Part shown: positions 1 through 45,236 of the stretch, one piece after another | Position numbering within the stretch: position 1 is the stretch's first letter | Layout of the letters: each line of letters starts with the position of its first letter | NCBI GenBank assembly: GCA_043822885.1 | Contig: JBDRBI010000087.1 | Coordinates: 1 to 45,236 of the forward strand | DNA: 45,236 bases | DNA from: Candidatus Omnitrophota bacterium | GTDB lineage: Bacteria; Omnitrophota; Gorgyraeia; Tantalellales; Tantalellaceae | Direction of reading: 5' to 3' | Notes under the pieces: generated by a model | Told to the model about the DNA's origin: nothing | What the model saw: the letters and a program-made list of their open reading frames with translations, nothing else | Databases searched by the model: none | Made by a program: the position numbers and the translations under genes

Positions 1-680
1 TAGAATTATACGAAAAATCGCTGTGTCTTGCACCTATTATCTCAAAGTTAAAATTTTCAATGTTAAAACTTTCACCTTTGCTATTAATTCCGGTAAATTC
101 GACTGGTCCTAAAAATGGCACCGGAGCATCTTTCATATTCAACAAAGATAAAGCTGCGCCTATTGGTCCCATTTCGACTACTTTCATAAAATCAGTGATA
201 TCAAAAGCTGGTTCAGTTCCATACACATTTATTACCCTGCTTACGTTCTCATTCTGTATGACCTGTTCTCCGATGAAAGGACCTTCATAAACTATTAAAG
301 TGTCTACACCTATATCAAGATTCTGATCAAGAGCCTCTATTGATGGTCTAAAGTGCCCCGAGTGCATAAAATATGACACTTCCCCTTCCTGTTGTTCCGG
401 AGTTAAGGAATGCCAAAAATCATTTAACTTTGCTGACATTTCATTCGTTATACTATCATAATCATCTTTTACAGCATCCAGCGTCCAGCTAATACAATTG
501 TTATAGAGTCCAAGAAAATTATCCGTATCTTCATAAGAACTTATTCCAAAAGCACTTGTAGAATTTATAACTTCATCAGCTATTAAATCGCTAATAAATA
601 AGTTCATAATTGTGGGTAATTTTCCTTCGCTGTTATCATTTCCAAATCCTCCGCCGAATAGCATGATGGAGGTTATCGCC
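1..680 (-). other. Possible alpha/beta-hydrolase (lipase-like) C-terminal domain, truncated by the window edge
   Basis: The order of elements resembles an alpha/beta hydrolase: strand plus glycine loop SIMLFGGGFGND, a nucleophile-elbow-like VSYFMHSGHF, LIVYEGPFIGE, and a late His in IIGARHSDF. The elbow is not a canonical G-x-S-x-G. Confidence 0.25.
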
Positions 681-3600
681 TGTTCTAGCTGTTCTTGATC
701 CAATGTCGTAAAAACCTGTGCGGCTTCACTCGCCATATCCGCATTTTCTATAACGAAATTGATGTCTCCACTACTGCTTACTGACCATACTACACCATCT
801 TCTTCTATCTCTATCGTATTTCCTGTAAAGGTGTAATCTTCTAATATCCAATCTATAAAAGAATATTGTTGTCCATATATATGATCTATTATGTCCACAT
901 TTTGATAACCTGCATCCGGGGTATAATAAAAATACCCTCCATCCCGTGGGATAACGTTATAATAAATTTCTTCAGTCACGCTATCTTTGATCTCAGAATA
1001 CGTTAGGCGTCCATCTTCTATCAACATGTAGATCTCTAAAGATCCGTATTTTTCTGTGAAATACCCGTTTAGTAAGCCCATATTTCCCTGTGTATCCACA
1101 GCCAGATCTCCATATACTAATTTATCAGGGTCTTTGATACCAACAACATTTCCCTCAGCATCAAACAATACTATCGTTTCACTGCCTTCGACTTCAACCC
1201 CTTCAACTGTTTCACCATTATCCAAGGTAACACTATTAGTTTCGCCCTTACTATATTTCTCATTAAGATACTTTCCGATGCTCCCCTCGATCTTCACCAT
1301 TGAATTAACCGCGGTTGAGTTGAAGAAGCTTGTTGCGTATGTGTTTAGGGCTGTTTCGAGGCCTTGTTCTTGGATAATATCAGAGAAATTCATAATATTA
1401 GCCTCATATGCCGCTTGACCCCAATAATCGTCCGGTTTTATGTTCGCTCCGAGGAAGGTCAAAGCGTTATCTTTATATATCTCAAACATCTTCTCAAATA
1501 ATCCCGTTTCCCTTGTCTGAAAATCTGTACTAAGACTTGCTTCTATTGCTCCTGCTATAGCGCTAAATCCTATATTCGCCAACAATGGGTCTAGGTCAAG
1601 TTCATCCACCGCGTAATTAAAGGCAACACTGGTTACTCCTTGTGAAATACCCATCATCGCGCCGTCAAACCAAGTCGTGTTAACATTATTATCAAAAGTC
1701 GCGTTTAATGAACTCCTTATCCCAATCCCCACTAGGTAGGAGAGTTGGGGGGAGATGCCTAGGACTTGGGCCATTTCTTGGACTCCTATGTAGGCGGTCT
1801 CGGAGGCTATGTTTATGGTGATGTCTCTAAATAGGTCTTCTCCTTTATGCGTCTTGCCGTCTATTTCCATCAGGCCGCCTACTAACGCGCCTGCGGATAT
1901 GGCGGCTAGCTGTGTGATCCTGGGGTCGAGATCCGCGGCTTTGCCTATTTCTTGAACGCCGGCTATAGTGCCGGAACGAAGCATACTTGTTACTGCATCT
2001 ATATCCGGGTCAAGGGAACCTATTGTTAATCCTGTCAGAAGTGATGAAGCGATATTTGAAAGGGACGGGTCGAGGCCTATACTTGTGAAAATACTGTTGG
2101 TTCCTATATCTACCGCGGTACTTATCGCGTATGTTGTCACTGCCTGCCCCAGTTCGGCTCCTAAGATATTCGAGAAGACATTACCGATACCCGTAGAGAT
2201 GTTGCTTACAACCTCTCCTATTGATCCAAATATTGGGATAGCGTTGGTAAAAGCGCCTTTTATCGAGGCGAATATTCCGTCACCGATATTACTGAATATA
2301 CTGCCGCATGTTTCGGATATGACCGGCATTAAACTTGTCGCTAGAAATCCTCCCACGGCAAAGGCCATATCCAATAAAGAACCCGTGCGGGCAACAAAGG
2401 ATACTGTTTGTATTACCGCATTGAGGCCGAGTAGCGCTAAACCTATCGGCTGGCCTCCGGGTATAAATAAAAGTATAGTAGCTATGGGCGCGATGATTTT
2501 TTGGAAAAAGCTTACTATACCTTTCCAGAATTTTTCCCACCATCCGGCGCCTCGTATGTTCTTTTCCTGGGACGCGTTCAGGTATTTATAATTAGTATCG
2601 CTTTCGTTGACTATTCTGCTTTCTGAAAGGACATGACCTTTCCATTCTTCCATGAATTCCACACGGGATATGGTTATGTCCTGCCCGTCCCTCCCTACTG
2701 AAAGGTCTTTGTACGTTACCGTGCCATCTTCCTCGTTTATTTCTTTGAGGACGACATAATGTTTGCCGTTTATGTGTAGGATCACGTCTTTACCCGAAGC
2801 GTATTGAGCTTTTAATTCATCGAAATCTATCTTTTCGCTGTAAAGGGTAAGGCCGTTCTTTTCAGCGGTCCGCTTCATCGCGTACATCGAAATAACGAGA
2901 TCGCCTTCGGTGTTTTTATTTATGATACCCGTTAATATATCTATCTTTACGCAGGCTGAGCCTATTTCATCGAATGTCTTTGTTGTCTCTTTGTTCTTAA
3001 ATAGTTCTATGATGGTCTTAAAAGCGCTGTCCCCGAAATGAAGGCTCTGCCCGCTCAGCCAGGTAAGTATGCTGTTTATGTTTTCTTGATCAAGGCCGGA
3101 TGTTTTTACGTCGCCCGAGGTAAGGCCAAGCGAAGACAGCATTGTTTCTTTTTGGAAGTCATCCGACGCGAGATATTCATCAAAGAATGAGGTTACTTCC
3201 GCTATGATATTCTCTTTCCACATCTCTCTTTCGGCAAACTCATCAAGGCCTTTTATATACGCTATTATTTCATCCGGATCTATTGTCACGTGATCCTGTT
3301 TTGCTTTCTCAAGCCAATATTTAAGTTCCTCTTCCCCGGGATCACGGCCCAGAACGGATCTGTAGTAAGCATATGTTACGGGAGAGCTTTCTTTCTGAAC
3401 GATGTCACCCAAAATTACGTTATAATCGTTCTCTACGAGATCCAGCATCGCTTGTTCGGCGTCGCCGGCGATCTTTATCCTGGCTTCGGCCACTTGTTTT
3501 TCCAGATCCTCGTAAGCTTCTTTTTCTTGCGCATACAGATCGATCTCGTATTCATCAAGTTCTCTCAATACCCTGTCGAATTCCGACAGATCGTATACGC

Positions 3601-6600
3601 CGGGATCATACCGGTTCTTCTCTTTCTGCAGTCTTTGCCGTTCGGAATCTATCTGTGCCTGTATATCACGCACTTTTAACGCGATATTCTCTCCTGCCTC
3701 AAGTTCCGATCGTTCCAATTCCGCCAAGGCGGTGTCTTCATTGACCGCTATTTCATGGATCGCTCCTTGATAAGCTTCCTCGAGTTTTTCCCTGGCTTCG
3801 GTAAATTCGGTCTTAAGGAGGTTTTTGTTCTCATCGTATGTGTACTCCACTAAAAGCGTGCCGGTTTTGTCTTTTACGTGCGTTACGTACGCGCCGTCAA
3901 AATATGTCACGGAATGGTCCGCGGCGACGGTCTGTACCGGCATATCGCTGGCTTTATCGTATACCGTTATGATTTTTTGCGATCCGCTTAAAAGGTGAGA
4001 CGGAATTTCTTCAACGAGTTCGGCGAAGATATTTGTGTCCAGGGTAAGAGCGCTTAGATCAATAAGATCATCGTTGTTGTCGATATTCACGCCCAGAGCG
4101 TCATAAGTTACCGTATTTTTTCCCGTGGTCACTTTTATTAGGTCTACATTACCGATATCCTGACGGTCTTTTGGTTTACTTGCATAGGTAATGGTTATAT
4201 TATCCGCGGTATTTGTTATCAGCGTTGGGCTTACTGTGGGATCATTCGTCGAAAGTACCGCTTTATATTGTATGAACTTACCTTTGGCAGAAGTTATTTT
4301 TGAACCCGCGGGATCCGTTAACGGCCCGGACCACACGCTCCATGCGGAGTCCGGTTCCGGAGTATCTCCCGTACGGGTATAAAAGACTATATCCGTACCT
4401 TCCGGCAGGTTCTCACTCCATGCGAGGGTGCCGTACGCGCTAGCATTAGTCTCGATCGCCTCTGATACCAGTTCGCCTTCGATCTTTCTTTCGATCTTAC
4501 CGGTATAGAGTGTAGGGATATCGGGTAGATCGCCTTCAAGATAGACATAATCTATACGCACCCTGCCGTACCCTCCGTTACCGCCGTTCCCTCCCGGGGA
4601 TGCCCCTATTCCCCGCGCCCCTCCTTCGGCTGTAATATTCCCTTTCTCAGAGATCTCTATTTCCGCGCCCCTAAGCCATATCGTTCCCCCGGATCCTCCG
4701 CCACCGCCGCCGGACCCGTCACCATGCGCATTTTCTCCGGGTTCGCCGCTAGCGGAGATCTTACCGTTTATTATTATTTCAGGCGCCGAGATGTATATGA
4801 CGCCGCCGCCATTTCCTCCGTTCCCTCCGCTGGTATGCATCAGAGAATGGTCCCCTCCCGCGCCTCCGCCCGAACCCATATACATCTCGTCTAGTTCATC
4901 TTGACCATAAGTATAACCCGCATAGCCCTGCAAATTGTATCCTCTGTATTTTTCCGGCGACCCGTTTGTCCCTTTTGTGCCGTAACTACCTCCGCCGCCT
5001 CCGCCTCCGCTGGGCGCGTCAGGCTGATGGTTCTGCCCGTCATACGCTCCGCCTCCGCCGCCGAAATTTGGTGAAGAAGTTTCTCCCCCTATACCCGTAT
5101 ATGATTCTCCCGATCCGTTCGCTCCGTAATTTCGGCTGTTCGAGGGGTTATTTGCGCCTCCTCTGAATCCCTTACCCGCGGCTTCGATAATACCGTCTAT
5201 TTTTACTTGTCCCGTGCAGTTAAGGATCATTTCTCCGCCCGTTGCGCCGTCCCATCCGTATACGGATAGAACACCTCCTTCAGCTACGTATATACTTGAA
5301 TATTGTTTAACACCGTCTATAAAAATCGTTTCCCCGGAAGATACTATTAGGTCACCGTCGGAACCAGTCCCGTAATCAAACGGTGTCTCTAAAAACGCGC
5401 ATGTATCTTTTTTTATCAGCGTTTCGTCTTGAACTAAAAGGCCGTTCAAAGAAACTTCACTATAAGCTTCCTCAATAATATATTCGTACGTATTTATTCT
5501 GCCGTCATCTTGCGTGATAGATCTTACGAAGCCTAATTCGTCATATTCAAAACCGGTACCGCCGGATGTAAGTATTTTTTCTATGGCGCCGTTCCTTAAA
5601 GTGTATGTTTCCCCGGCGGAAGTATGATCGAATATTTCTACGCCGTCTTCATTTAAAATAATATTGTCGATAAAACCGCCCTCGGCGAATTGTATTTTCG
5701 CAATCTCTCCCTGCACGTAAGTCGTGACCGTGCCTTCCATATCTTCTATCTCTTTAAGTTCGGAGATCACGACATTATCCCTTAGATATACCAGGCGCTG
5801 CGTTTCATTAAGTATGCACCCGGCTATGTCGGATATTATTTTATTAAGTCTTGTGTAATTAAATACAAACGGTAACGCGTCTACGTTATTATCATAGACG
5901 GATATATCGCCGCCGGAGGAGGCTGTTATTGAGAAGATATTATCGATATCCGATGTATCCTGAGGCGTTCTTTTATAGGTTACATTTATGCCGTTTGTGC
6001 CGCCGAAAAATATCTTCGGCGAAATAAGTTTATTTGTCGTTGAGAGCACCGCTTTGTATTGGATATATTTATTTCCGGATGAAGTTATAGCCGAACCGGC
6101 AGGGTCCGTTAATGGACCGGACCACGCGCTCCATGCCTGGTCCGGCTCCGGGGTATCACCCGTACGTGTATAAAAGACTATATCTGTTCCTTCAGAGAGT
6201 TCTTCAGACCAGTAAAGCGCCTCATATGTATCGGCATCGGTTTCTATTATATCGGATATTAGTTCCCCTTGAAGGGTTACGTCTTTTTCGGCCGCGTATA
6301 ATGTGGGGATATCGGGAAGATCGCCCTCAAATTCAACATAATCTATACGCACTCTTCCGTATCCGCCTTCACCGCCGTCTCCTCCGGTCGATGAGCCGTT
6401 TCCTTGGGCTCCTCCTTTGACCATTATCGCGTTTGTACCGGTGATATTTATTTCTTTTCCCCTAAGCCATACTGTTCCGCCGGATCCACCTCCACCGCCT
6501 CCGGCTCCGTCGCCGCCGTTTGTTCCATTCCCGCCGTTGGCGGAGATCGTGCCGTTTATTATAATTTCAGGAGCCGCAATATATATCGCGCCTCCCCCCG

Positions 6601-9600
6601 CGCCGCCATTACCGCCGCTATTACGCATCAGGGAATGGTCCCCTCCCGCGCCGCCTCCCGAACCCAGATATAACTTGTCCGGCTCTTTTGCTCCGTAAGT
6701 ATCTCCGCTATATCCCTGCAAACCGCGTCCTCTGTAACGTTCGGGAGAGCCGTTCGCGCCTTCGGTTCCGTAACTTCCGCCGCCTCCTCCTCCGCCGCCG
6801 GGCGCGTCGGGCTGATAACTCTGCCCGTCACTTGCTCCGCCGCCTCCTCCGTAATTAGGCGTTGGTCCTTCGGATCCTAACCCCGTGTATGATTCGCCTG
6901 CCGGATTTGCTCCGTAATTCCGGCCGGTCGAAGGATTATTTACTCCTCCTCCATACCCCTTACCCGCGGCTTCTATAATGCCGTCTATCCTTACAAGCCC
7001 CGTGCAATTCAGTATTATCTCTCCGCCCTTTGTTCCATCCCATCCGTTCACGGATAAGATCCCTCCTTCAGCTACGTATATGCTTGAATACTCTTTAGCG
7101 CCGTCTATAAGAACTGTCTCTCCGGAAGATACTATTAGATCACCGTCGGAACCGGTGCCGTAATCGAACGGTTCTTCCAGAAAAACGGATGAGTCCTTTA
7201 TATCCACTCCATTAAAAGAAAAAGCGCCGGCAAGGTCTTTTCCAGAGATAAAATGCTCGTCTTCTATTACATATTCATATGTTTCGATAACACCTTGCGG
7301 GGATATAACGCTTTCCACAAAACCCGCGGCATCATATTTGGTCAGAGTGCCGTCTGAAGCGATCGTCTCTTTTATTTTCCCGGGTCCGACGATATAAGCC
7401 GTTCCTTCATGAACATATTTGAGATCTTGCGGAGTATTATCATCACTAAAAGTGATCTCTTTAACAATTATCCCGTCAGGCCGGGTAATTTCTATGATAT
7501 TACCCGCATTGTCATATTTCACTTCCGAGAGATCCGGCATAAGGATCTCCATAAAACCGGTGCCTTCGTTAACGTAAGTATATGTATATTTTCTTTTCTT
7601 TGGATCTATCAGATATATAAGTTTTTTGTTCTTGTCATATGCCTGCACATTCCCGTCTTCATCATGGACCAAGGTAAGGTCCGCTTCATAACTATAAGTG
7701 TAGAGATACAGCACGTCTTCATCCGCGTACATCTTGGTTTCCGAGAGCCTGCCTTCAGCGTCATAATCGTAGCCTATCGTTATTTCAGCGCCTGTAAGTT
7801 CCCGCACCTTTTTCAGCCTGCCCTCAAGGTACCAGCGATATTCATTTTTATTATGGTCGTTTATTTTTACCATCCCGTCTTCATAAAACCAATCGTATAC
7901 GGATCCGTCGTTTAAGGTCATCTGTTCTATTTTTCCGTCTGAGTATTCGACAATATCCCCTTTATTATTGATCGTCCGCAGAATTTCTCCGTCATTGTAG
8001 AGGGTCATACTTCCGTCCGGAGCTGATATGACCGCGTTCGAGATATCCCCCGACTCGGAGAAAGTTATTTCTCTTATTTTCGTGCCGTCGGATCTTTCTA
8101 TTTCCTTCAGACCGCCGTTCTCATATATAATGCTGGTCTCATCATCCAAATGAAGAGATTCCAGTTCGCCCATATTATTGTATATTCTTGTTATACCGGA
8201 ACGGGCGACTTCCACTTTTTGGAGGTTTCCGGTTTCATTGAACAGATAATCGTATTCCGTAGAGTTTGACCCGCCATATACGCTTCTTATAAGATCGTTC
8301 TCATAGATCGCGTTTTCACCCTTGGAGTTCAACACTTTTGTTATTCTTTTGTTTTCGCCGTAATAGACCTTAAAAGGTATGTTTTCATCTACCTCAAGAC
8401 CCTCTTGGCTAACAAGTTCGGATATGGTCATATCTTGGTCTTTTTTAAGTTCGTATCTGTACTCTTCTCCGTCGGCGCTGATAAACCGTTTTAAATATCC
8501 GTTCTCGAATTCTGTAATACTCTTGTCCGCTTTAATGAATTTTATCGGTGTTCCATATTGATCGTATGTGCAGACCGTTTCTCCGTTCGTTATCCTGATA
8601 AATAAAATATTTCCGAATAGATCCCGTATATATTCAAAGACCGTGATACCTGAAGCTCTATGATATTCCGATACTAAAGATCCCTCTCTGAACCTCTTTA
8701 CGGTCCCGTCCGCGAGTATTATCTGTAACATTTTCCCGTTATATATAACGCCTAACGCGCCGTCAGGATATTTCATTACAGCGTTCTTTATCCCGCCGGA
8801 CCCATCCGGCTCTATATCGCTCAATACGATATCGGTCCCGGCCAGTGTGATCCCGGAGATGGCGCCGTCCTGATAATATATTTTGTCTCCCCGGCTGTTG
8901 GTAACCGATATTCCTGAAGTGTCATATTTTATACCGTGCCCTATCAGAGCCGGATCGTATGAATACAGTAAAACGCCGTCAGCGGACGTGATCTCTATAC
9001 ATCCATCCGTCAGATATTTATAAATTTCGATCATGTTCTCATTATCATCATACAGATATTCCGCATAGACTTCATCCGGGGTTATATGCCATAAAAGGAG
9101 ACCTTTATCGTCATATTCTATCCAGTTCCCGTAAGGATCGCGTACGGATCTCTTCTCACCGTTATTATGATATGTATAGGTCGTGCCCTGAAGATGATCG
9201 GTCTTGTTTAAAAGAATGCCGCCCGCGTCATATTCATATGTTGCTTCCGGAACATTACCAGCGCTGTATTCCTTTATGTGCCGCGCTTGGGAAGTTCCCG
9301 CATAGTAATTCTCAAATATTTTATATTTTCCTCCGGGGTCGGTTTCTTTTAAAAGGGTTCCTTCTTCGGTATCACTGTATTCATAGACCGTGCCATCGGA
9401 TAACGTTTTCAGATGAAGTCTTCCGCTATCAGAATATGTATAAGACGCGCCTTCAAACCATGTATCAACAACATCTTGCTCAAAGGATAGATGGTTCTCA
9501 AAATCATCGTAATGATAATATTTGTTTATTTCCGACCCCGTATTCGGAACATAGTTCTTTATAAGCTTATCTTGCGGACCGTATTTGTATATTTCTCCGT

Positions 9601-12600
9601 TGGCGTATACCCGGATCTTGCCTGTGTATTCACCGTTTTCGGTATATGTATAAGATGTGAAAAGGCCGTTACTATCCAAGCTCGTATTTAGAATATAGCT
9701 TTCTCCCAGATATTGATATGAACGTAAGCTTCCATCCGGTTTCTCGTGTATATAGATATTATCCGGAGTTATTTTCACTGTTCCTATTTTTTCAAGTGTA
9801 TCTTTTATATTATTTTTTATGTCTGAGACTTCAATGGATTCGGACGGGCCGGGGATATTTAACACAATAGGTATGGTCTTTGCTTTTTCTAAGACCGTAT
9901 ACGTACCAGTCAGATCCGATGATATATCGGAGCTTATATCCGAATATTTTAAAAGATCCGGGTCGTCCGAGTTTTTAGGTAAAAGATCCGCATTATCCGA
10001 TGAGATAACAAAATCTTGCGTTCTCATTTCGGCGGGAATATCGTTGTCTAATAAAAGGCCCGCCTTGGTATTATACTCGTATACTTCAAGGTTATCATAT
10101 ACTTCGGTCTTTATATTACCGCCGTATATGTTCGCGTAGACCCTGGGTGCCCAGTTCGCGTCCTCCAGTACATATATAGGTTCGCCCGGGGATAAACCTT
10201 TCTCATAACAATATATTCTAATCTCATTATTCTCCAACACGCATTCTATTATATAGCTTTTACCCGGCGCCAATTCTATATCCAGCGGCTTCTTTTCACT
10301 TGTGTTCTTACCCGTCGTGTAATCATAGGTGTCATACACCATCTCCATCTTTCCGCCATAATACCTGGTGTACAGGGATTCGTATTTAGTGTTAGAAGTA
10401 TTACCTATCGTGTAATAGAGATTTTTCGCGGTGTTATTGTTATCAAAATTGAATTCTGTCCTGTAAATAGGGTCTTTTTTTAAGGGACACGCGTAATCTG
10501 TGGATATTGACTGTATATCCCTGAAACTTGTGATCGCGGGTTCCGACAATGCAACGTTCGCGTTAGAACCGCTCACTGAAAATTTCGGGTCCCATTCAGC
10601 GTCATGTATAACATAAATAGGCTCATCCGGACGGGCATCCACCGTTTTATATAGATATATCTCGACATCTTGATCTTTCCATATGTATTCTAATTTATAT
10701 TCTTTTCCTTTATCGATGGTGATATCGAGGTACCGGCTATCATATTCGCTTTCTCCCGTAGATTGATCATAGTTGTAATAAGCTAAATAAGGATTTTTAT
10801 CGGATATGCTCAGTGATACGCCGACATTTTTATCGCCGCCGTTATAATACTCCGCGCCGGCGTAAAAACTGGCATATGTTTTATCCGGATCCAGGAGGAA
10901 TGTCGTTTCCAGAGATGGATTTGACGCGGGCTCTATAAATGTAGTCCCGTAAAAACCCTGATAAAGATTGGTCGCGTCATATAAGCGCCGTTTATATATT
11001 CTAAGATTGTCCTCATCCGTTATTTCATACGCGTAATGCGCGATATCGCCGTCCGGAAAAACCGCTTTTTCTATTCTTTCTTCGAAAAGTCCGCTCTCAT
11101 AAAAAGAAAGTACCGTCCCTTCGGGAAAATTCGGATATATGGAATCTACATTTCCTTCTTCGCCGTATTCGTATAAAGTGATCTCTCCGCCCAGCCTCTC
11201 TTCTTTTATAAGCCGGTCATCAGAGTTATATACCTTTATAGTCCCTTCAGGCAGAGTTATTATTTTATATAAAAGTCCTCCGGAAGGGTCGTGCTCATAT
11301 ATGATAGTTTCGTCACCGTCATTTCTGCCGCATTTAAGCACATCTCCGGTTACTTTACCATATTCATAATATTCCAAATTATCCCAGGCATTCACAATTA
11401 CATCCCCGCCGGATACGCCGGTGTAAATTTGGGGCTGCATATGTATATTCTCGAACGCATATATAGGAGAGGTTCTTTCTTTACCTTTTTCGTAGAGATA
11501 TACGGTTACGGTATCATCTTCATTTATCATCTCCATAACATATGGAGTATCCTCCTCTATATTCATCTCAAACGGTATGTCTCGAATTTCGGCCTTGCCG
11601 TCATTATCATAAGAATATAATTCCACGGAACTGGTGCCGTTATCGTAGCTGAAGCTCAGAGCATACGATATTTCCTTCGTTCCCCCGGTTAATCTGGAAT
11701 AAAACACTTTATTTTGAGCCACGCTATCTAAATAAAATTCCGCTTCATATATGGCGGACCCATGCAATGTGTCCTGAAAGCTTCCGCAAACACTTTTATT
11801 TGCCATATATGTCCCGGAAGATGCCTCATCGACCTTAACTTCGGCATTATTCCCCGAAGAAAAGAATTTGGGGTCCCATTCATTATCTTCTATCACAAAG
11901 GTCGCTACGTCAGGCCTTTCTAAAGAAGCCTCATATATGTATATCCCCACATTTTCATCCGTCCATATATATTCTGTGACATAATCCGCGCCGCTCTTTA
12001 TTGCTATATCTATCTTCTCGCTTTTCTGATCGTAAACATCCGTGACATAATTATAGTTGCAATATTTGATCGTCGAGAGATCGTCATTGAGAGATATAGA
12101 TATATCTATATATTTTTCACCTCTTTTGTAATAAGACGCTCCATTTGCGGCAAACGCTTCTTTATCATCATTAGCGTCAAGATTATATATTGTTTTAAGA
12201 TAAGGGGTCTCTTCTCTGTCTATATTTTCTGATCCGTAATATCTCTGATAAACCCTATAACCATCGTATATCTCTCTTTTAATCACCTTTAAAGCGCCTT
12301 CTTGTGTAAGATCATAATCATACCGGTCATAAGTCCCCTCAAGGTTCGAGTAACTTCTCAATCTTCCTTTGGCGTCCAATTCTTTTATCGTACCGTCTAG
12401 TTGAGTAAGCACGGTCTTAATATGTTCCCGATCTTCGGCATAGATATAATCATATACATTATCGCCTCTATAGCATTTAATAAGATCCCAATATTCGTTA
12501 TATATATATTTTCTGTCGGCGGTTTCTATGATCACCTTCCCGCCGGCGGTATCCTTGGAATATTTGATCCTTTCTGCGGCAGAGCCGGGCCGTATGATGA

Positions 12601-13420
12601 TCGCGTTAAGAAGTGCTCCTTCTTCATCCAAACTGAATTCTTCTAAGACGCTTCCGTCCGCAAAAACGATCGAAATAACCTTCCCTTCCTTAATATGATA
12701 TTCAGTCCCGTCCCCTCTTTCTATTCTTAAGACATTTCCGTTCTCATACTCTATGGTCCGGCCGTTGAAATACTCAACTCTTTGCAGATCATCATTCGAC
12801 CCGTAATATAAAAATTTATCGGCCTCTTTTACTTTTATCTGTACGATCTCATTGTTATCGTTTTTTTCATATGCATATACCCTGCTTTTTCCGTCCGTAT
12901 ATTCAATATGTTCGACAAGGCCTTCGTCGTTATAAGTAAATTTTGTGCCGTCTTCATCTAATATCGAAATAAGTTTTCCTTCTAGTATTGATATTTCCTT
13001 TTTATCAGCATACGTAATGTCCGCATCCAACAAACCGCCTTCCGGATCCAAGATGATGTTTTTAATGATAGTGCCGTCAGATCTTTTTATATTTTTAAGG
13101 CTCCCGTTATCATAACTTACGATGTCACCAATTTCCGTGGTAATACAAAACTCCGTATTCTGAGGAGAGTAAGGATCTTGCTCTGAATTAAGGATGTTAA
13201 AATCTTCTATCGTTTGCTTCTGAGACATTAATGCTTCTAAAATTGTGGAAGAAGATTGAGTTTCTGATATTACTAAACCGGATATGTTTTCTATTTGTTT
13301 TGAACTTATGACTTCCAAAAGATCATCCGCGCACCAAGCGACCTGATTAAATAAAAAGATCCCGGCAACAATTACCGAGATCGATTTGAGGAATAAATTA
13401 TATTCTGATTTTTTCTTCAT
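1..13420 (-). CDS. Giant secreted multidomain surface/toxin-like protein; 3' end runs off the window (at least 4473 codons)
   Basis: I translated the reverse frame by hand (codon low coordinate = 2 mod 3). It is open from ATG 13418-13420 down to base 2, and I found no in-frame stop. An in-frame upstream stop lies at 13520-13522. The N-terminus is MKKKSEYNLFLKSISVIVAGIFLFNQVAWCADD. The sequence looks protein-like throughout. It is absent from the ORF track, presumably because no stop lies inside the window (the partial tuf is omitted in the same way). Confidence 0.85.
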   Translation of the reverse strand, partial: MKKKSEYNLFLKSISVIVAGIFLFNQVAWCADDLLEVISSKQIENISGLVISETQSSSTILEALMSQKQTIEDFNILNSEQDPYSPQNTEFCITTEIGDIVSYDNGSLKNIKRSDGTIIKNIILDPEGGLLDADITYADKKEISILEGKLISILDEDGTKFTYNDEGLVEHIEYTDGKSRVYAYEKNDNNEIVQIKVKEADKFLYYGSNDDLQRVEYFNGRTIEYENGNVLRIERGDGTEYHIKEGKVISIVFADGSVLEEFSLDEEGALLNAIIIRPGSAAERIKYSKDTAGGKVIIETADRKYIYNEYWDLIKCYRGDNVYDYIYAEDREHIKTVLTQLDGTIKELDAKGRLRSYSNLEGTYDRYDYDLTQEGALKVIKREIYDGYRVYQRYYGSENIDREETPYLKTIYNLDANDDKEAFAANGASYYKRGEKYIDISISLNDDLSTIKYCNYNYVTDVYDQKSEKIDIAIKSGADYVTEYIWTDENVGIYIYEASLERPDVATFVIEDNEWDPKFFSSGNNAEVKVDEASSGTYMANKSVCGSFQDTLHGSAIYEAEFYLDSVAQNKVFYSRLTGGTKEISYALSFSYDNGTSSVELYSYDNDGKAEIRDIPFEMNIEEDTPYVMEMINEDDTVTVYLYEKGKERTSPIYAFENIHMQPQIYTGVSGGDVIVNAWDNLEYYEYGKVTGDVLKCGRNDGDETIIYEHDPSGGLLYKIITLPEGTIKVYNSDDRLIKEERLGGEITLYEYGEEGNVDSIYPNFPEGTVLSFYESGLFEERIEKAVFPDGDIAHYAYEITDEDNLRIYKRRLYDATNLYQGFYGTTFIEPASNPSLETTFLLDPDKTYASFYAGAEYYNGGDKNVGVSLSISDKNPYLAYYNYDQSTGESEYDSRYLDITIDKGKEYKLEYIWKDQDVEIYLYKTVDARPDEPIYVIHDAEWDPKFSVSGSNANVALSEPAITSFRDIQSISTDYACPLKKDPIYRTEFNFDNNNTAKNLYYTIGNTSNTKYESLYTRYYGGKMEMVYDTYDYTTGKNTSEKKPLDIELAPGKSYIIECVLENNEIRIYCYEKGLSPGEPIYVLEDANWAPRVYANIYGGNIKTEVYDNLEVYEYNTKAGLLLDNDIPAEMRTQDFVISSDNADLLPKNSDDPDLLKYSDISSDISSDLTGTYTVLEKAKTIPIVLNIPGPSESIEVSDIKNNIKDTLEKIGTVKITPDNIYIHEKPDGSLRSYQYLGESYILNTSLDSNGLFTSYTYTENGEYTGKIRVYANGEIYKYGPQDKLIKNYVPNTGSEINKYYHYDDFENHLSFEQDVVDTWFEGASYTYSDSGRLHLKTLSDGTVYEYSDTEEGTLLKETDPGGKYKIFENYYAGTSQARHIKEYSAGNVPEATYEYDAGGILLNKTDHLQGTTYTYHNNGEKRSVRDPYGNWIEYDDKGLLLWHITPDEVYAEYLYDDNENMIEIYKYLTDGCIEITSADGVLLYSYDPALIGHGIKYDTSGISVTNSRGDKIYYQDGAISGITLAGTDIVLSDIEPDGSGGIKNAVMKYPDGALGVIYNGKMLQIILADGTVKRFREGSLVSEYHRASGITVFEYIRDLFGNILFIRITNGETVCTYDQYGTPIKFIKADKSITEFENGYLKRFISADGEEYRYELKKDQDMTISELVSQEGLEVDENIPFKVYYGENKRITKVLNSKGENAIYENDLIRSVYGGSNSTEYDYLFNETGNLQKVEVARSGITRIYNNMGELESLHLDDETSIIYENGGLKEIERSDGTKIREITFSESGDISNAVISAPDGSMTLYNDGEILRTINNKGDIVEYSDGKIEQMTLNDGSVYDWFYEDGMVKINDHNKNEYRWYLEGRLKKVRELTGAEITIGYDYDAEGRLSETKMYADEDVLYLYTYSYEADLTLVHDEDGNVQAYDKNKKLIYLIDPKKRKYTYTYVNEGTGFMEILMPDLSEVKYDNAGNIIEITRPDGIIVKEITFSDDNTPQDLKYVHEGTAYIVGPGKIKETIASDGTLTKYDAAGFVESVISPQGVIETYEYVIEDEHFISGKDLAGAFSFNGVDIKDSSVFLEEPFDYGTGSDGDLIVSSGETVLIDGAKEYSSIYVAEGGILSVNGWDGTKGGEIILNCTGLVRIDGIIEAAGKGYGGGVNNPSTGRNYGANPAGESYTGLGSEGPTPNYGGGGGASDGQSYQPDAPGGGGGGGGSYGTEGANGSPERYRGRGLQGYSGDTYGAKEPDKLYLGSGGGAGGDHSLMRNSGGNGGAGGGAIYIAAPEIIINGTISANGGNGTNGGDGAGGGGGGSGGTVWLRGKEINITGTNAIMVKGGAQGNGSSTGGDGGEGGYGRVRIDYVEFEGDLPDIPTLYAAEKDVTLQGELISDIIETDADTYEALYWSEELSEGTDIVFYTRTGDTPEPDQAWSAWSGPLTDPAGSAITSSGNKYIQYKAVLSTTNKLISPKIFFGGTNGINVTYKRTPQDTSDIDNIFSITASSGGDISVYDNNVDALPFVFNYTRLNKIISDIAGCILNETQRLVYLRDNVVISELKEIEDMEGTVTTYVQGEIAKIQFAEGGFIDNIILNEDGVEIFDHTSAGETYTLRNGAIEKILTSGGTGFEYDELGFVRSITQDDGRINTYEYIIEEAYSEVSLNGLLVQDETLIKKDTCAFLETPFDYGTGSDGDLIVSSGETIFIDGVKQYSSIYVAEGGVLSVYGWDGATGGEMILNCTGQVKIDGIIEAAGKGFRGGANNPSNSRNYGANGSGESYTGIGGETSSPNFGGGGGAYDGQNHQPDAPSGGGGGGGSYGTKGTNGSPEKYRGYNLQGYAGYTYGQDELDEMYMGSGGGAGGDHSLMHTSGGNGGNGGGVIYISAPEIIINGKISASGEPGENAHGDGSGGGGGGSGGTIWLRGAEIEISEKGNITAEGGARGIGASPGGNGGNGGYGRVRIDYVYLEGDLPDIPTLYTGKIERKIEGELVSEAIETNASAYGTLAWSENLPEGTDIVFYTRTGDTPEPDSAWSVWSGPLTDPAGSKITSAKGKFIQYKAVLSTNDPTVSPTLITNTADNITITYASKPKDRQDIGNVDLIKVTTGKNTVTYDALGVNIDNNDDLIDLSALTLDTNIFAELVEEIPSHLLSGSQKIITVYDKASDMPVQTVAADHSVTYFDGAYVTHVKDKTGTLLVEYTYDENKNLLKTEFTEAREKLEEAYQGAIHEIAVNEDTALAELERSELEAGENIALKVRDIQAQIDSERQRLQKEKNRYDPGVYDLSEFDRVLRELDEYEIDLYAQEKEAYEDLEKQVAEARIKIAGDAEQAMLDLVENDYNVILGDIVQKESSPVTYAYYRSVLGRDPGEEELKYWLEKAKQDHVTIDPDEIIAYIKGLDEFAEREMWKENIIAEVTSFFDEYLASDDFQKETMLSSLGLTSGDVKTSGLDQENINSILTWLSGQSLHFGDSAFKTIIELFKNKETTKTFDEIGSACVKIDILTGIINKNTEGDLVISMYAMKRTAEKNGLTLYSEKIDFDELKAQYASGKDVILHINGKHYVVLKEINEEDGTVTYKDLSVGRDGQDITISRVEFMEEWKGHVLSESRIVNESDTNYKYLNASQEKNIRGAGWWEKFWKGIVSFFQKIIAPIATILLFIPGGQPIGLALLGLNAVIQTVSFVARTGSLLDMAFAVGGFLATSLMPVISETCGSIFSNIGDGIFASIKGAFTNAIPIFGSIGEVVSNISTGIGNVFSNILGAELGQAVTTYAISTAVDIGTNSIFTSIGLDPSLSNIASSLLTGLTIGSLDPDIDAVTSMLRSGTIAGVQEIGKAADLDPRITQLAAISAGALVGGLMEIDGKTHKGEDLFRDITINIASETAYIGVQEMAQVLGISPQLSYLVGIGIRSSLNATFDNNVNTTWFDGAMMGISQGVTSVAFNYAVDELDLDPLLANIGFSAIAGAIEASLSTDFQTRETGLFEKMFEIYKDNALTFLGANIKPDDYWGQAAYEANIMNFSDIIQEQGLETALNTYATSFFNSTAVNSMVKIEGSIGKYLNEKYSKGETNSVTLDNGETVEGVEVEGSETIVLFDAEGNVVGIKDPDKLVYGDLAVDTQGNMGLLNGYFTEKYGSLEIYMLIEDGRLTYSEIKDSVTEEIYYNVIPRDGGYFYYTPDAGYQNVDIIDHIYGQQYSFIDWILEDYTFTGNTIEIEEDGVVWSVSSSGDINFVIENADMASEAAQVFTTLDQEQLEQAITSIMLFGGGFGNDNSEGKLPTIMNLFISDLIADEVINSTSAFGISSYEDTDNFLGLYNNCISWTLDAVKDDYDSITNEMSAKLNDFWHSLTPEQQEGEVSYFMHSGHFRPSIEALDQNLDIGVDTLIVYEGPFIGEQVIQNENVSRVINVYGTEPAFDITDFMKVVEMGPIGAALSLLNMKDAPVPFLGPVEFTGINSKGESFNIENFNFEIIGARHSDFSYNS
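1530..2555 (-). other. Hydrophobic Gly/Ser/Ile-rich region of about 340 aa with predicted TM helices and LDP-initiated helical repeats
   Basis: GAGWWEKFWKGIVSFFQKIIAPIATILLFIPGGQPIGLALLGLNAVIQTVSFV...LLDMAFAVGGFLATSLMPVI...GSIFSNIGDGIFASIKGAFTNAIPIFGSIGEVVSNISTGIGNVFSNILG. Repeats then follow, each starting LDP or ISP: GLDPSLSNIASSLLTGLTIGS / LDPDIDAVTSMLRSGTIAGV / LDPRITQLAAISAGALVGGL / ISPQLSYLVGIGI / LDPLLANIGFSAIAGAIEA. Confidence 0.55.
2620..3080 (-). other. Peptidase C39-like (papain-fold) domain, apparently lacking the catalytic Cys
   Basis: LSGQSLHFGDSAFKTIIELF...ISMYAMKRTAEKNGLTLYSEKIDFDELKAQYASGKDVILHINGKHYVVLKEINEEDGTVTYKDLSVG...ISRVEFMEEWKGHVL follows the C39 layout: Q, then nucleophile helix, ..., H-[FY]-V-V-L, ..., D, ..., W-x-G. 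The position normally occupied by D-C-G reads G-D-S-A here. Confidence 0.45.
3222..3392 (-). other. DUF4214-like motif in the giant protein
   Basis: YAYYRSVLGRDPGEEELKYWLEKAKQ...EIIAYIKGLDEFAERE resembles the DUF4214 signature (lYr-x-iLgRepD-x-x-G-x-x-yW ... S-x-EF). Recognised by eye only. Confidence 0.45.
3430..3805 (-). other. Coiled-coil-like segment of the giant protein
   Basis: A charged region of about 120 aa with heptad-like character: EAREKLEEAYQGAIHEIAVNEDTALAELERSELEAGENIALKVRDIQAQIDSERQRLQKEKN...YAQEKEAYEDLEKQVAEARIKIAGDAEQAMLDLVEN. Confidence 0.5.
4190..5390 (-). repeat. Intragenic tandem duplication, unit B core: glycine-rich region (about 4500-5390) plus beta-sandwich-like domain (about 4190-4499)
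   Basis: Collinear with unit A: PFDYGTGSDGDLIVSSGETIFIDG...GGGGGGGSYG...GSGGGAGGDHS...GGNGGNGGGVIYISAPEIIINGKISASG...GGGGGGSGGTIWLRG...GGNGGNGGYGRVRIDY...GTDIVFYTRTGDTPEPDSAWSVWSGPLTDPAGSKITSAKGKFIQYKAVLST. The plus-strand track ORFs 4191-4382 and 5988-6173 end in near-identical peptides, which independently shows the DNA repeat. Confidence 0.8.
5985..7180 (-). repeat. Intragenic tandem duplication, unit A core: glycine-rich solenoid-like region (about 6290-7180) plus beta-sandwich-like domain (about 5985-6289)
   Basis: Protein: PFDYGTGSDGDLIVSSGETVLIDG...IIEAAGKGYGGG...GGGGGGGGSYG...LGSGGGAGGDHS...GGNGGAGGGAIYIAAPEIIINGTISANGGNG...GGGGGGSGGTVWLRG...GGDGGEGGYGRVRIDY. This is followed by ...GTDIVFYTRTGDTPEPDQAWSAWSGPLTDPAGSAITSSGNKYIQYKAVLST. 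The offset to unit B is about 1788-1791 bp. Confidence 0.8.
7290..10072 (-). repeat. Degenerate YD/RHS-like beta-hairpin repeat region of the giant protein (similar blocks at 12256-13240, 10969-11357, 5391-5984, 3806-4189)
   Basis: Recurrent approx 20-aa units with a Y-x-Y-D-x-x-G-x-L signature, e.g. TYEYDAGGILLNKTD, RDPYGNWIEYDDKGLLL, IGYDYDAEGRLSETKMY, VEYTYDENKNLLKTEF. I saw no canonical Rhs core PxxxxDPxGL motif. Confidence 0.5.
10073..10968 (-). repeat. Bipartite beta-rich module, copy 2
   Basis: See copy 1. Each copy has two sub-domains, each ending in a (I/V)Y(L/I/C)YE-like strand followed by P-x-Y-x-x-E/D-x-x-W. Confidence 0.7.
11358..12255 (-). repeat. Bipartite beta-rich module, copy 1 (about 300 aa) in the giant protein
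   Basis: Aligns along its length with copy 2. Examples: YQRYYGS/YQGFYGT; GASYYKRGEKYIDISISL/GAEYYNGGDKNVGVSLSI; EYIWTDENVGIYIYEASLERPDVATFVIEDNEWDPKFFSSG/EYIWKDQDVEIYLYKTVDARPDEPIYVIHDAEWDPKFSVSG; and the ends DNLEYYEY/DNLEVYEY. Confidence 0.7.
13328..13420 (-). other. Predicted N-terminal signal peptide of the giant protein
   Basis: MKKK charged n-region, hydrophobic ISVIVAGIFLF core, then small residues VAWCA before DD. There is no clear lipobox. Confidence 0.6.
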
Positions 13421-13475
13421 CTTACGCCTCGCTTTTTTTAAAGCAACTAGAAGAAACCCTTTTTTACAATGTCTT

Positions 13476-13504
13476 AAAATAACATAATTTTCCTTTTTTG
13501 TCAA
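13476..13504 (-). promoter_or_regulatory. Sigma70-like promoter with extended -10 for the giant gene
   Basis: The minus strand reads TTGACA (13499-13504), a 17 nt spacer ending in TGT, then TATTTT (13476-13481). This sits about 55 nt upstream of the ATG. A weak GAGG lies 7-8 nt before the start. Confidence 0.5.
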
Positions 13505-13626
13505 TATTTTTTTATCTTTTCACAAAAAGCCAGTTGCTTACACTCTCCCCCCTGAGACACCAGGCTTAACCTGGTTAGATTCTGCCAGGTTAGAATTGTA
13601 TTCGTTTTTATCTTTTGGTAGTTTAA

Positions 13627-14121
13627 CTAGTGGGTGGAGATTAGGAGTTCTTTGCCGGCTAGGCTTAGAGTTAGGACTATACCTCCGGCTAATAGTACGC
13701 CTATCAGGATCGCGCAGAAGGCGTACCGGAAACGCATTTTAAATAGGGTTGCGGCTACGCAGCCGGTCCAGGCACCGGTTATGGGTAGAGGCACGGCAAC
13801 GAAGAGTATAAGGCCCAGAAATTCGAATTTTTCTACCAAAGCGGCCTTCCTTTTTGTTCTTTCAAAAAGCCAATTGAAGAATTTCTCAAAAATGGGGATA
13901 TGTCTTAATTTCTCGGAAACGGGTTGTAAAAAAAATAAGATCGGGATCACGGGTATCAAGTTCCCCGCTACCGCCAAAAGATATGACTTTAAGGGGCCGA
14001 ATCCCATGGCGACGGCTAAAGGTATCGCTCCTCTCAGTTCCGAAACGGGAAGCGCGGAAAGAATAACTACCGCCGCTTCCTTGTTAAGAGAGACCAGACT
14101 ATCGGTTATTGTTTCCAGCAT
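13627..14121 (-). CDS. Small multi-pass membrane protein, COG2426 / small multidrug export-like family
   Basis: 164 aa with 4-5 hydrophobic helices. Motifs SELRGAIPLA and PLPITGAWTG are typical of the putative small multidrug export family. It starts 1 nt after the stop of the upstream GT2 gene. Confidence 0.55.
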   Translation of the reverse strand: MLETITDSLVSLNKEAAVVILSALPVSELRGAIPLAVAMGFGPLKSYLLAVAGNLIPVIPILFFLQPVSEKLRHIPIFEKFFNWLFERTKRKAALVEKFEFLGLILFVAVPLPITGAWTGCVAATLFKMRFRYAFCAILIGVLLAGGIVLTLSLAGKELLISTH

Positions 14122-14122
14122 A

Positions 14123-14815
14123 TTACCTCTTGTTCAGATAATGTTTCAGTATCAATTTTAAGAATTTCAAAGTATCTCTGATGGGCTTGATCTTGGATAT
14201 CTCTTCTCCGTATACGGTTTGTACCGGAACGGATTTTATTATCATTTTCTTGTCGGCGGCTCTCATAAGAAGTTCCGAATCAATGTCATATTTTTTTGAT
14301 GTCAGCTCAAGTTTTTCCAGTGAACTTACTTTTATTATTCTATATCCGCACTGGGTATCAGGGATATATTGCCTGCATATCCCCGAGATAACCCATGACA
14401 TAAATCTGTTCGTCAAATACCTTGTGGGCGGCATGGGCCCGGAATCTATCATCCTGTTCCCGATAATTATGTCCGGCTCTATGTCCTCACCCCGTGTCGC
14501 TTCCATCAGGACCGGGATATCTTCAGTAAGATGCTGCCCGTCGGCATCCATCATTATCATCCATTTGAAGGTGGTCTTCTTCAATACATATTTGATACCT
14601 TCTCTTATGGAAAAACCTTTGCCGAAATTCTTGCGGTTACGCATGATCATGGCTCCCGAGTCAAGGGCTATGCGCTCGGTATTATCGGTAGAACCGTCAT
14701 CCACCACAAGAACGCTTACTCCGGTTCTTACGATATCCCTAACGATAGTTCCGATAGTACGGGCTTCATTATATGAGGGAATAACTACTATTGTATTGTC
14801 TGTTCTGGCAGCCAT
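14123..14815 (-). CDS. Family 2 glycosyltransferase, polyprenyl-phosphate sugar synthase-like (DPM1/GtrB/ArnC type)
   Basis: VVIPSYNEARTIG, VLVVDDGSTDNT, NFGKGFSIREG and MDADGQH are classic GT-A/GT2 motifs. At 230 aa it has no C-terminal TM segment. Confidence 0.8.
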   Translation of the reverse strand: MAARTDNTIVVIPSYNEARTIGTIVRDIVRTGVSVLVVDDGSTDNTERIALDSGAMIMRNRKNFGKGFSIREGIKYVLKKTTFKWMIMMDADGQHLTEDIPVLMEATRGEDIEPDIIIGNRMIDSGPMPPTRYLTNRFMSWVISGICRQYIPDTQCGYRIIKVSSLEKLELTSKKYDIDSELLMRAADKKMIIKSVPVQTVYGEEISKIKPIRDTLKFLKLILKHYLNKR

Positions 14816-15666
14816 AATCTCCTAAAAACGTACCATTGCTCAGGGTTCTCTTTTATGTATTTTTCAGCTATTCTCAAATACATACCCATGAGAGCTTCTT
14901 CATCTTTCTTATCGTCCCCCGTAGGTTCATAATATATCGGCTTCTCTAAACACATGTCATATGTATTGTCTTTCTTTCTTATCAGACAGCAAAATACTAT
15001 AGGCGCTCCCGTGCGCAGGGAAAGTGTCGCGGGCCCTCTGGGTATAATCGCTTTTTTACCGAAAAAAGTTACGGGAATACCGTTATTGGTATAATCCTTG
15101 TCCCCTACTACGCCTACGAACTCGTTATTCTTTATGGACCCGAAACATTCCCTTATTCTGGAACCTATCGGTATCGGTGTCATATGATTGGATAGCCTCT
15201 GCCGGTTAAAAAAATCGTCCACCCTTTTATCTTTATGTTCCAGGACTATAGCGCTTATAGGATATCCTAAAGTGCCCATAACGGCGCCTCCAAGCTCCCA
15301 GTTGCCGAAATGCAGCGCTACAATGACCGCGCCTTTACCTCCCGCTATACATTCATCCAGAAAATTCTGTCCCTTTAAATGGACGTTTTTATCTATATAT
15401 TCTTTTGTTATCTTTTGGAATCTAAAAAAATCGACAAGATATTTAGCGAAATTTCTGAATATTTCAAGTACGTATTTGTTCAGTATTTTTTTATCTGTTT
15501 CCGCGCCCAGAACTACCTTCAGGTTTTCTTTGAGCTCTATTTTGTCACGGGAAGCAAAGATATAAAAGAAACGCGCCGCTATCCCGGCTATCATGTAGCA
15601 GCCTTTTAACGGCAGACGTCTCGCTATGAATATTATTGTTTTGTAGACGTAATACATCATGTTCAA
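14788..15666 (-). CDS. LpxL/HtrB/PatA-family lipid acyltransferase (lysophospholipid / lipid A-type acyltransferase)
   Basis: N-terminal TM helix, the HFGNWELGG catalytic H-x4-E/D-like motif, and a C-terminal ENPEQWYVFRRLW. Its 3' end overlaps the GT2 start by 28 nt. Confidence 0.7.
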   Translation of the reverse strand: MNMMYYVYKTIIFIARRLPLKGCYMIAGIAARFFYIFASRDKIELKENLKVVLGAETDKKILNKYVLEIFRNFAKYLVDFFRFQKITKEYIDKNVHLKGQNFLDECIAGGKGAVIVALHFGNWELGGAVMGTLGYPISAIVLEHKDKRVDDFFNRQRLSNHMTPIPIGSRIRECFGSIKNNEFVGVVGDKDYTNNGIPVTFFGKKAIIPRGPATLSLRTGAPIVFCCLIRKKDNTYDMCLEKPIYYEPTGDDKKDEEALMGMYLRIAEKYIKENPEQWYVFRRLWLPEQTIQ

Positions 15667-16784
15667 TCTGTCTTTTCAAAGGCAAGCCGGGCTATATTGA
15701 GCGCGCTCGAAGTTTTGGCAAGCTGTTCCGTCTTTTTTTTCATTATCTTAAGAAATTCACGGTCATCGAATAAGCGATCAAGGTCTTTATAAAGATCCTT
15801 TTGCTCCTTTATTTCTATTGCCGCCCCTTTTGAGACCAGATAATCCGTATTCATGCGTTCATGACCGGGAATAGGGCTTACGATTATCATGGGAAGGTTC
15901 TTTTCCAGCGCTTCGGCTACGGTCAGACCGCCCGCTTTGGTAACAATGACATCCGACACTTCCATAATTTCATCTACATTATCCGCAAAAGGCAGGACTT
16001 TTATGGTCCCTCCGGGTTTTCTTTTTTCTATTTTCCTGAGTTTTGAATATAATTTTTTATTGGATCCGGTTACTACGATCAGCTGATAAAAATGTTTATC
16101 TTCGGACAACATAAGCTTTACGGATTCTTCTATTTCGCCCAGACCTTGATTCCCTCCCATTATAAATATAACGGGATGATCTTCGGTCAAGCCCATTTCT
16201 TTTTTTAAAGAAGCTTTATCTTTTTTAACCTCGAATTTAGGATCTACGGGTATGCCGTAGACTTTCACCTTACTTTCTTTAACGCCTTTATTGATAAGCA
16301 CCTGTTTTGTCTCTTCGGAAGGTGTTACGTAAAAATTTACTTCGTCAAAGAGCCAATATGAATGAGGCGCGTAATCCGTTAAGACCCCTACAAGAGAGAG
16401 AGTTTTTCCCGATATTCTTTTGTAATCGGCCACCATACCGCAGGGAAAGGCCTGGGTACAGAAGATGGTATCCGGAGAAAATTTCTCAAGAAGCTTCTTC
16501 ATCTTTTCCTCATTGAATTTGTGAAGCGTTTTCCTCGCTTTCTCCGTTCTTTTCATCACTTCGGGATTATCGTATATATTTCCCCAAAATTCAGGTTTTA
16601 TCTTGATCACTTCAAGATAAGCCCTGTTGATGATCCTCCCCAATATGGGATTAGTATATTCAAGCGCGTTTATTTTTTCTACCTGGATATCATCGGATAT
16701 GCTCAACAAACCTTTTTCTATGGCATTAGCCGCGTGAAAATGACCGGAAAGTTTTGATATGTAGAAGATAATTACTTTTTTCAT
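15663..16784 (-). CDS. MGDG-synthase-like / UgtP-like diacylglycerol glycosyltransferase (GT28 family)
   Basis: N-terminal ISKLSGHFHAANAI (GGH-like motif of the MGDG synthase N-domain) and a C-terminal GT-B domain (FIMGGNQGLG...VTKAGGLTVAEAL). There is a 4-nt ATGA overlap with the next gene. Confidence 0.7.
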   Translation of the reverse strand: MKKVIIFYISKLSGHFHAANAIEKGLLSISDDIQVEKINALEYTNPILGRIINRAYLEVIKIKPEFWGNIYDNPEVMKRTEKARKTLHKFNEEKMKKLLEKFSPDTIFCTQAFPCGMVADYKRISGKTLSLVGVLTDYAPHSYWLFDEVNFYVTPSEETKQVLINKGVKESKVKVYGIPVDPKFEVKKDKASLKKEMGLTEDHPVIFIMGGNQGLGEIEESVKLMLSEDKHFYQLIVVTGSNKKLYSKLRKIEKRKPGGTIKVLPFADNVDEIMEVSDVIVTKAGGLTVAEALEKNLPMIIVSPIPGHERMNTDYLVSKGAAIEIKEQKDLYKDLDRLFDDREFLKIMKKKTEQLAKTSSALNIARLAFEKTD

Positions 16785-16857
16785 AGGATCACTTCGTGCC
16801 GCGCTCTTCGCAATTACGGTTTATAAGGGCGCGCCCCTACACAATGATGGAGTGAGG

Positions 16858-18042
16858 CTAAACTTCCATGTCTAGCACTTTTTTTATACGTTTTGCGGCT
16901 TCGATAAGTCTCTCTTCCTTCTCAACCAAAGCGAAACGAACAAAACCCTCACCCTTCTCTCCAAACCCCGTACCGGGAGAAATTACGACACCCGTTTCTC
17001 TTATCAGTAGAGACACGAATTCCATAGACGTAAGCTCGCTGTATTTATCCGGGATACGCGCCCATAAATAAAAAGTAGCCTTTGGCTTGGGCACATCCCA
17101 CCCTATGTCAGAAAGGGCTTTTACCATTACATCCCGTCGTTTTCTGTATATCTCTACCTGTTCCTTTACACAGTCCTGCGGTCCCGAAAGAGCTTTTATA
17201 GCGGCATATTGCACGGGTTTAAACATACCAAAATCGATATATCCCTTTGTCTTAGCCAGAGATTTGAGCAATGTTCCATTACCCACGGCAAAACCCACTC
17301 TCCATCCGGCCATGTTATAAGTCTTGCTCAAAGAATGAAATTCTATAGTTACATCTTTGGCTCCTTCGATCTCAAGTATACTGGGCGCTCTGTATCCATC
17401 GAACGCGATATCGGAATAAGCCAGATCGCTTATCAGGATTATATTGTTCTTCTTAGCGAATGCCACCGCTTTCTTATAGAACTCTTCTGTTGCTACCGCT
17501 GTTGTTGGATTATTGGGATAACTTAAAAATATCATCTTGCTTTTTTTGAGTATGTTTTCCGGTATACTGTCAAGATCGGGCAAAAAACCGTTTTCGTCGG
17601 TGATAGAAAGATCATAAAGTTTGCCTCCGGCGATGGTCACCCCGTTAAAATGGACCGGATAAGAAGGATTAGGAACTAAAGCAATATCGTCCCCGTTCAA
17701 AAAGGCCAAGGAGACATGAGCGATCCCTTCTTTTGAACCTATAAGAGGGACCACTTCCGTATCCGGGTCCAGTTTGACCCCGAATTTTTTGTTATACCAC
17801 TCCGCTATGGCCTTACGAAGTTCGCATTCCACGGAGTCTATAGACCTTGAATACCCGTGATTTTTTGGGTCTTTCGCTCTAAGGCATAGTTCGTCAACTA
17901 TATGCTTGGCTGTCGGAAGATCGGGATTACCCATGCCAAGGTCCAGAATATCCAGCCCCTTTGATATGGCTTCTTTTTTAAGATCATCGATTATCGTAAA
18001 TAAATATCTCGGCAGTCTTTTTATTCTGTCAGCTTCTTCCAT
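16858..18042 (-). CDS. Class I/II PLP-dependent aminotransferase (AlaC/YfdZ-like or DapL-like)
   Basis: RIKRLPRYLFTIIDDLK...LDLGMGNPDLPT, NNPTT, and the PLP lysine context SLSKTYNMAGWRVGF. Confidence 0.8.
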   Translation of the reverse strand: MEEADRIKRLPRYLFTIIDDLKKEAISKGLDILDLGMGNPDLPTAKHIVDELCLRAKDPKNHGYSRSIDSVECELRKAIAEWYNKKFGVKLDPDTEVVPLIGSKEGIAHVSLAFLNGDDIALVPNPSYPVHFNGVTIAGGKLYDLSITDENGFLPDLDSIPENILKKSKMIFLSYPNNPTTAVATEEFYKKAVAFAKKNNIILISDLAYSDIAFDGYRAPSILEIEGAKDVTIEFHSLSKTYNMAGWRVGFAVGNGTLLKSLAKTKGYIDFGMFKPVQYAAIKALSGPQDCVKEQVEIYRKRRDVMVKALSDIGWDVPKPKATFYLWARIPDKYSELTSMEFVSLLIRETGVVISPGTGFGEKGEGFVRFALVEKEERLIEAAKRIKKVLDMEV

Positions 18043-18052
18043 TTTTCCTCCG

Positions 18053-18280
18053 TTATTCTATCTCAGCCAGGATGTCTCCCGCTCGAGCGTTTTCACCTTC
18101 GGTCTTTATTATTTTTCTAAGGACTCCTCCCGCGGGAGCGGCTATATCAAAAGTTGCTTTATCAGCGGAGATCTCGACAATATCTTGATCTTTTTCTATC
18201 CGCGCGTTCTTTTTTACATGCCAGCGGGTTATCACGACACTTTCTTCTCTGTTTGTAACTTCCGGCAATCTAAATTCCAT
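18053..18280 (-). CDS. Stand-alone lipoyl/biotinyl-attachment domain protein (75 aa)
   Basis: Single hybrid-barrel domain with EISADKATFDIAAPAGG, where the D-K-A lipoyl-lysine motif sits in its usual hairpin. Confidence 0.65.
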   Translation of the reverse strand: MEFRLPEVTNREESVVITRWHVKKNARIEKDQDIVEISADKATFDIAAPAGGVLRKIIKTEGENARAGDILAEIE

Positions 18281-18296
18281 TTCTCCGACCTCAGGA

Positions 18297-18944
18297 TCAA
18301 ACCATTTTAAACACTTTATTTTCCGCAGAAAATTTTTCTTCAGATCTATCTATGAACGCGTCTTTAACCACGCTCATATTCATATCCTTTCCCAGTACAT
18401 CTTTTAATGAAGTAACCTCTATATCGCTTTCCCCGCAAGGATGAATAAAAGAGAACGCGGAAAGGTCATTGTTTATGTTAATGACCATACCGTGAAAGGT
18501 CACCCATTTTTTAATAGCTATGCCTATGAACGCTATTTTTTTGCTCTTTACCCACACTCCCCGTTTTTCTTTACCTCTTTCCGCCGGAATCCCAAGATCT
18601 TTTAGAGCGCCGACCGCGATCTCTTCCAAAATATCTATATACGCGGATATATCTTTTTCTCTTTCCTTCAGGTCAACGATAGGGTACAAAACCAGCTGTC
18701 CCGGGGCATGATAGGCTATCTTCCCTCCACGCGCGACCCTTATGATAGGGATATCTTTTTGCTCAAAATACGATCTGTCTTTTATGCTATTTTCTTTTGA
18801 GGTTCGGCCCAGAACTATGCTCTCTTCATGTTCCGTTATTATAAGAGTATCGGGGATATTTCCGTTTATACGTTCTTTGAGTATTTCATGCTGAATTCTT
18901 AGCGCATCTTCGTATTTAGTTATCCCCAGATCACAAACTTCCAT
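18297..18944 (-). CDS. lipB: Octanoyltransferase LipB
   Basis: RGGKIAYHAPGQLVLYPI, KKIAFIGIAIKKWVTFHG and FSFIHPCG match LipB motifs, including the catalytic Cys. The track ORF extends to 19022, but Met27 (ATG 18942-18944) aligns with LipB N-termini and avoids overlapping leuD. Confidence 0.85.
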   Translation of the reverse strand: MEVCDLGITKYEDALRIQHEILKERINGNIPDTLIITEHEESIVLGRTSKENSIKDRSYFEQKDIPIIRVARGGKIAYHAPGQLVLYPIVDLKEREKDISAYIDILEEIAVGALKDLGIPAERGKEKRGVWVKSKKIAFIGIAIKKWVTFHGMVININNDLSAFSFIHPCGESDIEVTSLKDVLGKDMNMSVVKDAFIDRSEEKFSAENKVFKMV

Positions 18945-18996
18945 CCTCGCCCCCCAGCCCCCGTGCGTGTTTTCGAAGAAAACAACGGGGGTTGCC

Positions 18997-19500
18997 TCAC
19001 AGCGCTTTGTCGAAACCACCATACTCCTTGAAGTATTCTATAACACCGCCCTTTTCCAAAAACTTTTTCATTATATCAGGCATGGGTTTTATCTCCACGT
19101 TGATGCCTTTAGAAAGATTACGTATCATGTTCTTATCAAGATCCAATTCCAATTCATCCATGTCGTCTATATAATTGGTCTCGCATTCCACGAGACACAG
19201 CCCCACGTTGAAAGCATTCCTGTAAAATATCCTGGCAAAACCTTTTGCTATAACCGCTTTTAATCCGCTTGCTTTTAAAGCGGCGGGCGCTTGCTCTCGT
19301 GATGAACCACAGCCGAAATTTTCTCCCGCTATTAAAAAATCCCCGGGTTTTATTTTTTTGTAAAAGCCTTCTTCCAGATCTTCGAAAACATGTTTGGACA
19401 GTTCTTTCATATCCTGGATCTTGAACTTATACCTTCCGGATATAATATAATCCGTATTGATATCGTCCTGCATTACAAGTCTATGCGCCAAATTCCCCAC
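18997..19500 (-). CDS. leuD: 3-isopropylmalate/(homo)aconitate dehydratase small subunit, short archaeal-type
   Basis: [21 protein letters not shown] and [17 protein letters not shown] start preceded by AAGGAG at 6 nt. Confidence 0.8.
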
Positions 19501-19580
19501 TTCTCTCTCCTTGTTTTATAGAAGTCAGAAGCCAGAAGTTAGAGGGTAGATCCAAACCCGGTAACTACTTCCTCTGTTTT

Positions 19581-19640
19581 TTCTATATCTTCTATCTTCT
19601 ACCTTCTATCCTCTATCTTCTCGCCTCTCGCCTCTCTATT
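19581..19640 (-). repeat. Heptad tandem repeat (sense AxGxTAG) directly after the leuC stop, with a partially complementary CTTCTxx tract at 19519-19548
   Basis: The plus strand reads ttctata tcttcta tcttcta ccttcta tcctcta tcttctc gcctctc gcctctc. Confidence 0.85.
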
Positions 19641-20903
19641 CTACAGCCTGCGCTTATGCTCCCTAGGATCCGCTATTTTGCCTTCAAGCGCCGTAGCCGC
19701 GGCTGTCGCCGGACTTCCGAGATATATACTTGATCTGGGGTTTCCCATACGTCCTTTGAAATTTCTGTTGGCCGTTGAGAAAGCATTCTCTCCGTCCGCC
19801 AACACTCCTTGATGAGTCCCCACACAAGGGCCGCATCCCGGGTTATTGAATATTCCTCCGGCATTGATAAATATTTCCACTAATCCTCTTTTTATAGCTT
19901 CAAGAGCTATTGATTGCGACGCAGGCGTTATTATCAATTTCAAGCCTTTGGCGATCTTTCTGTTTTTCAGTATCTTTGCCGCGATCTCCAGGTCCTCGAT
20001 CCTTCCGTTGGTACATGTACCTATATTGACTTCGTCTATAGGCGTACCCAGAACTTCTTCCACGCTGCATACATTATCGACCGTATGGGGTCTGGCTACC
20101 TGCGGGGTCAGATCACTAAGATCATATTCCTTCTCATCGATATAACGCGCGTCCGGGTCAGCTTCTACCGTATCGTATTCTTTTACAGAATGCCTTTTTA
20201 CCCAATCGGTAGTCTTCTTGTCCGCTTTCATCAACCCGCATTTTGCTCCCATCTCGACTGCCATGTTAGATATTGTAAAGCGCGCCTCAATGCTAAGTTC
20301 ATCTATGACCTTTCCGTAGAATTCAACAGCTTTATATGTAGCTCCGTCGGCTCCTACGTCCCCTATCAGATACAGTATTACGTCTTTCGAATACACACCT
20401 TTCGGAAGATCCCCGTTTAAAACCATCTTTATTGTTTCAGGGACCATAAACCAGTTCTTACCGCTTGCTAGAGTTATCGCCAGATCCGTAGACCCCACGC
20501 CCGTGGAAAAAGCGTTTATCGCCCCGTAAGTACAGGTATGAGAATCAGCGCCTAATACAAGATCTCCGCATGTCACGAACCCGGTCTCCGGTATCAATTG
20601 ATGACATACTCCGGCCCCTACATCGAACACTCTTACATTATGTTCTTTGGAGAATTTTCTTATTTTGTCATGTATCGCGGATACCCCGATATTGGGACTT
20701 GGACAAGAATGGTCAAGCACCATACAGAATGCTTTTTTATCAAACACTTTCTCCCGGCCCATCTTTCGAAAACTGTCTATTATCATCCCGCTGGTACCAT
20801 CCTGTCCGAAACAAAAATCCACGTCCGCTATCACGATGTCGCCCGCTCTGGCTTTTTTTCCTGAATGTGTGGATAATATTTTTTCAGCGATCGTCTGCCT
20901 CAT
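19641..20903 (-). CDS. leuC: 3-isopropylmalate/(homo)aconitate dehydratase large subunit, archaeal-type (420 aa)
   Basis: Aconitase-family motifs with Fe-S ligand cysteines: VLDHSCPSP, GADSHTCTYGA, GTCTNGRIEDL, NPGCGPCVG. Confidence 0.85.
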   Translation of the reverse strand: MRQTIAEKILSTHSGKKARAGDIVIADVDFCFGQDGTSGMIIDSFRKMGREKVFDKKAFCMVLDHSCPSPNIGVSAIHDKIRKFSKEHNVRVFDVGAGVCHQLIPETGFVTCGDLVLGADSHTCTYGAINAFSTGVGSTDLAITLASGKNWFMVPETIKMVLNGDLPKGVYSKDVILYLIGDVGADGATYKAVEFYGKVIDELSIEARFTISNMAVEMGAKCGLMKADKKTTDWVKRHSVKEYDTVEADPDARYIDEKEYDLSDLTPQVARPHTVDNVCSVEEVLGTPIDEVNIGTCTNGRIEDLEIAAKILKNRKIAKGLKLIITPASQSIALEAIKRGLVEIFINAGGIFNNPGCGPCVGTHQGVLADGENAFSTANRNFKGRMGNPRSSIYLGSPATAAATALEGKIADPREHKRRL

Positions 20904-20927
20904 CCTTACTCCTTTTCTAAACCCTAT

Positions 20928-22094
20928 CTAACCCCTGTTATTTATAAAGTCCTTGATCCTCTTTGCCCCTTTTTCCAGCGTATCCATATCAGTGGCAAAG
21001 CTTATACGTATAGCGCCGTCATCACCAAAAGGACCACCGGGGATAACAGCTACTTTTTTTTCCTTCAATATCTTCTCGGCAAACCCGAAAGAATCCATGC
21101 CTGTTCCGGAGATATCGCAAAAAAGATAAAATGCGCCGCTCGGCCTGAATGCCCTTAATCTTTCTTCACCTGAAAAACTCTTCAGAAGAAAGTCCCGGCG
21201 TTTAGAAAATTCCTTGGTATTTTTTTCCATAGTTTTTCTTAAGTCCGCTGTGAGAGCGCATTCTGAGGCAGCTTGACTTATCGAACACGGGTTTGAAGTC
21301 GCATGGCTTTGAAGAGTCGAAGCTAATTTTATGATTTTCTCATCTCCCGCCGCGTATCCTACTCTCCAGCCGGTCATAGAATGGCTTTTTGAAACACCGT
21401 TTATTACTATTGTCAAAGCATACGCTTCTTTAGAAACAGAGGCTATCGATATATGCTTCTTCCCGTCAAATATGATCTTTTCATATATCTCATCGCTTAT
21501 GATCAGGATGTTCTTTTCTACACAAATATCCGCGATCTTTTTGAGTTCTTCTTCTTCATACACAACACCGGTAGGATTAGAAGGACTGTTTATGATTATC
21601 GCTTTTGTTCTTGAAGTTATCGCTTTTCTTATATCATCCGGAGTTGTTTTGTAATCTTCATTCATAGGTAAAAATACGGGAACGCCGCCTGCTAGTTTTA
21701 CCATTTCCGGATAGCTGAGCCAATAAGGAGGCACTATAAGCACTTCATCTCCATCAGAACAGATCACCTGTAAAATGTTATATATTGAATGTTTTGCTCC
21801 GTTGGAAACAATAATATTTTTGGGTTCGTACTCCAAATTATTGTCTTCTTTAAGCTTGCGGCATATCGCTTTTTTGAGCGAAAGCGTTCCCGACGCCGGA
21901 GTATATTTGGTCTGTCCCTTTTTGATCGCTTCAATGCCCGCATTTTTGACGATTTCCGGTGTATCAAAATCCGGTTCTCCTGCCGCTAATATCACAACAT
22001 CTTCACCCGCAGCTACCATCGCCTTGGCTTTGGATGTTATGGCAAGTGTCTCCGATGGCTTGATGCCGGAGATCTTTTTAGATAATTTCATCAT
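20928..22094 (-). CDS. Aspartate/aromatic aminotransferase, class I
   Basis: GEPDFDTP, NSPSNPTG and SKSHSMTGWRVGY. The likely start is Met11 or Met12 (22094 or 22091), just after GAGGGAGGG. The track ORF extends to 22124. Confidence 0.8.
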   Translation of the reverse strand: MMKLSKKISGIKPSETLAITSKAKAMVAAGEDVVILAAGEPDFDTPEIVKNAGIEAIKKGQTKYTPASGTLSLKKAICRKLKEDNNLEYEPKNIIVSNGAKHSIYNILQVICSDGDEVLIVPPYWLSYPEMVKLAGGVPVFLPMNEDYKTTPDDIRKAITSRTKAIIINSPSNPTGVVYEEEELKKIADICVEKNILIISDEIYEKIIFDGKKHISIASVSKEAYALTIVINGVSKSHSMTGWRVGYAAGDEKIIKLASTLQSHATSNPCSISQAASECALTADLRKTMEKNTKEFSKRRDFLLKSFSGEERLRAFRPSGAFYLFCDISGTGMDSFGFAEKILKEKKVAVIPGGPFGDDGAIRISFATDMDTLEKGAKRIKDFINNRG

Positions 22095-22133
22095 AATACC
22101 CTCCCTCATGGATCTATTTATCAAGACTAATTA

Positions 22134-22186
22134 AGATAACATAATGTACTTAGTATTACAAGAGGGAAAAATTTCAAATTTTTCCT
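22134..22186 (-). promoter_or_regulatory. Sigma70-like promoter with extended -10 upstream of the aminotransferase gene, flanked by an AT-rich palindrome
   Basis: The minus strand reads TTGTAA (22157-22162), a 17 nt spacer ending in TGT, then TATCTT (22134-22139). The ATTATGTTAT-N-TTAA core is shared with the giant-gene promoter. The palindrome GGAAAAATTT-G-AAATTTTTCC (22166-22186) abuts the -35. Confidence 0.4.
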
Positions 22187-22251
22187 TTTTGTTCTCATTA
22201 CAAGCCTGTTTTCTGTTTAAATTCTCAGCTATTTTAGGCTATAACTGTAAC

Positions 22252-22423
22252 AGTTTAGCTTGTGTAAGTTGCATAGCGCAAAGAGCATGGCGCATGGCAT
22301 TATAAAAATAAAAATCATCCTTCAAGATATTACGTTCTCGGTCTCTCACTCTGAATGATAAGGGGCGCATCGGTCAATATGCTATGCTCTATGCTCTTTG
22401 CGTTTTTTACGCAAGCTAAACTG
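22252..22423. repeat. 172-bp element bounded by long inverted repeats (MITE-like or structured RNA)
   Basis: CAGTTTAGCTTGTGTAA...GCGCAAAGAGCAT at the left pairs with ATGCTCTTTGCG...TTACGCAAGCTAAACTG at the right: a 17-bp outer arm with 1 mismatch and an 11-bp perfect inner arm. It encloses an ATTGACCGATG motif and short heptad repeats. Confidence 0.55.
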
Positions 22424-22455
22424 CTACCAATAAATTGTCCCGGTCCGGAAGAATG

Positions 22456-22929
22456 TTAGTTATTTTTCCACAATCCACGATCGGATCGGCGGGCTTCTTC
22501 CTGTATGCTTTTAAATTCCTCTAAATATCTCAGGTTCGGAAAAATAAAAAGGGTTCTGGCTAAACCGCTTCTCAAAAGTTCCTCATTTACCATCAAACCA
22601 TCATGTGTTTTTACATAAGCTAAGAGCCTTCCGTATTTATCAAGTTTTTCCGTGTCAAATTCCAGGGAAACTTCTTTCCCTTCAACGAGATCCTTATTGA
22701 ACGCTTTTGCTTCAACGCTATATGGTTCAGGATCAAATATCCATATACCGTTTTTTATCTTATTGGTCTCGGGCGTATCTACTCCGATGTATCTTACCCT
22801 CTCACCATTCCACAATTCGATCGTATCGCCGTCTATGACCTTTTTAACTACGAACCACTGCGGTTCGGCGATCGAGAAAGTTGCGCACAGAATTAACACG
22901 ATCAATACTGTGATAATCTTGTATCTCAT
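22456..22929 (-). CDS. Secreted staphylococcal-nuclease-like (SNase/thermonuclease) protein
   Basis: Signal peptide MRYKIITVLIVLILCATFSIA, then SNase motifs DGDTIEL, VRYIGVDTPE, YGRLLAYV, NEELLRSGLA, RGLW. Confidence 0.8.
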   Translation of the reverse strand: MRYKIITVLIVLILCATFSIAEPQWFVVKKVIDGDTIELWNGERVRYIGVDTPETNKIKNGIWIFDPEPYSVEAKAFNKDLVEGKEVSLEFDTEKLDKYGRLLAYVKTHDGLMVNEELLRSGLARTLFIFPNLRYLEEFKSIQEEARRSDRGLWKNN

Positions 22930-22952
22930 TCCGCTTCTCTTATTTTTATTTT

Positions 22953-23023
22953 CTAACCTGGTTAATCGTGCCGGGTAAATTATTTAGTTTCACAATAACC
23001 CGGCAGCTTTTTAACCAGGTTAG
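22953..23023. repeat. Nested palindrome containing TAACCWGGTTA arms
   Basis: CTAACCTGGTTAA (22953-22965) is the exact reverse complement of TTAACCAGGTTAG (23011-23023). The inner arms GCCGGGT (22970-22976) and ACCCGGC (22998-23004) also pair. The related sequence TAACCTGGTTAG...CCAGGTTAG occurs at 13565-13595. Confidence 0.6.
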
Positions 23024-23044
23024 TAATACTTAACTGTTCACTAT

Positions 23045-23689
23045 TTACTGTTCACGAGTCACAGCTGAGGGGCATAGGTCTTTCAACAAGCATTCCCGGC
23101 AGTTCGGACGTCGGGCATCGCATACCGCGCGTCCGTGTGAGATCAGAAGGTTAGATAATTTTCCCCATTTTTTTCTGTCAAATATCATCATGAGATCTTT
23201 TTCTATTTTCACGGGATCTGTGTTTTTCGATAACCCTAGTCGAGCGCTTAATCTTTTAACGTGCGTATCAACGGCTATTCCGTCATTCTTTCCAAACTCG
23301 TGAAAAAGCACGATATTCGCGGTTTTCCTGGCTACTCCCGGGAGTTTTATCAGATCCTCCATGTCTTCAGGAACTCTCCCGTTAAAATCTTTAAGAATCA
23401 TTTTCGCCGCTTCTATGATGTTTTTTGCTTTATTCCTGAAAAATCCTGTCGAATGTATCTCCTTTTCAAATGTCTCTCGATCCGCATCGGCAAAATCTTT
23501 TACATCTTTATATTTTTTGAATAATACCTTTGTTACTTTGTTGACCCTCTCATCCGTACATTGCGCCGAGAGTATCGTCGCCGTCAGAAGTTGTACGGCG
23601 TTCTTGTGGACAAGCGCCGTTACAGCGTCAGGATACAGTTTCTCCAGTATCCGGTATATCTTGTCAGCTTGTTTCTTGTTCTCTTTCAT
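23045..23689 (-). CDS. nth: Endonuclease III
   Basis: HhH-GPD motif LPGVARKTANIVL, VDTHVKR, and the C-terminal 4Fe-4S cluster loop C-x6-C-x2-C-x5-C (CDARRPNCRECLLKDLC). Confidence 0.9.
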   Translation of the reverse strand: MKENKKQADKIYRILEKLYPDAVTALVHKNAVQLLTATILSAQCTDERVNKVTKVLFKKYKDVKDFADADRETFEKEIHSTGFFRNKAKNIIEAAKMILKDFNGRVPEDMEDLIKLPGVARKTANIVLFHEFGKNDGIAVDTHVKRLSARLGLSKNTDPVKIEKDLMMIFDRKKWGKLSNLLISHGRAVCDARRPNCRECLLKDLCPSAVTREQ

Positions 23690-23743
23690 TATTTTTGATT
23701 TTGTCTTTTTGCTTTTGGATTTTATGGATAATATTTCTATCTA

Positions 23744-23801
23744 AGATTGCTTCCCCCCGTCGCTTTGCTCCGCAAAGCGGAGCAGCGGGGGTCGCAATGA
23801 C
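23744..23801 (-). repeat. Stem-loop repeat unit with a GC-rich hairpin insert (mutL-nth spacer)
   Basis: The minus strand reads GTCATTGCGA-CCCCCGCTGCTCCGCTTTGCGGAGCAAAGCGACGGGGGG-AAGCAATCT. A degenerate copy may lie at 16787-16818 (GTAATTGCGAAGAGCGCGGCACGAAGTGATCC). Confidence 0.75.
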
Positions 23802-23881
23802 AGAAGGAAGCACATCGGTCAATATCAGTCTATTGTCTATGGTCTATTGTCTATGGTCTTTTCACTATTCACCATTATACG

Positions 23882-25633
23882 CTACTTCCGCCTAAACCTC
23901 TTCTCCATCTCATCTATTGTAACTTTAAAACTTGTCGGACGTCCGTGAGGGCAAGTGAACGGCAATTCGCATCTTTCTAATTGTTCGAGTACCGATATCA
24001 TTTCCTCTCTTTCAAGCTTATCTCCCGCCTTTATAGCGCCTCTGCAAGCGGCTATTTTAACCAATTCATCCAGCTGATCTATTTTACTCATTTTTAGACC
24101 CGCCGCGTCCTCCAAAACATCGCGCACTACTGTCTTCACGTCTCTATATCTTAAAATTGCCGGAACCGATTGTACCGCGAAAGAATTTTCCCCGAAACTT
24201 TCTATCACGAACCCTATCCTTTTGAAATTTTCCGCCATATTTTCCATTACAAGCGTTTCGTCTCGGGAAAGGTCTAATCTTACGGGAAAAAGAAGATTCT
24301 GCCCTTCAGGGGGCCCTGATTCTTTTGCTTTACTGAAAATTTCATACAGGATCCGTTCATGCGCCGCGTGTTGATCGGTTATGATCACGCCTTCATTTTC
24401 TATTTTGACAATATAACAATCCCCTACCTGAAATATGCTGGTATCTTCCTTTCTGTATACGGTCTTTTCTCCGAAAAAAGCGATCGGTTTTTCGGAAAAA
24501 GTCTTTTGAGTCGTCATTATATTTTCTGTTTTGTAAGAGAATTCTGGCTGATTTTCTACCGCAGTTCCCTCCAAAACCAGATCTTCTCTCATAGGATCAG
24601 GATCCATCATTGTTTCCGACAAGGCCTTTTCCGTTCTTTCTTTTACTGAGTAGAATCCATCGCGTATTGTTTCATGTAAAAGAAGTTTAATGGTTTTTTC
24701 GTCGCTGAACTTTACCATAAGTTTTGAAGGATGCACATTAACATCTACATCTTCAGGTGATACCGTTAAGAACAGAACAGCCTGAGGATATCGGCCTCTT
24801 TCCAGCATACTTTTATAGGCGGAGTGTAAAGTGTCACTCAATATTTTACTTTTTATAAAACGCCCGTTCATAAAGAACATCTGGCCTCTTGAGTCTTTTC
24901 TTGTCATGGAGGGCCGGCTTATAAACCCTTTTACTTCATATTTACCGGTGCGGCCGGAAACCTCTATCATGCTGTCGGCTGCATCATTTCCTAATACGGC
25001 AGATATTCTTTTGAGATGATCCGTGCCGGATCTTACGTTTAAAAGGTATCTTCCCCCTTGTGATAGTTTTATTTCGATCTCGGGGTTAGATACGGCAAAT
25101 CTTCCTACTATCGAGACTATTTCAGAAAGCTCTGTAGAAACCGTTCTTAGAAATTTTCTGCGGACCGGTACATTATAAAAAAGGGTTCTAACCTCTATTG
25201 TCGTACCTTGCGGTCTTCCTTGAGGCCGTGTTTTTAAGATCTCTCCGCTTTCTATATAAAGATAAACGCCGCTATCTTCTTTCCCGTCAAAACTTGTTAT
25301 CTCCAGTTTAGAAACAGCGGCTATACTGGCAAGCGCTTCGCCTCTGAACCCCAGGGTATTTATGTTATACAGATCTTGCGCATCTTTGATCTTGCTTGTA
25401 GCGTGACGAAGACAGGCAAGTTTAGCGTCCGAAGAGCTCATTCCTTTACCGCTATCCGCTACCCTGATCAAAGTATTCCCGGCATTCTCTATTTCTATAT
25501 CTATACTGTCCGCTCCGGCGTCTATGGAATTTTCGATAAGCTCTTTAACGACCGAGGCGGGGCGTTCAACTACTTCACCGGCGGATATCTTCCCAATAAC
25601 TTCTTCGCTTAATATGTTGATGTGTGTACTCAT
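23882..25633 (-). CDS. mutL: DNA mismatch repair protein MutL
   Basis: GHKL ATPase N-terminus ISAGEVVERPASVVKELIENSIDAGA, GFRGEAL, and C-terminal dimerisation/endonuclease region motifs (DQHAAHERI; CPHGRP). The start is at Met8 after GGAGG. The track ORF extends to 25654. Confidence 0.95.
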   Translation of the reverse strand: MSTHINILSEEVIGKISAGEVVERPASVVKELIENSIDAGADSIDIEIENAGNTLIRVADSGKGMSSSDAKLACLRHATSKIKDAQDLYNINTLGFRGEALASIAAVSKLEITSFDGKEDSGVYLYIESGEILKTRPQGRPQGTTIEVRTLFYNVPVRRKFLRTVSTELSEIVSIVGRFAVSNPEIEIKLSQGGRYLLNVRSGTDHLKRISAVLGNDAADSMIEVSGRTGKYEVKGFISRPSMTRKDSRGQMFFMNGRFIKSKILSDTLHSAYKSMLERGRYPQAVLFLTVSPEDVDVNVHPSKLMVKFSDEKTIKLLLHETIRDGFYSVKERTEKALSETMMDPDPMREDLVLEGTAVENQPEFSYKTENIMTTQKTFSEKPIAFFGEKTVYRKEDTSIFQVGDCYIVKIENEGVIITDQHAAHERILYEIFSKAKESGPPEGQNLLFPVRLDLSRDETLVMENMAENFKRIGFVIESFGENSFAVQSVPAILRYRDVKTVVRDVLEDAAGLKMSKIDQLDELVKIAACRGAIKAGDKLEREEMISVLEQLERCELPFTCPHGRPTSFKVTIDEMEKRFRRK

Positions 25634-25753
25634 TATTCCTCCGTTAGAGCGCATTTCGTATAGCGTATATCGTATAGCGTATATCGTAAAAATGAAAAAC
25701 GCGGGACATTCTTTGTCCGGGGACTACACCCCCACAGAAAGAGTGTCCCCACC

Positions 25754-28360
25754 TTATCCTTCCACGTCTATTTCCCTTTTAAACTCCGCTATACGCTCAA
25801 GCGCCTCAAGCGGGGTCATTTTATCGACTTCCATATCTCTCAATTTTTTGATCACAGGATGGTCTTTGAAACTGTCGGAGAAAAAATCTATCTGTTTTTC
25901 CGCAGCTTTTTCCGTATGTTCCGAGAAACGTTTCCGTATGCTTCCTTTGACGGAATCTTTTCTTAAGTTGTCCAATATCTCTTGGGACCTTGTAACAACA
26001 TGCCGCGGCATCCCCGCTAGTTTCGCCACATGTATACCGAAACTTTCGTCGCAGCTTCCCTCTTTGACCTTATAAAGAAAAGCTATATCCTTTCCCCATT
26101 CCTGCACTTCAAGATGATAGTTTTTCACTCCCGTGATCATCTGGCTAAGTTCGGTCAATTCATGATAATGCGTCGCGAACATGACCTTAGACCCGGCAAT
26201 ATTATGATGTAAGTATTCTACCACCGCCCAGGCTATTGATACACCGTCAAAGGTGCTCGTCCCCCTTCCTATCTCATCAAGTATTACGAGGCTCTTTGAT
26301 GTCGCGTTGTTCAGGATATTAGCGGTCTCCAGCATCTCTACCATGAACGTGCTCATGCCCTTATATAACTTGTCAGAGGCGCCTACACGCGTAAAAACCC
26401 TGTCGACTATACCTATATCAGCCTTACTGGCGGGCACAAAGCTCCCGATCTGGGCCATTATGGTTATAATGGCCGTTTGTCTGATAAAAGTTGATTTTCC
26501 GGCCATGTTAGACCCTGTTATTATGAATATCCTGTCGTTTTCGGGGTCCATATTCACGTCATTGGGGACAAAGGCCTTATCTTTAAGTATTTTCTCCAAC
26601 ACAGGATGCCGCCCGTTCTTGATACTCAGAATACCGTCTTCATTGATCCTGGGTCTAGTGTATTTGTTGCAAACGGCGGTCTCCGCTAAACTCGATACAA
26701 CATCCAGTTCTGAGACCGCGTCCGCTGTCCTCTTAAGCCTTTCTATATGAGAACCTATTTTTTCTCTGAGCTCACAAAATATTTCATATTCCAGATTTTT
26801 TAGCTTTTCTTCGGATCCTATAATACGCGTTTCTTTCTCTTTTAGCTCTTCCGTGATAAAGCGTTCCGCGTTCACTAGGGTCTGTTTACGCACATAATCT
26901 TCGGGAACATCGTCGATCTTGGATCTCGTCACTTCTATGTAATACCCGAATACTTTATTAAAACCAACCTTCAATGAATTGATGCCCGTTCTCTCTATTT
27001 CTTTTCTCTGAAGCTCCTGCAGCCAGTCTTTGCCTCCGGAGACGAAGGATCTAAGCTCATCCGCGTTCTTATTGTAGCCTTTCCGTATCAATCCGCCGTC
27101 CTTTATGGTAACCGGAGGGGAATCCACTAAAGCATTGTCCGCCTCGGAGATGATCCCGTCAAAATTGTCCAACCGGGAAACAAGGTCTTTTATCATGCGG
27201 GGCATGTTTCCTTTAATGGCCGCGCGCAATTCTCTTATCTTTTTCAGTGACGCGGAAAGGGACCTGACATCTCTCGCGTTAGCTGTTCCCAAGCTCATCT
27301 TATTGGAAAGCCTTTCCGTATCATAAACCGCTCCCAACAGTTCCCTTGCGTCTTCACATACAAAAGTATTGTCATAAAAATACTGTACAGCATCAAGCCT
27401 TTCCATTATTTGTTCTTTATTTACCAAGGGGTTCAGGATATACCGTTTAAGCTTACGCTTTCCCATAGGCGTTTTTGTCCTGTCCAGGATATCCAATAAA
27501 GTGCCGCTTTCGGACATATCATCGTTATTCTGCAAGAGTTCAAGATGGCGCTGCGAATTCCTGTCCAGACTCATATGCTGACTCACATGATATGTAGAGA
27601 TACTGTTTATATTCTTAAGACGCGCTCTTTGTGTATTCTCAAGATATTTTAAGAGAGCTCCGGCCGCGCCCACAGCCACGGGCATATCATGACACCCGAA
27701 CCCCTCCAGGGTGTCCACGGAAAAATGTTTTTTCATATCTTTTACGGACGTCTTTGTGTCAAACATCCAGTCTTCTTCTTTGGTGACCGCGTTTAGTGTT
27801 ATATCTTCCGCTTTCTTGAAATTCTCATCATCATAAAGTGAGGCCGGGACAAGGCATTCCGACGGGGATATTTTATATAATTCTGTCGAGAGTTCCTGCG
27901 GAGTGTCGAGTTCTGTGACCCTGAATTCACCCGTAGAGATATCGGCATATGCCAAGCCGAACTTCTTCTTATCAAAATTAAGCGCCAGGATATAATTATT
28001 TACGGCGCCTTCCAGTATTTCATCGGCAATGAAAGTTCCCGGAGTTATCACCCTGGTGATCTTTCTTTCGACAAGTTTCTTCCCGGGCAGGGGTTCTTCT
28101 ATCTGTTCGCATATAGCTACTTTTTTTCCGTGCCTAATGAGACGCGCTATATAATTTTTAGCCGCGTGATGGGGAACCCCGCACATCGGCACTTTGTTCC
28201 CTCTTGAAGTCAGTGTAATATGCAGTATTTTTGAGGCTTCTAAAGCATCCTCAAAGAACATTTCATAAAAATCGCCGAGTCTAAAAAAGAGTATGGAATC
28301 TTTTTGTTCCCGTTTTATATCCAAATATTGCCGCATCATCGGTGTAAGTTCTGTTCCCAT
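25754..28360 (-). CDS. mutS: DNA mismatch repair protein MutS
   Basis: TPMMRQYLDIK, GDFYEMF, Walker A TGSNMAGKST, DEIGRGTST, ATHYHEL. The ATG start is at 28358-28360 after GGAGGAAA. The track ORF begins at an upstream TTG (28378). Confidence 0.95.
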   Translation of the reverse strand: MGTELTPMMRQYLDIKREQKDSILFFRLGDFYEMFFEDALEASKILHITLTSRGNKVPMCGVPHHAAKNYIARLIRHGKKVAICEQIEEPLPGKKLVERKITRVITPGTFIADEILEGAVNNYILALNFDKKKFGLAYADISTGEFRVTELDTPQELSTELYKISPSECLVPASLYDDENFKKAEDITLNAVTKEEDWMFDTKTSVKDMKKHFSVDTLEGFGCHDMPVAVGAAGALLKYLENTQRARLKNINSISTYHVSQHMSLDRNSQRHLELLQNNDDMSESGTLLDILDRTKTPMGKRKLKRYILNPLVNKEQIMERLDAVQYFYDNTFVCEDARELLGAVYDTERLSNKMSLGTANARDVRSLSASLKKIRELRAAIKGNMPRMIKDLVSRLDNFDGIISEADNALVDSPPVTIKDGGLIRKGYNKNADELRSFVSGGKDWLQELQRKEIERTGINSLKVGFNKVFGYYIEVTRSKIDDVPEDYVRKQTLVNAERFITEELKEKETRIIGSEEKLKNLEYEIFCELREKIGSHIERLKRTADAVSELDVVSSLAETAVCNKYTRPRINEDGILSIKNGRHPVLEKILKDKAFVPNDVNMDPENDRIFIITGSNMAGKSTFIRQTAIITIMAQIGSFVPASKADIGIVDRVFTRVGASDKLYKGMSTFMVEMLETANILNNATSKSLVILDEIGRGTSTFDGVSIAWAVVEYLHHNIAGSKVMFATHYHELTELSQMITGVKNYHLEVQEWGKDIAFLYKVKEGSCDESFGIHVAKLAGMPRHVVTRSQEILDNLRKDSVKGSIRKRFSEHTEKAAEKQIDFFSDSFKDHPVIKKLRDMEVDKMTPLEALERIAEFKREIDVEG

Positions 28361-28382
28361 TTTCCTCCGGACGATCAAAATT

Positions 28383-28445
28383 AAAAGGCCAGAATGCCAA
28401 AAGTGCCGGATATTATGTTCCTCACTTTGACTCTTCTGGCCTTTT
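28383..28445 (-). terminator. Terminator-like long hairpin downstream of rplQ
   Basis: The minus strand reads AAAAGGCCAGAA...(bulged inner stem CAAAGTG/CACTTTTG)...TTCTGGCCTTTT followed by AATTTTGAT. It lies between the rplQ stop (28474) and the mutS start. Confidence 0.45.
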
Positions 28446-28473
28446 GCCTAGACATTTTACAACACCACGGTCT

Positions 28474-29091
28474 TTATATCGACTTGCGCTGGAATCTTTT
28501 GAATAGCCCTTTCTTTTCTCTTTTTTTCTGCTCAGTTTTTGCTTTCTCTTTCTTTACAGCTAAATTTGTGTGTTCTTCTTTTTTGCTAATTTCAGTTTTA
28601 GTCTTGGCCTCTTCTTTTTCCTCATCTTTAGGCTGTTTGTCTTTAGCTAGATCTTCCGCTTTACCCTTTTTTGTTTTCTCTTTTTTCTCTTTTATTTTAT
28701 CTTCGCCCAAAAGCTTATCATCAGAGATCGAGCGTCTTGAGAGTTCCATAATAACGGTCCTGGCTCCGTCTCCTCTTCTGTTTCCCAAGGCCATTATCCT
28801 TGTGTATCCGCCGGGAACATCCTTAAAGAGAGGCGCTATATCATTAAAAAGCGTGGTCACGGAAGCTCTATTGCACAGCTTCTTGAATGCCAGTCTTCTT
28901 GCGTTCACGGATTCCGGATTGTTTTTAGCCAATGTTATTAACGGTTCCGCGAAACTTCTTAATGCTTTGGCCTTAGCCATTGTCGTCTCTATCCTCTGGT
29001 ATTTCAAAAGATCCATAGTTAAACTTTTCAGCGTGGCCTTTCTCCAGCTGGTACGCCTGTTAAGTCTGCCTTTCTTTTTCTTATGTCTCAT
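28474..29091 (-). CDS. rplQ: 50S ribosomal protein L17 with a Lys/Glu-rich C-terminal extension of about 85 aa
   Basis: MRHKKKKGRLNRRTSWRKATL...GGYTRI core, then a tail EDKIKEKKEKTKKGKAEDLAKDKQPKDEEKEEAKTKTE... Confidence 0.95.
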   Translation of the reverse strand: MRHKKKKGRLNRRTSWRKATLKSLTMDLLKYQRIETTMAKAKALRSFAEPLITLAKNNPESVNARRLAFKKLCNRASVTTLFNDIAPLFKDVPGGYTRIMALGNRRGDGARTVIMELSRRSISDDKLLGEDKIKEKKEKTKKGKAEDLAKDKQPKDEEKEEAKTKTEISKKEEHTNLAVKKEKAKTEQKKREKKGLFKRFQRKSI

Positions 29092-29115
29092 TATTATCCC
29101 TTCAAATTTTATCGG

Positions 29116-30090
29116 TTATTCTTCGTCAAGTTCCATCCCTAGCTGTATACCCATAGATGAGAGAACGTCATTGATCTCATTTAAGGATTTTTTACCGAAA
29201 TTCTTATATTTAAGCATTTCCGATTCTTTTCTACCTACCAGGTCCCCTATAGTACGTATGTTGGCTTCCGCTAAACAATTAGAACTTCTGACCGAAAGTT
29301 CCAATTCAGATATGGGTTTGGCAAGTTTCGTCTCAAGTTCTTTTCTTCCCTTTGTGCCTTCTTCCTCTTCTTCCATATCCTCGGGCAATTGACCTATTGT
29401 CAAAAAGATATCCAGATGCCGCTGCAGGATATTTGACGCGTACAGAAGCGCCTCTTTAGGGTCCAGACTGCCGTTCGTGTATACTTCCATAACCAGTTTA
29501 TCATAATCGGTTATATGCCCTACCCTTGTGTTCTCAACATCAATATTTACCCTTTTTACCGGAGAGAATAAAGCATCTATAGGTATAACCCCTACAGCAT
29601 CATCCTCTGTTTTATTCCTATCGGACGGCACATATCCTCTGCCGCGTTCTACTTTCAATTCCATCTCGAACTTTACGTCTTCTGTTAACGTAGCTATATG
29701 ATGTTCCGGGTTTATTATCTCTATAGTGTCATCATGCTGTATGTCTTTTGCCTTGATCTCACCGCTTTTATTGACACTTATTGTCATAGGCTTTGGGCTT
29801 TTAAAATGAGATCTAAGGACTAGTCCTTTTATGTTCATTACGATCTGCGATATATCCTCGTAAACACCCGGGAGAGACGCGAACTCATGCAGAACTTTGT
29901 CTATTTTTATCTGAGTTACAGCTGTTCCCTCGATAGACGAGAGCAAAACTCTACGCAGTGAGTTCCCTACAGTTATTCCATAACCTTTTTCAAAAGGTTC
30001 CGCCACGATCTTCCCGTAATTAGAGGTATATGTACCTTCATCAAAAATTATTCCTCTGGGTAATTCAAAATTCTTCAGTTTCATGCTCAT
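29116..30090 (-). CDS. rpoA: DNA-directed RNA polymerase alpha subunit
   Basis: GNSLRRVLLSSIEGTAV N-domain; C-terminal domain ELSVRSSNCLAEANIRTIGDLV. Confidence 0.97.
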   Translation of the reverse strand: MSMKLKNFELPRGIIFDEGTYTSNYGKIVAEPFEKGYGITVGNSLRRVLLSSIEGTAVTQIKIDKVLHEFASLPGVYEDISQIVMNIKGLVLRSHFKSPKPMTISVNKSGEIKAKDIQHDDTIEIINPEHHIATLTEDVKFEMELKVERGRGYVPSDRNKTEDDAVGVIPIDALFSPVKRVNIDVENTRVGHITDYDKLVMEVYTNGSLDPKEALLYASNILQRHLDIFLTIGQLPEDMEEEEEGTKGRKELETKLAKPISELELSVRSSNCLAEANIRTIGDLVGRKESEMLKYKNFGKKSLNEINDVLSSMGIQLGMELDEE

Positions 30091-30133
30091 TTACAAGCCC
30101 CCCTTAATATTTTCCTTACAATAAAATTACGTC

Positions 30134-30763
30134 TTATTTCGAGTACAACTCTACTATGAGGTTTTCTTCTATCGCCATACCCATATCTTCCTTGGTAGGC
30201 ATTTTCATTATTTTTACAGCAAGCGCCTTTGGATCCGCTTCTAACCAATCGGGGGTGCCTCTATCTTCCAGTATTTTCGCTGTTTCTCGAATATCTTTAA
30301 GCTGCGTATCCTTCCCTTTTACTGTCACTTCATCCCCGATAGAAACAAGGTATGAAGGAATATTCACTCTGCGGCCATTGACCTTCACAAATTTGTGCCC
30401 TACCATCTGCCTGGCGGCGTTACGTGAAGCCGCGAATGACGCTCTGTATATCACATTATCAAGCCGTCTTTCAAGCAGCTGAAGCAGAATTTCACCTGTC
30501 GCGCCTTTAGATCTTTCGGCCTTTATAAAGTAGTTCCTGAACTGCTTTTCTAAAATACCATACAGCCTTTTAGCTTTTTGTTTTTCTCTCAGCTGCGTAG
30601 CATAATCAGATGTTTTTCTTCGTCTCTTGTTCCCATGCTGTCCGGGAGCATACTCTCTCTTCAAAAAAGCGCATTTAGCGGAAGAACATCTTGTGCCTTT
30701 TAAAAAGAGCTTAGTCCCTTCTCTTCTGCATTGTCTGCAAGATGCCGTTGTTACTCTAGCCAT
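30134..30763 (-). CDS. rpsD: 30S ribosomal protein S4
   Basis: CRQCRREGTKLFLKGTRC, YGILEKQFRNYF, and an S4 RNA-binding domain. Confidence 0.97.
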   Translation of the reverse strand: MARVTTASCRQCRREGTKLFLKGTRCSSAKCAFLKREYAPGQHGNKRRRKTSDYATQLREKQKAKRLYGILEKQFRNYFIKAERSKGATGEILLQLLERRLDNVIYRASFAASRNAARQMVGHKFVKVNGRRVNIPSYLVSIGDEVTVKGKDTQLKDIRETAKILEDRGTPDWLEADPKALAVKIMKMPTKEDMGMAIEENLIVELYSK

Positions 30764-30793
30764 ATTTTATCTCCTTGAAATAACATTTTTGTT

Positions 30794-30865
30794 TGATGTG
30801 TTATGTGTGATGTTCGTAGCGCTGTTTTAGTCATTACACATTACACTTTACACATTACACAATAC
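30794..30865 (-). repeat. Heptad tract (sense TGTGTAA x4-5) after the rpsK stop, plus a complementary arm; same sequence family as 31837-31914
   Basis: The plus strand reads tcattac acattac actttac acattac acaatac (30831-30865). The arm tgatgtgttatgtgtgatg (30794-30812) can pair with it, 13 of 15 bp in the segment I checked. Confidence 0.75.
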
Positions 30866-31258
30866 CTAAACTCTTCTTCTCTTCTTCTCTCTGCATCCAT
30901 TATGCGGAGTTGGTGTCAGATCTAAGATACCTTTAACATTAAATCCTTCTGCCCTTACGCTTCTTACAGCGCTTTCTTTACCCGGACCGGGTCCTCTTAA
31001 AATGATCTCGACATCTCTAAGTCCGTGATTTTTAGCTTTCATGACCGCGTCTTTCGCGGCCTTACTTGCCGCAAACGGTGTAGATTTTCTGGATCCTTTA
31101 AATCCCACCATTCCGGGAGAGCTCCAGCATAATACTTTGCCTTCTTTATCCGTTACGGTAACTATAGTATTGTTAAACGTCGCGTGAACAAATACTTTGC
31201 CGCTGGAAACCTTTACCAGTATTTTTTTACGCTTTTTTGTCTTAGCTTTCTTTTGCAT
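30866..31258 (-). CDS. rpsK: 30S ribosomal protein S11
   Basis: VHATFNNTIVTVTD, GFKGSRKSTPFAA, PHNGCR. Confidence 0.97.
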   Translation of the reverse strand: MQKKAKTKKRKKILVKVSSGKVFVHATFNNTIVTVTDKEGKVLCWSSPGMVGFKGSRKSTPFAASKAAKDAVMKAKNHGLRDVEIILRGPGPGKESAVRSVRAEGFNVKGILDLTPTPHNGCREKKRRRV

Positions 31259-31414
31259 TTATAGCCTTCCTTGTTTAGTCGTAACTCGTTATTCGTTATT
31301 CGGTCTTGCTTCTTTTTCTAGTCACCCGGTGACCTGCTTGCCCCGAGCGAAGCCGAGGGGGTGACTGGGTAACTGGTGACTAGTTCATTTTGCTCACTTC
31401 TATTGTACTCCTGA

Positions 31415-31810
31415 TCATTCTTTTGTTGCCGTCCTAGCGGTTCTATCCTTAAACGCTCCTATGGTTTTCTTAGGGCCTTTCCTGGTGCGCGCGTTTGTTT
31501 TTGTTCTCTGACCTCGTACGGGAAGATTGCGTTTGTGACGTGTTCCCCTGTACGCGCCGATACTCATAAGACGTTTGATATTACTCATCTGCATACGCCG
31601 CAGATCACCTTCGACCTGGTACGATTCCTGGATTATACGCGTTATAGCCAGTATTTCCTGGTCATCAATATCCTTTGCCCTCTTGTCGGGGGAAATATTA
31701 GCTTCTTTAAGAATGTCCTTTGATGTCTTTAATCCTATACCAAAGATATACGTCAATGCTATCTCTATTCTTTTGGCTTCCGGTATATCCACACCTAATA
31801 TTCTCGGCAT
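31415..31810 (-). CDS. rpsM: 30S ribosomal protein S13
   Basis: [10 protein letters not shown]...ALTYIFGIG...[23 protein letters not shown]. Confidence 0.97.
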
Positions 31811-31836
31811 CTTTGTCTCCTTTAAATAGCCATTTT

Positions 31837-31914
31837 TGTGTTATGTGTGATGAGTGATGTGTTATGCTTTATCTTTTCATCTCTCATTATGCATAACACA
31901 TCACACATAACACA
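31837..31914 (-). repeat. Long imperfect hairpin built from TGTGTTA/TGTGTGA heptads between rpmJ and rpsM
   Basis: tgtgttatgtgtgatgagtgatgtgttatgc (31837-31867) pairs with gcataacacatcacacataacaca (31891-31914). The sense heptads are TGTGTTA TGTGTGA TGTGTTA TGCATAA TGAGAGA TGAAAAG. Confidence 0.8.
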
Positions 31915-31917
31915 GCT

Positions 31918-32031
31918 TTATCCCTGTCTCTGTTTATGTTTAGGGTCTTTACAAATGATCCTAACAACGCCTTTTCTGCGTACTACTTTACAATGCGTGC
32001 ACATTTTTCTGACACTTGGTCTTACTTTCAT
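31918..32031 (-). CDS. rpmJ: 50S ribosomal protein L36 (37 aa; too short for the ORF track)
   Basis: Hand translation gives [37 protein letters not shown], the canonical zinc-ribbon L36. It lies 2 nt downstream of infA. Confidence 0.9.
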
Positions 32032-32033
32032 AA

Positions 32034-32255
32034 TTATTTCTCTCTTTGTATTATTCTTCCCCGGTCCAGATCATATGGAGATAATTCCACAGTGACGGTG
32101 TCTCCGGGTACTATTCTGATAAAATACATCCTCATTTTTCCTGAAACATGCGCAAGTACAATATGCCCGCTCTCGAGTTTCACTTTAAACATCGCATTGG
32201 GCAAAGTTTCCACTATTTCGCCTGTAGTGACGATCGCTTCTTCTTTAGGGCTCAT
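32034..32255 (-). CDS. infA: Translation initiation factor IF-1
   Basis: S1-like fold: [57 protein letters not shown]. Confidence 0.97.
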
Positions 32256-32995
32256 GTTATTATCTCCGCTTTTTCTTTTCCTACGATCACGGTATCCTCA
32301 AAATGAGCGGATAGTTTCCCGTCTTTCGTTACCGCGGTCCACCCATCCGGTCCAACCTCTACCTCTCTTGTTCCCGCATTGATCATAGGTTCTATTGCAA
32401 GAACAAGTCCCTCTTTTAGTAAAAGCCCTTTTCCCGGCTCCCCCCAATTAGGCACTTCGGGAGATTCATGGAGTTCTCTTCCTATACCATGCCCGACAAA
32501 AGATCTGACTTCTTCGTATCCTTCGTCACGCGCTATAGTTTCAACGACATTCGAGATATCCGAAACGTGTCCTCCGTCCTTGGCTTTCTTTACCGCTTCT
32601 TGAAGGCATCTTCGAGTTACCTCTATCAAGCGTGCCGCATCATCGCTTATTTTTCCGATACAAAACGTTCTGGCCGCGTCAGTAAAAAATCCGTCTTTTT
32701 TGACCCCAATGTCTATGCTTACGATATCGCCTTCAGTAAGAATTGTCCTTTTCGACGGTATGCCATGCACTACCACTTCATTCACCGAGGCGCAAATAGA
32801 TGCCGGATATCCTCTGTAACCTTTAAAAGCCGGCTCAGCTCCGTATTCTCGTATAAAAGTTTCTACCATTCTATCGATGTCAGAGGTCGTTACCCCCTCT
32901 TTTATCTCAGACTCTATCAGTCTAAAAACTTCGCGCATGATCTTGCCCGAATTTTTTATCTTTAGAATGTCTTTCTTTTTTTTAAGAATTGTCAT
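32252..32995 (-). CDS. map: Type I methionine aminopeptidase
   Basis: [25 protein letters not shown] metal-ligand motifs. The start is at Met23 (ATG 32993-32995). The track ORF extends to 33061 inside adk. Confidence 0.93.
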
Positions 32996-33650
32996 CAATA
33001 AGACCCTCTTCTTGAAAAAGGGTATATATTTCTTCAAAGAGCTTTCCTGCCTGTAAGTCACCGTTAACTTCTCTAAGCAGTCCTACGTTCGCATAATAAT
33101 CTATAAGGCCTTTTGTCCTTTCCTCGTAAACAGTCAGACGATTTTTTACTATTTCAGGACTATCATCTTCCCTCTGAATAAGTTCTATTCCACAGGTATC
33201 ACATATTCCATTTTTTTTCGGCGGGATGTTCTTTATATGGTAATTCATGCCGCATTTAGTGCAAACCCGTCGCCCCGAAAGTCTACTTACAGACATTTCT
33301 TTCGATGTGCTAAAATACAGCACAACGTCTAATTCTTTATTAACTTCTTTCAAAGATCTATCTAAGGTTTCTGCCTGGTTCCTGGTCCTGGGATAACCGT
33401 CAAGCATGATGCCTATCGCGGCATCAGGTCTTTTTACACGTTCCAGCACAGCGCGTGTAACAATATCATCCGGAACAAGCTCTCCGGAATTCATGCACTT
33501 TTGTATCTCTTTGCCCAGCTCTCCGCCTTCCCTAACACATTCTCTCAGCATATCACCCGTAGAAACATGTAAAAAACCGTAGCGCTCTTTTAGTATTGCC
33601 GCTTGCGTACCTTTTCCCGCTCCGGGAGGTCCCAATAATACTAGGTTCAT
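32982..33650 (-). CDS. adk: Adenylate kinase with Cys4 zinc lid
   Basis: P-loop GPPGAGKGTQA; lid CTKCGMNYH...CDTCG. Confidence 0.96.
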   Translation of the reverse strand: MNLVLLGPPGAGKGTQAAILKERYGFLHVSTGDMLRECVREGGELGKEIQKCMNSGELVPDDIVTRAVLERVKRPDAAIGIMLDGYPRTRNQAETLDRSLKEVNKELDVVLYFSTSKEMSVSRLSGRRVCTKCGMNYHIKNIPPKKNGICDTCGIELIQREDDSPEIVKNRLTVYEERTKGLIDYYANVGLLREVNGDLQAGKLFEEIYTLFQEEGLIDDNS

Positions 33651-33666
33651 GGTCTTCTTCCCATTT

Positions 33667-35013
33667 CTATACCCGTCCTCTTACTCTTCCCTTTTTCATA
33701 AAACCTTCATAATGCCTCATTAACATATGCGATTCTATCTGCCGCATAGTATCCAGCATAACGCCTACTACTATCAAAAGTCCTGTACCTCCAAAAAAGC
33801 TTGCCACTAAAAACGGTATTCCTATCTGACTGTTTATAACGCTCGGCAGGATCGCTATGATAGTAAGGAACATAGCACCGGGAAGAGTTATACGCGTCAT
33901 TATAAAATCCAGATACTCGGCTGTTTGCTTTCCCGGTCTTATTCCGGGAACGAACCCTCCGAATCGTTTCATATTGTTAGCCATATCCACAGGATTAAAA
34001 GTTATGGCCGCATAAAAATAACAGAAGAACAATATCAAAAGGGAATATACGACATAGTACAAGGGTTTACCCATCATAAGTGAACTTGCCATTGTCTGAA
34101 GCGCCCTATTCTGAACGAACCCGGCTATAGTCGCGGGAAATAAAATGATCGATTGCGCGAATATGATCGGAATAACACCGCTTTGGTTCACTCTCAGCGG
34201 TATATATGTGCTTTGTCCGCCGTAAATGCGTCTTCCTACCACTCTCTTCGCGTATTGAATGGGTATTTTCCTCTGCCCCTGTGTTATAAGCACCACCGCT
34301 ACGATCACCGATACGAACATCACCGCTAGAAACACTATTTTAAAGGGATCTATCTGCGCTTCTCCTCCTGTCCCCGGAGTAGCCAAAGCGATAAGCTGCA
34401 TAACTGCCGCCGGAAGGCGTGATATAATCCCTGCCGTTATTATTAAAGATATTCCGTTACCTATACCTTTCTCCTGTATCTGCTCTCCAAGCCACATTAT
34501 AAAAGCGGTTCCCGTGGTAAGCGTTACAACTGTCAATATGCGAAAGCCCCATCCGGGAGACGCTACTATCTGCATACCCTGGAAATGAGCGGGGTTTTCC
34601 AGCCACAATGATATAAAGAAAGATTGGATCACCGAAAGAAATATCGTTCCGTAACGTGTATACTGCGTTATGACCTTGCGTCCTTCATCTCCCTGCCTTG
34701 CCAACCGTTCCAAAGCCGGAACAACCGTAGTCAAAAGCTGTAATATGATGGAAGCCGATATGTACGGCATGATACCGAGCGCGAATATGGTCAGTCTTGT
34801 CATAGCGCCGCCGGAAAACATGTTCATTATTCCGAAAAGCGTTCCGCCTTGTGTTTTAGCGATATTATCAAAGAACTGGGCCAGCTTCATGCCGTCGATA
34901 CCCGGAGTAGGCACGAACGCTCCTATACGATAAACCGCGATAAGCCCTATAGTAAAAAGTATTTTCCTTTTGAGATCGGGTATTTTAAAAATATTTGACA
35001 CGGCATCAAGCAT
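33667..35013 (-). CDS. secY: Preprotein translocase subunit SecY
   Basis: A 448-aa, 10-TM profile in the conserved position between rplO and adk. Motifs GIMPYISASI and GQRKIPIQYAKR. Confidence 0.97.
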   Translation of the reverse strand: MLDAVSNIFKIPDLKRKILFTIGLIAVYRIGAFVPTPGIDGMKLAQFFDNIAKTQGGTLFGIMNMFSGGAMTRLTIFALGIMPYISASIILQLLTTVVPALERLARQGDEGRKVITQYTRYGTIFLSVIQSFFISLWLENPAHFQGMQIVASPGWGFRILTVVTLTTGTAFIMWLGEQIQEKGIGNGISLIITAGIISRLPAAVMQLIALATPGTGGEAQIDPFKIVFLAVMFVSVIVAVVLITQGQRKIPIQYAKRVVGRRIYGGQSTYIPLRVNQSGVIPIIFAQSIILFPATIAGFVQNRALQTMASSLMMGKPLYYVVYSLLILFFCYFYAAITFNPVDMANNMKRFGGFVPGIRPGKQTAEYLDFIMTRITLPGAMFLTIIAILPSVINSQIGIPFLVASFFGGTGLLIVVGVMLDTMRQIESHMLMRHYEGFMKKGRVRGRV

Positions 35014-35032
35014 CGTTCATCCCTCGGTTTTT

Positions 35033-35518
35033 TTATTTTTTTGCTATAGCCAGTTTAATGGCTACTACTTCTGTTTTTCCTCCGGCATCTTCTATAGCTT
35101 TTTTAGCTGGAGCAGAAAATGCGTTAGCTTTTACGGTTATAGCTTTACTCAATTTGCCTTTTCCAAGAACTTTGCACGGCAATCTTTTTATTTTCAATAT
35201 TTTATTTTTCAAAAGAAACTCTTTATCTATTACCGTACCGTCTTCTACGGCAAGGGTCTTATCTAAAGTCCCGATGTTTATCACTGCCCATTCTTTTTTA
35301 AATTTATTGGTGAACCCTCTTTTCGGGATACGCCTCACCAGGGGCATCTGTCCCCCTTCAAATCCCGGATTGTAAGTTCCGCCGCCGGATCTGGCCTTCG
35401 CTCCTTTATGACCTTTTCCTGAGGTCTTTCCTTTACCGGAGCCTATACCGCGTCCTTTACGTTTTCCTTTGCGTTTTATACCCTTTGGTTTTCCGATGTC
35501 TTCTATTTTAAGAACCAT
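35033..35518 (-). CDS. rplO: 50S ribosomal protein L15
   Basis: RKGRGIGSGKGKTSGKGHKGAKARSGG. Confidence 0.96.
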   Translation of the reverse strand: MVLKIEDIGKPKGIKRKGKRKGRGIGSGKGKTSGKGHKGAKARSGGGTYNPGFEGGQMPLVRRIPKRGFTNKFKKEWAVINIGTLDKTLAVEDGTVIDKEFLLKNKILKIKRLPCKVLGKGKLSKAITVKANAFSAPAKKAIEDAGGKTEVVAIKLAIAKK

Positions 35519-35603
35519 GTTTCTATCCTTCTTTTAATTTTTAATTTCTAGATCCCGGGTTTTAGCCGCAGCGCAGCATTTTTCTGTAGGACCTAAAACT
35601 TCC

Positions 35604-36143
35604 CTAACTTTTTCTGCTCAACCTCAATCTGTTAAATCCATCCACAGTCGCTCTCACAACGTTTATAGCATTTCTTGAGCCCAAACTTTTAGTAAGAATA
35701 TTCTTTATCCCGGCCGCGTCACATAGAGCTCTTACCGCACCCCCGGCTATAACTCCGGTACCCGCCCCAGCCGGTTTCATCAAAACTCTGGAAGCCTTGA
35801 ATCTGCCTATGACCTCATGAGGGATCGTATCGTCTTTAACTTTTACCGTCATATAGCCCTTTTTCGCCGTTGCGACCCCTTTCTTTATAGCTTCGACTAC
35901 CTCATTAGACTTACCCAGGCCAAATCCTACTTTTCCCTTACCGTCACCGACAACTACCATCGCGTTAAAAGAAAAATTCTTTCCGCCTTTAACGACCTTA
36001 GATACACGGCTTATCTTTATGACCCTTTCGATAGCTTCTTTCTCTTCGCCTCTCTGGGCTTCTTTGTTCCTTTTTCCCTTAAAAGCGGACGGTCTATTTT
36101 CCTTGTTATCTGTTTTTTTGATCTCTGTCTTTTCTTCCGACAT
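35604..36143 (-). CDS. rpsE: 30S ribosomal protein S5 (with a charged N-terminal extension)
   Basis: [38 protein letters not shown]. Confidence 0.96.
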
Positions 36144-36164
36144 CAGTCCTCCTGTTATTCCTTC

Positions 36165-36527
36165 TCAGAACTCTAACCCGTTCTTACGCGCCGCATCGGC
36201 TATAGTCTTTATAACACCGTGATAAAGATATCCGCCTCTGTCAAAAACTACTTTTTTTATTCCTTTTTCGACGGCAAGTTTAGCTATATCCGTTCCCAAC
36301 GCTTCCGCAAAATTAATATTTTTTCTTGTTGAAGTGTTATTATCTTTATCAACAGTCACTTTTCTAGTCGATAGACCGCACAATGTTCTGCCTTCAACAT
36401 CATTTATTATCTGTACATAAAGGTTCTTATTAGTCTTCTTTACGCACATTCTCGGTCTTTCCGCGTTACCGAAGACTTTTTTTCTTATTGATTTTCTTCT
36501 TCTTACCATTCTAGCTGTCTTATCCAT
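36165..36527 (-). CDS. rplR: 50S ribosomal protein L18
   Basis: [21 protein letters not shown]...[26 protein letters not shown]. Confidence 0.96.
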
Positions 36528-36557
36528 ATCTTCTTCCTCTATATTTTGCCTTCCAAC

Positions 36558-36599
36558 TGTTTACTGTTCACCGTTCACTGTTCACTGTTCACTATTCAC
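36558..36599 (-). repeat. Heptanucleotide tandem repeat (sense GTGAACA x6) directly after the rplF stop
   Basis: The plus strand reads tgtttac tgttcac cgttcac tgttcac tgttcac tattcac. In the sense strand TGA or TAA recurs every 7 nt. Confidence 0.85.
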
Positions 36600-36601
36600 C
36601 G

Positions 36602-37138
36602 TTAAGCTACACTCTTACCCTGCTTCTGTCTAACGTATTCACCTTCATACCTTATTCCTTTACCTTTATACGGTTCAGGAGGATAATAAGCTCTTATTTC
36701 GGCCGCGACTTCTCCTACCTTCTGCTTATCCTCACCTTTTATAACAATATCAGTGGGACTTGTGGTTTCGATAATAACATCTAAAGGCGGAGTATATTCC
36801 ACACTATGTGAAAACCCGATATCGAGCACAAGTTTCTTACCCTTGATCTGAGCCTTGTACCCTACTCCCTGTATTTTAAGCTTTTTTTGAAAACCATCTT
36901 TAAGACCTTTCACCATGTTCTGTATAAGGCTTCTGCTTGTTCCATGTAAAGCTTTGTGCTCACGCGAATCCGATGGCCTCGTTATTTCGATCTTATTGTC
37001 TTTTATTCCGATATTAAATCCTTCAGGAATACTATGTTCCAGACTTTTCCCTTTTCCTTCCACCTTTACGTTACGTCCATCGATCGTAACCTTTATTCCG
37101 CTTGGTATATCTATCGGACGCTTTCCAACTCTAGACAT
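36602..37138 (-). CDS. rplF: 50S ribosomal protein L6
   Basis: MSRVGKRPIDIPSGIKV...YYPPEPYKGKGIRY. Confidence 0.96.
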   Translation of the reverse strand: MSRVGKRPIDIPSGIKVTIDGRNVKVEGKGKSLEHSIPEGFNIGIKDNKIEITRPSDSREHKALHGTSRSLIQNMVKGLKDGFQKKLKIQGVGYKAQIKGKKLVLDIGFSHSVEYTPPLDVIIETTSPTDIVIKGEDKQKVGEVAAEIRAYYPPEPYKGKGIRYEGEYVRQKQGKSVA

Positions 37139-37197
37139 TTTGTCTCCCTTTTTTAGTTCATAGTTATTAGTATTTTACTCGGCACGCTATTTTTTTA

Positions 37198-37297
37198 AAC
37201 TATCAACTACGAACCATGAACTATGAACTATCAACTATCAACCAGATAGCGCAACAGTCAATCACTACGAACTACGAACCATGAACTATTAACTCTA
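37198..37297 (-). repeat. Two heptad repeat tracts (sense xxTAGTT/xxTGGTT) flanking a GATTGACTGTTG motif, directly after the rpsH stop
   Basis: 37198-37246 reads aactatc aactacg aaccatg aactatg aactatc aactatc aaccaga. 37263-37297 reads cactacg aactacg aaccatg aactatt aactcta. Confidence 0.85.
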
Positions 37298-37696
37298 TTA
37301 CCATATCGTACAGATAACTTCGCCGCCGATCTGTTTCTCGCGTGCTTCCTTATCCGTTAAAAGCCCCTGACTTGTTGAAATTATGGAGATACCTACTCCG
37401 CCCATAACTTCTTTAATTTTTTTAGAGGGCAAATATTCCCGTCTACCCGGCTTAGATATCTTTTTAAGTCCCTCAAGAACGGATTGTCCGTTCTCCAGAT
37501 ATTTTAAATAGACCTTTATCTGTCCCTGTTTATTGTCCTCTATTACCTTGTAATTCGAGATAAATCCTTCCCTCTTGGCTATATCAACTATTCCTTCCAG
37601 TATCCCGGATTTTTTGATCACTACGTCTTTTTTTCCTGCTCTTATCGCATTTCTTATACGGGTCAATTGATCAGCCGTTAAATCTGTAACACTCAT
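37298..37696 (-). CDS. rpsH: 30S ribosomal protein S8
   Basis: MSVTDLTADQLTRIRNA. The start is at ATG 37694-37696 after AGGAGAAAAG. The track ORF extends to 37735. Confidence 0.95.
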   Translation of the reverse strand: MSVTDLTADQLTRIRNAIRAGKKDVVIKKSGILEGIVDIAKREGFISNYKVIEDNKQGQIKVYLKYLENGQSVLEGLKKISKPGRREYLPSKKIKEVMGGVGISIISTSQGLLTDKEAREKQIGGEVICTIW

Positions 37697-37772
37697 CTTT
37701 TCTCCTGTTTTTATATCCCTTTTTCCATGTTCCATGGTCTACTGTCCATGGTCTATTATCTATGATCTACAC

Positions 37773-37958
37773 CTACCAACTCGCCTTTTTAATACCCGGG
37801 ATATCTCCCTTTGATGCCAACTCTCTAAAACATATTCGGCATAACTTAAATCTTCTCATATATCCTCTTTTTCTGCCGCATATCTGACATCTCGTGACAA
37901 CACGCGTACTGAACTTGGGTTCTCTGTTGGATTTTACTATTAATGATCTTTTTGCCAT
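37773..37958 (-). CDS. rpsN: 30S ribosomal protein S14, zinc-binding type Z (61 aa)
   Basis: [23 protein letters not shown], i.e. CxxC...CxxC. Confidence 0.96.
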
Positions 37959-37982
37959 ATTCTTTTCCTTCTATTAGCTTAT

Positions 37983-38079
37983 GTCATTGCGAGGAGGCTA
38001 CAAGCCGACGAAGCAATCTCCTTTTGTATCTCTGCAAGTTAAACAGATTGCTTCGCTCACTTTGTTCGCTCGCAATGAC
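37983..38079. repeat. Inverted pair of stem-loop repeat units (rplE-rpsN spacer)
   Basis: GTCATTGCGAGGAGGCTACAAGCCGACGAAGCAATCTC at 37983-38010, and AGATTGCTTCGCTCACTTTGTTCGCTCGCAATGAC at 38045-38079. Confidence 0.85.
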
Positions 38080-38090
38080 GGAAATTTTCC

Positions 38091-38651
38091 CTATTCCTCA
38101 TCCGCCGTTCTCTTCTTAGCGAACGGCATACCAAAACATTCTAATAAACCCATCGATTCTTCTTTAGTTTTCGCCGTAGTTACAAAACACACATCCATAC
38201 CGTGCACCACCGGCACTTTGTCAAGTTCCAGTTCCGGGAATATGGTCTGTTCTTTGATGCCTAAGGTATAATTCCCGTTTTGGTCAAAAGCTGTATTTGA
38301 TACTCCCCTAAAGTCTCTAATACGAGGGATAACAAAGTTTATCAGCCTATCCAAAAACTCATACATGAGTTGTTTTCTCAATGTAACCTTATATCCCACC
38401 GGCACTCCCTCGCGTATCTTAAAGTTAGATACAGCCTTCTTGGATTTTGTTAAAACCGGTCTCTGTCCTGTAATGGTCGCTAATTCGTCTCTTACAGGTT
38501 CTATCAGGTCTTTCTGATGCGCCATCTCTCCCATCCCGATGTTCACGACTATTTTCTCGATCTTGGGCACCTGCATCCTGTTGGTATATCCAAACTTTTC
38601 CGTAAGAGCCGCAACTATTTCCTTTTCATATAATTCTTTAAGCCTAGCCAT
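38091..38651 (-). CDS. rplE: 50S ribosomal protein L5
   Basis: MARLKELYEKEIVAALTEKFGYTNRMQVPKIEKIVVNIGMGE. Confidence 0.96.
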   Translation of the reverse strand: MARLKELYEKEIVAALTEKFGYTNRMQVPKIEKIVVNIGMGEMAHQKDLIEPVRDELATITGQRPVLTKSKKAVSNFKIREGVPVGYKVTLRKQLMYEFLDRLINFVIPRIRDFRGVSNTAFDQNGNYTLGIKEQTIFPELELDKVPVVHGMDVCFVTTAKTKEESMGLLECFGMPFAKKRTADEE

Positions 38652-38669
38652 ATTGTTTTTCTCCTATAT

Positions 38670-38733
38670 AGATTGCTTCGGCCTACGGCCCCGCAATGAC
38701 GGGTGTCATTGCGAGCGTCAGCGAAGCAATCTC
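38670..38733. repeat. Inverted pair of stem-loop repeat units (rplX-rplE spacer)
   Basis: AGATTGCTTCGGCCTACGGCCCCGCAATGAC at 38670-38700, then GTCATTGCGAGCGTCAGCGAAGCAATCTC at 38705-38733. Confidence 0.85.
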
Positions 38734-38810
38734 TACTATCCACTCTAAATCTACACATCGGTCAATCCCCGGACCATTAAACTATTTAACCATTCAACTA
38801 TTAAACTGTT

Positions 38811-39122
38811 TTACAGCACTTCCTTACATTTTCTGCAGTAACGCACTTTGCTTCCGTCTTTTAATATATCTATCCCGACACGCGACGTCTGATTACATCC
38901 TTTGCACATTACCGATAAATTAGAAACATCAAGAGAAGCTTCTCTTTGTATTATTCCGCCTTCCGCATCCTGACGCGTCTTTTTCGCGTGTTTCTTCGTA
39001 AAATTTACCCCCTGTATGATAGCTCTGCCCACATCAGGATATATCTTCAGCACTTTACCTGTTTTCCCTTTATCTTTACCGGCAAGCACTTTAACTGTAT
39101 CGTTTTTCTTTATGCGTATCAT
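38811..39122 (-). CDS. rplX: 50S ribosomal protein L24 with a C-terminal Cys4 zinc-ribbon-like tail
   Basis: KOW motif VKVLAGKDKGKTGKVLKI; tail MCKGCNQ...YCRKCKEVL. The start is at ATG 39120-39122 after GGAGG. The track ORF extends to 39152. Confidence 0.93.
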   Translation of the reverse strand: MIRIKKNDTVKVLAGKDKGKTGKVLKIYPDVGRAIIQGVNFTKKHAKKTRQDAEGGIIQREASLDVSNLSVMCKGCNQTSRVGIDILKDGSKVRYCRKCKEVL

Positions 39123-39132
39123 TTCAGTCCTC

Positions 39133-39501
39133 CTAAATAACCTCAGGGGCAAGAGATATTATTTTCATGAAATTTTTTCCTCTAAGTTCACGCGCTATAG
39201 GTCCGAAAACACGTGTTCCTCGCGGGTTTTTATCTTTATCTATTATCACTACGGCATTACTGTCAAATTTCAGAACAGTTCCGTCCTTTCTGAAAATAGG
39301 ATACGCCGTCCTTACCACAACGGCTTTTACAACTTCTCCCTTTTTTACCTCAGCCGTCGGTGTAGACTCCTTAATATTGCATGTAATAATGTCCCCGATC
39401 TCTGCCGTTCTCTTGCCGGATCTTCCTATTACGCCTATCATAGAAGCCTTTTTCGCCCCGCTGTTATCAGCGACATCAAGTATGCTCCTCATTATAATCA
39501 T
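39133..39501 (-). CDS. rplN: 50S ribosomal protein L14
   Basis: [11 protein letters not shown]...IRFDSNA-like [10 protein letters not shown]. Confidence 0.96.
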
Positions 39502-39505
39502 TTCG

Positions 39506-39772
39506 TTAACCCCTTTGCGCTTTTTCGAGAACCTCTACGATCCTCCAACATTTATCTTTGGAAAAGGGACGTGACTCAACCAGTTTTACCAGATCCCCAA
39601 CAACCGCTGCATTCTTTTCATCATGCGCTTTCACCTTGGAATGCTTTTTAACAAATTTTTTGTAAAGCGGATGTCTTTTTTGTGTTTTCAGTTCTACGGT
39701 AATGCCTTTGTCCATCTTATCGCTTATGACAACACCGACTATAGTTCTCTTATTAGGCCTTTTTTCCTTCAC
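39506..39772 (-). CDS. rpsQ: 30S ribosomal protein S17
   Basis: [40 protein letters not shown]. Confidence 0.95.
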
Positions 39773-39956
39773 TTTCCTTCTCCTTCAATATAGTAAAACA
39801 TTTAGCTATATCACGTTTTAATAACCGAAATTTTCCAGGTCTTTCTACTCTGCCGGAAGTTCCTTCAGCTCTCATCTTGAACAATTGTTCTTTGAACGCA
39901 AAAAGCTTGAGTTCTATCTCGGTCTTTGTCATATTCCTTATTTCACTTGGCTTCAA
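39753..39956 (-). CDS. rpmC: 50S ribosomal protein L29
   Basis: A 67-aa helical protein ([14 protein letters not shown]...LFKMR) in the conserved position between rplP and rpsQ. Confidence 0.9.
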
Positions 39957-40369
39957 TTGTGTCCTCCCCGTGCTACAAATTTCGTTTTCATAGACAGTTT
40001 ATGGGCTGCTAATCTAAAAGCTTCTCTGGCCATGTCGCGAGGCACACCTTCCATCTCGAATATTATACGGCCTTTTTTAACAACCGCTACCCATCCTTCG
40101 GGAGAGCCTTTTCCTTTACCCATACGGGTCTCGGCAGGCTTCTTTGTGACCGGTTTGTCAGGAAAAACCCTTATCCAAAGTTTGCCGGCTCTGCCTGTTT
40201 CCCTCATAAGAGCTACCCTAGCAGCTTCTATTTGTTTATCTGTCATCCACACGGTCTCCAAACATTTAAGACCATATTCACCGAAACTGACTTCGGATGA
40301 ATAACTGCATCCTTTACGTCGTCCGCGCTGTTGTTTTCTGAATTTTACTCTCTTGGGCATTAAAGCCAT
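39953..40369 (-). CDS. rplP: 50S ribosomal protein L16
   Basis: [17 protein letters not shown]...[24 protein letters not shown]. Confidence 0.96.
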
Positions 40370-40381
40370 CTCTTACTACTC

Positions 40382-41053
40382 CTATTTTTTCTTTTCTTTT
40401 TTAACTTCTTCCACATCGGTATTAAATTTATCGCCTTTGTATATCCATACCTTTACTCCGATAATACCATAAGTCGTTCGCGCCTCGGAGAAACCATAAT
40501 CTATGTCTGCCCTAAGTGTCTGGAGAGGTATTTTACCCCATTTATATCCTTCACTTCTGGCTATTTCCGCTCCGCCCAGGCGTCCCGAGCACTTTATTTT
40601 TATACCCAAACCACCCGCGTCTCTATGCGTTTGCAGAACCTTTTTCATGGCTCGGCGAAAAGCAACGCGTTTTATAAGCTGAAAGGCAAGACCGTCCGCT
40701 ACTATTTGCGCGTTCAATATAGGATTTGCCACTTCTCTTATATCTATGGGCACCTTTGTCTGATCACCTACGATATTTTGGATCTCTTCCTTCACCTTCT
40801 CGATCTGCGCGCCTTTTCTTCCTATTACCATCCCGGGCCGTCCGGTATATATGATCACTTTGACCTGTTTGTTGGTTCGCTCTATATCGACTTTCGCAAT
40901 AAACGCGGTTGCCAATTCTTTAAAAACTATTTTTCGGATCTTGTAGTCTTGCAATAGTTTCCCGGCAAATTCTTCTTTTGTGGAAAACCAGCGGCTATTC
41001 CAAGTGCGCGTTATTCCCAGTCTAAAACTTATTGGGTGAACTTTTTGACCCAT
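40382..41053 (-). CDS. rpsC: 30S ribosomal protein S3
   Basis: MGQKVHPISFRLGITRTWNSRWF and a KH domain; short Lys-rich tail. Confidence 0.96.
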   Translation of the reverse strand: MGQKVHPISFRLGITRTWNSRWFSTKEEFAGKLLQDYKIRKIVFKELATAFIAKVDIERTNKQVKVIIYTGRPGMVIGRKGAQIEKVKEEIQNIVGDQTKVPIDIREVANPILNAQIVADGLAFQLIKRVAFRRAMKKVLQTHRDAGGLGIKIKCSGRLGGAEIARSEGYKWGKIPLQTLRADIDYGFSEARTTYGIIGVKVWIYKGDKFNTDVEEVKKEKKK

Positions 41054-41058
41054 ATCTC

Positions 41059-41472
41059 TTAGCTCCTCTTATTATTTACTTTTTTTATTTTTTTAGGCGC
41101 CCGAGCAGTTGCCTTTTTTTCTTTTACTTTAGTTTTTGTTTCTTCCAACCCCAGACATATATGCACTGTCCTGTGTTTTATCGAAGTAGCTCTTCCCATC
41201 GTGGCGGCTCTGTAGCGTTTGTATAGGGGCCCGCCATCTACACGTACCAACGAGATCGTTAGATCCCGTTCAAGGAATTTTTCCTGCCTGCCGTTATTGG
41301 CGTTACTGAACGCCGATTTTAAAACTTTTTTTACCGGTACGGCCGCTCTTTTGTTAGTATTGTCTAGGATGAAATTAGCCTTCTCGATACTCTTTCCTTT
41401 TATCAAGGCCGTTACAAGACGCGTTTTACGCGCGGACATTCTGACATATTTAGCTTCAGCTTTTGCGATCAT
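41059..41472 (-). CDS. rplV: 50S ribosomal protein L22
   Basis: AKYVRMSARKTRLV...GPLYKRYRAATMGRATSIKHRTVHI. Confidence 0.95.
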   Translation of the reverse strand: MIAKAEAKYVRMSARKTRLVTALIKGKSIEKANFILDNTNKRAAVPVKKVLKSAFSNANNGRQEKFLERDLTISLVRVDGGPLYKRYRAATMGRATSIKHRTVHICLGLEETKTKVKEKKATARAPKKIKKVNNKRS

Positions 41473-41499
41473 ATTTTTTCTCCCACTCTTTACCTATCT

Positions 41500-41605
41500 G
41501 TCATTGCGAGGCCAACTTGTCCCGAGCGAAGTCGAGGGAAGACCGAAGCAATTTCTATCGATTTATGTTCAGATTGCTTCGCTCACTTTGTTCGCTCGCA
41601 ATGAC
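41500..41605. repeat. Inverted pair of stem-loop repeat units (rpsS-rplV spacer)
   Basis: GTCATTGCGAG-...CCCGAGCGAAGTCGAGGG...-GAAGCAAT at 41500-41553. AGATTGCTTCGCTCACTTTGTTCGCTCGCAATGAC at 41571-41605 is identical over 35 bp to 38045-38079. Confidence 0.85.
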
Positions 41606-41618
41606 GGGTCTATTATCA

Positions 41619-41903
41619 TTACGTTTTATCCATAGACTGTTTGGTGGCCGCGCCATGGGTTCTGAATTTACGCGTCGGGGCAAATTCTCCCAGCTTATGT
41701 CCAACCATGTTCTCAGTTATAAACAAGGGGTTAAAAGTTTTCCCGTTATGCACCGAGATCGTAAGTCCCACAAAATCCGGCAAAACAACAGATCTTCTGG
41801 ACCAAGTCTTTATCGGTTTTTTACTGCCTGAGGACTGTATCTTGTCTATTTTTTTTCTAAGGCATTCATCTACAAACGGCCCTTTTTTCACTGATCTCGA
41901 CAT
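41619..41903 (-). CDS. rpsS: 30S ribosomal protein S19
   Basis: [13 protein letters not shown]...[33 protein letters not shown]. The start is at ATG 41901-41903 after AGGAGAAG. The track ORF extends to 41951. Confidence 0.95.
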
Positions 41904-42010
41904 ACTATCTTCTCCTAAATGAAACCATAACTTATGGAGCAACAGCAACATAAGTTATATGGTCGAATTTACCCCCGCGCTTAGGTTTCGAAGAAATCTG
42001 CGGGGGTTTG

Positions 42011-42838
42011 TCACTTACTTCTTCTTTTAACTATCTTATTGTCCGACGCTTTTCTCTTTTTACGCGTCTTTAATCCTTTGGTAATCTTTCCCCAAGGTGT
42101 TACCGGATGTCTTCCCCCGGAAGATTTGCCTTCTCCTCCACCCATAGGATGGTCAACCGGATTTTTCACGACTGCCCTTGAAAGCGGCCTTCTTCCCAGA
42201 TGCCTGGATCTTCCGGCTTTACCAAGATCTATATTTTCATGGTCGGGATTTCCTACTTTCCCTATCGACGCGTAACAAGCCGCTTTGACCAATCTTATCT
42301 CTCCGCTGGGCATCCTGAGATGCACATTGTCCCCGTCCTTAGCTTCAACAGTAGCGCTATTCCCGGCGGACCTTGCTATTTTAGCGCCCTTTCCCGGATC
42401 CATTTCTATACAATATACTTCGGCTCCCAAAGGTACATTTCTAAGAGGCAGAGCATTGCCCGGTTCTATCTTGGGGTTCTCTCCGGAAGTCACGGTAAAA
42501 CCTACTTTGAGTCCTATAGGAGCGATAATATACACTTTGTTCCCATCCTCATACTGGACCAAAGCTATCCTGGCAGATCTGTTGGGATCATATTCAATAG
42601 CTTGGACGATACCTGTCTTCTCTTTGTGACTGTACCTGAAATTTATCAGGCGATATCTTCTTTTGTGTCCGCCGCCTCGTCCTCTTGAAGTTATGCGTCC
42701 AAGGTTATTACGACCGCCTTTTTTACGTAATGCTCTCGTTAAGGATTTTTCGGGTGTATTTTTGGTAATTTCCGCGAAATCCGAAACACTTCCCCATCTT
42801 CTTCCTGGTGTGGTCGCGTTAAATTTTTTAACTGCCAT
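42011..42838 (-). CDS. rplB: 50S ribosomal protein L2
   Basis: [14 protein letters not shown]...GGGHKRRYR...[19 protein letters not shown]. The start is at ATG 42836-42838. The extended track ORF (to 42907) reads through a repeat unit (SLRAKRSNL). Confidence 0.95.
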
Positions 42839-42857
42839 GTCTTTCCCTTTTTTTATT

Positions 42858-42884
42858 AGATTGCTTCTCTTCGCTCGCAACGAC
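42858..42884 (-). repeat. Single minimal stem-loop repeat unit upstream of the rplB RBS
   Basis: The minus strand reads GTCGTTGCGAGCGAAGAGAAGCAATCT. Confidence 0.7.
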
Positions 42885-42932
42885 AGAGGAGCCACTACAT
42901 TCCCCATAAAACTTGTGCATCAGTCAATCCCT

Positions 42933-42981
42933 GTCAATGGTCAATGGTCTATTGTCTATGGTCTACTAATCACCATTCTCT
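42933..42981 (-). repeat. Heptad tandem repeat (sense CATAGAC/CATTGAC) directly after the rplW stop
   Basis: The plus strand reads gtcaatg gtcaatg gtctatt gtctatg gtctact aatcacc attctct. The closely related tract gtctatt gtctatg x2 occurs at 23828-23876 after mutL. Confidence 0.85.
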
Positions 42982-42982
42982 G

Positions 42983-43261
42983 CTAAGCCGATTCAATTTT
43001 ATTATCCGGTTTTAACGTCACTATAGCTTTTTTCCATGAAGCTGTCATACCTTCCTGCTGTCTGACCCGTTTTTTCTTGCCTTTGACGTTCATAATATGC
43101 ACGTCATTAACTTTCACCTTGTATATTTCTTCCACGGCTTTTTTTACCTCGATCTTATTCGTCCTTTTATCCACCTTGAAAAGATATTTGTTCTGCATCA
43201 AGAGATTTGATCCCTTTTCGGTGCGTATCATATTTTTTATTACGTCGTGTAATGATTTCAT
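42983..43261 (-). CDS. rplW: 50S ribosomal protein L23
   Basis: IRTEKGSNLLMQNKYLFKVDKRTNKIEVKKAVEEIYKVKV. Confidence 0.95.
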   Translation of the reverse strand: MKSLHDVIKNMIRTEKGSNLLMQNKYLFKVDKRTNKIEVKKAVEEIYKVKVNDVHIMNVKGKKKRVRQQEGMTASWKKAIVTLKPDNKIESA

Positions 43262-43893
43262 TTTAACCTCTCAACCAATTTTTCAAGAGCTTCTTTCTCT
43301 ATCACCAGAAACTCATTAAGCAAAACATCTCTAGCATTAAGGTTGCGGCCTTCTTTGAGACTTATGTTCTTAATGTTGCGCGAAGACCTTTTTACCCCTT
43401 CCGAGACAACATCCACCACTATCAAGGTCTTACCCTCTACCTTTAAGGCCTTTAATATGTCTGTAAAAGTTTTAGTTTTGACCTTTTCCACGTCCAGCTT
43501 TAGCACAGACTTTATCATCTGTTCTGAAAGTCTGGCGTTTAGGATCGATAACAAAGCTCTCTTAACGGCTTTTTTCGGCATAGAATATCCATGATCTCTG
43601 GGTCTAGGCCCAAAAGCTATCCCTCCGTGTCTCCATAAGGGGTTTCTTGATGATCCTACACGCGCTCGTCCTGTACCTTTTTGACGCCAGGGTTTAGCCC
43701 CTCCTCCGGAAACTTCTCCCCGTGTCTTGGTAGAAGCTGTTCCCCTTCGGGCATTAGCCTCGTACATTTTTTTTGCCTCATAAAGGAGCGTCTTATTTAC
43801 ACGCCCGTTGAATAGCTTGGTATCCAATTGAAAATTATCAACGACTTTTCCTTTGAGATCATATACCGGTATTGTTGTGCTTGCCTCTGCCAT
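43258..43893 (-). CDS. rplD: 50S ribosomal protein L4
   Basis: GTASTKTRGEVSGGGAKPWRQKGTGRARVGSSRNPLWRHGG. Confidence 0.96.
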   Translation of the reverse strand: MAEASTTIPVYDLKGKVVDNFQLDTKLFNGRVNKTLLYEAKKMYEANARRGTASTKTRGEVSGGGAKPWRQKGTGRARVGSSRNPLWRHGGIAFGPRPRDHGYSMPKKAVKRALLSILNARLSEQMIKSVLKLDVEKVKTKTFTDILKALKVEGKTLIVVDVVSEGVKRSSRNIKNISLKEGRNLNARDVLLNEFLVIEKEALEKLVERLK

Positions 43894-43905
43894 GTCTTTT
43901 ACCCT

Positions 43906-44625
43906 TTATTCTTTTGTCTTTTCTTCCGTTTGTTCTTCATTTTTAGTTTCTTCTGCTTTTTCTTTCCTGGGACCGAGTATTTTCTTTTTTGCGTATTTTA
44001 TTATCGTGTAAGACCCGTTTGCTCCGGGTACGGCCCCTTTAACTACAATTGTGTTGTTTTCCGTATTCACGCTGACGATCTCGATATTTTGTACGGTCGT
44101 TATCGCATCGCCCATATGTCCCGGCATCCTTTGCCCTTTAAAAACTCTGGAAGGGAAAGAACTGGCTCCTATAGAACCGGGCGCCCGATGAGACATAGAA
44201 CCATGAGTTTCCTGACCGCCTTTCCACCCGTGTCTTTTCACGCCGCCCTGAAACCCTTTACCTTTTGAACGGGTTGTTATATCAAGAAAATCTCCTTCCT
44301 GAAACATCGCGACCGTTATTTCTTCACCGATCTTGATATCCGCAGTTTTTTCGCATCTTATCTCGCGCACAAACTTTTTTGGTTTTAGTTTGTTCGCCGA
44401 TAAATATGCCCGCTGCGGTTTTTTCAGGCGTTTCTCTTTTGTATCATCAAACCCGATCTGCACCGCTTCATATCCGTCTTTTTTCAAAGATCTGACAATT
44501 TGAACAACACACGGTCCGGCTTCTATAACTGTCACCGGTACAGATTCGCCGTCTTCTTTAAAGATCCTTGTCATTCCGATTTTTTTTCCCAATATTCCAG
44601 GAATCATATTCATTACCCCATTCAT
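43906..44625 (-). CDS. rplC: 50S ribosomal protein L3 with a Lys/Glu-rich C-terminal tail
   Basis: [13 protein letters not shown]...[14 protein letters not shown]. The true start may be Met7 (44607). The tail is [27 protein letters not shown]. Confidence 0.95.
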
Positions 44626-44636
44626 CTTTTGTAACG

Positions 44637-44963
44637 CTATTGTTTGATCTCAACATCTACACCCGCGGGAAGATCCAATTTACGCAAAGCATCTATCGTC
44701 TTAGCTGTAGGATCTACGATCTCCATGAGCCTCTTATGAGTCTTCAACTCAAATTGCTCACGAGATTTTTTATCAACATGCGGTGACCTTAAAACAGTAT
44801 AAAGCGTGCGTCTAGTAGGCAACGGAACAGGTCCCGTTATCGACGCCCCTGTCTTTTTGACCGTTTCTACTATCTCCTTCATCGACACATCGAGAAGTTT
44901 ATGGTCAAACGACTTAAGACGTAATCTAATTTTTGATGGTTTTCCCTTTTTCGCCATTTTCAT
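44637..44963 (-). CDS. rpsJ: 30S ribosomal protein S10
   Basis: [15 protein letters not shown]...[26 protein letters not shown]. The start may be the third codon (44957), 6 nt after AAGGAA. Confidence 0.96.
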
Positions 44964-44979
44964 TTCCTTTTATTATTCT

Positions 44980-45084
44980 GTCATTGCGCCTGTCCTCCGA
45001 AGCTTTAGCGGAGGGGGAAGGACCAAAGGCCGAAGCAATCTCTCTATGGGATTGCTTCGGTCGCTATCGCTCCCTCGCAATGAC
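44980..45084. repeat. Inverted pair of GTCATTGCG...GAAGCAATC stem-loop repeat units (tuf-rpsJ spacer)
   Basis: The forward unit is GTCATTGCG-(45 nt insert)-CGAAGCAATCT at 44980-45042. The reverse unit is GATTGCTTCGG-(14 nt)-CTCGCAATGAC at 45050-45084. Confidence 0.8.
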
Positions 45085-45096
45085 GGCATTTGTCTC

Positions 45097-45236
45097 TTAT
45101 TCAATTATCTCCGCTATAACTCCGGCTCCTACAGTGTGTCCGCCTTCTCTTATGGCGAACCTCAGTTCTTTCTCCAACGCTACCGGTGTTATCAATTCTA
45201 TATCAAGAGTCACGTTATCTCCCGGCATTACCATCT
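45097..45236 (-). CDS. tuf: Elongation factor Tu, C-terminal 46 codons only (5' end outside the window)
   Basis: Hand translation gives ...[45 protein letters not shown]-stop, the canonical EF-Tu domain 3 ending. Confidence 0.9.

Follow-up and report, generated by a model that had tools for sequence, protein, structure and literature searches.

The first 13.4 kb of the window (the whole stretch of DNA analysed here, 45,236 bp from an Omnitrophota bacterium) are confirmed to be a single real, truncated gene. With moderate confidence, we interpret its product as a Sec-exported giant effector of the polymorphic toxin type; its cleavage, its target and the role of its partner are what we infer for it. 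The order of parts proposed in an earlier, sequence-only reading of this DNA, namely a scaffold followed by a protease-like domain, a membrane-active region and an enzymatic C-terminus, is upheld. Among the criteria for polymorphic toxins, both an N-terminal trafficking signal with a repeat stalk and variable C-terminal domains among otherwise similar proteins are present. The open reading frame and the features of its C-terminal part are the following:

2..13420, reverse strand: open reading frame of 4473 codons, no stop, truncated at the contig end with about 66 codons missing
3386..3808, reverse strand: charged amphipathic helical region, residues ~3205-3345 (40% charged, 3.6-residue periodicity)
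3221..3385, reverse strand: DUF4214-like motif, residues ~3346-3400 (PF13946, E 0.008, sub-threshold)
2621..3103, reverse strand: C39-like papain-fold domain, residues ~3440-3600 (PF03412, 32.8 bits)
3026-3028, reverse strand: Ser3465, nucleophile column (the Ser/Cys column of the family alignment)
2759-2761, reverse strand: His3554, aligned with CvaB His105
2705-2707, reverse strand: Asp3572, aligned with CvaB Asp121
2543..2581, reverse strand: double-glycine-leader-like motif, residues 3614-3626, L(-12)NASQ(-8)EKNI(-4)RG(-2)A(-1)/G
2318..2521, reverse strand: three TM-like segments, residues 3634-3654, 3658-3677 and 3682-3701 (Kyte-Doolittle)
1241..2317, reverse strand: Gly/Ala/Ser-rich hydrophobic domain, residues ~3702-4060 (four ~50-residue units)
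701..1240, reverse strand: beta-rich pre-tail region, residues ~4061-4240 (alignments of close relatives end inside it)
2..700, reverse strand: alpha/beta-hydrolase (lipase/esterase-like) domain, residues ~4241-4473, truncated (AF2, Foldseek, conservation)
359-361, reverse strand: Ser4354, predicted nucleophile
128-130, reverse strand: Asp4431, predicted acid
23-25, reverse strand: His4466, predicted catalytic His

Among representatives of clusters formed at 50% identity, at least 468 share the C-terminal cassette at E<=1e-3, of which 177 are found at E<=1e-30; the alignment used in this search contained the full-length protein P0002, so that the profile spans the whole cassette and not only the tail. 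The family appears to be almost entirely confined to Omnitrophota: only two of the 59 GTDB loci bear a name other than Omnitrophota or 'uncultured' (Planctomycetia/bacterium). For the window itself, the cluster mates of L14 and L16 have Omnitrophota names. The parts kept across the family are the signal peptide, repeats of the YD/RHS type and the cassette itself, in which the helical region with the DUF4214-like motif is followed by the C39-like domain, the leader-like motif, the TM-like segments with the hairpin repeats and, finally, a variable tip. The statement in the sequence-only reading that this combination of parts is not recognizable was thus too strong, given the size of the family and the 24-protein PF03412 architecture group that has already been catalogued among long Omnitrophota proteins (10.64898/2026.06.07.730766).

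The likeness to polymorphic toxins that was also noted there gains strong comparative support from the relatives. Relatives with 40-45% identity in the hydrophobic domain carry unrelated tails and, conversely, the distant L031 and L034 proteins have only the tail in common with the window protein. The tips found in relatives include Ntox10 (3e-24), PT-TG (1e-4), the amidase-like Peptidase_C92 (3e-8) and Abhydrolase_8/DUF676/Tle3, and the tip seen most often belongs to an alpha/beta-hydrolase family that is unclassified. Where the 3' end of a locus is complete, an open reading frame on the same strand in most cases starts between -60 and +40 nt from the stop codon of the giant gene. In these relatives (the window contig ends before any partner gene), each tip type has its own type of small downstream gene that co-varies with the tip: 33 of the 35 pairs of similar partners have similar tails, tails of the window type are paired with TPR proteins anchored by a signal peptide or TM segment (L006, L031, L034, L060), and non-hydrolase tips are accompanied by small proteins of unrelated kinds. 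The partners show no match in Pfam to a known immunity family or to a Lif-like foldase (Lipase_chap), and their co-variation with the tails would also fit a dedicated foldase. Arrays of spare tips are not seen downstream at the family loci.

The tip of the window protein itself is confidently modeled with the fold of an alpha/beta hydrolase. Its nearest counterparts are lipases and esterases, and a catalytic triad is predicted in the order Ser-Asp-His, in line with the earlier suggestion of a possible enzymatic C-terminus; the activity is predicted. The AF2 model of the tail (pLDDT 85.5, pTM 0.80) has the expected strand-Ser-helix geometry, with Ser4354 located between strand 124-129 and helix 130-142. 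Word-indexed homologue searches with the tail retrieve only 2-4 proteins, and with a 4-sequence alignment the pLDDT is 43; a deeper alignment from the search of cluster representatives was needed. In the tail alignment A7 (39 sequences), the G, S, G and H positions are invariant and the D is present in at least 90%. Alpha/beta hydrolases make up the entire top 50 of the Foldseek matches (probability ~1, E down to 3e-4). Among them are esterase 7v8x, A. fulgidus lipase 2zyr and Bacillus LipA 1i6w/7r1k, with target-normalized TM-scores of 0.53-0.62, as well as PETases and PHB depolymerase; when normalized by the query, the Foldseek TM-scores are only 0.3-0.47. The nucleophile elbow in the window is M-H-S-G-H, which departs from the small-x-S-x-small pattern; the canonical G[YF]SGG motif is present in the tails of many relatives. 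The tail yields no meaningful match to Pfam, NCBIfam or PDB profiles and no match to Tle, lipase or esterase families.

The domain upstream of the membrane segments had been described as a C39-like papain fold. The fold assignment stands, with a PF03412 score above the gathering cutoff of 22 bits that covers just positions 45-127 of the 133 in the profile; proteolysis should not be assumed, because a serine, Ser3465, is found at the column where the C39 peptidases have the catalytic cysteine. Alignment of the domain to the verified reference sequence of CvaB with hhalign (probability 80%, E 1.5e-5) places His3554 and Asp3572 at His105 and Asp121, and His3554 is invariant in the family alignment. 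The N-terminal half of the domain does not align to any C39 model, and the nucleophile column is assigned from the in-family alignment, the spacing and a weak PF13529 match whose first position is the Cys of L042. Across 151 domains, this column contains Ser in 144 and Cys in 7. We know of no member of the papain-type C39 fold with a serine nucleophile.

Directly behind this domain lies a segment that resembles a double-glycine leader, with a candidate cleavage site after Ala3625 suggested by the sequence. Within the family, this motif is present in cis with the pattern L-12, Q/E-8, I/V-4, G-2, A/S-1. The G at -2 and A/S at -1 are features of the sites selected by a regular expression; among the positions that were not forced in this way, L or I is found at -12 in 48 of 55 sites and Q or E at -8 in 42 of 55. 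The motif fits the published consensus of double-glycine leaders, L(-12)xxxE(-8)L(-7)...GG/GA/GS (PMC6363468).

It is possible, although we consider it unlikely, that the C39-like domain is non-catalytic, as in HlyB-type transporters, and binds the leader-like segment without cutting there, acting at the membrane as a latch or docking element within the same molecule. C39-like domains that lack the cysteine are known to bind the substrate without cleaving it (PMC6363468), and with the catalytic Cys replaced by Ser, the domain of the window protein may only bind. Furthermore, the coupling of the Ser type to a following membrane segment is strict, whereas in the seven Cys-type members soluble, charged sequence follows. 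Against a mere latch, the G-[AS] site and the residues Ser3465, His3461 and His3554 are retained with little or no change among relatives that are only 27-30% identical, which indicates that an active-site-like geometry is under selection and not a binding surface alone. In the Cys-type subclade, the same G-[AS] site is also found, at an unchanged distance. A still more tentative proposal is that a clan CA peptidase with a serine nucleophile cleaves itself at a built-in leader at the membrane and so arms a membrane-inserting, lipase-type toxin that the ultra-small Omnitrophota would use against the envelopes of hosts or prey.

The hydrophobic helical repeats expected beyond the C39-like domain are indeed present as Gly/Ala/Ser-rich units. 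A TM-like segment (Kyte-Doolittle, 19-residue window, >=1.6) is found right behind the conserved site in 135 of the 138 Ser-type relatives. The window protein would have two or three TM helices, and the side of the membrane on which the hydrolase would reside hinges on this number. The hydrophobic domain that follows contains four copies of the unit '[amphipathic helix]-G-L-D-P-[hydrophobic helix]', with the conserved block FSDIIQEQGLETALNTYATSFF, and gives no meaningful match to Pfam, NCBIfam or PDB profiles.

Under the effector interpretation, the scaffold would reach out from the cell, or be released, and bind the surface of another cell. The C39-like domain would then recognize the leader-like segment directly behind it and cut after Gly3624-Ala3625, parting the scaffold from a C-terminal fragment that consists of the membrane-inserting helices, the hydrophobic hairpin repeats and the lipase/esterase-like domain, the latter of which might attack lipids or esters of the envelope. 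A small, membrane-anchored TPR protein, probably encoded just past the contig end, would protect or mature the enzyme in the periplasm of the producer.

The Sec signal together with the TM-like segments speaks against this interpretation inasmuch as these would by default place the C-terminal part in the inner membrane of the producer. The protein might instead be a surface fibre that is anchored in the membrane and carries a housekeeping enzyme, which we regard as doubtful. In that case, the TM segments would anchor the protein in the inner membrane of the producer, the N-terminal 3,600 residues would form an adhesive or structural fibre in the periplasm or at the surface that is shed by the C39-like domain, the hydrolase would target the envelope of the producer itself, and the TPR partner would serve the hydrolase as a steric chaperone, in the way that Lif serves family I lipases. 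In the relatives, the partners are N-terminally anchored, all-helical and encoded right behind the lipase-like domain, in the gene order of a lipase and its specific foldase. The giant gene adjoins glycolipid and lipid-modifying genes, and the combination of a signal peptide and TM segments, the latter lying in this family right behind the conserved site, is the second most common predicted topology among long Omnitrophota proteins (39% of 916; 10.64898/2026.06.07.730766). However, the close relatives swap tips, including the bona fide toxin modules Ntox10 and PT-TG, which is not expected of a housekeeping enzyme. The diversity of the partners, with unrelated small proteins behind the non-hydrolase tips, is to be expected of immunity proteins rather than of one conserved assembly factor, and none of the partners matches Lipase_chap. 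The polymorphic toxin-type effector remains our preferred interpretation.

The N-terminal scaffold and the promoter-like site upstream of the gene comprise the following features:

13476..13504, reverse strand: promoter-like site, TTGACA-17-(TG)TATTTT, about 56 nt 5' of the ATG (consensus match only)
13331..13420, reverse strand: signal peptide, residues 1-30 (KKK, hydrophobic core, A-W-C/A)
12251..13153, reverse strand: N-terminal YD-like repeats, residues ~90-390 (Pfam RHS_repeat, 4.8e-6; matches 82 family proteins)
11351..12238, reverse strand: bipartite beta-rich module A, residues ~395-690 (halves 28% identical; no Pfam match)
10076..10978, reverse strand: bipartite beta-rich module B, residues ~815-1115 (34% identical to module A)
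7271..9823, reverse strand: long RHS/YD-repeat region, residues ~1200-2050 (RHS_repeat PF05593, 1.5e-12; TIGR01643; matches 98 family proteins)
6326..7198, reverse strand: Gly-rich module 1, residues ~2075-2365 (AgmC N-terminal domain-like, NF047640)
5966..6313, reverse strand: beta-sandwich-like module 1, residues ~2370-2485 (duplicate of module 2; matches 35 family proteins)
4541..5407, reverse strand: Gly-rich module 2, residues ~2672-2960 (duplicate of Gly-rich module 1)
4181..4528, reverse strand: beta-sandwich-like module 2, residues ~2965-3080 (duplicate of beta-sandwich-like module 1)

Most of the scaffold had been delineated correctly in the sequence-only reading. The signal peptide follows the pattern '..K.I..I.V..FL..Q..WA/' that is seen in 22 of the 33 complete N-termini of the family. 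Both bipartite beta-rich modules are real and together represent four copies of a ~150-residue beta domain; the beta modules give nothing meaningful in Pfam, NCBIfam and PDB profile searches, and a FeoA match within module B was judged incidental. The two glycine-rich modules with their sandwich-like modules are also real, with 70% amino acid identity between the copies. Their resemblance to the AgmC N-terminal domain (7.5e-37, 127 bits, in two stretches, below the curated cutoff of 275) is confined to the domain level. Two of the listed parts are less well supported: of the predicted coiled coil, the periodicity of an amphipathic helix is observed and a heptad signal above shuffled sequences is not, and the DUF4214-like motif has a Pfam match that stays below the threshold. 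The helical region and this motif are kept together in 139 family sequences.

The YD-like repeats of the sequence-only reading are found. The RHS_repeat and YD_repeat matches, along with the RHS-like beta-helical filaments noted in Omnitrophota giants (West-Roberts et al.), might suggest a canonical Rhs/Tc-type toxin in which a YD shell encapsulates the tip and the aspartyl autoprotease of the RHS core frees the toxin. This is very unlikely: the RHS-associated core domain is missing (NCBIfam, Pfam), as is the DPxG[LW] motif throughout the protein, about 1,400 residues of other modules, including the protease-like domain and TM segments, separate the repeats from the tip, and there is no PAAR, VgrG or TcB context. 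Even less plausible is the proposed affinity with MARTX/RTX-type toxins exported by type I secretion. The giant size, the Gly-rich repeats and the presence of effector-like sequence behind an internal papain-like protease are all reminiscent of these toxins, but the protein contains no RtxA/hemolysin-type or nonapeptide repeats and no C80 CPD (Pfam, NCBIfam), starts with a Sec-type signal peptide and has complete relatives that end in the hydrolase domain, with no Gly-rich or T1SS-like tail, while the family loci have no flanking ABC/MFP/OMP genes; an identity as MARTX is thus contradicted.

The gene was correctly read as a single, exported giant frame of more than 13.4 kb on the reverse strand. 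It starts at ATG 13418-13420, with a GAGG 8 nt 5' of the ATG and, as anticipated, a promoter-like site of its own, and computed translation gives zero stops, compared with 155-387 stops in each of the other five frames over the same span. The window is an entire NCBI contig, so the truncation at its edge is that of the gene by the contig end. The public protein library contains an identical partial protein (P0016, 4473 aa), and a fragment that is 81% identical (P0012) has 66 further residues, suggesting a full protein of roughly 4,540 residues; no identical locus is present in the scanned genome contigs, and P0012 alone shows sequence past the contig end. That the gene is a chimera, or several ordinary genes joined by sequencing errors, might be suspected in a metagenome-assembled contig where a gene with internal duplications touches the end; the probability of such an artefact is negligible, given the stop-free frame, the matching G+C content (43.2% in the gene versus 42.3% in the remaining contig), the DNA identity of just 76-79% between the Gly-rich modules, which indicates copies that diverged after duplication rather than a collapsed repeat, and the colinear domain order in the independent assemblies P0020 (4543 aa; window residues 1-4131) and L003 (residues 1436-4160). 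Upstream are GT2, acyltransferase and MGDG-synthase-like genes, in agreement with the described position after a glycolipid/glycosylation operon; these neighbors are not matched at the family loci. A secretion system that could carry the protein across the outer membrane is not encoded in the window, which counts against the effector interpretation.

Omnitrophota are uncultivated, mostly ultra-small and suspected to be predators or parasites, and the role of their long proteins is unsettled. The family described here supplies testable parts for the predation/parasitism hypothesis, namely swappable toxin-like tips that include known modules, cognate partner genes and a previously unannotated family of lipase-like enzymes. 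The possible natural switch from Cys to Ser in a C39 peptidase with a substrate motif in the same chain, if real, could serve studies of protease mechanisms and tools for leader removal.

Several known systems show partial affinity with this family. The polymorphic toxin systems (Zhang, de Souza, Anantharaman, Iyer, Aravind 2012, PMC3482391) share with it the export signal, the RHS/YD stalk, an internal papain-like peptidase, variable tips, including Ntox10 and PT-TG, and an adjacent small cognate gene. In contrast to these systems, the internal peptidase here is a C39-like domain whose nucleophile position is taken by Ser, and it is followed by its own leader-like site and TM segments, the family appears to be nearly restricted to one phylum and shows no spare-tip arrays, and its prevailing tip is an unclassified hydrolase. 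The T6SS Tle/Tli pairs and the family I lipases with Lif similarly combine a serine alpha/beta-hydrolase with a following gene for a periplasm-facing partner, and the tip of one relative matches the Tle3 model; however, there is no T6SS context here, and the partner is TPR-like, with no match to the Tli or Lif families. Large clostridial toxins and MARTX are likewise very large and have an internal cysteine-protease-like domain beside a hydrophobic insertion region, whereas the protease family, the domain order and the export route differ, and no homologous domains are detected.

The long and giant proteins of Omnitrophota (West-Roberts et al. 2023 preprint; 10.64898/2026.06.07.730766) come from the same phylum and show RHS-like beta structures, C39 domains with TM segments near the C-terminus and the topology of a signal peptide plus TM segments. 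With ~4.5 kaa, the window protein is far below the giants of 30-147 kaa, and it differs from those of the archaeovorin/dockerin type in that dockerin/TSP3, SecA-like and multi-enzyme content are absent (Pfam). Polymorphic tips, partners, the Ser substitution and the double-glycine motif all go unmentioned in the preprints on these proteins, and the arrangement of a C39-like Ser domain with its own leader-like site and TM segments is described neither there nor by Zhang et al. (2012). Finally, the C39 domains of the bacteriocin/PCAT ABC exporters (CvaB, ComA, LahT, PCAT1) share the papain-like C-terminal half and the His/Asp positions, and the putative substrate motif fits the leader consensus of this group. 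However, in the exporters the domain is located at the N-terminus of an ABC transporter and contains Cys, whereas here it lies inside a giant secreted protein, with Ser at that position, and the leader-like segment follows the domain directly on its C-terminal side, in cis, with a 'cargo' of ~900 residues that starts with TM helices.

The reverse-strand frame at positions 2 to 13420 translates into 4473 codons with no stops, as the sequence-only reading had claimed; the remaining five frames contain 155-387 stops each over the same span. An identical 4473-aa partial protein (P0016) is present in the public library, and the G+C content of the ORF is 43.2% versus 42.3% in the rest of the window. 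Ribosomal proteins encoded in the window lie on an NCBI contig of exactly 45,236 bp, so the whole contig is covered and it is the contig end that truncates the gene. An 81% identical fragment (library protein P0012) runs 66 residues beyond the last window residue and a family locus with the same tail type (L006) runs 61 residues beyond it, so the complete protein is estimated at ~4,540 aa. Window aa 1-4131 are colinear with the 4543-aa library protein P0020 and aa 1436-4160 with family locus L003, and the internal DNA repeats of the gene are only 76-79% identical to each other, which together make a chimera or collapsed repeat very unlikely; an artefactual origin of the ORF is essentially excluded. 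Plus-strand ORFs of 102-207 aa within the gene (window 1056-11620; e.g. 1968-2591) are shadows of the minus-strand frame, as is that at 28394-29392, opposite L17/RpoA.

Features of the giant gene, its protein (aa, counted from the ATG) and its neighbours
13504-13476, minus: promoter-like site TTGACA-17-(TG)TATTTT, upstream of the ATG
13418-13420, minus: start codon ATG, with GAGG upstream
aa 1-30, minus: predicted signal peptide (KKK, hydrophobic core, A-W-C|A)
aa ~90-390, minus: YD-like repeats
aa ~395-690, minus: first bipartite beta-rich module, without Pfam match
aa ~815-1115, minus: second bipartite beta-rich module, 34% identical to the first, without Pfam match
aa ~1200-2050, minus: RHS/YD repeats (PF05593, 1.5e-12; TIGR01643)
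aa ~2075-2485, minus: Gly-rich module resembling the N-terminal domain of AgmC (NF047640), plus sandwich-like module, copy 1
aa ~2672-3080, minus: the same pair, copy 2, 70% identical to copy 1
aa ~3205-3345, minus: charged amphipathic helical region with 3.6-residue periodicity
aa ~3346-3400, minus: DUF4214 motif, sub-threshold
aa ~3440-3600, minus: C39-like domain (PF03412, 32.8 bits)
aa 3614-3626, minus: double-glycine-leader-like motif, L3614-NAS-Q-EKN-I-R-G-A3625|G3626
aa 3634-3701, minus: three TM-like segments
aa ~3702-4060, minus: Gly/Ala/Ser-rich hydrophobic domain, four ~50-aa 'helix-G-L-D-P-hydrophobic helix' units
aa ~4061-4240, minus: beta-rich pre-tail region
aa ~4241-4473+, minus: C-terminal domain
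first gene at higher coordinates than the giant gene, minus: small multidrug-export-like membrane protein
second, minus: GT2 glycosyltransferase
third, minus: lipid A-type acyltransferase
fourth, minus: MGDG-synthase-like GT28
beyond GT28, minus: aminotransferases, LeuCD-like proteins, LipB, SNase

The promoter-like site agrees with the suggestion that the gene has its own promoter. Between this site and the upstream membrane-protein gene lies a 10-bp inverted repeat (13566-13593), for which a terminator role is doubtful because there is no T-run on the coding strand. Every credible gene between 13.6 and 45 kb shares the strand of the giant gene; beyond those listed are genes that, from reading the translations, we take to be Nth, MutL, MutS and an L17-to-S10 ribosomal/SecY/Adk/Map block. 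The staphylococcal-nuclease homologue (22456-22929, minus), located between an aminotransferase gene and nth, has an N-terminal hydrophobic signal-like segment and may be secreted. Proteins that cluster with L14 and L16 (at least 90% identity) bear the names Candidatus Omnitrophota bacterium or Candidatus Aadella gelida. Among GTDB species representatives, 59 related loci were found; apart from two, their labels are either an Omnitrophota name or 'uncultured' (Planctomycetia/bacterium). Together with the gene content, these names indicate that the contig is chromosomal DNA of an Omnitrophota MAG.

Most of the scaffold parts discerned in the sequence-only reading were recovered. The predicted signal peptide follows a pattern detected by a crude screen in 22 of the 33 complete family N-termini and also in library protein P0029, and the YD-like repeats are joined by a second, longer RHS/YD stretch. 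Both copies of the bipartite module are present, and the 28% identity between the halves of the first points to a ~150-aa domain present four times. A FeoA Pfam match (25.1 bits, just over the cutoff) inside bipartite module B (window 10144-10275, aa 1049-1092) is probably a mere SH3-like beta-barrel resemblance. The two Gly-rich modules, each with its sandwich, were likewise found, with an NF047640 match of 7.5e-37 whose 127 bits nevertheless fall short of the cutoff of 275. The proposed coiled coil is not supported, as the amphipathic region at this position lacks a heptad signal, and the DUF4214-like motif is matched, but below threshold.

A profile search against 1.84 billion cluster representatives yielded 468 family proteins at E<=1e-3, of which 177 reach E<=1e-30. 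Among 214 pooled sequences, many of which are fragments, the C39-like domain is found in 181, the helical/DUF4214 region in 139 and the hydrophobic domain in 134, compared to 82-98 for the YD/RHS regions, 35 for the sandwich module, 23 for the bipartite module and 13 for the AgmC-like module. Thus, the C-terminal cassette is the constant feature of the family and the scaffold is modular.

Within this cassette, the ~340 aa of hydrophobic helical repeats noticed previously correspond to the four-unit domain. The C-terminal domain produced no matches in Pfam, NCBIfam or PDB sequences, profiles included. A domain of this type occurs in 90 of the 214 pooled sequences, in all but one case ending ~20 residues or less from the C-terminus. 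The tails of many relatives are its distant homologues and contain canonical G-[YF]-S-G-G and G-A-x-H-x-D-[YF] motifs; in an alignment of 39 tails, G, S, G and H never vary and conservation of W, P, P, G and D is 90% or more, and from these columns Ser4354, Asp4431 and His4466 were picked in the window. In an AlphaFold2 model built from this alignment (pLDDT 85.5, pTM 0.80), Ser4354 is flanked by a strand and a helix. In a Foldseek comparison with the PDB, all 50 of the 50 matches listed are alpha/beta hydrolases, including esterase PsEst3, Archaeoglobus lipase and Bacillus LipA (target-normalised TM 0.53-0.62), PETases/cutinases and PHB depolymerase; the matches listed have probability ~1, E down to 3e-4 and query-normalised TM 0.3-0.47. 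The anticipated enzymatic C-terminus is thus well supported as a predicted alpha/beta-hydrolase fold, with a putative lipase/esterase substrate class. In one relative (L001, 11914-13140), the giant ORF stops early and a 393-aa ORF 41 nt downstream continues a hydrolase tail similar to that of library protein P0002 (GGINNPNP motif); the early stop is a frameshift, pseudogene or sequencing error.

The C39-like papain-fold assignment stands in part. His3554 and Asp3572 align with the catalytic His105 and Asp121 of CvaB (hhalign, probability 80%, E 1.5e-5; the reference sequence was confirmed by 100% identity in E. coli plasmids), but the N-terminal half of the domain could not be aligned to any C39 model. 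Through the family-invariant motif H-F-[GA]-x-S-A, Ser3465 lines up with the Cys of I-N-C-A in a small subclade, and in L042 a weak Peptidase_C39_2 match starts exactly at this Cys. Judging from the alignment, the defining catalytic Cys of C39 is missing from the giant protein, with Ser strictly conserved in its place (unique sequences: 144 Ser-type, 7 Cys-type). In 55 of 60 sequences, [IV]-R-G-[AS] occurs about 190-260 residues past the start of the aligned C39-like region, with L/I at -12 in 48 of the 55 and Q/E at -8 in 42, residues not forced by the search pattern; this in-cis motif reproduces the consensus that C39 peptidases recognise in double-glycine leaders, L(-12)xxxE(-8)L(-7)...GG/GA/GS (PMC6363468). 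In the 70 residues after the site, a TM-like segment is present in 135 of 138 Ser-type but 0 of 7 Cys-type sequences. The Cys-type match regions (L035, L042, L045, L047, L048, L050 and L053) have the same G-[AS] site followed by charged soluble sequence without a TM segment. Cleavage after Ala3625 by the Ser-type domain can be proposed tentatively at best; that the domain is instead a non-catalytic latch is also doubtful.

The tails are polymorphic. Four loci (L056, L007, L005 and L003) are 40-45% identical to the window over the hydrophobic domain, with alignments ending ~510-547 residues past the site, whereas in the distant L031 and L034 alignment is confined to the tail. Other tips, identified in the last 450 aa of the giant ORFs of L018, L024, L010/L013 and L005, are Ntox10 (3e-24), PT-TG pre-toxin, Peptidase_C92 (3e-8) and an Abhydrolase_8/DUF676/Tle3-like domain; a different kind of small ORF follows each. 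Most loci whose 3' end is complete have a partner ORF on the same strand that starts -60 to +40 nt from the giant-gene stop, and 33 of 35 mutually similar partner pairs sit after tails that are similar too. After window-type tails come TPR proteins with an N-terminal anchor (L006, L031, L034, L060); the partners of other tips are small multi-TM proteins, signal-peptide proteins or a PD40 lipoprotein. Since L006 and L031 have very different backbones and share both tail and partner type, this co-variation is not simply shared ancestry. The suspected resemblance to polymorphic toxins is strengthened by these comparisons. ORFs starting MARPLRIEYPGAFYHVYSRG recur downstream of family loci (an 8-ORF cluster in L001, L018, L024, L033, L038 and L057); by eye we take them to resemble RAYT/IS200-type transposases. 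Mobile-element flanks were remarked on in a 2026 Omnitrophota preprint (10.64898/2026.06.07.730766).

On balance, we lean towards a Sec-exported effector of the polymorphic-toxin type. The scaffold would mediate contact, the active end would be the C-terminal fragment with its TM helices, hydrophobic hairpins and lipase/esterase-like domain, and the partner TPR protein would protect or mature the enzyme in the periplasm. Of the proposed steps, cleavage after Ala3625 is the least certain. The main rival, which we consider unlikely, gives the same parts another role: the protein would be an inner-membrane-anchored surface fibre, with the hydrolase and its TPR partner, a foldase similar to Lif, serving the producer itself. 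A canonical Rhs toxin is essentially excluded, the core domain and DPxGL being absent, and so is the MARTX-type likeness raised earlier, by domain searches of the giant protein.

Long Omnitrophota proteins that combine C39 domains with TM segments at the C-terminal end have been catalogued already (10.64898/2026.06.07.730766; West-Roberts et al.); neither of these two preprints mentions polymorphic tips or their partners, lipase-like domains, a Ser substitution or the in-cis double-glycine motif. The survey of polymorphic toxins by Zhang et al. (2012, PMC3482391) covers Ntox10 and lipase-like alpha/beta-hydrolase toxins and describes RHS-stalk toxins with papain-like peptidases and lipase-like tips.

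Follow-up and report, generated by a model that had tools for sequence, protein, structure and literature searches.

The window analysed here is positions 1-45,236 of contig JBDRBI010000087.1 from a Candidatus Omnitrophota bacterium. On its minus strand, a stop-free frame spans positions 2-13519 (4,506 codons), and the start codon is aa 34 of this frame (MKKKSEY..., window 13418-13420). From MKKK onward, the encoded protein is identical to the database protein P0060, a 4,473-aa sequence truncated at the contig end. The features of the gene are as follows.

2..13420, minus strand: giant gene that hosts the duplication, at least 4,473 aa, ending at the contig and window edge
13328..13396, minus strand: N-terminal hydrophobic segment, aa 42-64 (Kyte-Doolittle, 19-residue window, peak 1.83)
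7172..7507, minus strand: YD-like lead-in of unit 1, aa 2005-2116, weakly duplicated (counterpart aa 2603-2713, window 5381-5713)
6326..7171, minus strand: glycine-rich module copy 1, aa 2117-2398 (gliding_AgmC_N E 1e-16; AF2 pLDDT 94)
6020..6325, minus strand: beta-sandwich-like domain copy 1, aa 2399-2500 (AF2 strands)
5381..6019, minus strand: linker between the cores, aa 2501-2713, poorly conserved (25% aa identity to the stretch after copy 2)
4535..5380, minus strand: glycine-rich module copy 2, aa 2714-2995 (best gliding_AgmC_N stretch aa 2737-2988)
4229..4534, minus strand: beta-sandwich-like domain copy 2, aa 2996-3097 (68% aa identity to copy 1, dN/dS 0.15)
2624..2893, minus strand: peptidase C39-like domain, aa 3543-3632 (Pfam PF03412, E 3.9e-6)
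2318..2518, minus strand: cluster of about three hydrophobic, membrane-span-like segments, aa 3668-3734 (Kyte-Doolittle peaks 1.67-2.12)

The host protein is an RHS/YD-repeat protein by HMM score, matching RHS_repeat (Pfam PF05593) at 48.2 bits against a cut-off of 22 and the TIGR01643 YD repeat at 23.3 bits against 15.8, the latter at aa 1999-2019. No RHS-type C-terminal toxin domain was listed by HMM in the part present, the C-terminus being cut by the contig end. At 27 bits, the Peptidase_C39 match is above its cut-off of 22, and it covers only profile positions 45-127 of 133. Signal-peptide and membrane topology calls were made from hydrophobicity only, and on this basis the segment at aa 42-64 (MKKKSEYNLFLKSISVIVAGIFLFNQVAWCADD) is a putative signal peptide or anchor.

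Two 384-aa cores, aa 2117-2500 and aa 2714-3097, lie in frame at an offset of 597 aa (1791/1788 nt). Between window positions 3500 and 7800, 33 exact 12-mers recur at an offset of 1788 nt and 14 at 1791 nt (next-best offset 4), a repeat search found four collinear blocks (300, 175, 121 and 72 nt long, 76-79% identical), and blastn aligned copy with copy over 1,143 nt at 73.7%. All three agree with the in-frame tandem duplication at an offset of 1788-1791 nt proposed by the first-pass annotation. Its further observations were also borne out: a single codon indel separates the copies, in the glycine-rich part, and every motif that it quoted is present, both units beginning with PFDYGTGSDGDLIVSSGET at aa 2117 (window 7171) and aa 2714 (window 5380). 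On the other hand, its estimate that about four of five bases are alike was too high, the actual figure being about three in four (72.5% over the core). Likewise, the 1.79-kb offset is real, but good conservation is limited to 1.15 kb of each unit, and the remainder shows 25-34% protein identity. The YD-like lead-ins share 34% aa identity with saturated synonymous sites (pS 0.89), and BLASTP aligned them at 32% over 84 aa. The core copies show 73% protein identity and 72.5-77% DNA identity, with a dS of 1.16 and a dN/dS of 0.17, and both copies are still under purifying selection.

The orthologues of the host protein are Omnitrophota proteins of 3,980-4,557 aa. All of them carry exactly two copies at the same position, with a spacing of 597-615 aa when the window protein is included; P0069, P0204, P0068, P0070, P0208 and P0209 have two copies each, spaced by 609-615 aa. 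Between genomes, the flanks on either side of the pair and the stretch separating the copies can be aligned end to end at 32-50% identity, and within a genome they are only weakly alike; the linker at aa 2501-2713 aligns in this way with the orthologue linkers at 32-34%. When copy is compared with copy within a protein, the identity is 55, 73, 87 or 100%, and between orthologues it is 55-64%. In a neighbour-joining tree, the copies group by genome in three of four proteins, the 55%-identical copies of P0070 being unpaired. At the DNA level, the repeat is 73.7% identical in the window, 88.4% in L002 and 99.8% over 1,660 nt in L001, and pS within genomes is 0.59, 0.27 and 0.00, against 0.75-0.81 between genomes. 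Thus, the copies are closer to each other within a genome, also at synonymous sites, while their flanks are orthologous, which is concerted evolution. Greater within-genome than between-genome similarity, in identity and at synonymous sites, indicates that gene conversion has probably acted between the two copies in related genomes, repeatedly.

The distribution of synonymous differences along the window copies is also informative. In most windows of the core, pS is 0.43-0.69, with aa 2408-2447 reaching 0.92, and in the flanks it is 0.76-0.95. Starting at about 0.5 in the core, it reaches 0.8-0.95 at aa ~2080-2127, and past aa ~2470 it rises more gradually. This rise from core to flank agrees with a conversion tract lying within an older unit.

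Had each lineage instead acquired its copies by a separate, recent and independent duplication, they would likewise be more alike within than between genomes, and neither an old duplication nor conversion would then be needed. However, every orthologue has its two copies at the same site and at the 597-615 aa spacing, the segment between them is orthologous across genomes (32-34%, full length) and only weakly like the outer flanks within a genome, the copies of the P0070, P0208 and P0209 lineage are as divergent (55%) as orthologues are, and pS rises outside the core. We therefore consider independent duplications unlikely. We favour the view that a 597-aa unit was duplicated in tandem and in frame long ago, before the Omnitrophota orthologues diverged. 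Conversion within the gene, roughly confined to the two domains of the core, would then have re-homogenised the copies unequally among lineages. The 99.8% repeat in L001 could itself be an artefact of a metagenome-assembled genome instead of a recent conversion.

For the window, an assembly artefact as the source of the repeat or of its copy number has to be considered, given that the contig is metagenome-assembled, that the gene runs off its end and that the near-identical 1,660-nt repeat of one orthologue is of the misassembly-prone kind. Yet the copies differ at about 26% of bases, their longest common exact run is 20 nt, the frame is open throughout with a dN/dS of 0.17, and two copies recur in six independently assembled orthologues, and an artefact is thus extremely improbable. 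The duplication had also been called a hotspot for recombination and assembly collapse. The remark on recombination is right as history because the orthologues show concerted evolution, but collapse is unlikely here because the copies are ~74% identical with a longest exact run of only 20 nt.

Each 597-aa unit would consist of a short YD-repeat-like lead-in, a glycine-rich domain of ~282 aa and a beta-sandwich of ~100 aa. The AF2 model of one unit (pLDDT 94.1, pTM 0.88) has short beta strands in the lead-in at residues 12-68, followed by 127 residues (36% Gly) without regular DSSP structure and with pLDDT mostly above 90, and then by three long strands 38-40 residues apart and a beta domain. 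The glycine-rich domain may accordingly be divided into leading beta strands, an extended glycine-rich segment and three rungs of ~40 residues, each with a Gly run and strands. Rungs A and B aligned with a score of 69, compared with 39.6 +/- 6.5 for shuffles. The assignment to a 3-D class, a beta-solenoid with or without polyglycine-II segments, is taken from the DSSP and pLDDT summary of one AF2 model. The ~100-aa domain that had been described after the glycine-rich part of each unit is all beta strand in this model (copy 1 strands at unit residues 292-296, 302-306, 330-339 and 370-379; block-mean pLDDT 74-95), and copy 1 matched no Pfam family. That the module is not collagen-like was also correct, as it has poly-G and GGxGG runs instead of G-X-Y tracts, and the Pfam Collagen model matched neither the whole protein nor the units.

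The first-pass annotation had guessed, from composition and motif order, that the module belongs to the bacterial family grouped with the ALK/LTK glycine-rich domain (PF12810), in which polyglycine-II helices form a lattice. On the one hand, runs of 6-8 glycines alternate with short strands, the Gly autocorrelation peaks at lag 3 (0.20, vs 0.12 at lag 1 and 0.10 at lag 2), and the 127 irregular residues with pLDDT mostly above 90 are as polyglycine-II would look, which is compatible but non-diagnostic. On the other hand, PF12810 matched neither copy at E up to 10 and none of 68 family members, although the same Pfam library detected a verified ALK fragment (25.0 bits against a cut-off of 24.5). 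In hhalign, the family profile reached a probability of 5% against ALK over 17 poly-Gly columns; ALK/LTK chains were present in the PDB set, yet the family profile did not match them at E up to 10, and they were absent among the best 50 of 300 Foldseek matches in the PDB (E up to 10). The module thus belongs to PF12810 neither by HMM score nor by detectable homology or fold similarity to solved ALK/LTK domains, and we consider this assignment very unlikely.

The lead-in had also been called beta-helix-like. Its short strands are present in the model, but it matched no Pfam beta-helix family. A right-handed beta-helix enzyme, such as a polysaccharide lyase or hydrolase directed at the walls of prey cells, would agree with these strands, with the proposal that Omnitrophota giant proteins degrade cell surfaces, and with the phage tailspike 6e1r among the weak Foldseek matches. 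That match is non-significant (E 0.5), however, and no beta-helix, pectate-lyase, glycosidase or Chlamydia PMP repeat HMM was listed for the whole protein, its units or the 68 family members. Among 257 modules, 50 positions are conserved at a level of 75% or more; about 44 of these are Gly, and the only widely kept charged residues are R273 (90%) and E93 (69%). An enzyme is therefore highly improbable. Considering that nearly all conserved positions are glycine, we infer that the domain may act as a rigid structural or binding scaffold.

With E values of 1e-3 or lower, a profile search found 20,454 representative proteins (at 50% clustering), of which 2,373 reached 1e-30 or lower. As the profile is 30% glycine, compositional bias may inflate these counts among the weaker matches. 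Family proteins have 1-8 module copies and occur in Omnitrophota, Patescibacteria, Desulfopila (Desulfobacterota), Bacteroidia and one uncultured archaeon. Their partner domains include the T9SS sorting domain, SprB, the MopE motif, EGF, dockerin, Ig-like domains and the prepilin N-methylation motif. The NCBIfam model gliding_AgmC_N (NF047640), the only curated relative of the family, matches 53 of 68 members; it matched the host protein with E 7.6e-37 over two stretches and one unit with E 1e-16 (60.9 bits), covering model positions 141-393 of 412 and leaving the first 140 unmatched. By this profile comparison, the module is a significant homologue of the glycine-rich part of gliding_AgmC_N. 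The host protein is not a member of the NF047640 equivalog, as its 127.2 bits are far under the cut-off of 275 bits. Profile and Foldseek searches found no sequence or fold relative of the module in the PDB, the best Foldseek match of the unit model having E 0.15 with none at E 0.001 or better among 300 matches (E up to 10). The Foldseek relatives are predicted giant-virus and phage proteins only. The family is very large, uncurated and extracellular, without detectable kinship to the ALK/LTK domain PF12810.

The host would then be a giant exported, membrane-anchored Omnitrophota protein, in which the pair of modules may act in adhesion or as a surface spacer when the cell attaches to a host or prey. 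A role in adhesion or scaffolding is likely, judged from the architecture and from the partner domains elsewhere in the family. Taken together, an ancient duplication, an uncurated family, conversion of the core and a likely surface adhesion role form an explanation that we consider probable.

The duplication alone is ordinary biology among large surface proteins. The work flags a glycine-rich family of more than 20,000 representatives (50% clustering) without a Pfam model or experimental structure, spread over Omnitrophota, Patescibacteria, Desulfobacterota, Bacteroidia, an archaeon and giant viruses, and it corrects the tempting but unsupported link to the ALK/LTK glycine-rich domain. Additionally, the orthologues provide a natural conversion series, with copies 55%, 73%, 87% and 100% identical, which could be used to study how uncultured bacteria that may be predatory or dependent on a host keep up the repeats of their giant proteins. 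More tentatively, the module might be a distinct fold without solved relatives, a hybrid of beta-solenoid rungs and packed glycine segments. The family would then rank among the largest uncurated families of extracellular domains in bacteria, archaea and large DNA viruses and would be a general adhesion or rigid-spacer module, and the two conversion-homogenised Omnitrophota copies would be kept because both engage the same host or prey ligand; we regard this reading, taken jointly, as possible but doubtful.

Among known systems, the ALK/LTK glycine-rich domain (PF12810; PDB 7LS0, 7N00, 7NX0) is, like the module, extracellular with poly-Gly runs between strands, but HMM, profile and Foldseek comparisons detect no relationship. 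Polyglycine-II "sandwich" domains, as in phage gp38 adhesins and mycobacterial PE_PGRS proteins, carry glycine motifs of the GGxGGx type, with a period of three, and act at surfaces or in adhesion, as papers such as PMC10216338 and PMC12032242 support. Their likeness to the module is one of motif only, and gp38 gave no PDB sequence or fold match in the profile and Foldseek searches. Likeness in fold was found with predicted proteins of Ostreococcus and Bathycoccus viruses, Orpheovirus and Pandoravirus in BFVD (Foldseek E 9e-13 to 8e-8, query-normalised TM-score 0.39-0.54, ~290-450 columns, 20-26% identity), which are predictions throughout and "collagen-like" by their depositors' label. The N-terminal domain of AgmC, from Myxococcus adventurous gliding, is likewise glycine-rich and in a cell-envelope or motility setting, whereas the module here is internal, duplicated and in Omnitrophota; a literature search found no paper on AgmC structure or mechanism.

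Finally, prey adhesion has been proposed as a task of giant Omnitrophota proteins that combine C39-like domains with transmembrane anchors (West-Roberts et al., bioRxiv 10.1101/2023.11.21.568195), in a text from which the word "glycine" is absent. The abstract of that preprint deals with proteins above 30,000 aa, whereas the host protein has about 4.5 thousand aa. It departs from them in size (at least 4,473 aa; complete orthologues 3,980-4,557 aa) and in the divergent SecA DEAD helicase, Pfam giving no SecA DEAD-like domain in the part present. With those proteins it shares its Omnitrophota origin, RHS-like beta-rich regions, a C39-like peptidase domain and near-C-terminal transmembrane segments, the last as judged by hydrophobicity.

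We have located the duplication within a single giant gene, which occupies the following frame:

Window 2-13519, minus strand: stop-free frame of 4,506 codons holding the duplication

Translation starts at MKKKSEY (aa 34 of this frame), and the product from there is identical to the 4,473-aa database protein P0060. The window is the entire contig, and the gene is interrupted at the contig end. Exact 12-mers in window 3500-7800 recurred at offsets of 1788 nt (33) and 1791 nt (14; runner-up offset, 4), a DNA repeat search of the window returned collinear blocks of 76-79% identity, and blastn between the copies gave 73.7% over 1,143 nt. These results bear out the in-frame duplication at about 1.79 kb proposed in the first-pass annotation, whose quoted sequence motifs were all found in the translation, while the DNA identity, put there at roughly four of five bases for a ~100-bp stretch aligned by eye, is about three in four. 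At the protein level, the 384-aa cores, each a glycine-rich module followed by a beta-sandwich (aa 2117-2500 and aa 2714-3097), show 73% identity and a single indel, which lies in the glycine-rich part, and the remainder of the 597-aa units shows only 25-34% identity. Accordingly, the 1.79-kb unit stands as a repeat and falls as a unit conserved over its full length, because good conservation is confined to 1.15 kb in each.

The core showed a dS of 1.16, a dN of 0.195 and a dN/dS of 0.17, indicating that both copies are old and under constraint. The first-pass annotation had also called the duplication a hotspot for recombination, copy-number variation and assembly collapse; considering that the longest exact run common to both copies is 20 nt, present-day homologous recombination between them, or assembly collapse, is unlikely. 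The reading of the repeat as an assembly artefact was rejected, and the duplication is an ordinary event for a giant surface-type protein. Both cores (window 4231-5383 and 6019-7174) have a G+C content of 53%, whereas the gene and the window are both at 43%; the difference reflects an excess of GGN codons and does not indicate a foreign origin. Plus-strand ORFs of 89-102 aa at window 6112-6698 (e.g., 6417-6698) run antisense to the glycine-rich coding sequence and contain proline-rich stretches such as PPDPPPPPPAPSPP. Because GGN and NCC codons are complementary, we regard them as shadow ORFs and not as genes.

The structure of one unit was predicted using AlphaFold2. A run on a 12-sequence alignment (pLDDT 71.5), for which Foldseek was uninformative, was superseded by one on a 68-sequence alignment, which reached a pLDDT of 94.1 and a pTM of 0.88. 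In this model, short strands at residues 12-68 form a beta-helix-like lead-in, and residues 69-195 (36% Gly) have no regular DSSP structure at a pLDDT mostly >90. Three long strands follow (196-206, 234-244 and 274-284), spaced by 38-40 residues and each preceded by a Gly run, and the model ends in an all-beta-strand domain of about 100 residues. The proposed solenoid-like module plus beta-sandwich is thus recovered as a confident prediction. Two of the roughly 40-residue rungs, each a glycine run plus strand, aligned with a score of 69 versus 39.6 +/- 6.5 for shuffled sequences (2 of 1,000 shuffles reached 69), and the glycine autocorrelation peaked at lag 3.

Foldseek of this model against the PDB gave no solved relative (best E 0.15), and the model matched predicted viral proteins (prasinoviruses, Orpheovirus, Pandoravirus and tailed phages) with E 9e-13 to 8e-8 and query-normalised TM-scores of 0.39-0.54. 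The beta-sandwich matched no Pfam family; in PHROGs it gave a weak 'minor tail protein' match alone (E 0.0036), and a word-index search with a 9-sequence profile returned 9 short unnamed proteins. A related-locus search of the genome collection with one protein gave a single match, of 13 residues at 92% identity, between sandwich query residues 61-73 and Modestobacter sp. SSW1-42 (NZ_JBISCA010000003.1: 324036-336074), which was set aside as almost certainly due to chance.

The first-pass annotation had tentatively assigned the module to the ALK/LTK glycine-rich domain, PF12810. On the one hand, a 210-aa human ALK stretch, verified as residues 144-353 of PDB chain 7mzw_A and used as a positive control, was recognised by the PF12810 model of the library searched here (25.0 bits; cut-off, 24.5). 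On the other hand, neither glycine-rich copy matched any Pfam family at E up to 10, and in all 68 aligned family members the module was likewise without a Pfam family. When the family profile was aligned with the ALK stretch by hhalign, the probability was 5%, over 17 poly-Gly columns. A search of the complete PDB sequence set with the family profile listed no ALK/LTK at E up to 10, and none was among the Foldseek matches listed for the pLDDT 94.1 model. Therefore, membership in PF12810 is unsupported. Readings of the module as collagen or as a beta-helix enzyme were also rejected, and the PDB phmmer matches of one unit, only GS-linker/GFP fusion constructs, were compositional artefacts.

The sole curated relative of the module is the NCBIfam model NF047640 (gliding_AgmC_N), which the whole protein matched with 127 bits (E 7.6e-37) at model positions 141-393 of 412, and which 53 of the 68 family members also matched. 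Considering that these scores are well under the equivalog cut-off of 275 bits, they indicate homology to part of that domain without membership. Literature searches on AgmC found no relevant paper.

Poly-Gly words saturated a word-index search for homologues of one unit: of 8,000 candidates scored, only 56 gave matches, all weak and short, and the orthologues were missed. They were recovered by searching 1.84 billion representative proteins exhaustively with a profile; this gave 20,454 family proteins at an E cut-off of 1e-3, 10,998 at 1e-10 and 2,373 at 1e-30, the counts at the weak end being possibly inflated by glycine composition. Named sources include Omnitrophota, Patescibacteria, Desulfopila, Bacteroidia and one uncultured archaeon. 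In 200 retrieved proteins, ranging from about 350 aa to 7,697 aa, the module occurs in 1-8 copies, and the beta-sandwich comes next after it in only 17 of 258 full modules. The partner domains are all extracellular and include the T9SS sorting domain, SprB repeats, the MopE motif, EGF, dockerin and Ig-like domains, and prepilin N-termini. In an alignment of 257 modules, 50 positions are conserved at >=75%, and glycine occupies about 44 of them. The main conserved non-glycine positions are Y28, W44, position 164 (Leu in 77%, Pro in the window protein), R273 and position 274 (Ile in 77%, Val in the window protein), and E93 is retained in 69%. Such near-all-glycine conservation is characteristic of a packing scaffold and not of a catalytic site.

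The Omnitrophota orthologues, 45-50% identical to the giant protein, are P0069/P0204 (from Ca. Makaraimicrobium thalassicum), P0068 and P0070/P0208/P0209. Copy number in related genomes, a comparison suggested in the first-pass annotation, proved constant, with two units, 609-615 aa apart, in every listed orthologue. More distant relatives differ: P0085 has an additional sandwich besides its two units, which lie 1,161 aa apart, and P0148 has a single unit and a separate sandwich. Compared between genomes, the sequences that flank and separate the copies can be aligned end to end at 32-50%; compared within one genome, they resemble each other only weakly. This indicates that the two-copy layout is ancestral.

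The copies within one protein are 55%, 73% (window), 87% or 100% identical, and those from different orthologues 55-64%. In a neighbour-joining tree of four proteins, the copies cluster by genome in three, and the two P0070 copies are unpaired. The DNA repeat identity is 73.7% in the window, 88.4% at a second orthologue locus (L002) and 99.8% at the P0068 locus, and synonymous differences (pS) are 0.59, 0.27 and 0.00 within genomes versus 0.75-0.81 (saturated) between genomes. Along the window unit, pS is about 0.43-0.69 in most of the core, 0.92 at aa 2408-2447 and 0.76-0.95 in the flanks. This sequence pattern is that of concerted evolution by gene conversion, with a tract matching the two-domain core. 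In the P0068 gene (3001-14943 of JBHPHW010000010.1, GCA_042570105.1), the intragenic repeat of 1,660 nt at 7280-10784 has 3 mismatches (spacing, 1,845 nt). This points either to conversion in the very recent past or to a misassembly risk in that MAG. This clear conversion series among orthologues, together with a very large uncurated domain family without a solved structure, adds to the interest of the duplication.

Rfam and tRNA scans of the whole window were empty. The neighbours, read by eye from translations, look like ordinary chromosomal genes, and the region appears to be neither phage nor plasmid:

Window 13627-30090, minus strand: glycosyltransferase-like, acyltransferase-like, aminotransferases, aconitase/LeuCD-like, endonuclease III-like, MutL-like, MutS-like, RplQ-like and RpoA-like

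The giant protein itself is arranged, from its N-terminus, as follows:

aa 42-64: hydrophobic signal or anchor, from hydrophobicity
About 2,000 aa between anchor and units: Tyr/Asp/Glu-rich region with RHS/YD repeats
After the RHS/YD region and before the C39-like domain: the two units
aa 3543-3632 (window 2624-2893): C39-like domain (Peptidase_C39)
aa 3668-3734 (window 2318-2518): about three hydrophobic, membrane-span-like segments
From the window 2318 side to window 2: C-terminal region of >770 aa, interrupted by the contig end

A second, much older internal duplication lies at aa 316-728 and aa 737-1157 (window 10049-12574), with 30-33% identity at an offset of about 429 aa (example match, 300 aa, E 9e-47). 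Both halves carry the motif 'EYIW.D..V.IY.Y........P......D.EWDPKF..SG.NA.V'. The Peptidase_C39 match spans profile positions 45-127 of 133, leaving the N-terminal part of the domain unmatched. The catalytic Cys of C39 is located in that part, and the domain may be inactive. A Gly/Ala/Ser/Ile-rich stretch follows the hydrophobic segments, and the C-terminal region of >770 aa matched no family; because the gene runs past the contig end, the true C-terminus is missing.

The results show the duplication and the selection acting on it, the conversion, membership of the family by homology, and a fold predicted with confidence. We expect that the giant protein would be exported and probably exposed on the cell surface, where the units may serve as a scaffold or in adhesion. 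Giant Omnitrophota proteins have been proposed to act in prey adhesion and cell-surface processing (bioRxiv 10.1101/2023.11.21.568195), and the architecture of the window protein resembles theirs on a smaller scale.

Follow-up and report, generated by a model that had tools for sequence, protein, structure and literature searches.

The window considered here, 45,236 nucleotides of DNA from an uncultured groundwater bacterium of the phylum Omnitrophota, which is not a cyanobacterium, carries 10-13 tandem arrays with a period of seven nucleotides between 19.5 and 43 kb. This raises the question as to whether such arrays serve the transcripts in which they lie or are satellites that the genome tolerates between its genes. 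TRF places period-7 arrays at 19586-19636, 23828-23868, 25648-25688, 30790-30813, 30832-30865, 31275-31302, 31892-31914, 36556-36603, 37198-37242, 37264-37288, 37731-37770 and 42933-42965, and an additional array of period 16 (2 x 8) at 38773-38806, in agreement with the period-8 variant that an initial annotation, made from the sequence alone, had put near 38774-38808. A lag-p self-match scan of the window returns arrays only at p=7 and at twice that period, p=14, with none at p=4-6 and 8-13. Under a stricter definition (21-nt windows with at least 80% self-match at lag 7), there are 10 arrays, all of them within the 2,937 non-coding bases that make up 6.5% of the window and none in its 42.3 kb of coding sequence; once the spacers are individually shuffled, a mean of 0.005 arrays is left. 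The period-7 repeats that had been described in the spacers are thus borne out by TRF, by the scan and by the shuffled control.

The same holds for the placement of the tracts directly after stop codons. Taking the first array of each spacer, 10 of 12 begin 0-6 nt past the upstream stop codon or lie across it (combined Fisher p = 4e-7 relative to arrays placed at random inside the spacer), and in relatives about 7 of 10 arrays begin 0-1 nt past the stop, as array coordinates read against called genes. The gene names given at that stage are correct; the “leuC” gene encodes an archaeal-type LeuC/HacA large subunit. The Shine-Dalgarno sequences of the downstream genes are retained, outside the arrays; no Rfam family matches the tracts, and no excess of promoter-like sites was found. 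The arrays are not assembly artefacts because independent public runs reproduce several of them exactly: contigs 31543-31963, 30969-31336 (run X1), 25532-25782 (X1) and 37218-37730 (X3) match with 0 differences. Element by element, the features are the following, all on the minus strand:

19520-19548, minus strand: inverted partner tract, AGAAGYC on the plus strand (TRF 19520-19538), pairing with 19581-19636 in a long hairpin (leuC>leuD spacer RNA fold -35.9 kcal/mol, z -3.8).
19581-19636, minus strand: heptamer array of about 8 units, sense GAGAGGC/GATAGAA/GGTAGAA, beginning 4 nt past the stop of the LeuC-type gene (TRF, lag-7 scan).
22277-22402, minus strand: inverted heptamer arms in a 331-nt spacer (repeat search; TRF 22382-22401), GCATGGC-type at 22277-22300 and CTATGCT-type at 22379-22402, with motif ATTGACCGATG at 22368-22378.
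23028-23055, minus strand: GTGAACA/GTAAATA array of 4 units spanning the end of nth, whose stop codon TAA (23045-23047) sits in the second unit (sequence read); 85% identical to 36560-36599 (direct-repeat family).
23813-23876, minus strand: composite element downstream of mutL that reads, along the sense strand, GGTGAATAGTGAA, ATAGACC/ATAGACA units and motif ATTGACCGATG at 23813-23823 (TRF period 14 with 100% matches; direct repeats, alignment, motif).
25653-25691, minus strand: ATACGMT array adjoining the mutL start codon, with neither a stop on the sense strand nor a visible Shine-Dalgarno sequence (TRF, lag-7 scan; exact in X1).
30790-30865, minus strand: TGTGTAA array (30826-30865, 0 nt past the rpsK stop) and inverted partner (30790-30813) upstream of rpsD, a weak hairpin (fold z -1.6); homologous to the rpsM leader element, the 30794 tract resembling the 31834 tract (TRF, lag-7 scan).
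31275-31307, minus strand: CGAATAA/CGAGTTA array on the rpsK-start side of the rpsM>rpsK spacer (TRF, lag-7 scan; exact in X1).
31318-31387, minus strand: local hairpin with GTCACC/GTTACC-type arms around a GC-rich core (RNA fold), a stem seen locally although the whole rpsM>rpsK spacer has a z of only -0.24.
31834-31914, minus strand: inverted TGTGTTA/TGTGTGA arrays, a long hairpin upstream of rpsM that begins 3 nt past the rpmJ stop (inverted repeats; fold -31.7 kcal/mol, z -4.8).
36555-36603, minus strand: GTGAACA array of about 7 units, 0 nt past the rplF stop (TRF score 68), unstructured as RNA (rplF>rplR, -2.9 kcal/mol, z +0.85).
37198-37297, minus strand: two TAGTTSR arrays after rpsH, 37264-37297 directly past the stop and 37198-37246 second, with motif-like ATTGACTGTTG (37252-37262) in between; rpsH>rplF spacer fold z -2.5 (TRF, lag-7, direct repeats; exact in X3).
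37736-37772, minus strand: ATAGAYN/ATGGACA array, 0 nt past the rpsN stop (TRF), a third copy, at 66%, of the direct repeat common to 23813-23859 and 42918-42964.
38756-38808, minus strand: period-8/16 array TTTAATAG/TTGAATGG, 2 nt past the rplX stop, followed by motif ATTGACCGATG at 38756-38766 (TRF period 16; alignment).
42918-42976, minus strand: composite element again (second copy), downstream of rplW, reading along the sense strand GGTGATTAGT, ATAGACC/ATTGACC units and motif ATTGACTGATG at 42918-42928 (direct repeat, alignment, TRF, motif).

The units had been described as locus-specific, a view that does not survive comparison: the families GTGAAYA, ATAGACN, TAGTTSR and TGTGTKA each occur at a number of loci and also in relatives (GTGAAYA in L001 and L081), and a 47-nt stretch that includes non-repeat flank is 85% identical between 23813-23859 and 42918-42964. 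Dispersed copies have non-repeat flanks and internal order in common (alignment, direct repeats), and the motif ATTGACYGATG forms the common end of five arrays. The 11-mer CATCGGTCAAT has three exact occurrences and one with a single mismatch, all four on one strand and beside arrays, the chance expectation for the exact word being about 0.02 as estimated from window length. Identical array words turn up in numerous further metagenome contigs, where their flanks differ.

Spacers of 70-160 nt had been called unusual, and the orthologous spacers are indeed compact in L083 and L214. Relatives with a SecY 88-93% identical carry 0-4 arrays in the corresponding operons, at other junctions; over the shared syntenic ~21-25 kb, the window has at least 10 arrays, L081 four, L087 and L001 three each, L211 two and L213 one, while L083, L209 and L214, with the same operons and compact spacers, have none. 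At mutS>mutL, an entire array-hairpin element is present in only one of the strains L211 and L213, whose DNA is 96.8-97.6% identical, and a homologue of it lies at rpsS>rplV in L211. L087, whose SecY is 92% identical, has an orthologous hairpin element at rpmJ>rpsM, the same junction as in the window, and a heptamer-built hairpin is found at rpsK>rpsD in the window, L081 and L087, with units that differ in each. No copy-number variants of the window's own arrays were seen in contigs, the organism being present at 2-5x depth.

Sense-strand stop codons in all frames had been singled out as a special feature of the tracts, and stops spaced by 7 nt would in principle trap ribosomes that have read through or shifted frame and decouple adjacent cistrons, a role consistent with arrays starting 0-6 nt past stop codons and with the array unit that supplies the stop of nth. 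All three sense frames are closed in 7 of 13 arrays; however, a column permutation that keeps composition and periodicity expects 5.7 (p=0.30), so that the proposed frame-independent stop finds no support beyond composition. Sense stops total 51 against 39.9 +/- 6.1 expected, a marginal excess (p=0.04) in a test that wrongly treats arrays as independent, and they are 1.4 times as dense as base composition predicts. The mutS>mutL array is stop-free on the sense strand, an exception already pointed out, the arm tracts 30790-30813, 31834-31866 and 31890-31914 close one frame each, five to eight units are well above the need of a backup stop, and GTGAAYA arrays in 80 metagenome contigs occur in both orientations to the flanking ORFs (22 vs 19); translation stops are thus a highly improbable explanation. 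As for the antisense strand, said to be stop-free, only 4 of 13 main arrays (5 of 16 tracts counted) lack stops, but no array closes all three antisense frames (0 vs 3.1 expected, p=0.025). HutP sites have the spacing TAG-N4-TAG-N4-TAG, which occurs seven times on the sense strand, in five arrays, and once on the other. This could suggest that the arrays bind a protein which follows RNA or DNA in 7-nt steps, for instance a nucleoid protein or an RNA-binding oligomer of the HutP or TRAP kind, as could the few unit families common to genomes whose intergenic divergence is saturated; a binding protein for TAACTGA repeats has been proposed by MacGregor (PMC4679880). Yet at least five unrelated unit families occur side by side, only about half of them with a TAG, close relatives run the same operons without arrays, and no candidate protein was identified, which makes such binding platforms improbable.

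The complementary partner tracts and hairpins previously pointed out are real, and the inverted pairs form the long hairpins claimed (z -3.8, -4.8 and -2.5), whereas single arrays such as rplF>rplR do not. A post-cistron hairpin could block 3'-to-5' exonucleases or direct processing, which would give long ribosomal-protein transcripts segment-specific stabilities, and a like proposal exists for the cyanobacterial STRR hairpins between hupS and hupL (PMC2670836). The two most stable inverted-array hairpins, far stabler than shuffled sequence, the rpmJ>rpsM hairpin orthologous in L087 and the rpsK>rpsD hairpins built from different units in three genomes argue for such RNA elements; about half of the arrays, however, are single and unstructured (rplF>rplR, rpsN>rpsH, rplW>rplB), three relatives manage the same operons with no array, and a 3-sequence alignment has a double change at just 1 of the 20 pairs predicted, so this function is rather unlikely. 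A last alternative, in which each array grew locally by slippage from a chance duplication and never moved between loci, draws on perfect internal 14-nt duplications and on heptamers being the commonest bacterial 5-11-nt repeats, put down to polymerase slippage (Mrazek 2007, as relayed in PMC4679880 and PMC4692102). It is already disfavoured, and quite improbable, given the flanks, internal order and ATTGACYGATG end common to different loci, the homologous array-hairpin elements at different junctions in near-identical strains and the families recurring at non-orthologous junctions in several genomes.

The explanation we favour, and consider probable though far from certain, is that the tracts are STRR/LSSR-type heptanucleotide satellites on small dispersed elements, amplified by slippage, turning over fast and tolerated only between stop codon and ribosome-binding site. 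Rather than being made afresh at each locus, arrays of a few unit families would ride on these elements, some with a fixed internal order and the common 3' end ATTGACYGATG, others consisting of array, GC core and inverted array; copies would be gained or lost as whole insertions or deletions, and replication slippage, to which the perfect 14-nt double-unit duplications within arrays point as a recent event, would then lengthen or shorten them locally. Seven-base loops exceed the reach of MutS-type mismatch repair. Since 7 is not divisible by 3, selection would purge arrays from coding sequence, and it would also purge them from the ribosome-binding region, so that they would accumulate directly past the stop codon. 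Their stop codons would be a by-product of an A/G/T-rich, C-poor sense strand; inverted pairs form long intercistronic hairpins with a possible incidental effect on mRNA decay, single arrays are unstructured, and neither would have a required function. Slippage-prone junk tolerated in the lineage, one of the roles listed by the initial annotation, fits best, relatives having few or no arrays and strains ~97% identical differing; the dispersed families with their common 3' motif, the small mobile or indel behaviour and the known STRR/LSSR class had escaped it. Against this reading, the window's own arrays gave no copy-number variants at the 2-5x depth available, the 45 kb contain no transposase or other mobilising gene, and for the single-array elements neither a target-site duplication nor a terminal inverted repeat turned up. 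The hairpin kept at rpmJ>rpsM in L087 and those of differing units at rpsK>rpsD in three genomes could reflect selection for structure; the stop adjacency of 0-2 nt is tighter than avoidance of ribosome-binding sites needs, ancestral spacers being 30-60 nt, and sense stops are in mild excess (0.111 vs 0.079 per trinucleotide).

As a class, the phenomenon is already known from the fast-changing repeats of cyanobacteria and is met here in an Omnitrophota genome. The STRR (short tandemly repeated repetitive) sequences of heterocystous cyanobacteria were reportedly described by Mazel et al. in 1990. Heptamer repeats of this class are reported with function unknown (PMC2670836, PMC4679880, PMC4692102), transcript stability or translational coupling having been proposed for the cyanobacterial STRR (PMC2670836). 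Like the window arrays, STRR are tandem 7-bp units with several unit families per genome, intergenic but also within operons (hupS-hupL), and often able to form hairpins (PMC2670836); by comparison, the window arrays belong to Omnitrophota, adjoin stop codons and in some cases end in the lineage-specific ATTGACYGATG, and the canonical units CCCCAGT, TTGGTCA and CAACAGT do not occur in tandem in the window. The long simple sequence repeats of bacteria at large (LSSR, with units of 5-11 nt; Mrazek, Guo and Shah 2007), as summarised in PMC4679880, share dominant heptamers, a sporadic phylogenetic distribution, a non-coding bias and a proposed slippage origin, but the window arrays form families with common flanks and behave as between-strain insertions/deletions, for which simple slippage does not account. 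The TAACTGA direct repeats of marine Beggiatoaceae, cyanobacteria and Bacteroidetes are likewise intergenic heptamer arrays (2-6 copies), some within ribosomal-protein operons and patchy across phyla; they consist, however, of one unit, absent in tandem from the window, placed just before start codons in place of a Shine-Dalgarno sequence (PMC4679880), whereas the window arrays have many units just past stops, with only the mutL array adjoining a start. The GGGAATC/GGGGAYT repeats of Xanthomonas and Nostoc are also heptamer arrays enriched between co-oriented genes, variable among close relatives and present in inverted copies, but they are G-rich and quadruplex-forming with four units preferred (PMC4692102), in contrast to the A/T/G-rich window arrays without G-tracts. 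Finally, small non-autonomous elements of the REP/REPIN and MITE type resemble the window elements in their short dispersed intergenic copies, their hairpins, their presence or absence between strains and their tolerance within operons (PMC3116915); besides the lack of any RAYT/transposase or target-site duplication in the window, the difference is that here the stems of the elements are themselves made of heptamer satellites.

Tandem Repeats Finder recovered every coordinate block of the initial annotation as a period-7 array, together with a period-16 (2 x 8) array at 38773-38806, and the gene names assigned there hold. All genes of the window are encoded on the minus strand, so that sense sequence is read from the reverse complement; in 45 kb with such a single-strand gene set, transcription-linked and replication-linked array orientation are inseparable. 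A lag-p self-match scan of the window detects arrays only at p = 7 and at twice that lag (p = 14), with none at p = 4-6 or 8-13. When an array is defined by at least 80% self-match in a 21-nt window, ten are counted; the 42.3 kb of coding sequence is free of them, and all fall within the non-coding 6.5% of the window (2,937 bases). Spacer-wise shuffling produces a mean of 0.005 arrays against the 10 observed, the arrays being longer than composition allows by chance. Contigs assembled from independent public sequencing runs reproduce several arrays with 0 differences, and the arrays are therefore not assembly artefacts. Perfect 14-nt duplications are found inside arrays by Tandem Repeats Finder; no length variants of the window's arrays were seen in the contigs of five DNA runs (X1-X5), where the organism reaches only 2-5x depth.

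The position of the arrays relative to the upstream stop codon is tightly defined. Ten of the 12 first arrays begin 0-6 nt past the stop or across it (Fisher combined p = 4e-7 for a null of random positions in the spacer), and at nth the TAA stop sits within a repeat unit. The next start codon lies 27-136 nt away for 11 of 12 arrays; the mutL array alone abuts the start. No Shine-Dalgarno sequence can be recognised for mutL at this junction (25654-25691), where an ATACGMT array runs up to the ATG, like the TAACTGA repeats of Beggiatoaceae.

The heptamers had been described as placing stop codons in all three sense frames while leaving the antisense strand stop-free. These properties were compared with a null in which the seven columns of each array are permuted, thereby preserving periodicity as well as base composition. 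Seven of 13 arrays do carry stops in all three sense frames, but 5.7 are expected (p = 0.30), and the total of 51 sense stops against 39.9 +/- 6.1 gives p = 0.04 when the non-independent arrays are treated as independent. The antisense strand is not free of stops, with 18 present for 23.1 expected; what survives of that claim is the absence of arrays with stops in every antisense frame (p = 0.025). The sense strand of the arrays (A 0.38, G 0.23, T 0.25, C 0.14) is close in composition to other spacer sequence and to the coding sense strand. Stop content lies near the column-permutation null, and the stops are thus mostly a by-product of composition. Spurious plus-strand open reading frames do read through the arrays, as had been noted (e.g., 42663-42986 and 23695-23895), and the arrays account for false ORFs on the antisense strand and for gene calls of excessive length in these metagenome-assembled genomes (MAGs). 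For rpsH, rpsS, rplB and rplX, the longest ORFs reach upstream into the spacers by comparison with orthologues:

37697-37735, 41904-41951, 42845-42907 and 39123-39152, minus strand: ORF extensions into spacers

Automatic gene calling in the window probably yields overextended or spurious genes. The window is a complete contig of 45,236 nt, and at its left end a single stop-free minus-strand frame (2-13519), 4,506 codons long at the least, runs off the contig; it looks like the gene of a giant protein, of which 1,500 residues were searched and returned a weak RHS-repeat match only.

The array sequences had also been considered locus-specific, and this description has to be abandoned. The direct-repeat pair 23813-23859 (after mutL) and 42918-42964 (after rplW) is 85% identical over 47 nt, non-repeat flank included; likewise, 23030-23055 matches 36560-36599 and 30794-30814 matches 31834-31868. 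Each unit family occurs at 2-3 loci within 45 kb, with further copies in community contigs, and words from the window's arrays recur, between other flanking sequences, in many other contigs of the community. When five spacers of the window are aligned with one of the related locus L081, a common layout emerges, consisting of the stop codon, GTGAAYA-type units, ATAGAC-type units and then (G)GGATTGACYGATGYGC. The 11-mer CATCGGTCAAT is present in three exact copies and one copy with a single mismatch, all on the same strand and all beside an array, for an estimated ~0.02 exact matches expected by chance. The shared 3' motif is found at five window loci, with a variant in L081, so that the copies are dispersed and have conserved ends. 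Occurrences of the motif ATTGACCGATG in the relatives and across the 1.9 Mb of loci retrieved do not exceed chance, with one possible case in L131.

MAGs of Candidatus Omnitrophota, among them Ca. Aadella gelida and Ca. Tantalella remota, encode SecY proteins with 88-93% identity to that of the window, and the gene order S10-spc-alpha-mutS-mutL-nth is common to eight related loci. A cyanobacterial origin, considered in view of the heptamers and of GTCATTGCGAG palindromes, is excluded by the presence of rpsD in the alpha operon and by the Omnitrophota SecY relatives. The number of arrays per locus varies widely: none in L083, L209 and L214, whose spacers are compact, one in L213, two in L211, three each in L087 and L001, four in L081 and at least 10 in the window. 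About 7 of 10 arrays in the relatives begin 0-1 nt past the stop, as read from array and gene coordinates. Other junctions harbour the same families: rpsS>rplV in L081 has GTGAAYA units and then GGGAATGACTGATGTGCAA, and rplF>rplR carries TAGTTCR in L087 and L001 versus GTGAACA in the window. One element is orthologous, namely the TGTGTKA hairpin with its conserved leader upstream of rpsM, shared by the window and L087; in the window, rpsD is preceded by a paralogue of this element.

Gain or loss is visible between two strains (L211 and L213) whose SecY proteins are identical and whose DNA is 96.8-97.6% identical. L213 carries at mutS>mutL a whole element composed of (ACAGGTT)n, a GC core and (AACCTGA)n, which is missing at that junction in L211, and the L211 element at rpsS>rplV is homologous to it. 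MITE-like behaviour is thereby shown in the relatives. In the rpsK>rpsD spacer, the same two ~97% identical strains differ by a 185-nt insertion present in one of them (L213 9602-9848 versus L211 14084-14145), with inverted ends GGGGTCGGGGTGTTTTCC ... GGAAAACACCCCGACCCC and a duplicated AATTAAAT at the flanks.

Beyond the close relatives, period 7 is again the commonest in more distant loci (1.38 Mb), with 14 arrays versus 0-5 at other periods. A public metagenome scan for four GTRAAYA units returned at least 120 contigs, and 80 of these, among the matches listed, were kept as loci (L089-L168), with a G+C content of 0.31 to 0.71. GTGAATA/GTGAACA/GTAAACA arrays in this set, again among the matches listed, have 4-20 units and often an inverted partner array; with crude ORF calls, GTGAAYA orientation relative to the flanking ORFs shows no clear bias in the 80 listed contigs (++ 22, -- 19). 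This family is cosmopolitan, as the count of at least 120 contigs attests.

The expectation that the arrays can form long hairpins is borne out by RNA folding for inverted pairs and fails for single arrays. Hairpins are predicted for the inverted pairs at leuC>leuD (-35.9 kcal/mol, z -3.8) and rpmJ>rpsM (-31.7 kcal/mol, z -4.8), with z-scores of -2.5 at rpsH>rplF and -1.6 at rpsK>rpsD; the single arrays at rplF>rplR (-2.9 kcal/mol, z +0.85), rpsN>rpsH and rplW>rplB are unstructured. The 3' arms of the hairpins finish 6-25 nt upstream of the downstream Shine-Dalgarno sequences, and this gap rules out occlusion of the downstream ribosome-binding site. Internal promoters at the motif TTGAC are likewise rejected, with no excess of promoter-like sites and a -10-like hexamer after only one of five motif copies. 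In a test for HutP/TRAP-type operators, TAG-N4-TAG-N4-TAG is present in 5 of 13 arrays, the remaining arrays being without TAG. Rfam returned no match at the gathering score, and relaxed searches gave generic miRNA-precursor hairpin matches only. Almost none of the region is covered by X12, the one metatranscriptome run.

Other small elements share these spacers or operons:

23744-23801, 37983-38079, 38670-38732, 41500-41605, 42858-42884 and 45031-45084: palindromic elements GTCATTGCGAG ... CGAAGCAATCT
41904-41975 (window), L004 12659-12716, L006 7913-7969 and 8450-8510, L010 14698-14737, L021 15924-15982: (G)ATAAATTC element
30764-30865 and 31811-31917 (window), L087 12811-12910: hairpin-ACAAAAATGNYTATTTNAAGGAG leader module
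28383-28445: hairpin after rplQ, GGCCAGAAGAGTCAAAGTG ... CACTTTTGGCATTCTGGCC then Ts

The palindromes, which occupy the same spacers as heptamer arrays, fold into strong hairpins (z -3 to -5). In four groundwater/biofilm metagenomes their stretches reach 140-1,090x depth versus 2-5x for the organism; this excess and the differing flanks in hundreds of contigs indicate an element common to many organisms. The second element consists of a GC hairpin, (G)ATAAATTC, a hairpin and TCATTTA just before the Shine-Dalgarno sequence; it lies upstream of rpsS in the window and at other ribosomal-operon junctions in distant Omnitrophota, with copies also in L011 and L007, the latter having three in tandem at rplO>secY. 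The leaders of rpsD and rpsM have in common a module of ~100 nt, a heptamer-built hairpin followed by ACAAAAATGNYTATTTNAAGGAG, whose rpsM copy is conserved in L087. Given that the alpha operon of E. coli is controlled by S4 at rpsM, the module may represent an operator of the S4 type, although it matches none of the Rfam leader families. The hairpin after rplQ, conserved in L081, L087 and L211, is probably the alpha operon terminator.

Taken as a class, the arrays are heptanucleotide satellites of the kind known as STRR or long simple sequence repeats (LSSR). What is new from this dataset is that they are carried within small dispersed elements that turn over within ~3% sequence divergence. 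Slippage would amplify the arrays, with the perfect 14-nt internal duplications in support, and selection may restrict them to the stretch from the stop codon to the next ribosome-binding site. The arrays may well lack a required function. A purely selfish reading is nonetheless argued against by the retained rpmJ>rpsM hairpin, by the rpsK>rpsD hairpin, which is conserved in position but not in sequence, and by the very tight stop adjacency. A functional reading would make the arrays a hitherto undescribed kind of small Omnitrophota element, that is, heptad-periodic modules inserting or retained exactly at stops, sometimes with the conserved 3' end ATTGACYGATG, and acting on the RNA, whether by docking an RNA-binding protein with a 7-nt register or by forming hairpins that the ribosome opens, so as to tune single-cistron output in ribosomal-protein operons; we hold this to be rather improbable.

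Heptamer satellites were described decades ago in cyanobacteria and also in a few other bacteria, and their origin and function are still unexplained. The window and the eight Omnitrophota loci form a compact comparative set in which the same essential operons bear from 0 to more than 10 arrays, different junctions carry unit families in common, and arrays are gained or lost between strains. With this set one can ask whether arrays move as elements, why a length of 7 nt is favoured and whether intercistronic hairpins built from arrays have any effect on the mRNA. The arrays are also likely to be break points in short-read assemblies.

Comparison with known repeat classes delimits these elements. 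TAACTGA-type leader repeats (MacGregor 2015) adjoin the start codon, where they replace the Shine-Dalgarno sequence. Of the window arrays, only that of mutL abuts a start codon, and no TAACTGA tandem exists in the window. As in MITEs and REPINs, there are dispersed copies with conserved ends (the direct-repeat pair and the shared 3' motif), while presence/absence between close strains is seen here in the relatives only. No terminal inverted repeats and no target-site duplication were seen for single-array elements, hairpin-type elements have inverted arms and no clear duplication, and the 45-kb window encodes no transposase or RAYT. Among bacterial repeats of 5-11 nt, heptamers are the commonest and polymerase slippage is held responsible (Mrazek 2007, summarised in PMC4679880 and PMC4692102); the excess over chance that characterizes these long simple sequence repeats is also found for the window arrays. 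STRRs are 7-bp repeats able to fold as hairpins between cistrons such as hupS-hupL, with a function that is unknown (PMC2670836). The canonical STRR1-3 units form no tandem in the window, and the STRR host is a heterocystous cyanobacterium, whereas the best SecY relatives of the window are Omnitrophota MAGs. With a 7-nt tandem unit, a non-coding, including intercistronic, place and hairpin potential in common (cf. PMC2670836), and with taxon and canonical units that differ, the window arrays are thus STRR-like rather than STRR proper.

Follow-up and report, generated by a model that had tools for sequence, protein, structure and literature searches.

The inverted repeat units interspersed among the ribosomal protein genes of this Omnitrophota contig are variants of the CGTC-tagged palindromic repeats, for which the name Ssn-related motifs is also in use, and their conserved foot is most probably bound by a predicted Ssn-family GIY-YIG nuclease encoded on contig C10 of the same genome. 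Since the units are hairpin repeats found genome-wide and likely represent Ssn-type recognition sites, they do not serve to control the ribosomal protein operon. The original prediction, made on the stretch of 45,236 nucleotides analysed here (the window), is thus partly supported, in that it correctly recognized a repeat family, while its functional suggestion is not supported.

All ten units that the prediction had counted as a minimum were confirmed in the window, along with one decayed copy, by flank matches in excess of shuffled sequence and by pairing of the flanks. The GTCATTGCGAG flank, allowing at most one mismatch, is matched 10 times versus 0.43 expected (largest shuffle, 3), and GAAGCAATCT 11 times versus 3.32 expected; flank matches at 12083 and 41990 belong to no unit. 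Flank pairing yields nine strict units, and the tenth, at 44980–45041(+), was admitted, its 5′ flank being the variant GTCATTGCGCC. In the rplE–rpsN spacer, a 37-nt unit (37983–38019, + strand), antisense to the operon and 24 nt upstream of the rpsN start, folds as DNA into the ATTGC/GCAAT basal stem and a GGCT-ACA-AGCC distal hairpin, and is paired, 3′ ends facing, with a 35-nt unit (38045–38079, − strand); contigs from four metagenome runs end exactly at 37982/37983 and 38018–38020, and loose contig ends lie at 38045 and 38079. The 35-mer recurs at 41571–41605(−), and the two copies are identical, as had been claimed. The rplX–rplE spacer contains a 31-nt sense unit (38670–38700, − strand; distal stem GGCC-GTA-GGCC, fold z −1.9), 18 nt upstream of the rplE start, whose 5′ end faces, across a 4-nt gap, that of a 28-nt unit (38705–38732, + strand). 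The rpsS–rplV spacer holds a 55-nt unit (41500–41554, + strand) whose insert is long and whose 3′ flank is GAAGCAATTT; it lies 27 nt before the rplV start, and two more near-identical copies exist in the genome. A single 27-nt sense unit with the 5′ flank GTCGTTGCGAG lies in the rplW–rplB spacer (42858–42884, − strand), 19 nt upstream of the true rplB start. In the tuf–rpsJ spacer the 62-nt unit at 44980–45041, antisense and 16 nt upstream of the rpsJ start, represents a subfamily also present on other contigs, and its 3′ end faces that of a 36-nt unit (45049–45084, − strand) across a 7-nt gap, with loose metagenome contig ends at 45050 and 45084. Between mutL and nth, a single 58-nt sense unit (23744–23801, − strand), 54 nt upstream of the nth start, is one of 13 near-identical genome copies and folds as DNA at −19 kcal/mol. 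Lastly, the degenerate candidate at 16787–16818(−), GTAATTGCGA...CGAAGTGATC, with about three flank mismatches, is probably a decayed copy, but it gave no unit-like fold as DNA and is therefore considered a candidate only.

The units share the anatomy YGTC-ATTGC-GA-[variable, compensated stem, GNA loop]-GA-A-GCAAT-CTC, which identifies them as CGTC-tagged REPs (PMC3733652). Among 424 units with flanks, the GTC of the tag is invariant and preceded by C or T in 407, a C directly follows GCAAT in 423 and is succeeded by T and C, and the two bases of the first interior pair change together (G 308/A 97 on one side, C 303/T 97 on the other). Compensatory stem changes, which the prediction had proposed as a check, are evident in 1373 interior pairs, 66% of them Watson-Crick, 26% G.A and 5% other mismatches, versus 25%, 24% and 45%, respectively, in shuffled interiors; stem columns alternate among GC, CG, AT and TA. 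The hairpin structure is supported by this covariation, not by folding energy: of ten sequences folded (nine units and the decayed candidate), eight have z values between −1.9 and +1.5, and only the 58-mer is prominent (z −4.5). The central triplet of the 192 odd-length interiors is GNA in 133 and TNC in none, and therefore one strand is the functional strand. The distal stem is hypervariable and modular, with (GGA)n/(GAC)n steps and lengths of 22–95 nt; 5′ half-units, arrayed in tandem, are found ahead of full units and around the GIY-YIG gene. Once single-stranded, the tagged strand folds into a hairpin that begins with an unpaired YGTC tag and the 5-bp ATTGC/GCAAT basal stem; tandem G.A/A.G pairs and one extra A come next, then a distal stem whose sequence and length are free, mostly closed by a GNA triloop, and the CTC tail is unpaired.

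As expected of the REP/MITE-like family originally proposed, units extend well beyond the window. The 1.55-Mb genome holds 427 strict units (498 with relaxed flanks) spread over 107 of its 142 contigs, and its roughly 500 copies are the highest number among 301 sampled genomes of the phylum. About every fifth gene spacer contains units, with codirectional, divergent and convergent spacers occupied at 19%, 18% and 18%, and orientation to transcription is unbiased (43 sense/45 antisense for singles, 155/162 for all units). Two-unit clusters are inverted in 106 cases versus 6 tandem, and dimers place their tags outside (91), inside (48) or in tandem (12). Identical 27-, 33- and 58-mers occur within unrelated flanks, their similarity running from GTC to CT, and metagenome contig ends coincide exactly with these GTC/CT copy borders.

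The putative partner is a 98-aa single-domain GIY-YIG protein (C10:6391–6687), the only one of four small GIY-YIG ORFs in the genome to lie among units: one full unit precedes its gene by 40 nt, another abuts the stop codon, and 14 5′ cores are found within 1 kb. Its orthologues are bracketed by units in six further Omnitrophota genomes; the unit(+)-gene-unit(−) layout is held by those of G011, G035, G040 and G039, G084 also has the full unit-gene-unit layout, and G004 and G006 have the upstream unit. Distant orthologues (50–58% identity) are bracketed by other motif variants, those of G009 and G018 fitting the published Ssn-motif pattern, and each subgroup of orthologues has a stem variant of its own at its flanks. 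Residues Y9, Y20 and E67 are invariant and spaced as Y6, Y17 and E64 of Neisseria SsnA, mutation of which kills that enzyme (PMC11893778). The protein signature follows the motif variant, with K[AGS][GD]SR in all 11 ATTGC-linked proteins, and KKW/KNW-type sequences in four and KGLLR in one of the others; a tree of 18 such short sequences gave no resolved branching. ComEC and DprA homologues are also present in the genome; they are near-universal and hence no sign of competence.

A survey of 300 genomes of the phylum (orthologue cut-off E ≤ 1e-18) found units in 63 of 78 genomes with an orthologue versus 78 of 222 without, an odds ratio of 7.8; because the genomes are related, the p-values overstate the significance. 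An orthologue occurs in 10 of 12 genomes with at least 50 units and in all four with at least 100. Outside the phylum, Chloroflexus islandicus combines 380 units with a 55% orthologue, Pedobacter agri 107 units with a 51% orthologue and a unit 14 nt away, and a Tisiphia endosymbiont 356 units with two 53% orthologues within unit arrays. Alternatively, the units may be selfish or neutral hairpins with no present partner, the GIY-YIG gene being part of a mobile cassette that landed in or gathered such repeats. This would agree with the 11 of 29 genomes that have at least 30 units and no orthologue at this cut-off, with unit counts of 343 versus 4 and 17 within one genus, with units in at least 147 viral-contig stretches and under many phylum labels, as for horizontally moving DNA, and with the resemblance of the unit-gene-unit layout to an insertion sequence, remarked upon by the authors of PMC11893778. 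Incomplete assemblies and other motif variants, as checked for a few genomes, account for some of the unit-rich genomes that show no orthologue and of the 15 surveyed genomes with an orthologue and no exact unit. However, the tag, basal stem and C after the stem are conserved, exactly the parts read by the Ssn family, and both the stem variant and the protein signature are specific to the orthologue subgroup, making the lack of a present partner unlikely.

Recognition by an Ssn-type nuclease, the preferred reading, draws on Chenal et al. (2025, Nat Commun; PMC11893778), according to which Ssn GIY-YIG nucleases cut CGTC-tagged-type repeats as single-stranded DNA. SsnA is described there as binding and cutting NTS as single-stranded DNA only, on one strand only and never as RNA; cutting is affected by the GTC-type bases upstream and binding by the C that follows the palindrome, while loop replacement or a longer stem is tolerated. 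The Neisseria motifs (NTS/dRS3) share with ours an oriented hairpin, an unpaired (C/T)GTC tag, A-T foot pairs and a conserved C after the stem, and Ssn systems likewise have intergenic repeat copies by the hundred, are distributed patchily across many phyla and include a repeat-bracketed single-domain GIY-YIG gene of about 95 aa with equally spaced Tyr, Tyr and Glu (PMC11893778). In contrast, the basal stem is ATTGC/GCAAT here and ATTCCCGC/GCGGGAAT there, and only our units have the G.A/A.G internal loop with its extra A, the hypervariable modular distal stem and tandem 5′ half-unit arrays; the nuclease activity of the C10 protein, moreover, is a prediction. The published degenerate Ssn-motif pattern matched none of the 427 genome units and thus misses the ATTGC-type variant. 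Families CGTC-1 to -4 of the CGTC-tagged REP superfamily (Di Nocera, De Gregorio, Rocco 2013; PMC3733652) resemble our units in carrying a CGTC/TGTC tag, in having A-T at stem positions one and two, in a 3′ tail that is short and unpaired, in dimers mostly with tags outside, less often inside and seldom in tandem, in heterodimers and in having no linked transposase. Their stems, however, are 8–9 bp with 4–5-nt loops and a CCA tail, whereas in ours the foot is 5 bp long and followed by a G.A loop and a variable stem, the loops are mostly GNA of 3 nt, and the tail is CTC; the accessible text and supplements of that paper do not contain the ATTGC-type unit sequence. By analogy with Neisseria SsnA, the C10 enzyme would nick single strands of DNA at a site a few bases 5′ of the tag, its activity, specificity and cut site being extrapolated from that protein, and would target incoming, replicating or transferred single strands, not mRNA. 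As in Neisseria, its role may be to restrict the recombination of homologous single-stranded DNA. The ATTGC-type family has expanded here to about 500 copies and has reached five spacers of the S10-spc operon.

It is improbable that we are dealing with classical REP/REPIN elements that a RAYT, a Y1 HUH tyrosine transposase reading a single-stranded hairpin, moves in trans. As in the REP/BIME/REPIN systems of E. coli and Pseudomonas, the units are short intergenic palindromes of high copy number in inverted doublets, at which assemblies break, and a small nuclease-type enzyme, putative here, reads the single-strand hairpin. The search for a RAYT-like gene, suggested by the prediction, did return six Y1_Tnp matches, and the five scanned against NCBIfam (leaving out that on C61) all match REP_Tyr_transpos, one above the cut-off (88 versus 80 bits), but this positive is misleading. 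No unit carries the GT[AG]G tag, and none of the Y1 genes is flanked in the manner of a REPtron: the four with intact HuH and Y motifs have no unit within 1 kb (nearest, 1.4 kb), and units lie near only two long Y1 proteins with degenerate motifs. Arms are identical in none of the 106 inverted doublets, so that there is no long REPIN hairpin. Nor does the Y1 count track the unit count (Spearman 0.24, p = 0.13), G035 having 55 units and no Y1 match, and G008 and G025 six and five Y1 matches and no units. The candidate enzyme here belongs to the GIY-YIG nucleases and not to the HUH Y1 proteins.

The least credible reading, for which there is no evidence in support, is that the units act as RNA stem-loops in the processing, stability or translation of rpsJ, rplB, rplV, rplE and rpsN mRNA: their position in intercistronic spacers 16–27 nt upstream of five start codons means that they are probably transcribed, their stems covary, and effects of REPs on mRNA decay and translation have been reported in E. 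coli (PMC3733652), but random orientation, despite strand-specific hairpin features that fit an enzyme family shown in the literature to act on single-stranded DNA and not on RNA, and equal occupancy of divergent, convergent and operon-internal spacers argue against it and against the proposed link to gene starts. The supposed density at leader sites of the operon is likewise not significant (units in 5 of 15 S10-spc spacers versus 19% genome-wide, p = 0.14), and comparison of the window with Rfam gave no match at gathering scores. In the relatives G001, G002 and G011 the six orthologous spacers checked hold no units, and the units in the S10-spc operon of the present genome are lineage-specific insertions. 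Sense units had been placed just 5′ of four genes, which holds for rplB, rplE and nth but not for rpsJ, where, as at rplV and rpsN, the start-adjacent unit is antisense. Gene names were confirmed with NCBIfam for rpsJ, rplC, rplD, rplW, rplB, rpsS, rplV, rpsC, rplP, rpmC, rpsQ, rplN, rplX, rplE, rpsN, rpsH, nth and mutL. As suspected, the long rplB ORF (42011–42907) is inflated by translation of its upstream unit, and the true start is 42838, because relatives align from residue 1.

The hairpin units are genuine repeats of the CGTC-tagged, Ssn-related kind, and the family reaches beyond the window, as the original prediction had anticipated. Within the window one flank word is matched 10 times against 0.43 expected and the other 11 times against 3.32, and flank pairing delineates nine strict units, a tenth whose 5′ flank deviates (44980–45041) and one decayed candidate, confirming the predicted unit coordinates together with the occurrence of identical 35-mers. 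Throughout the genome (G000; 1.55 Mb, 142 contigs, 42.9% G+C, the window being the entire contig C87) a search allowing at most one mismatch per flank yields 427 minimal units of 266 distinct sequences on 107 of the 142 contigs, a number rising to 498 under a looser rule that also takes a CGCGGCAATC flank. These are intergenic elements: only 9 of 427 are crossed by a frame that stays open for 60 codons in each direction, compared with 750 of 1281 sites drawn at random. As estimated from crude ORF calls on the masked genome, unit clusters are present in 193 of 1007 codirectional (19%), 14 of 78 divergent (18%) and 14 of 77 convergent (18%) spacers. Orientation with respect to transcription is random, both for single units in codirectional spacers (43 sense, 45 antisense) and for all units (155 vs 162). 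The nine units residing in open frames (C17:2398–2424, C42:12111–12143 and seven other sites) mostly have a length divisible by three, and it is possible that they represent in-frame insertions or N-terminal ORF extensions.

The 424 units analyzed with their flanks define a logo reading T-C-Y / GTC ATTGC GA R ... Y GA A GCAAT / C T C, in which the GTC tag directly precedes the palindrome in every case. The tag is itself preceded by a base other than G in 413 of 424 units (C in 226, T in 181, A in 6), corresponding to the HGTC of the Ssn-related motif (SRM), and a C follows the GCAAT palindrome in 423 of 424, again as in the SRM, whose hairpin palindrome is here represented by an almost invariant basal stem, or foot, of ATTGC/GCAAT. 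Beyond the foot essentially all copies continue with G.A and then A.G, plus a single additional A in the 3′ arm, followed by a distal part so variable in sequence and length that units span 22–95 nt, with peaks at 27, 33, 35, 37, 39, 41 and 58. The apex is a purine triloop, GNA in 133 of 192 odd-length interiors and ANA in most others, the complement triplet TNC occurring in none of the 192. Compensatory stem changes, proposed as a check on the family, are indeed found: 66% of 1373 interior pairs are Watson-Crick, 26% G.A, 2% G.T and 5% other, as compared to 25%, 24%, 6% and 45%, respectively, in shuffled interiors; the first interior position (G/A 308/97) covaries with its partner (C/T 303/97), stem columns alternate between GC, CG, AT and TA, and entire G.A/A.G steps are gained or exchanged. 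Nearest-neighbour folding of single units gives z-scores of −1.9 to +1.5, no better than shuffles, with the exception of a 58-mer (z = −4.5), and the ATTGC/GCAAT stem is the best fold in eight of ten sequences (the nine units and the decayed candidate). Nearest-neighbour energies offer no reward to such pairs, and since they mostly match those of shuffles, the case for structure rests on covariation. Furthermore, the hairpin features distinguish one strand from the other, yet units point either way at random relative to transcription, which argues that the single strand concerned is DNA and not mRNA.

Two described groups of repeats resemble this anatomy. CGTC-tagged REPs, as described in PMC3733652 (Di Nocera et al.), possess a CGTC/TGTC tag, A-T at stem positions 1–2 and a 3-nt tail of CCA consensus, and form dimers with the tags outside. 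No transposase is linked to them, and both Neisseria dRS3 and Rickettsia RPE-4/-6 belong to this group. In tag, A-T foot, dimer formation and absence of a transposase the units agree with these REPs, and they too end in an unpaired 3-nt tail, although its sequence is CTC and not CCA. Stem and loop dimensions also differ, CGTC-1 to -4 having stems of 8–9 bp and loops of 4–5 nt whereas the units have a 5-bp foot, a G.A loop, a variable stem and mostly central triloops, so that they fit none of the four described families. The words GTCATTGC, CGTCATT and GCAATC are absent from the accessible portion of the PMC3733652 supplements, the RepRanger paper (PMC12306157) contains nothing matching the unit sequence, and a flank 11-mer retrieved from full-text literature only unrelated primer or gene matches.

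The second group is that of the SRM and its Neisseria representative NTS, an oriented repeat (CGTCATTCCCGCG-MAV-GCGGGAATCYRG) that SsnA, a 94-aa single-domain GIY-YIG protein, binds and cuts a few bases upstream, acting on single-stranded DNA only, on one strand only and never on RNA, according to PMC11893778 (Chenal et al. 2025). The same paper reports that bases preceding the palindrome count for cutting and the C following it for binding, that the NTS tolerates loop replacement or stem lengthening, that an ssn gene usually has its own motif on its flanks, and that in Neisseria the Ssn-NTS pair reduces transformation by repeat-bearing DNA. The units likewise have copies flanking the gene of a putative Ssn homologue (C10:6391–6687), and their bipartite build, a fixed foot with a free distal stem, matches the design engineered in vitro. 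The published SRM pattern, HGTCWYN(0-2)YYVSBRHN(0-5)WNVSBRGN(0-2)RNCYNB, nonetheless matches none of the 427 units. A very widespread variant of the Ssn repeat escapes the published search, its exact flanks turning up in viral contigs and in sequences assigned to at least a dozen phylum labels, and the census of Ssn-repeat pairs is therefore probably too low. In G000 the pattern matches 11 other sites (5.8 in shuffles), five of them canonical NTS-like. Low-copy units of the canonical form TGTCATTCCCGCGAAA(A/G)CGGGAATCC... lie at C32:1727–1822, C13:8612–8639 and C15:7320–7347, and three canonical NTS-like units of this genome are arranged in tandem with a 34-nt period; no second Ssn gene to match them was found.

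Aside from uvrC, four small GIY-YIG frames are present in G000, of which only that at C10:6391–6687 is embedded in units. A full unit is located 40 nt upstream of this gene, a full inverted unit abuts its stop codon (0 nt downstream), and half-unit arrays (5′ cores without the 3′ flank) extend on both sides, with 14 cores within 1 kb. The encoded 98-aa protein is of single-domain type (PF01541, 63.5 bits, residues 5–77, no other domain), and its nearest solved chain is 1zg2_A (UPF0213, E = 3.5e-6). Residues Y9, Y20, R30, H34 and E67 are invariant in an alignment of 16 orthologues, and the spacing of Y9, Y20 and E67 (11 and 47 residues) equals that of Y6, Y17 and E64, the residues mutated in SsnA, as judged by the SsnA positions published in PMC11893778. 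Among 41 relatives the best orthologues (65–70% identity) occur in G011, G035, G006 and G040, Omnitrophota genomes holding 40, 55, 166 and 9 units, respectively. The unit(+)–gene–unit(−) arrangement recurs in G011, G035, G040, G039 and G084; G004 and G006 exhibit a partial layout with the upstream unit present beside the orthologue, and a partial layout is also seen in Tisiphia, Chloroflexus and Pedobacter. Orthologues of 50–58% identity are bracketed by other feet: ATTCT in G031, and ATCCC/ATTCC in both G016 and G022. In G009 and G018 the foot is canonical ATTCCCGC; the proteins of these two are 52–53% identical to the C10 protein (E 1e-32 to 1e-33) and their flanks fit the published SRM pattern, which points indirectly to the C10 protein as a candidate member of the Ssn nuclease family (cd10448). 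Immediately after the Glu helix, a K[AGS][GD]SR signature appears in all 11 ATTGC-linked proteins (four phylum labels), a KKW/KNW-type signature in four proteins linked to ATCCC, ATTCC or NTS-type feet, and KGLLR in the G031 protein. A maximum-likelihood tree of 18 small GIY-YIG proteins leaves 9 of its 15 inner branches open. Homologues of ComEC and DprA, which are near-universal, are present in G000.

Orthologue and units also occur together across the phylum. In 300 further genomes at least one exact unit was found in 63 of 78 with an orthologue (E ≤ 1e-18) and in 78 of 222 without, an odds ratio of 7.8 with a Fisher p of 2e-12 that is overstated because the genomes are related. An orthologue is present in 18 of 29 genomes with at least 30 units, in 10 of 12 with at least 50 and in all four with at least 100; conversely, 15 of the 300 have an orthologue but no exact unit. 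Outside the phylum, Chloroflexus islandicus combines 380 units with a 55% orthologue, Pedobacter agri 107 units with a 51% orthologue and a Tisiphia endosymbiont 356 units with two 53% orthologues, and no orthologue was found in Sporomusa malonica (14 units) or a Caldatribacterium draft (21 units). The most likely reading of the units is that they are hairpins recognised, as single-stranded DNA, by the Ssn-like nuclease encoded on C10, whose activity and cut site we infer. As prospective tools, the C10 protein and its relatives may offer a new specificity for cutting single-strand DNA. The exact pattern matches 343 times in G000 against 4 and 17 times in two same-genus genomes, and G000 holds the most units among 301 sampled genomes of the phylum. 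Exact flanks are found in at least 124 stretches of species-representative genomes of many phylum labels, and exact units in at least 147 viral-contig stretches; one IMG/VR contig predicted to be viral (L200, 101–225) carries four full units repeated head to tail every 33 nt. The units are best understood as having expanded in the lineage and landed in operon spacers by chance, with their presence there being tolerated.

A REP/REPIN-RAYT system, in which an IS200-type (Y1) tyrosine transposase would mobilize the repeats, had been raised in the original prediction, and candidates for such an enzyme do exist. Six Y1 matches are found in G000, and the five submitted to an NCBIfam scan all match REP_Tyr_transpos, one of them above the cut-off. 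Neither position nor co-occurrence links them to the units, since the four genes keeping HuH and Y motifs all lack a unit within 1 kb, the number of Y1 matches is not correlated with unit counts in 40 relatives (Spearman 0.24, p = 0.13), and G035, with its 55 units, has no Y1 match at all. The tag is moreover GTC and not GT[AG]G, and in PMC6006769 the only Y1 proteins associated with REPs are certain subclasses whose REPs have GT[AG]G feet; this system was accordingly rejected. Two Y1/RAYT-like proteins do adjoin units (C138:11424–12803, 459 aa, and C61:1849–2757, 302 aa), each with a predicted membrane segment, a coiled-coil tail and degenerate HuH and Tyr motifs, the C138 protein having His in place of the catalytic-motif Tyr. 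In other bacteria IS110-type transposases target REPs.

A leader RNA of the ribosomal-protein operon was likewise discarded, as no Rfam family reaches its gathering score anywhere in the window and the orthologous spacers of related genomes lack units. Gene calls place rpsJ, rplC, rplD, rplW, rplB, rpsS, rplV, rpsC, rplP, rpmC, rpsQ, rplN, rplX, rplE, rpsN and rpsH on the minus strand of 37298–45236, with the end of tuf, also on the minus strand, at the right edge of the window, and nth and mutL on either side of the unit at 23744. The orthologous operons of the same-genus genomes G001 and G002 (~74% DNA identity) and of G011 (same family) contain no unit in six corresponding spacers, which are short or filled by other repeats. 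Sense units had been placed 5′ of rplB, rplE, nth and rpsJ in the original prediction; this is true of the first three, but the unit at rpsJ is antisense, as are those at rplV and rpsN. Nor are units dense specifically in this operon, as had been thought, since they occupy 5 of 15 spacers from tuf to rpsH (binomial p = 0.14), against 19% of codirectional spacers genome-wide. None of these results makes the ribosomal operon special, and for annotation purposes the units should not be mistaken for operon leaders; they also inflate ORF calls, the long rplB frame having been correctly attributed to a unit.

Identical 27-, 33- and 58-mers lie in unrelated flanks, with similarity running from GTC to CT and no target-site duplications visible by eye in the flanks inspected. 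The units form 276 clusters in G000 (149 singles, 112 doublets, 15 larger), and neighbours are mainly inverted, with 91 pairs having tags outside, 48 tags inside and 12 in tandem, the arms being identical in none of 106 doublets. In addition, 186 further 5′ cores lack a 3′ flank, 102 of them lying 17–36 nt before the next same-strand core, and 57 of 59 such half-unit arrays run into a full unit. In the half-unit, the tag and ATTGCGAG are joined to a short arm of purines and then to a linker rich in pyrimidines; it is repeated in tandem at C10:6141–6964, at C61:1764–1850, on C31 (six 27-nt periods, minus strand) and in G039 (L152, eight 25-nt periods). Arrays are densest around the Ssn-like gene, which they bracket in several genomes. 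The pattern-evading variant may be new, as may the arrays of half-units and the correspondence between protein signature and foot. A bolder proposal, which we regard as improbable, holds that the units and C10-type proteins constitute an unrecognised major branch of the Ssn system. The basal stem read would then be set by the short signature right after the catalytic Glu helix, and half-unit arrays would be footprints of copying by the enzyme, which would nick upstream of the tag and initiate copying that aborts at the hairpin loop. If true, Ssn would be the long-missing propagating enzyme of CGTC-type REPs.

Units also break assemblies. Contig ends harbor 71 of the 427 units, which for this reason have no called ORF on one side, and the family is probably responsible for much of the fragmentation into 142 contigs. 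Contigs from four groundwater/biofilm metagenome runs, in which the organism is present at 2–5x depth and in short contigs, stack on units and stop at 37982/3, 38018–20, 38045, 38079, 45050 and 45084, with no contig spanning an empty site; joints between different units in these contigs look like repeat-driven assembly artefacts. Other repeats share the spacers. One, at 42910–42980 and 38740–38810 of the window, consists of tandemly repeated words of 7–9 bases that lead into a conserved box (GATTGACYGATGTG); in other parts of G000 it lies ahead of many units, and it is present in G001 spacers, including rpsS-rplV (L131/L136). The rplB-rpsS spacer (41904–42010) contains two other hairpins, CCCCCGC...GCGGGGG and a 15-bp AT-rich palindrome, and since this stretch matches several places in G002 it represents a third repeat family.
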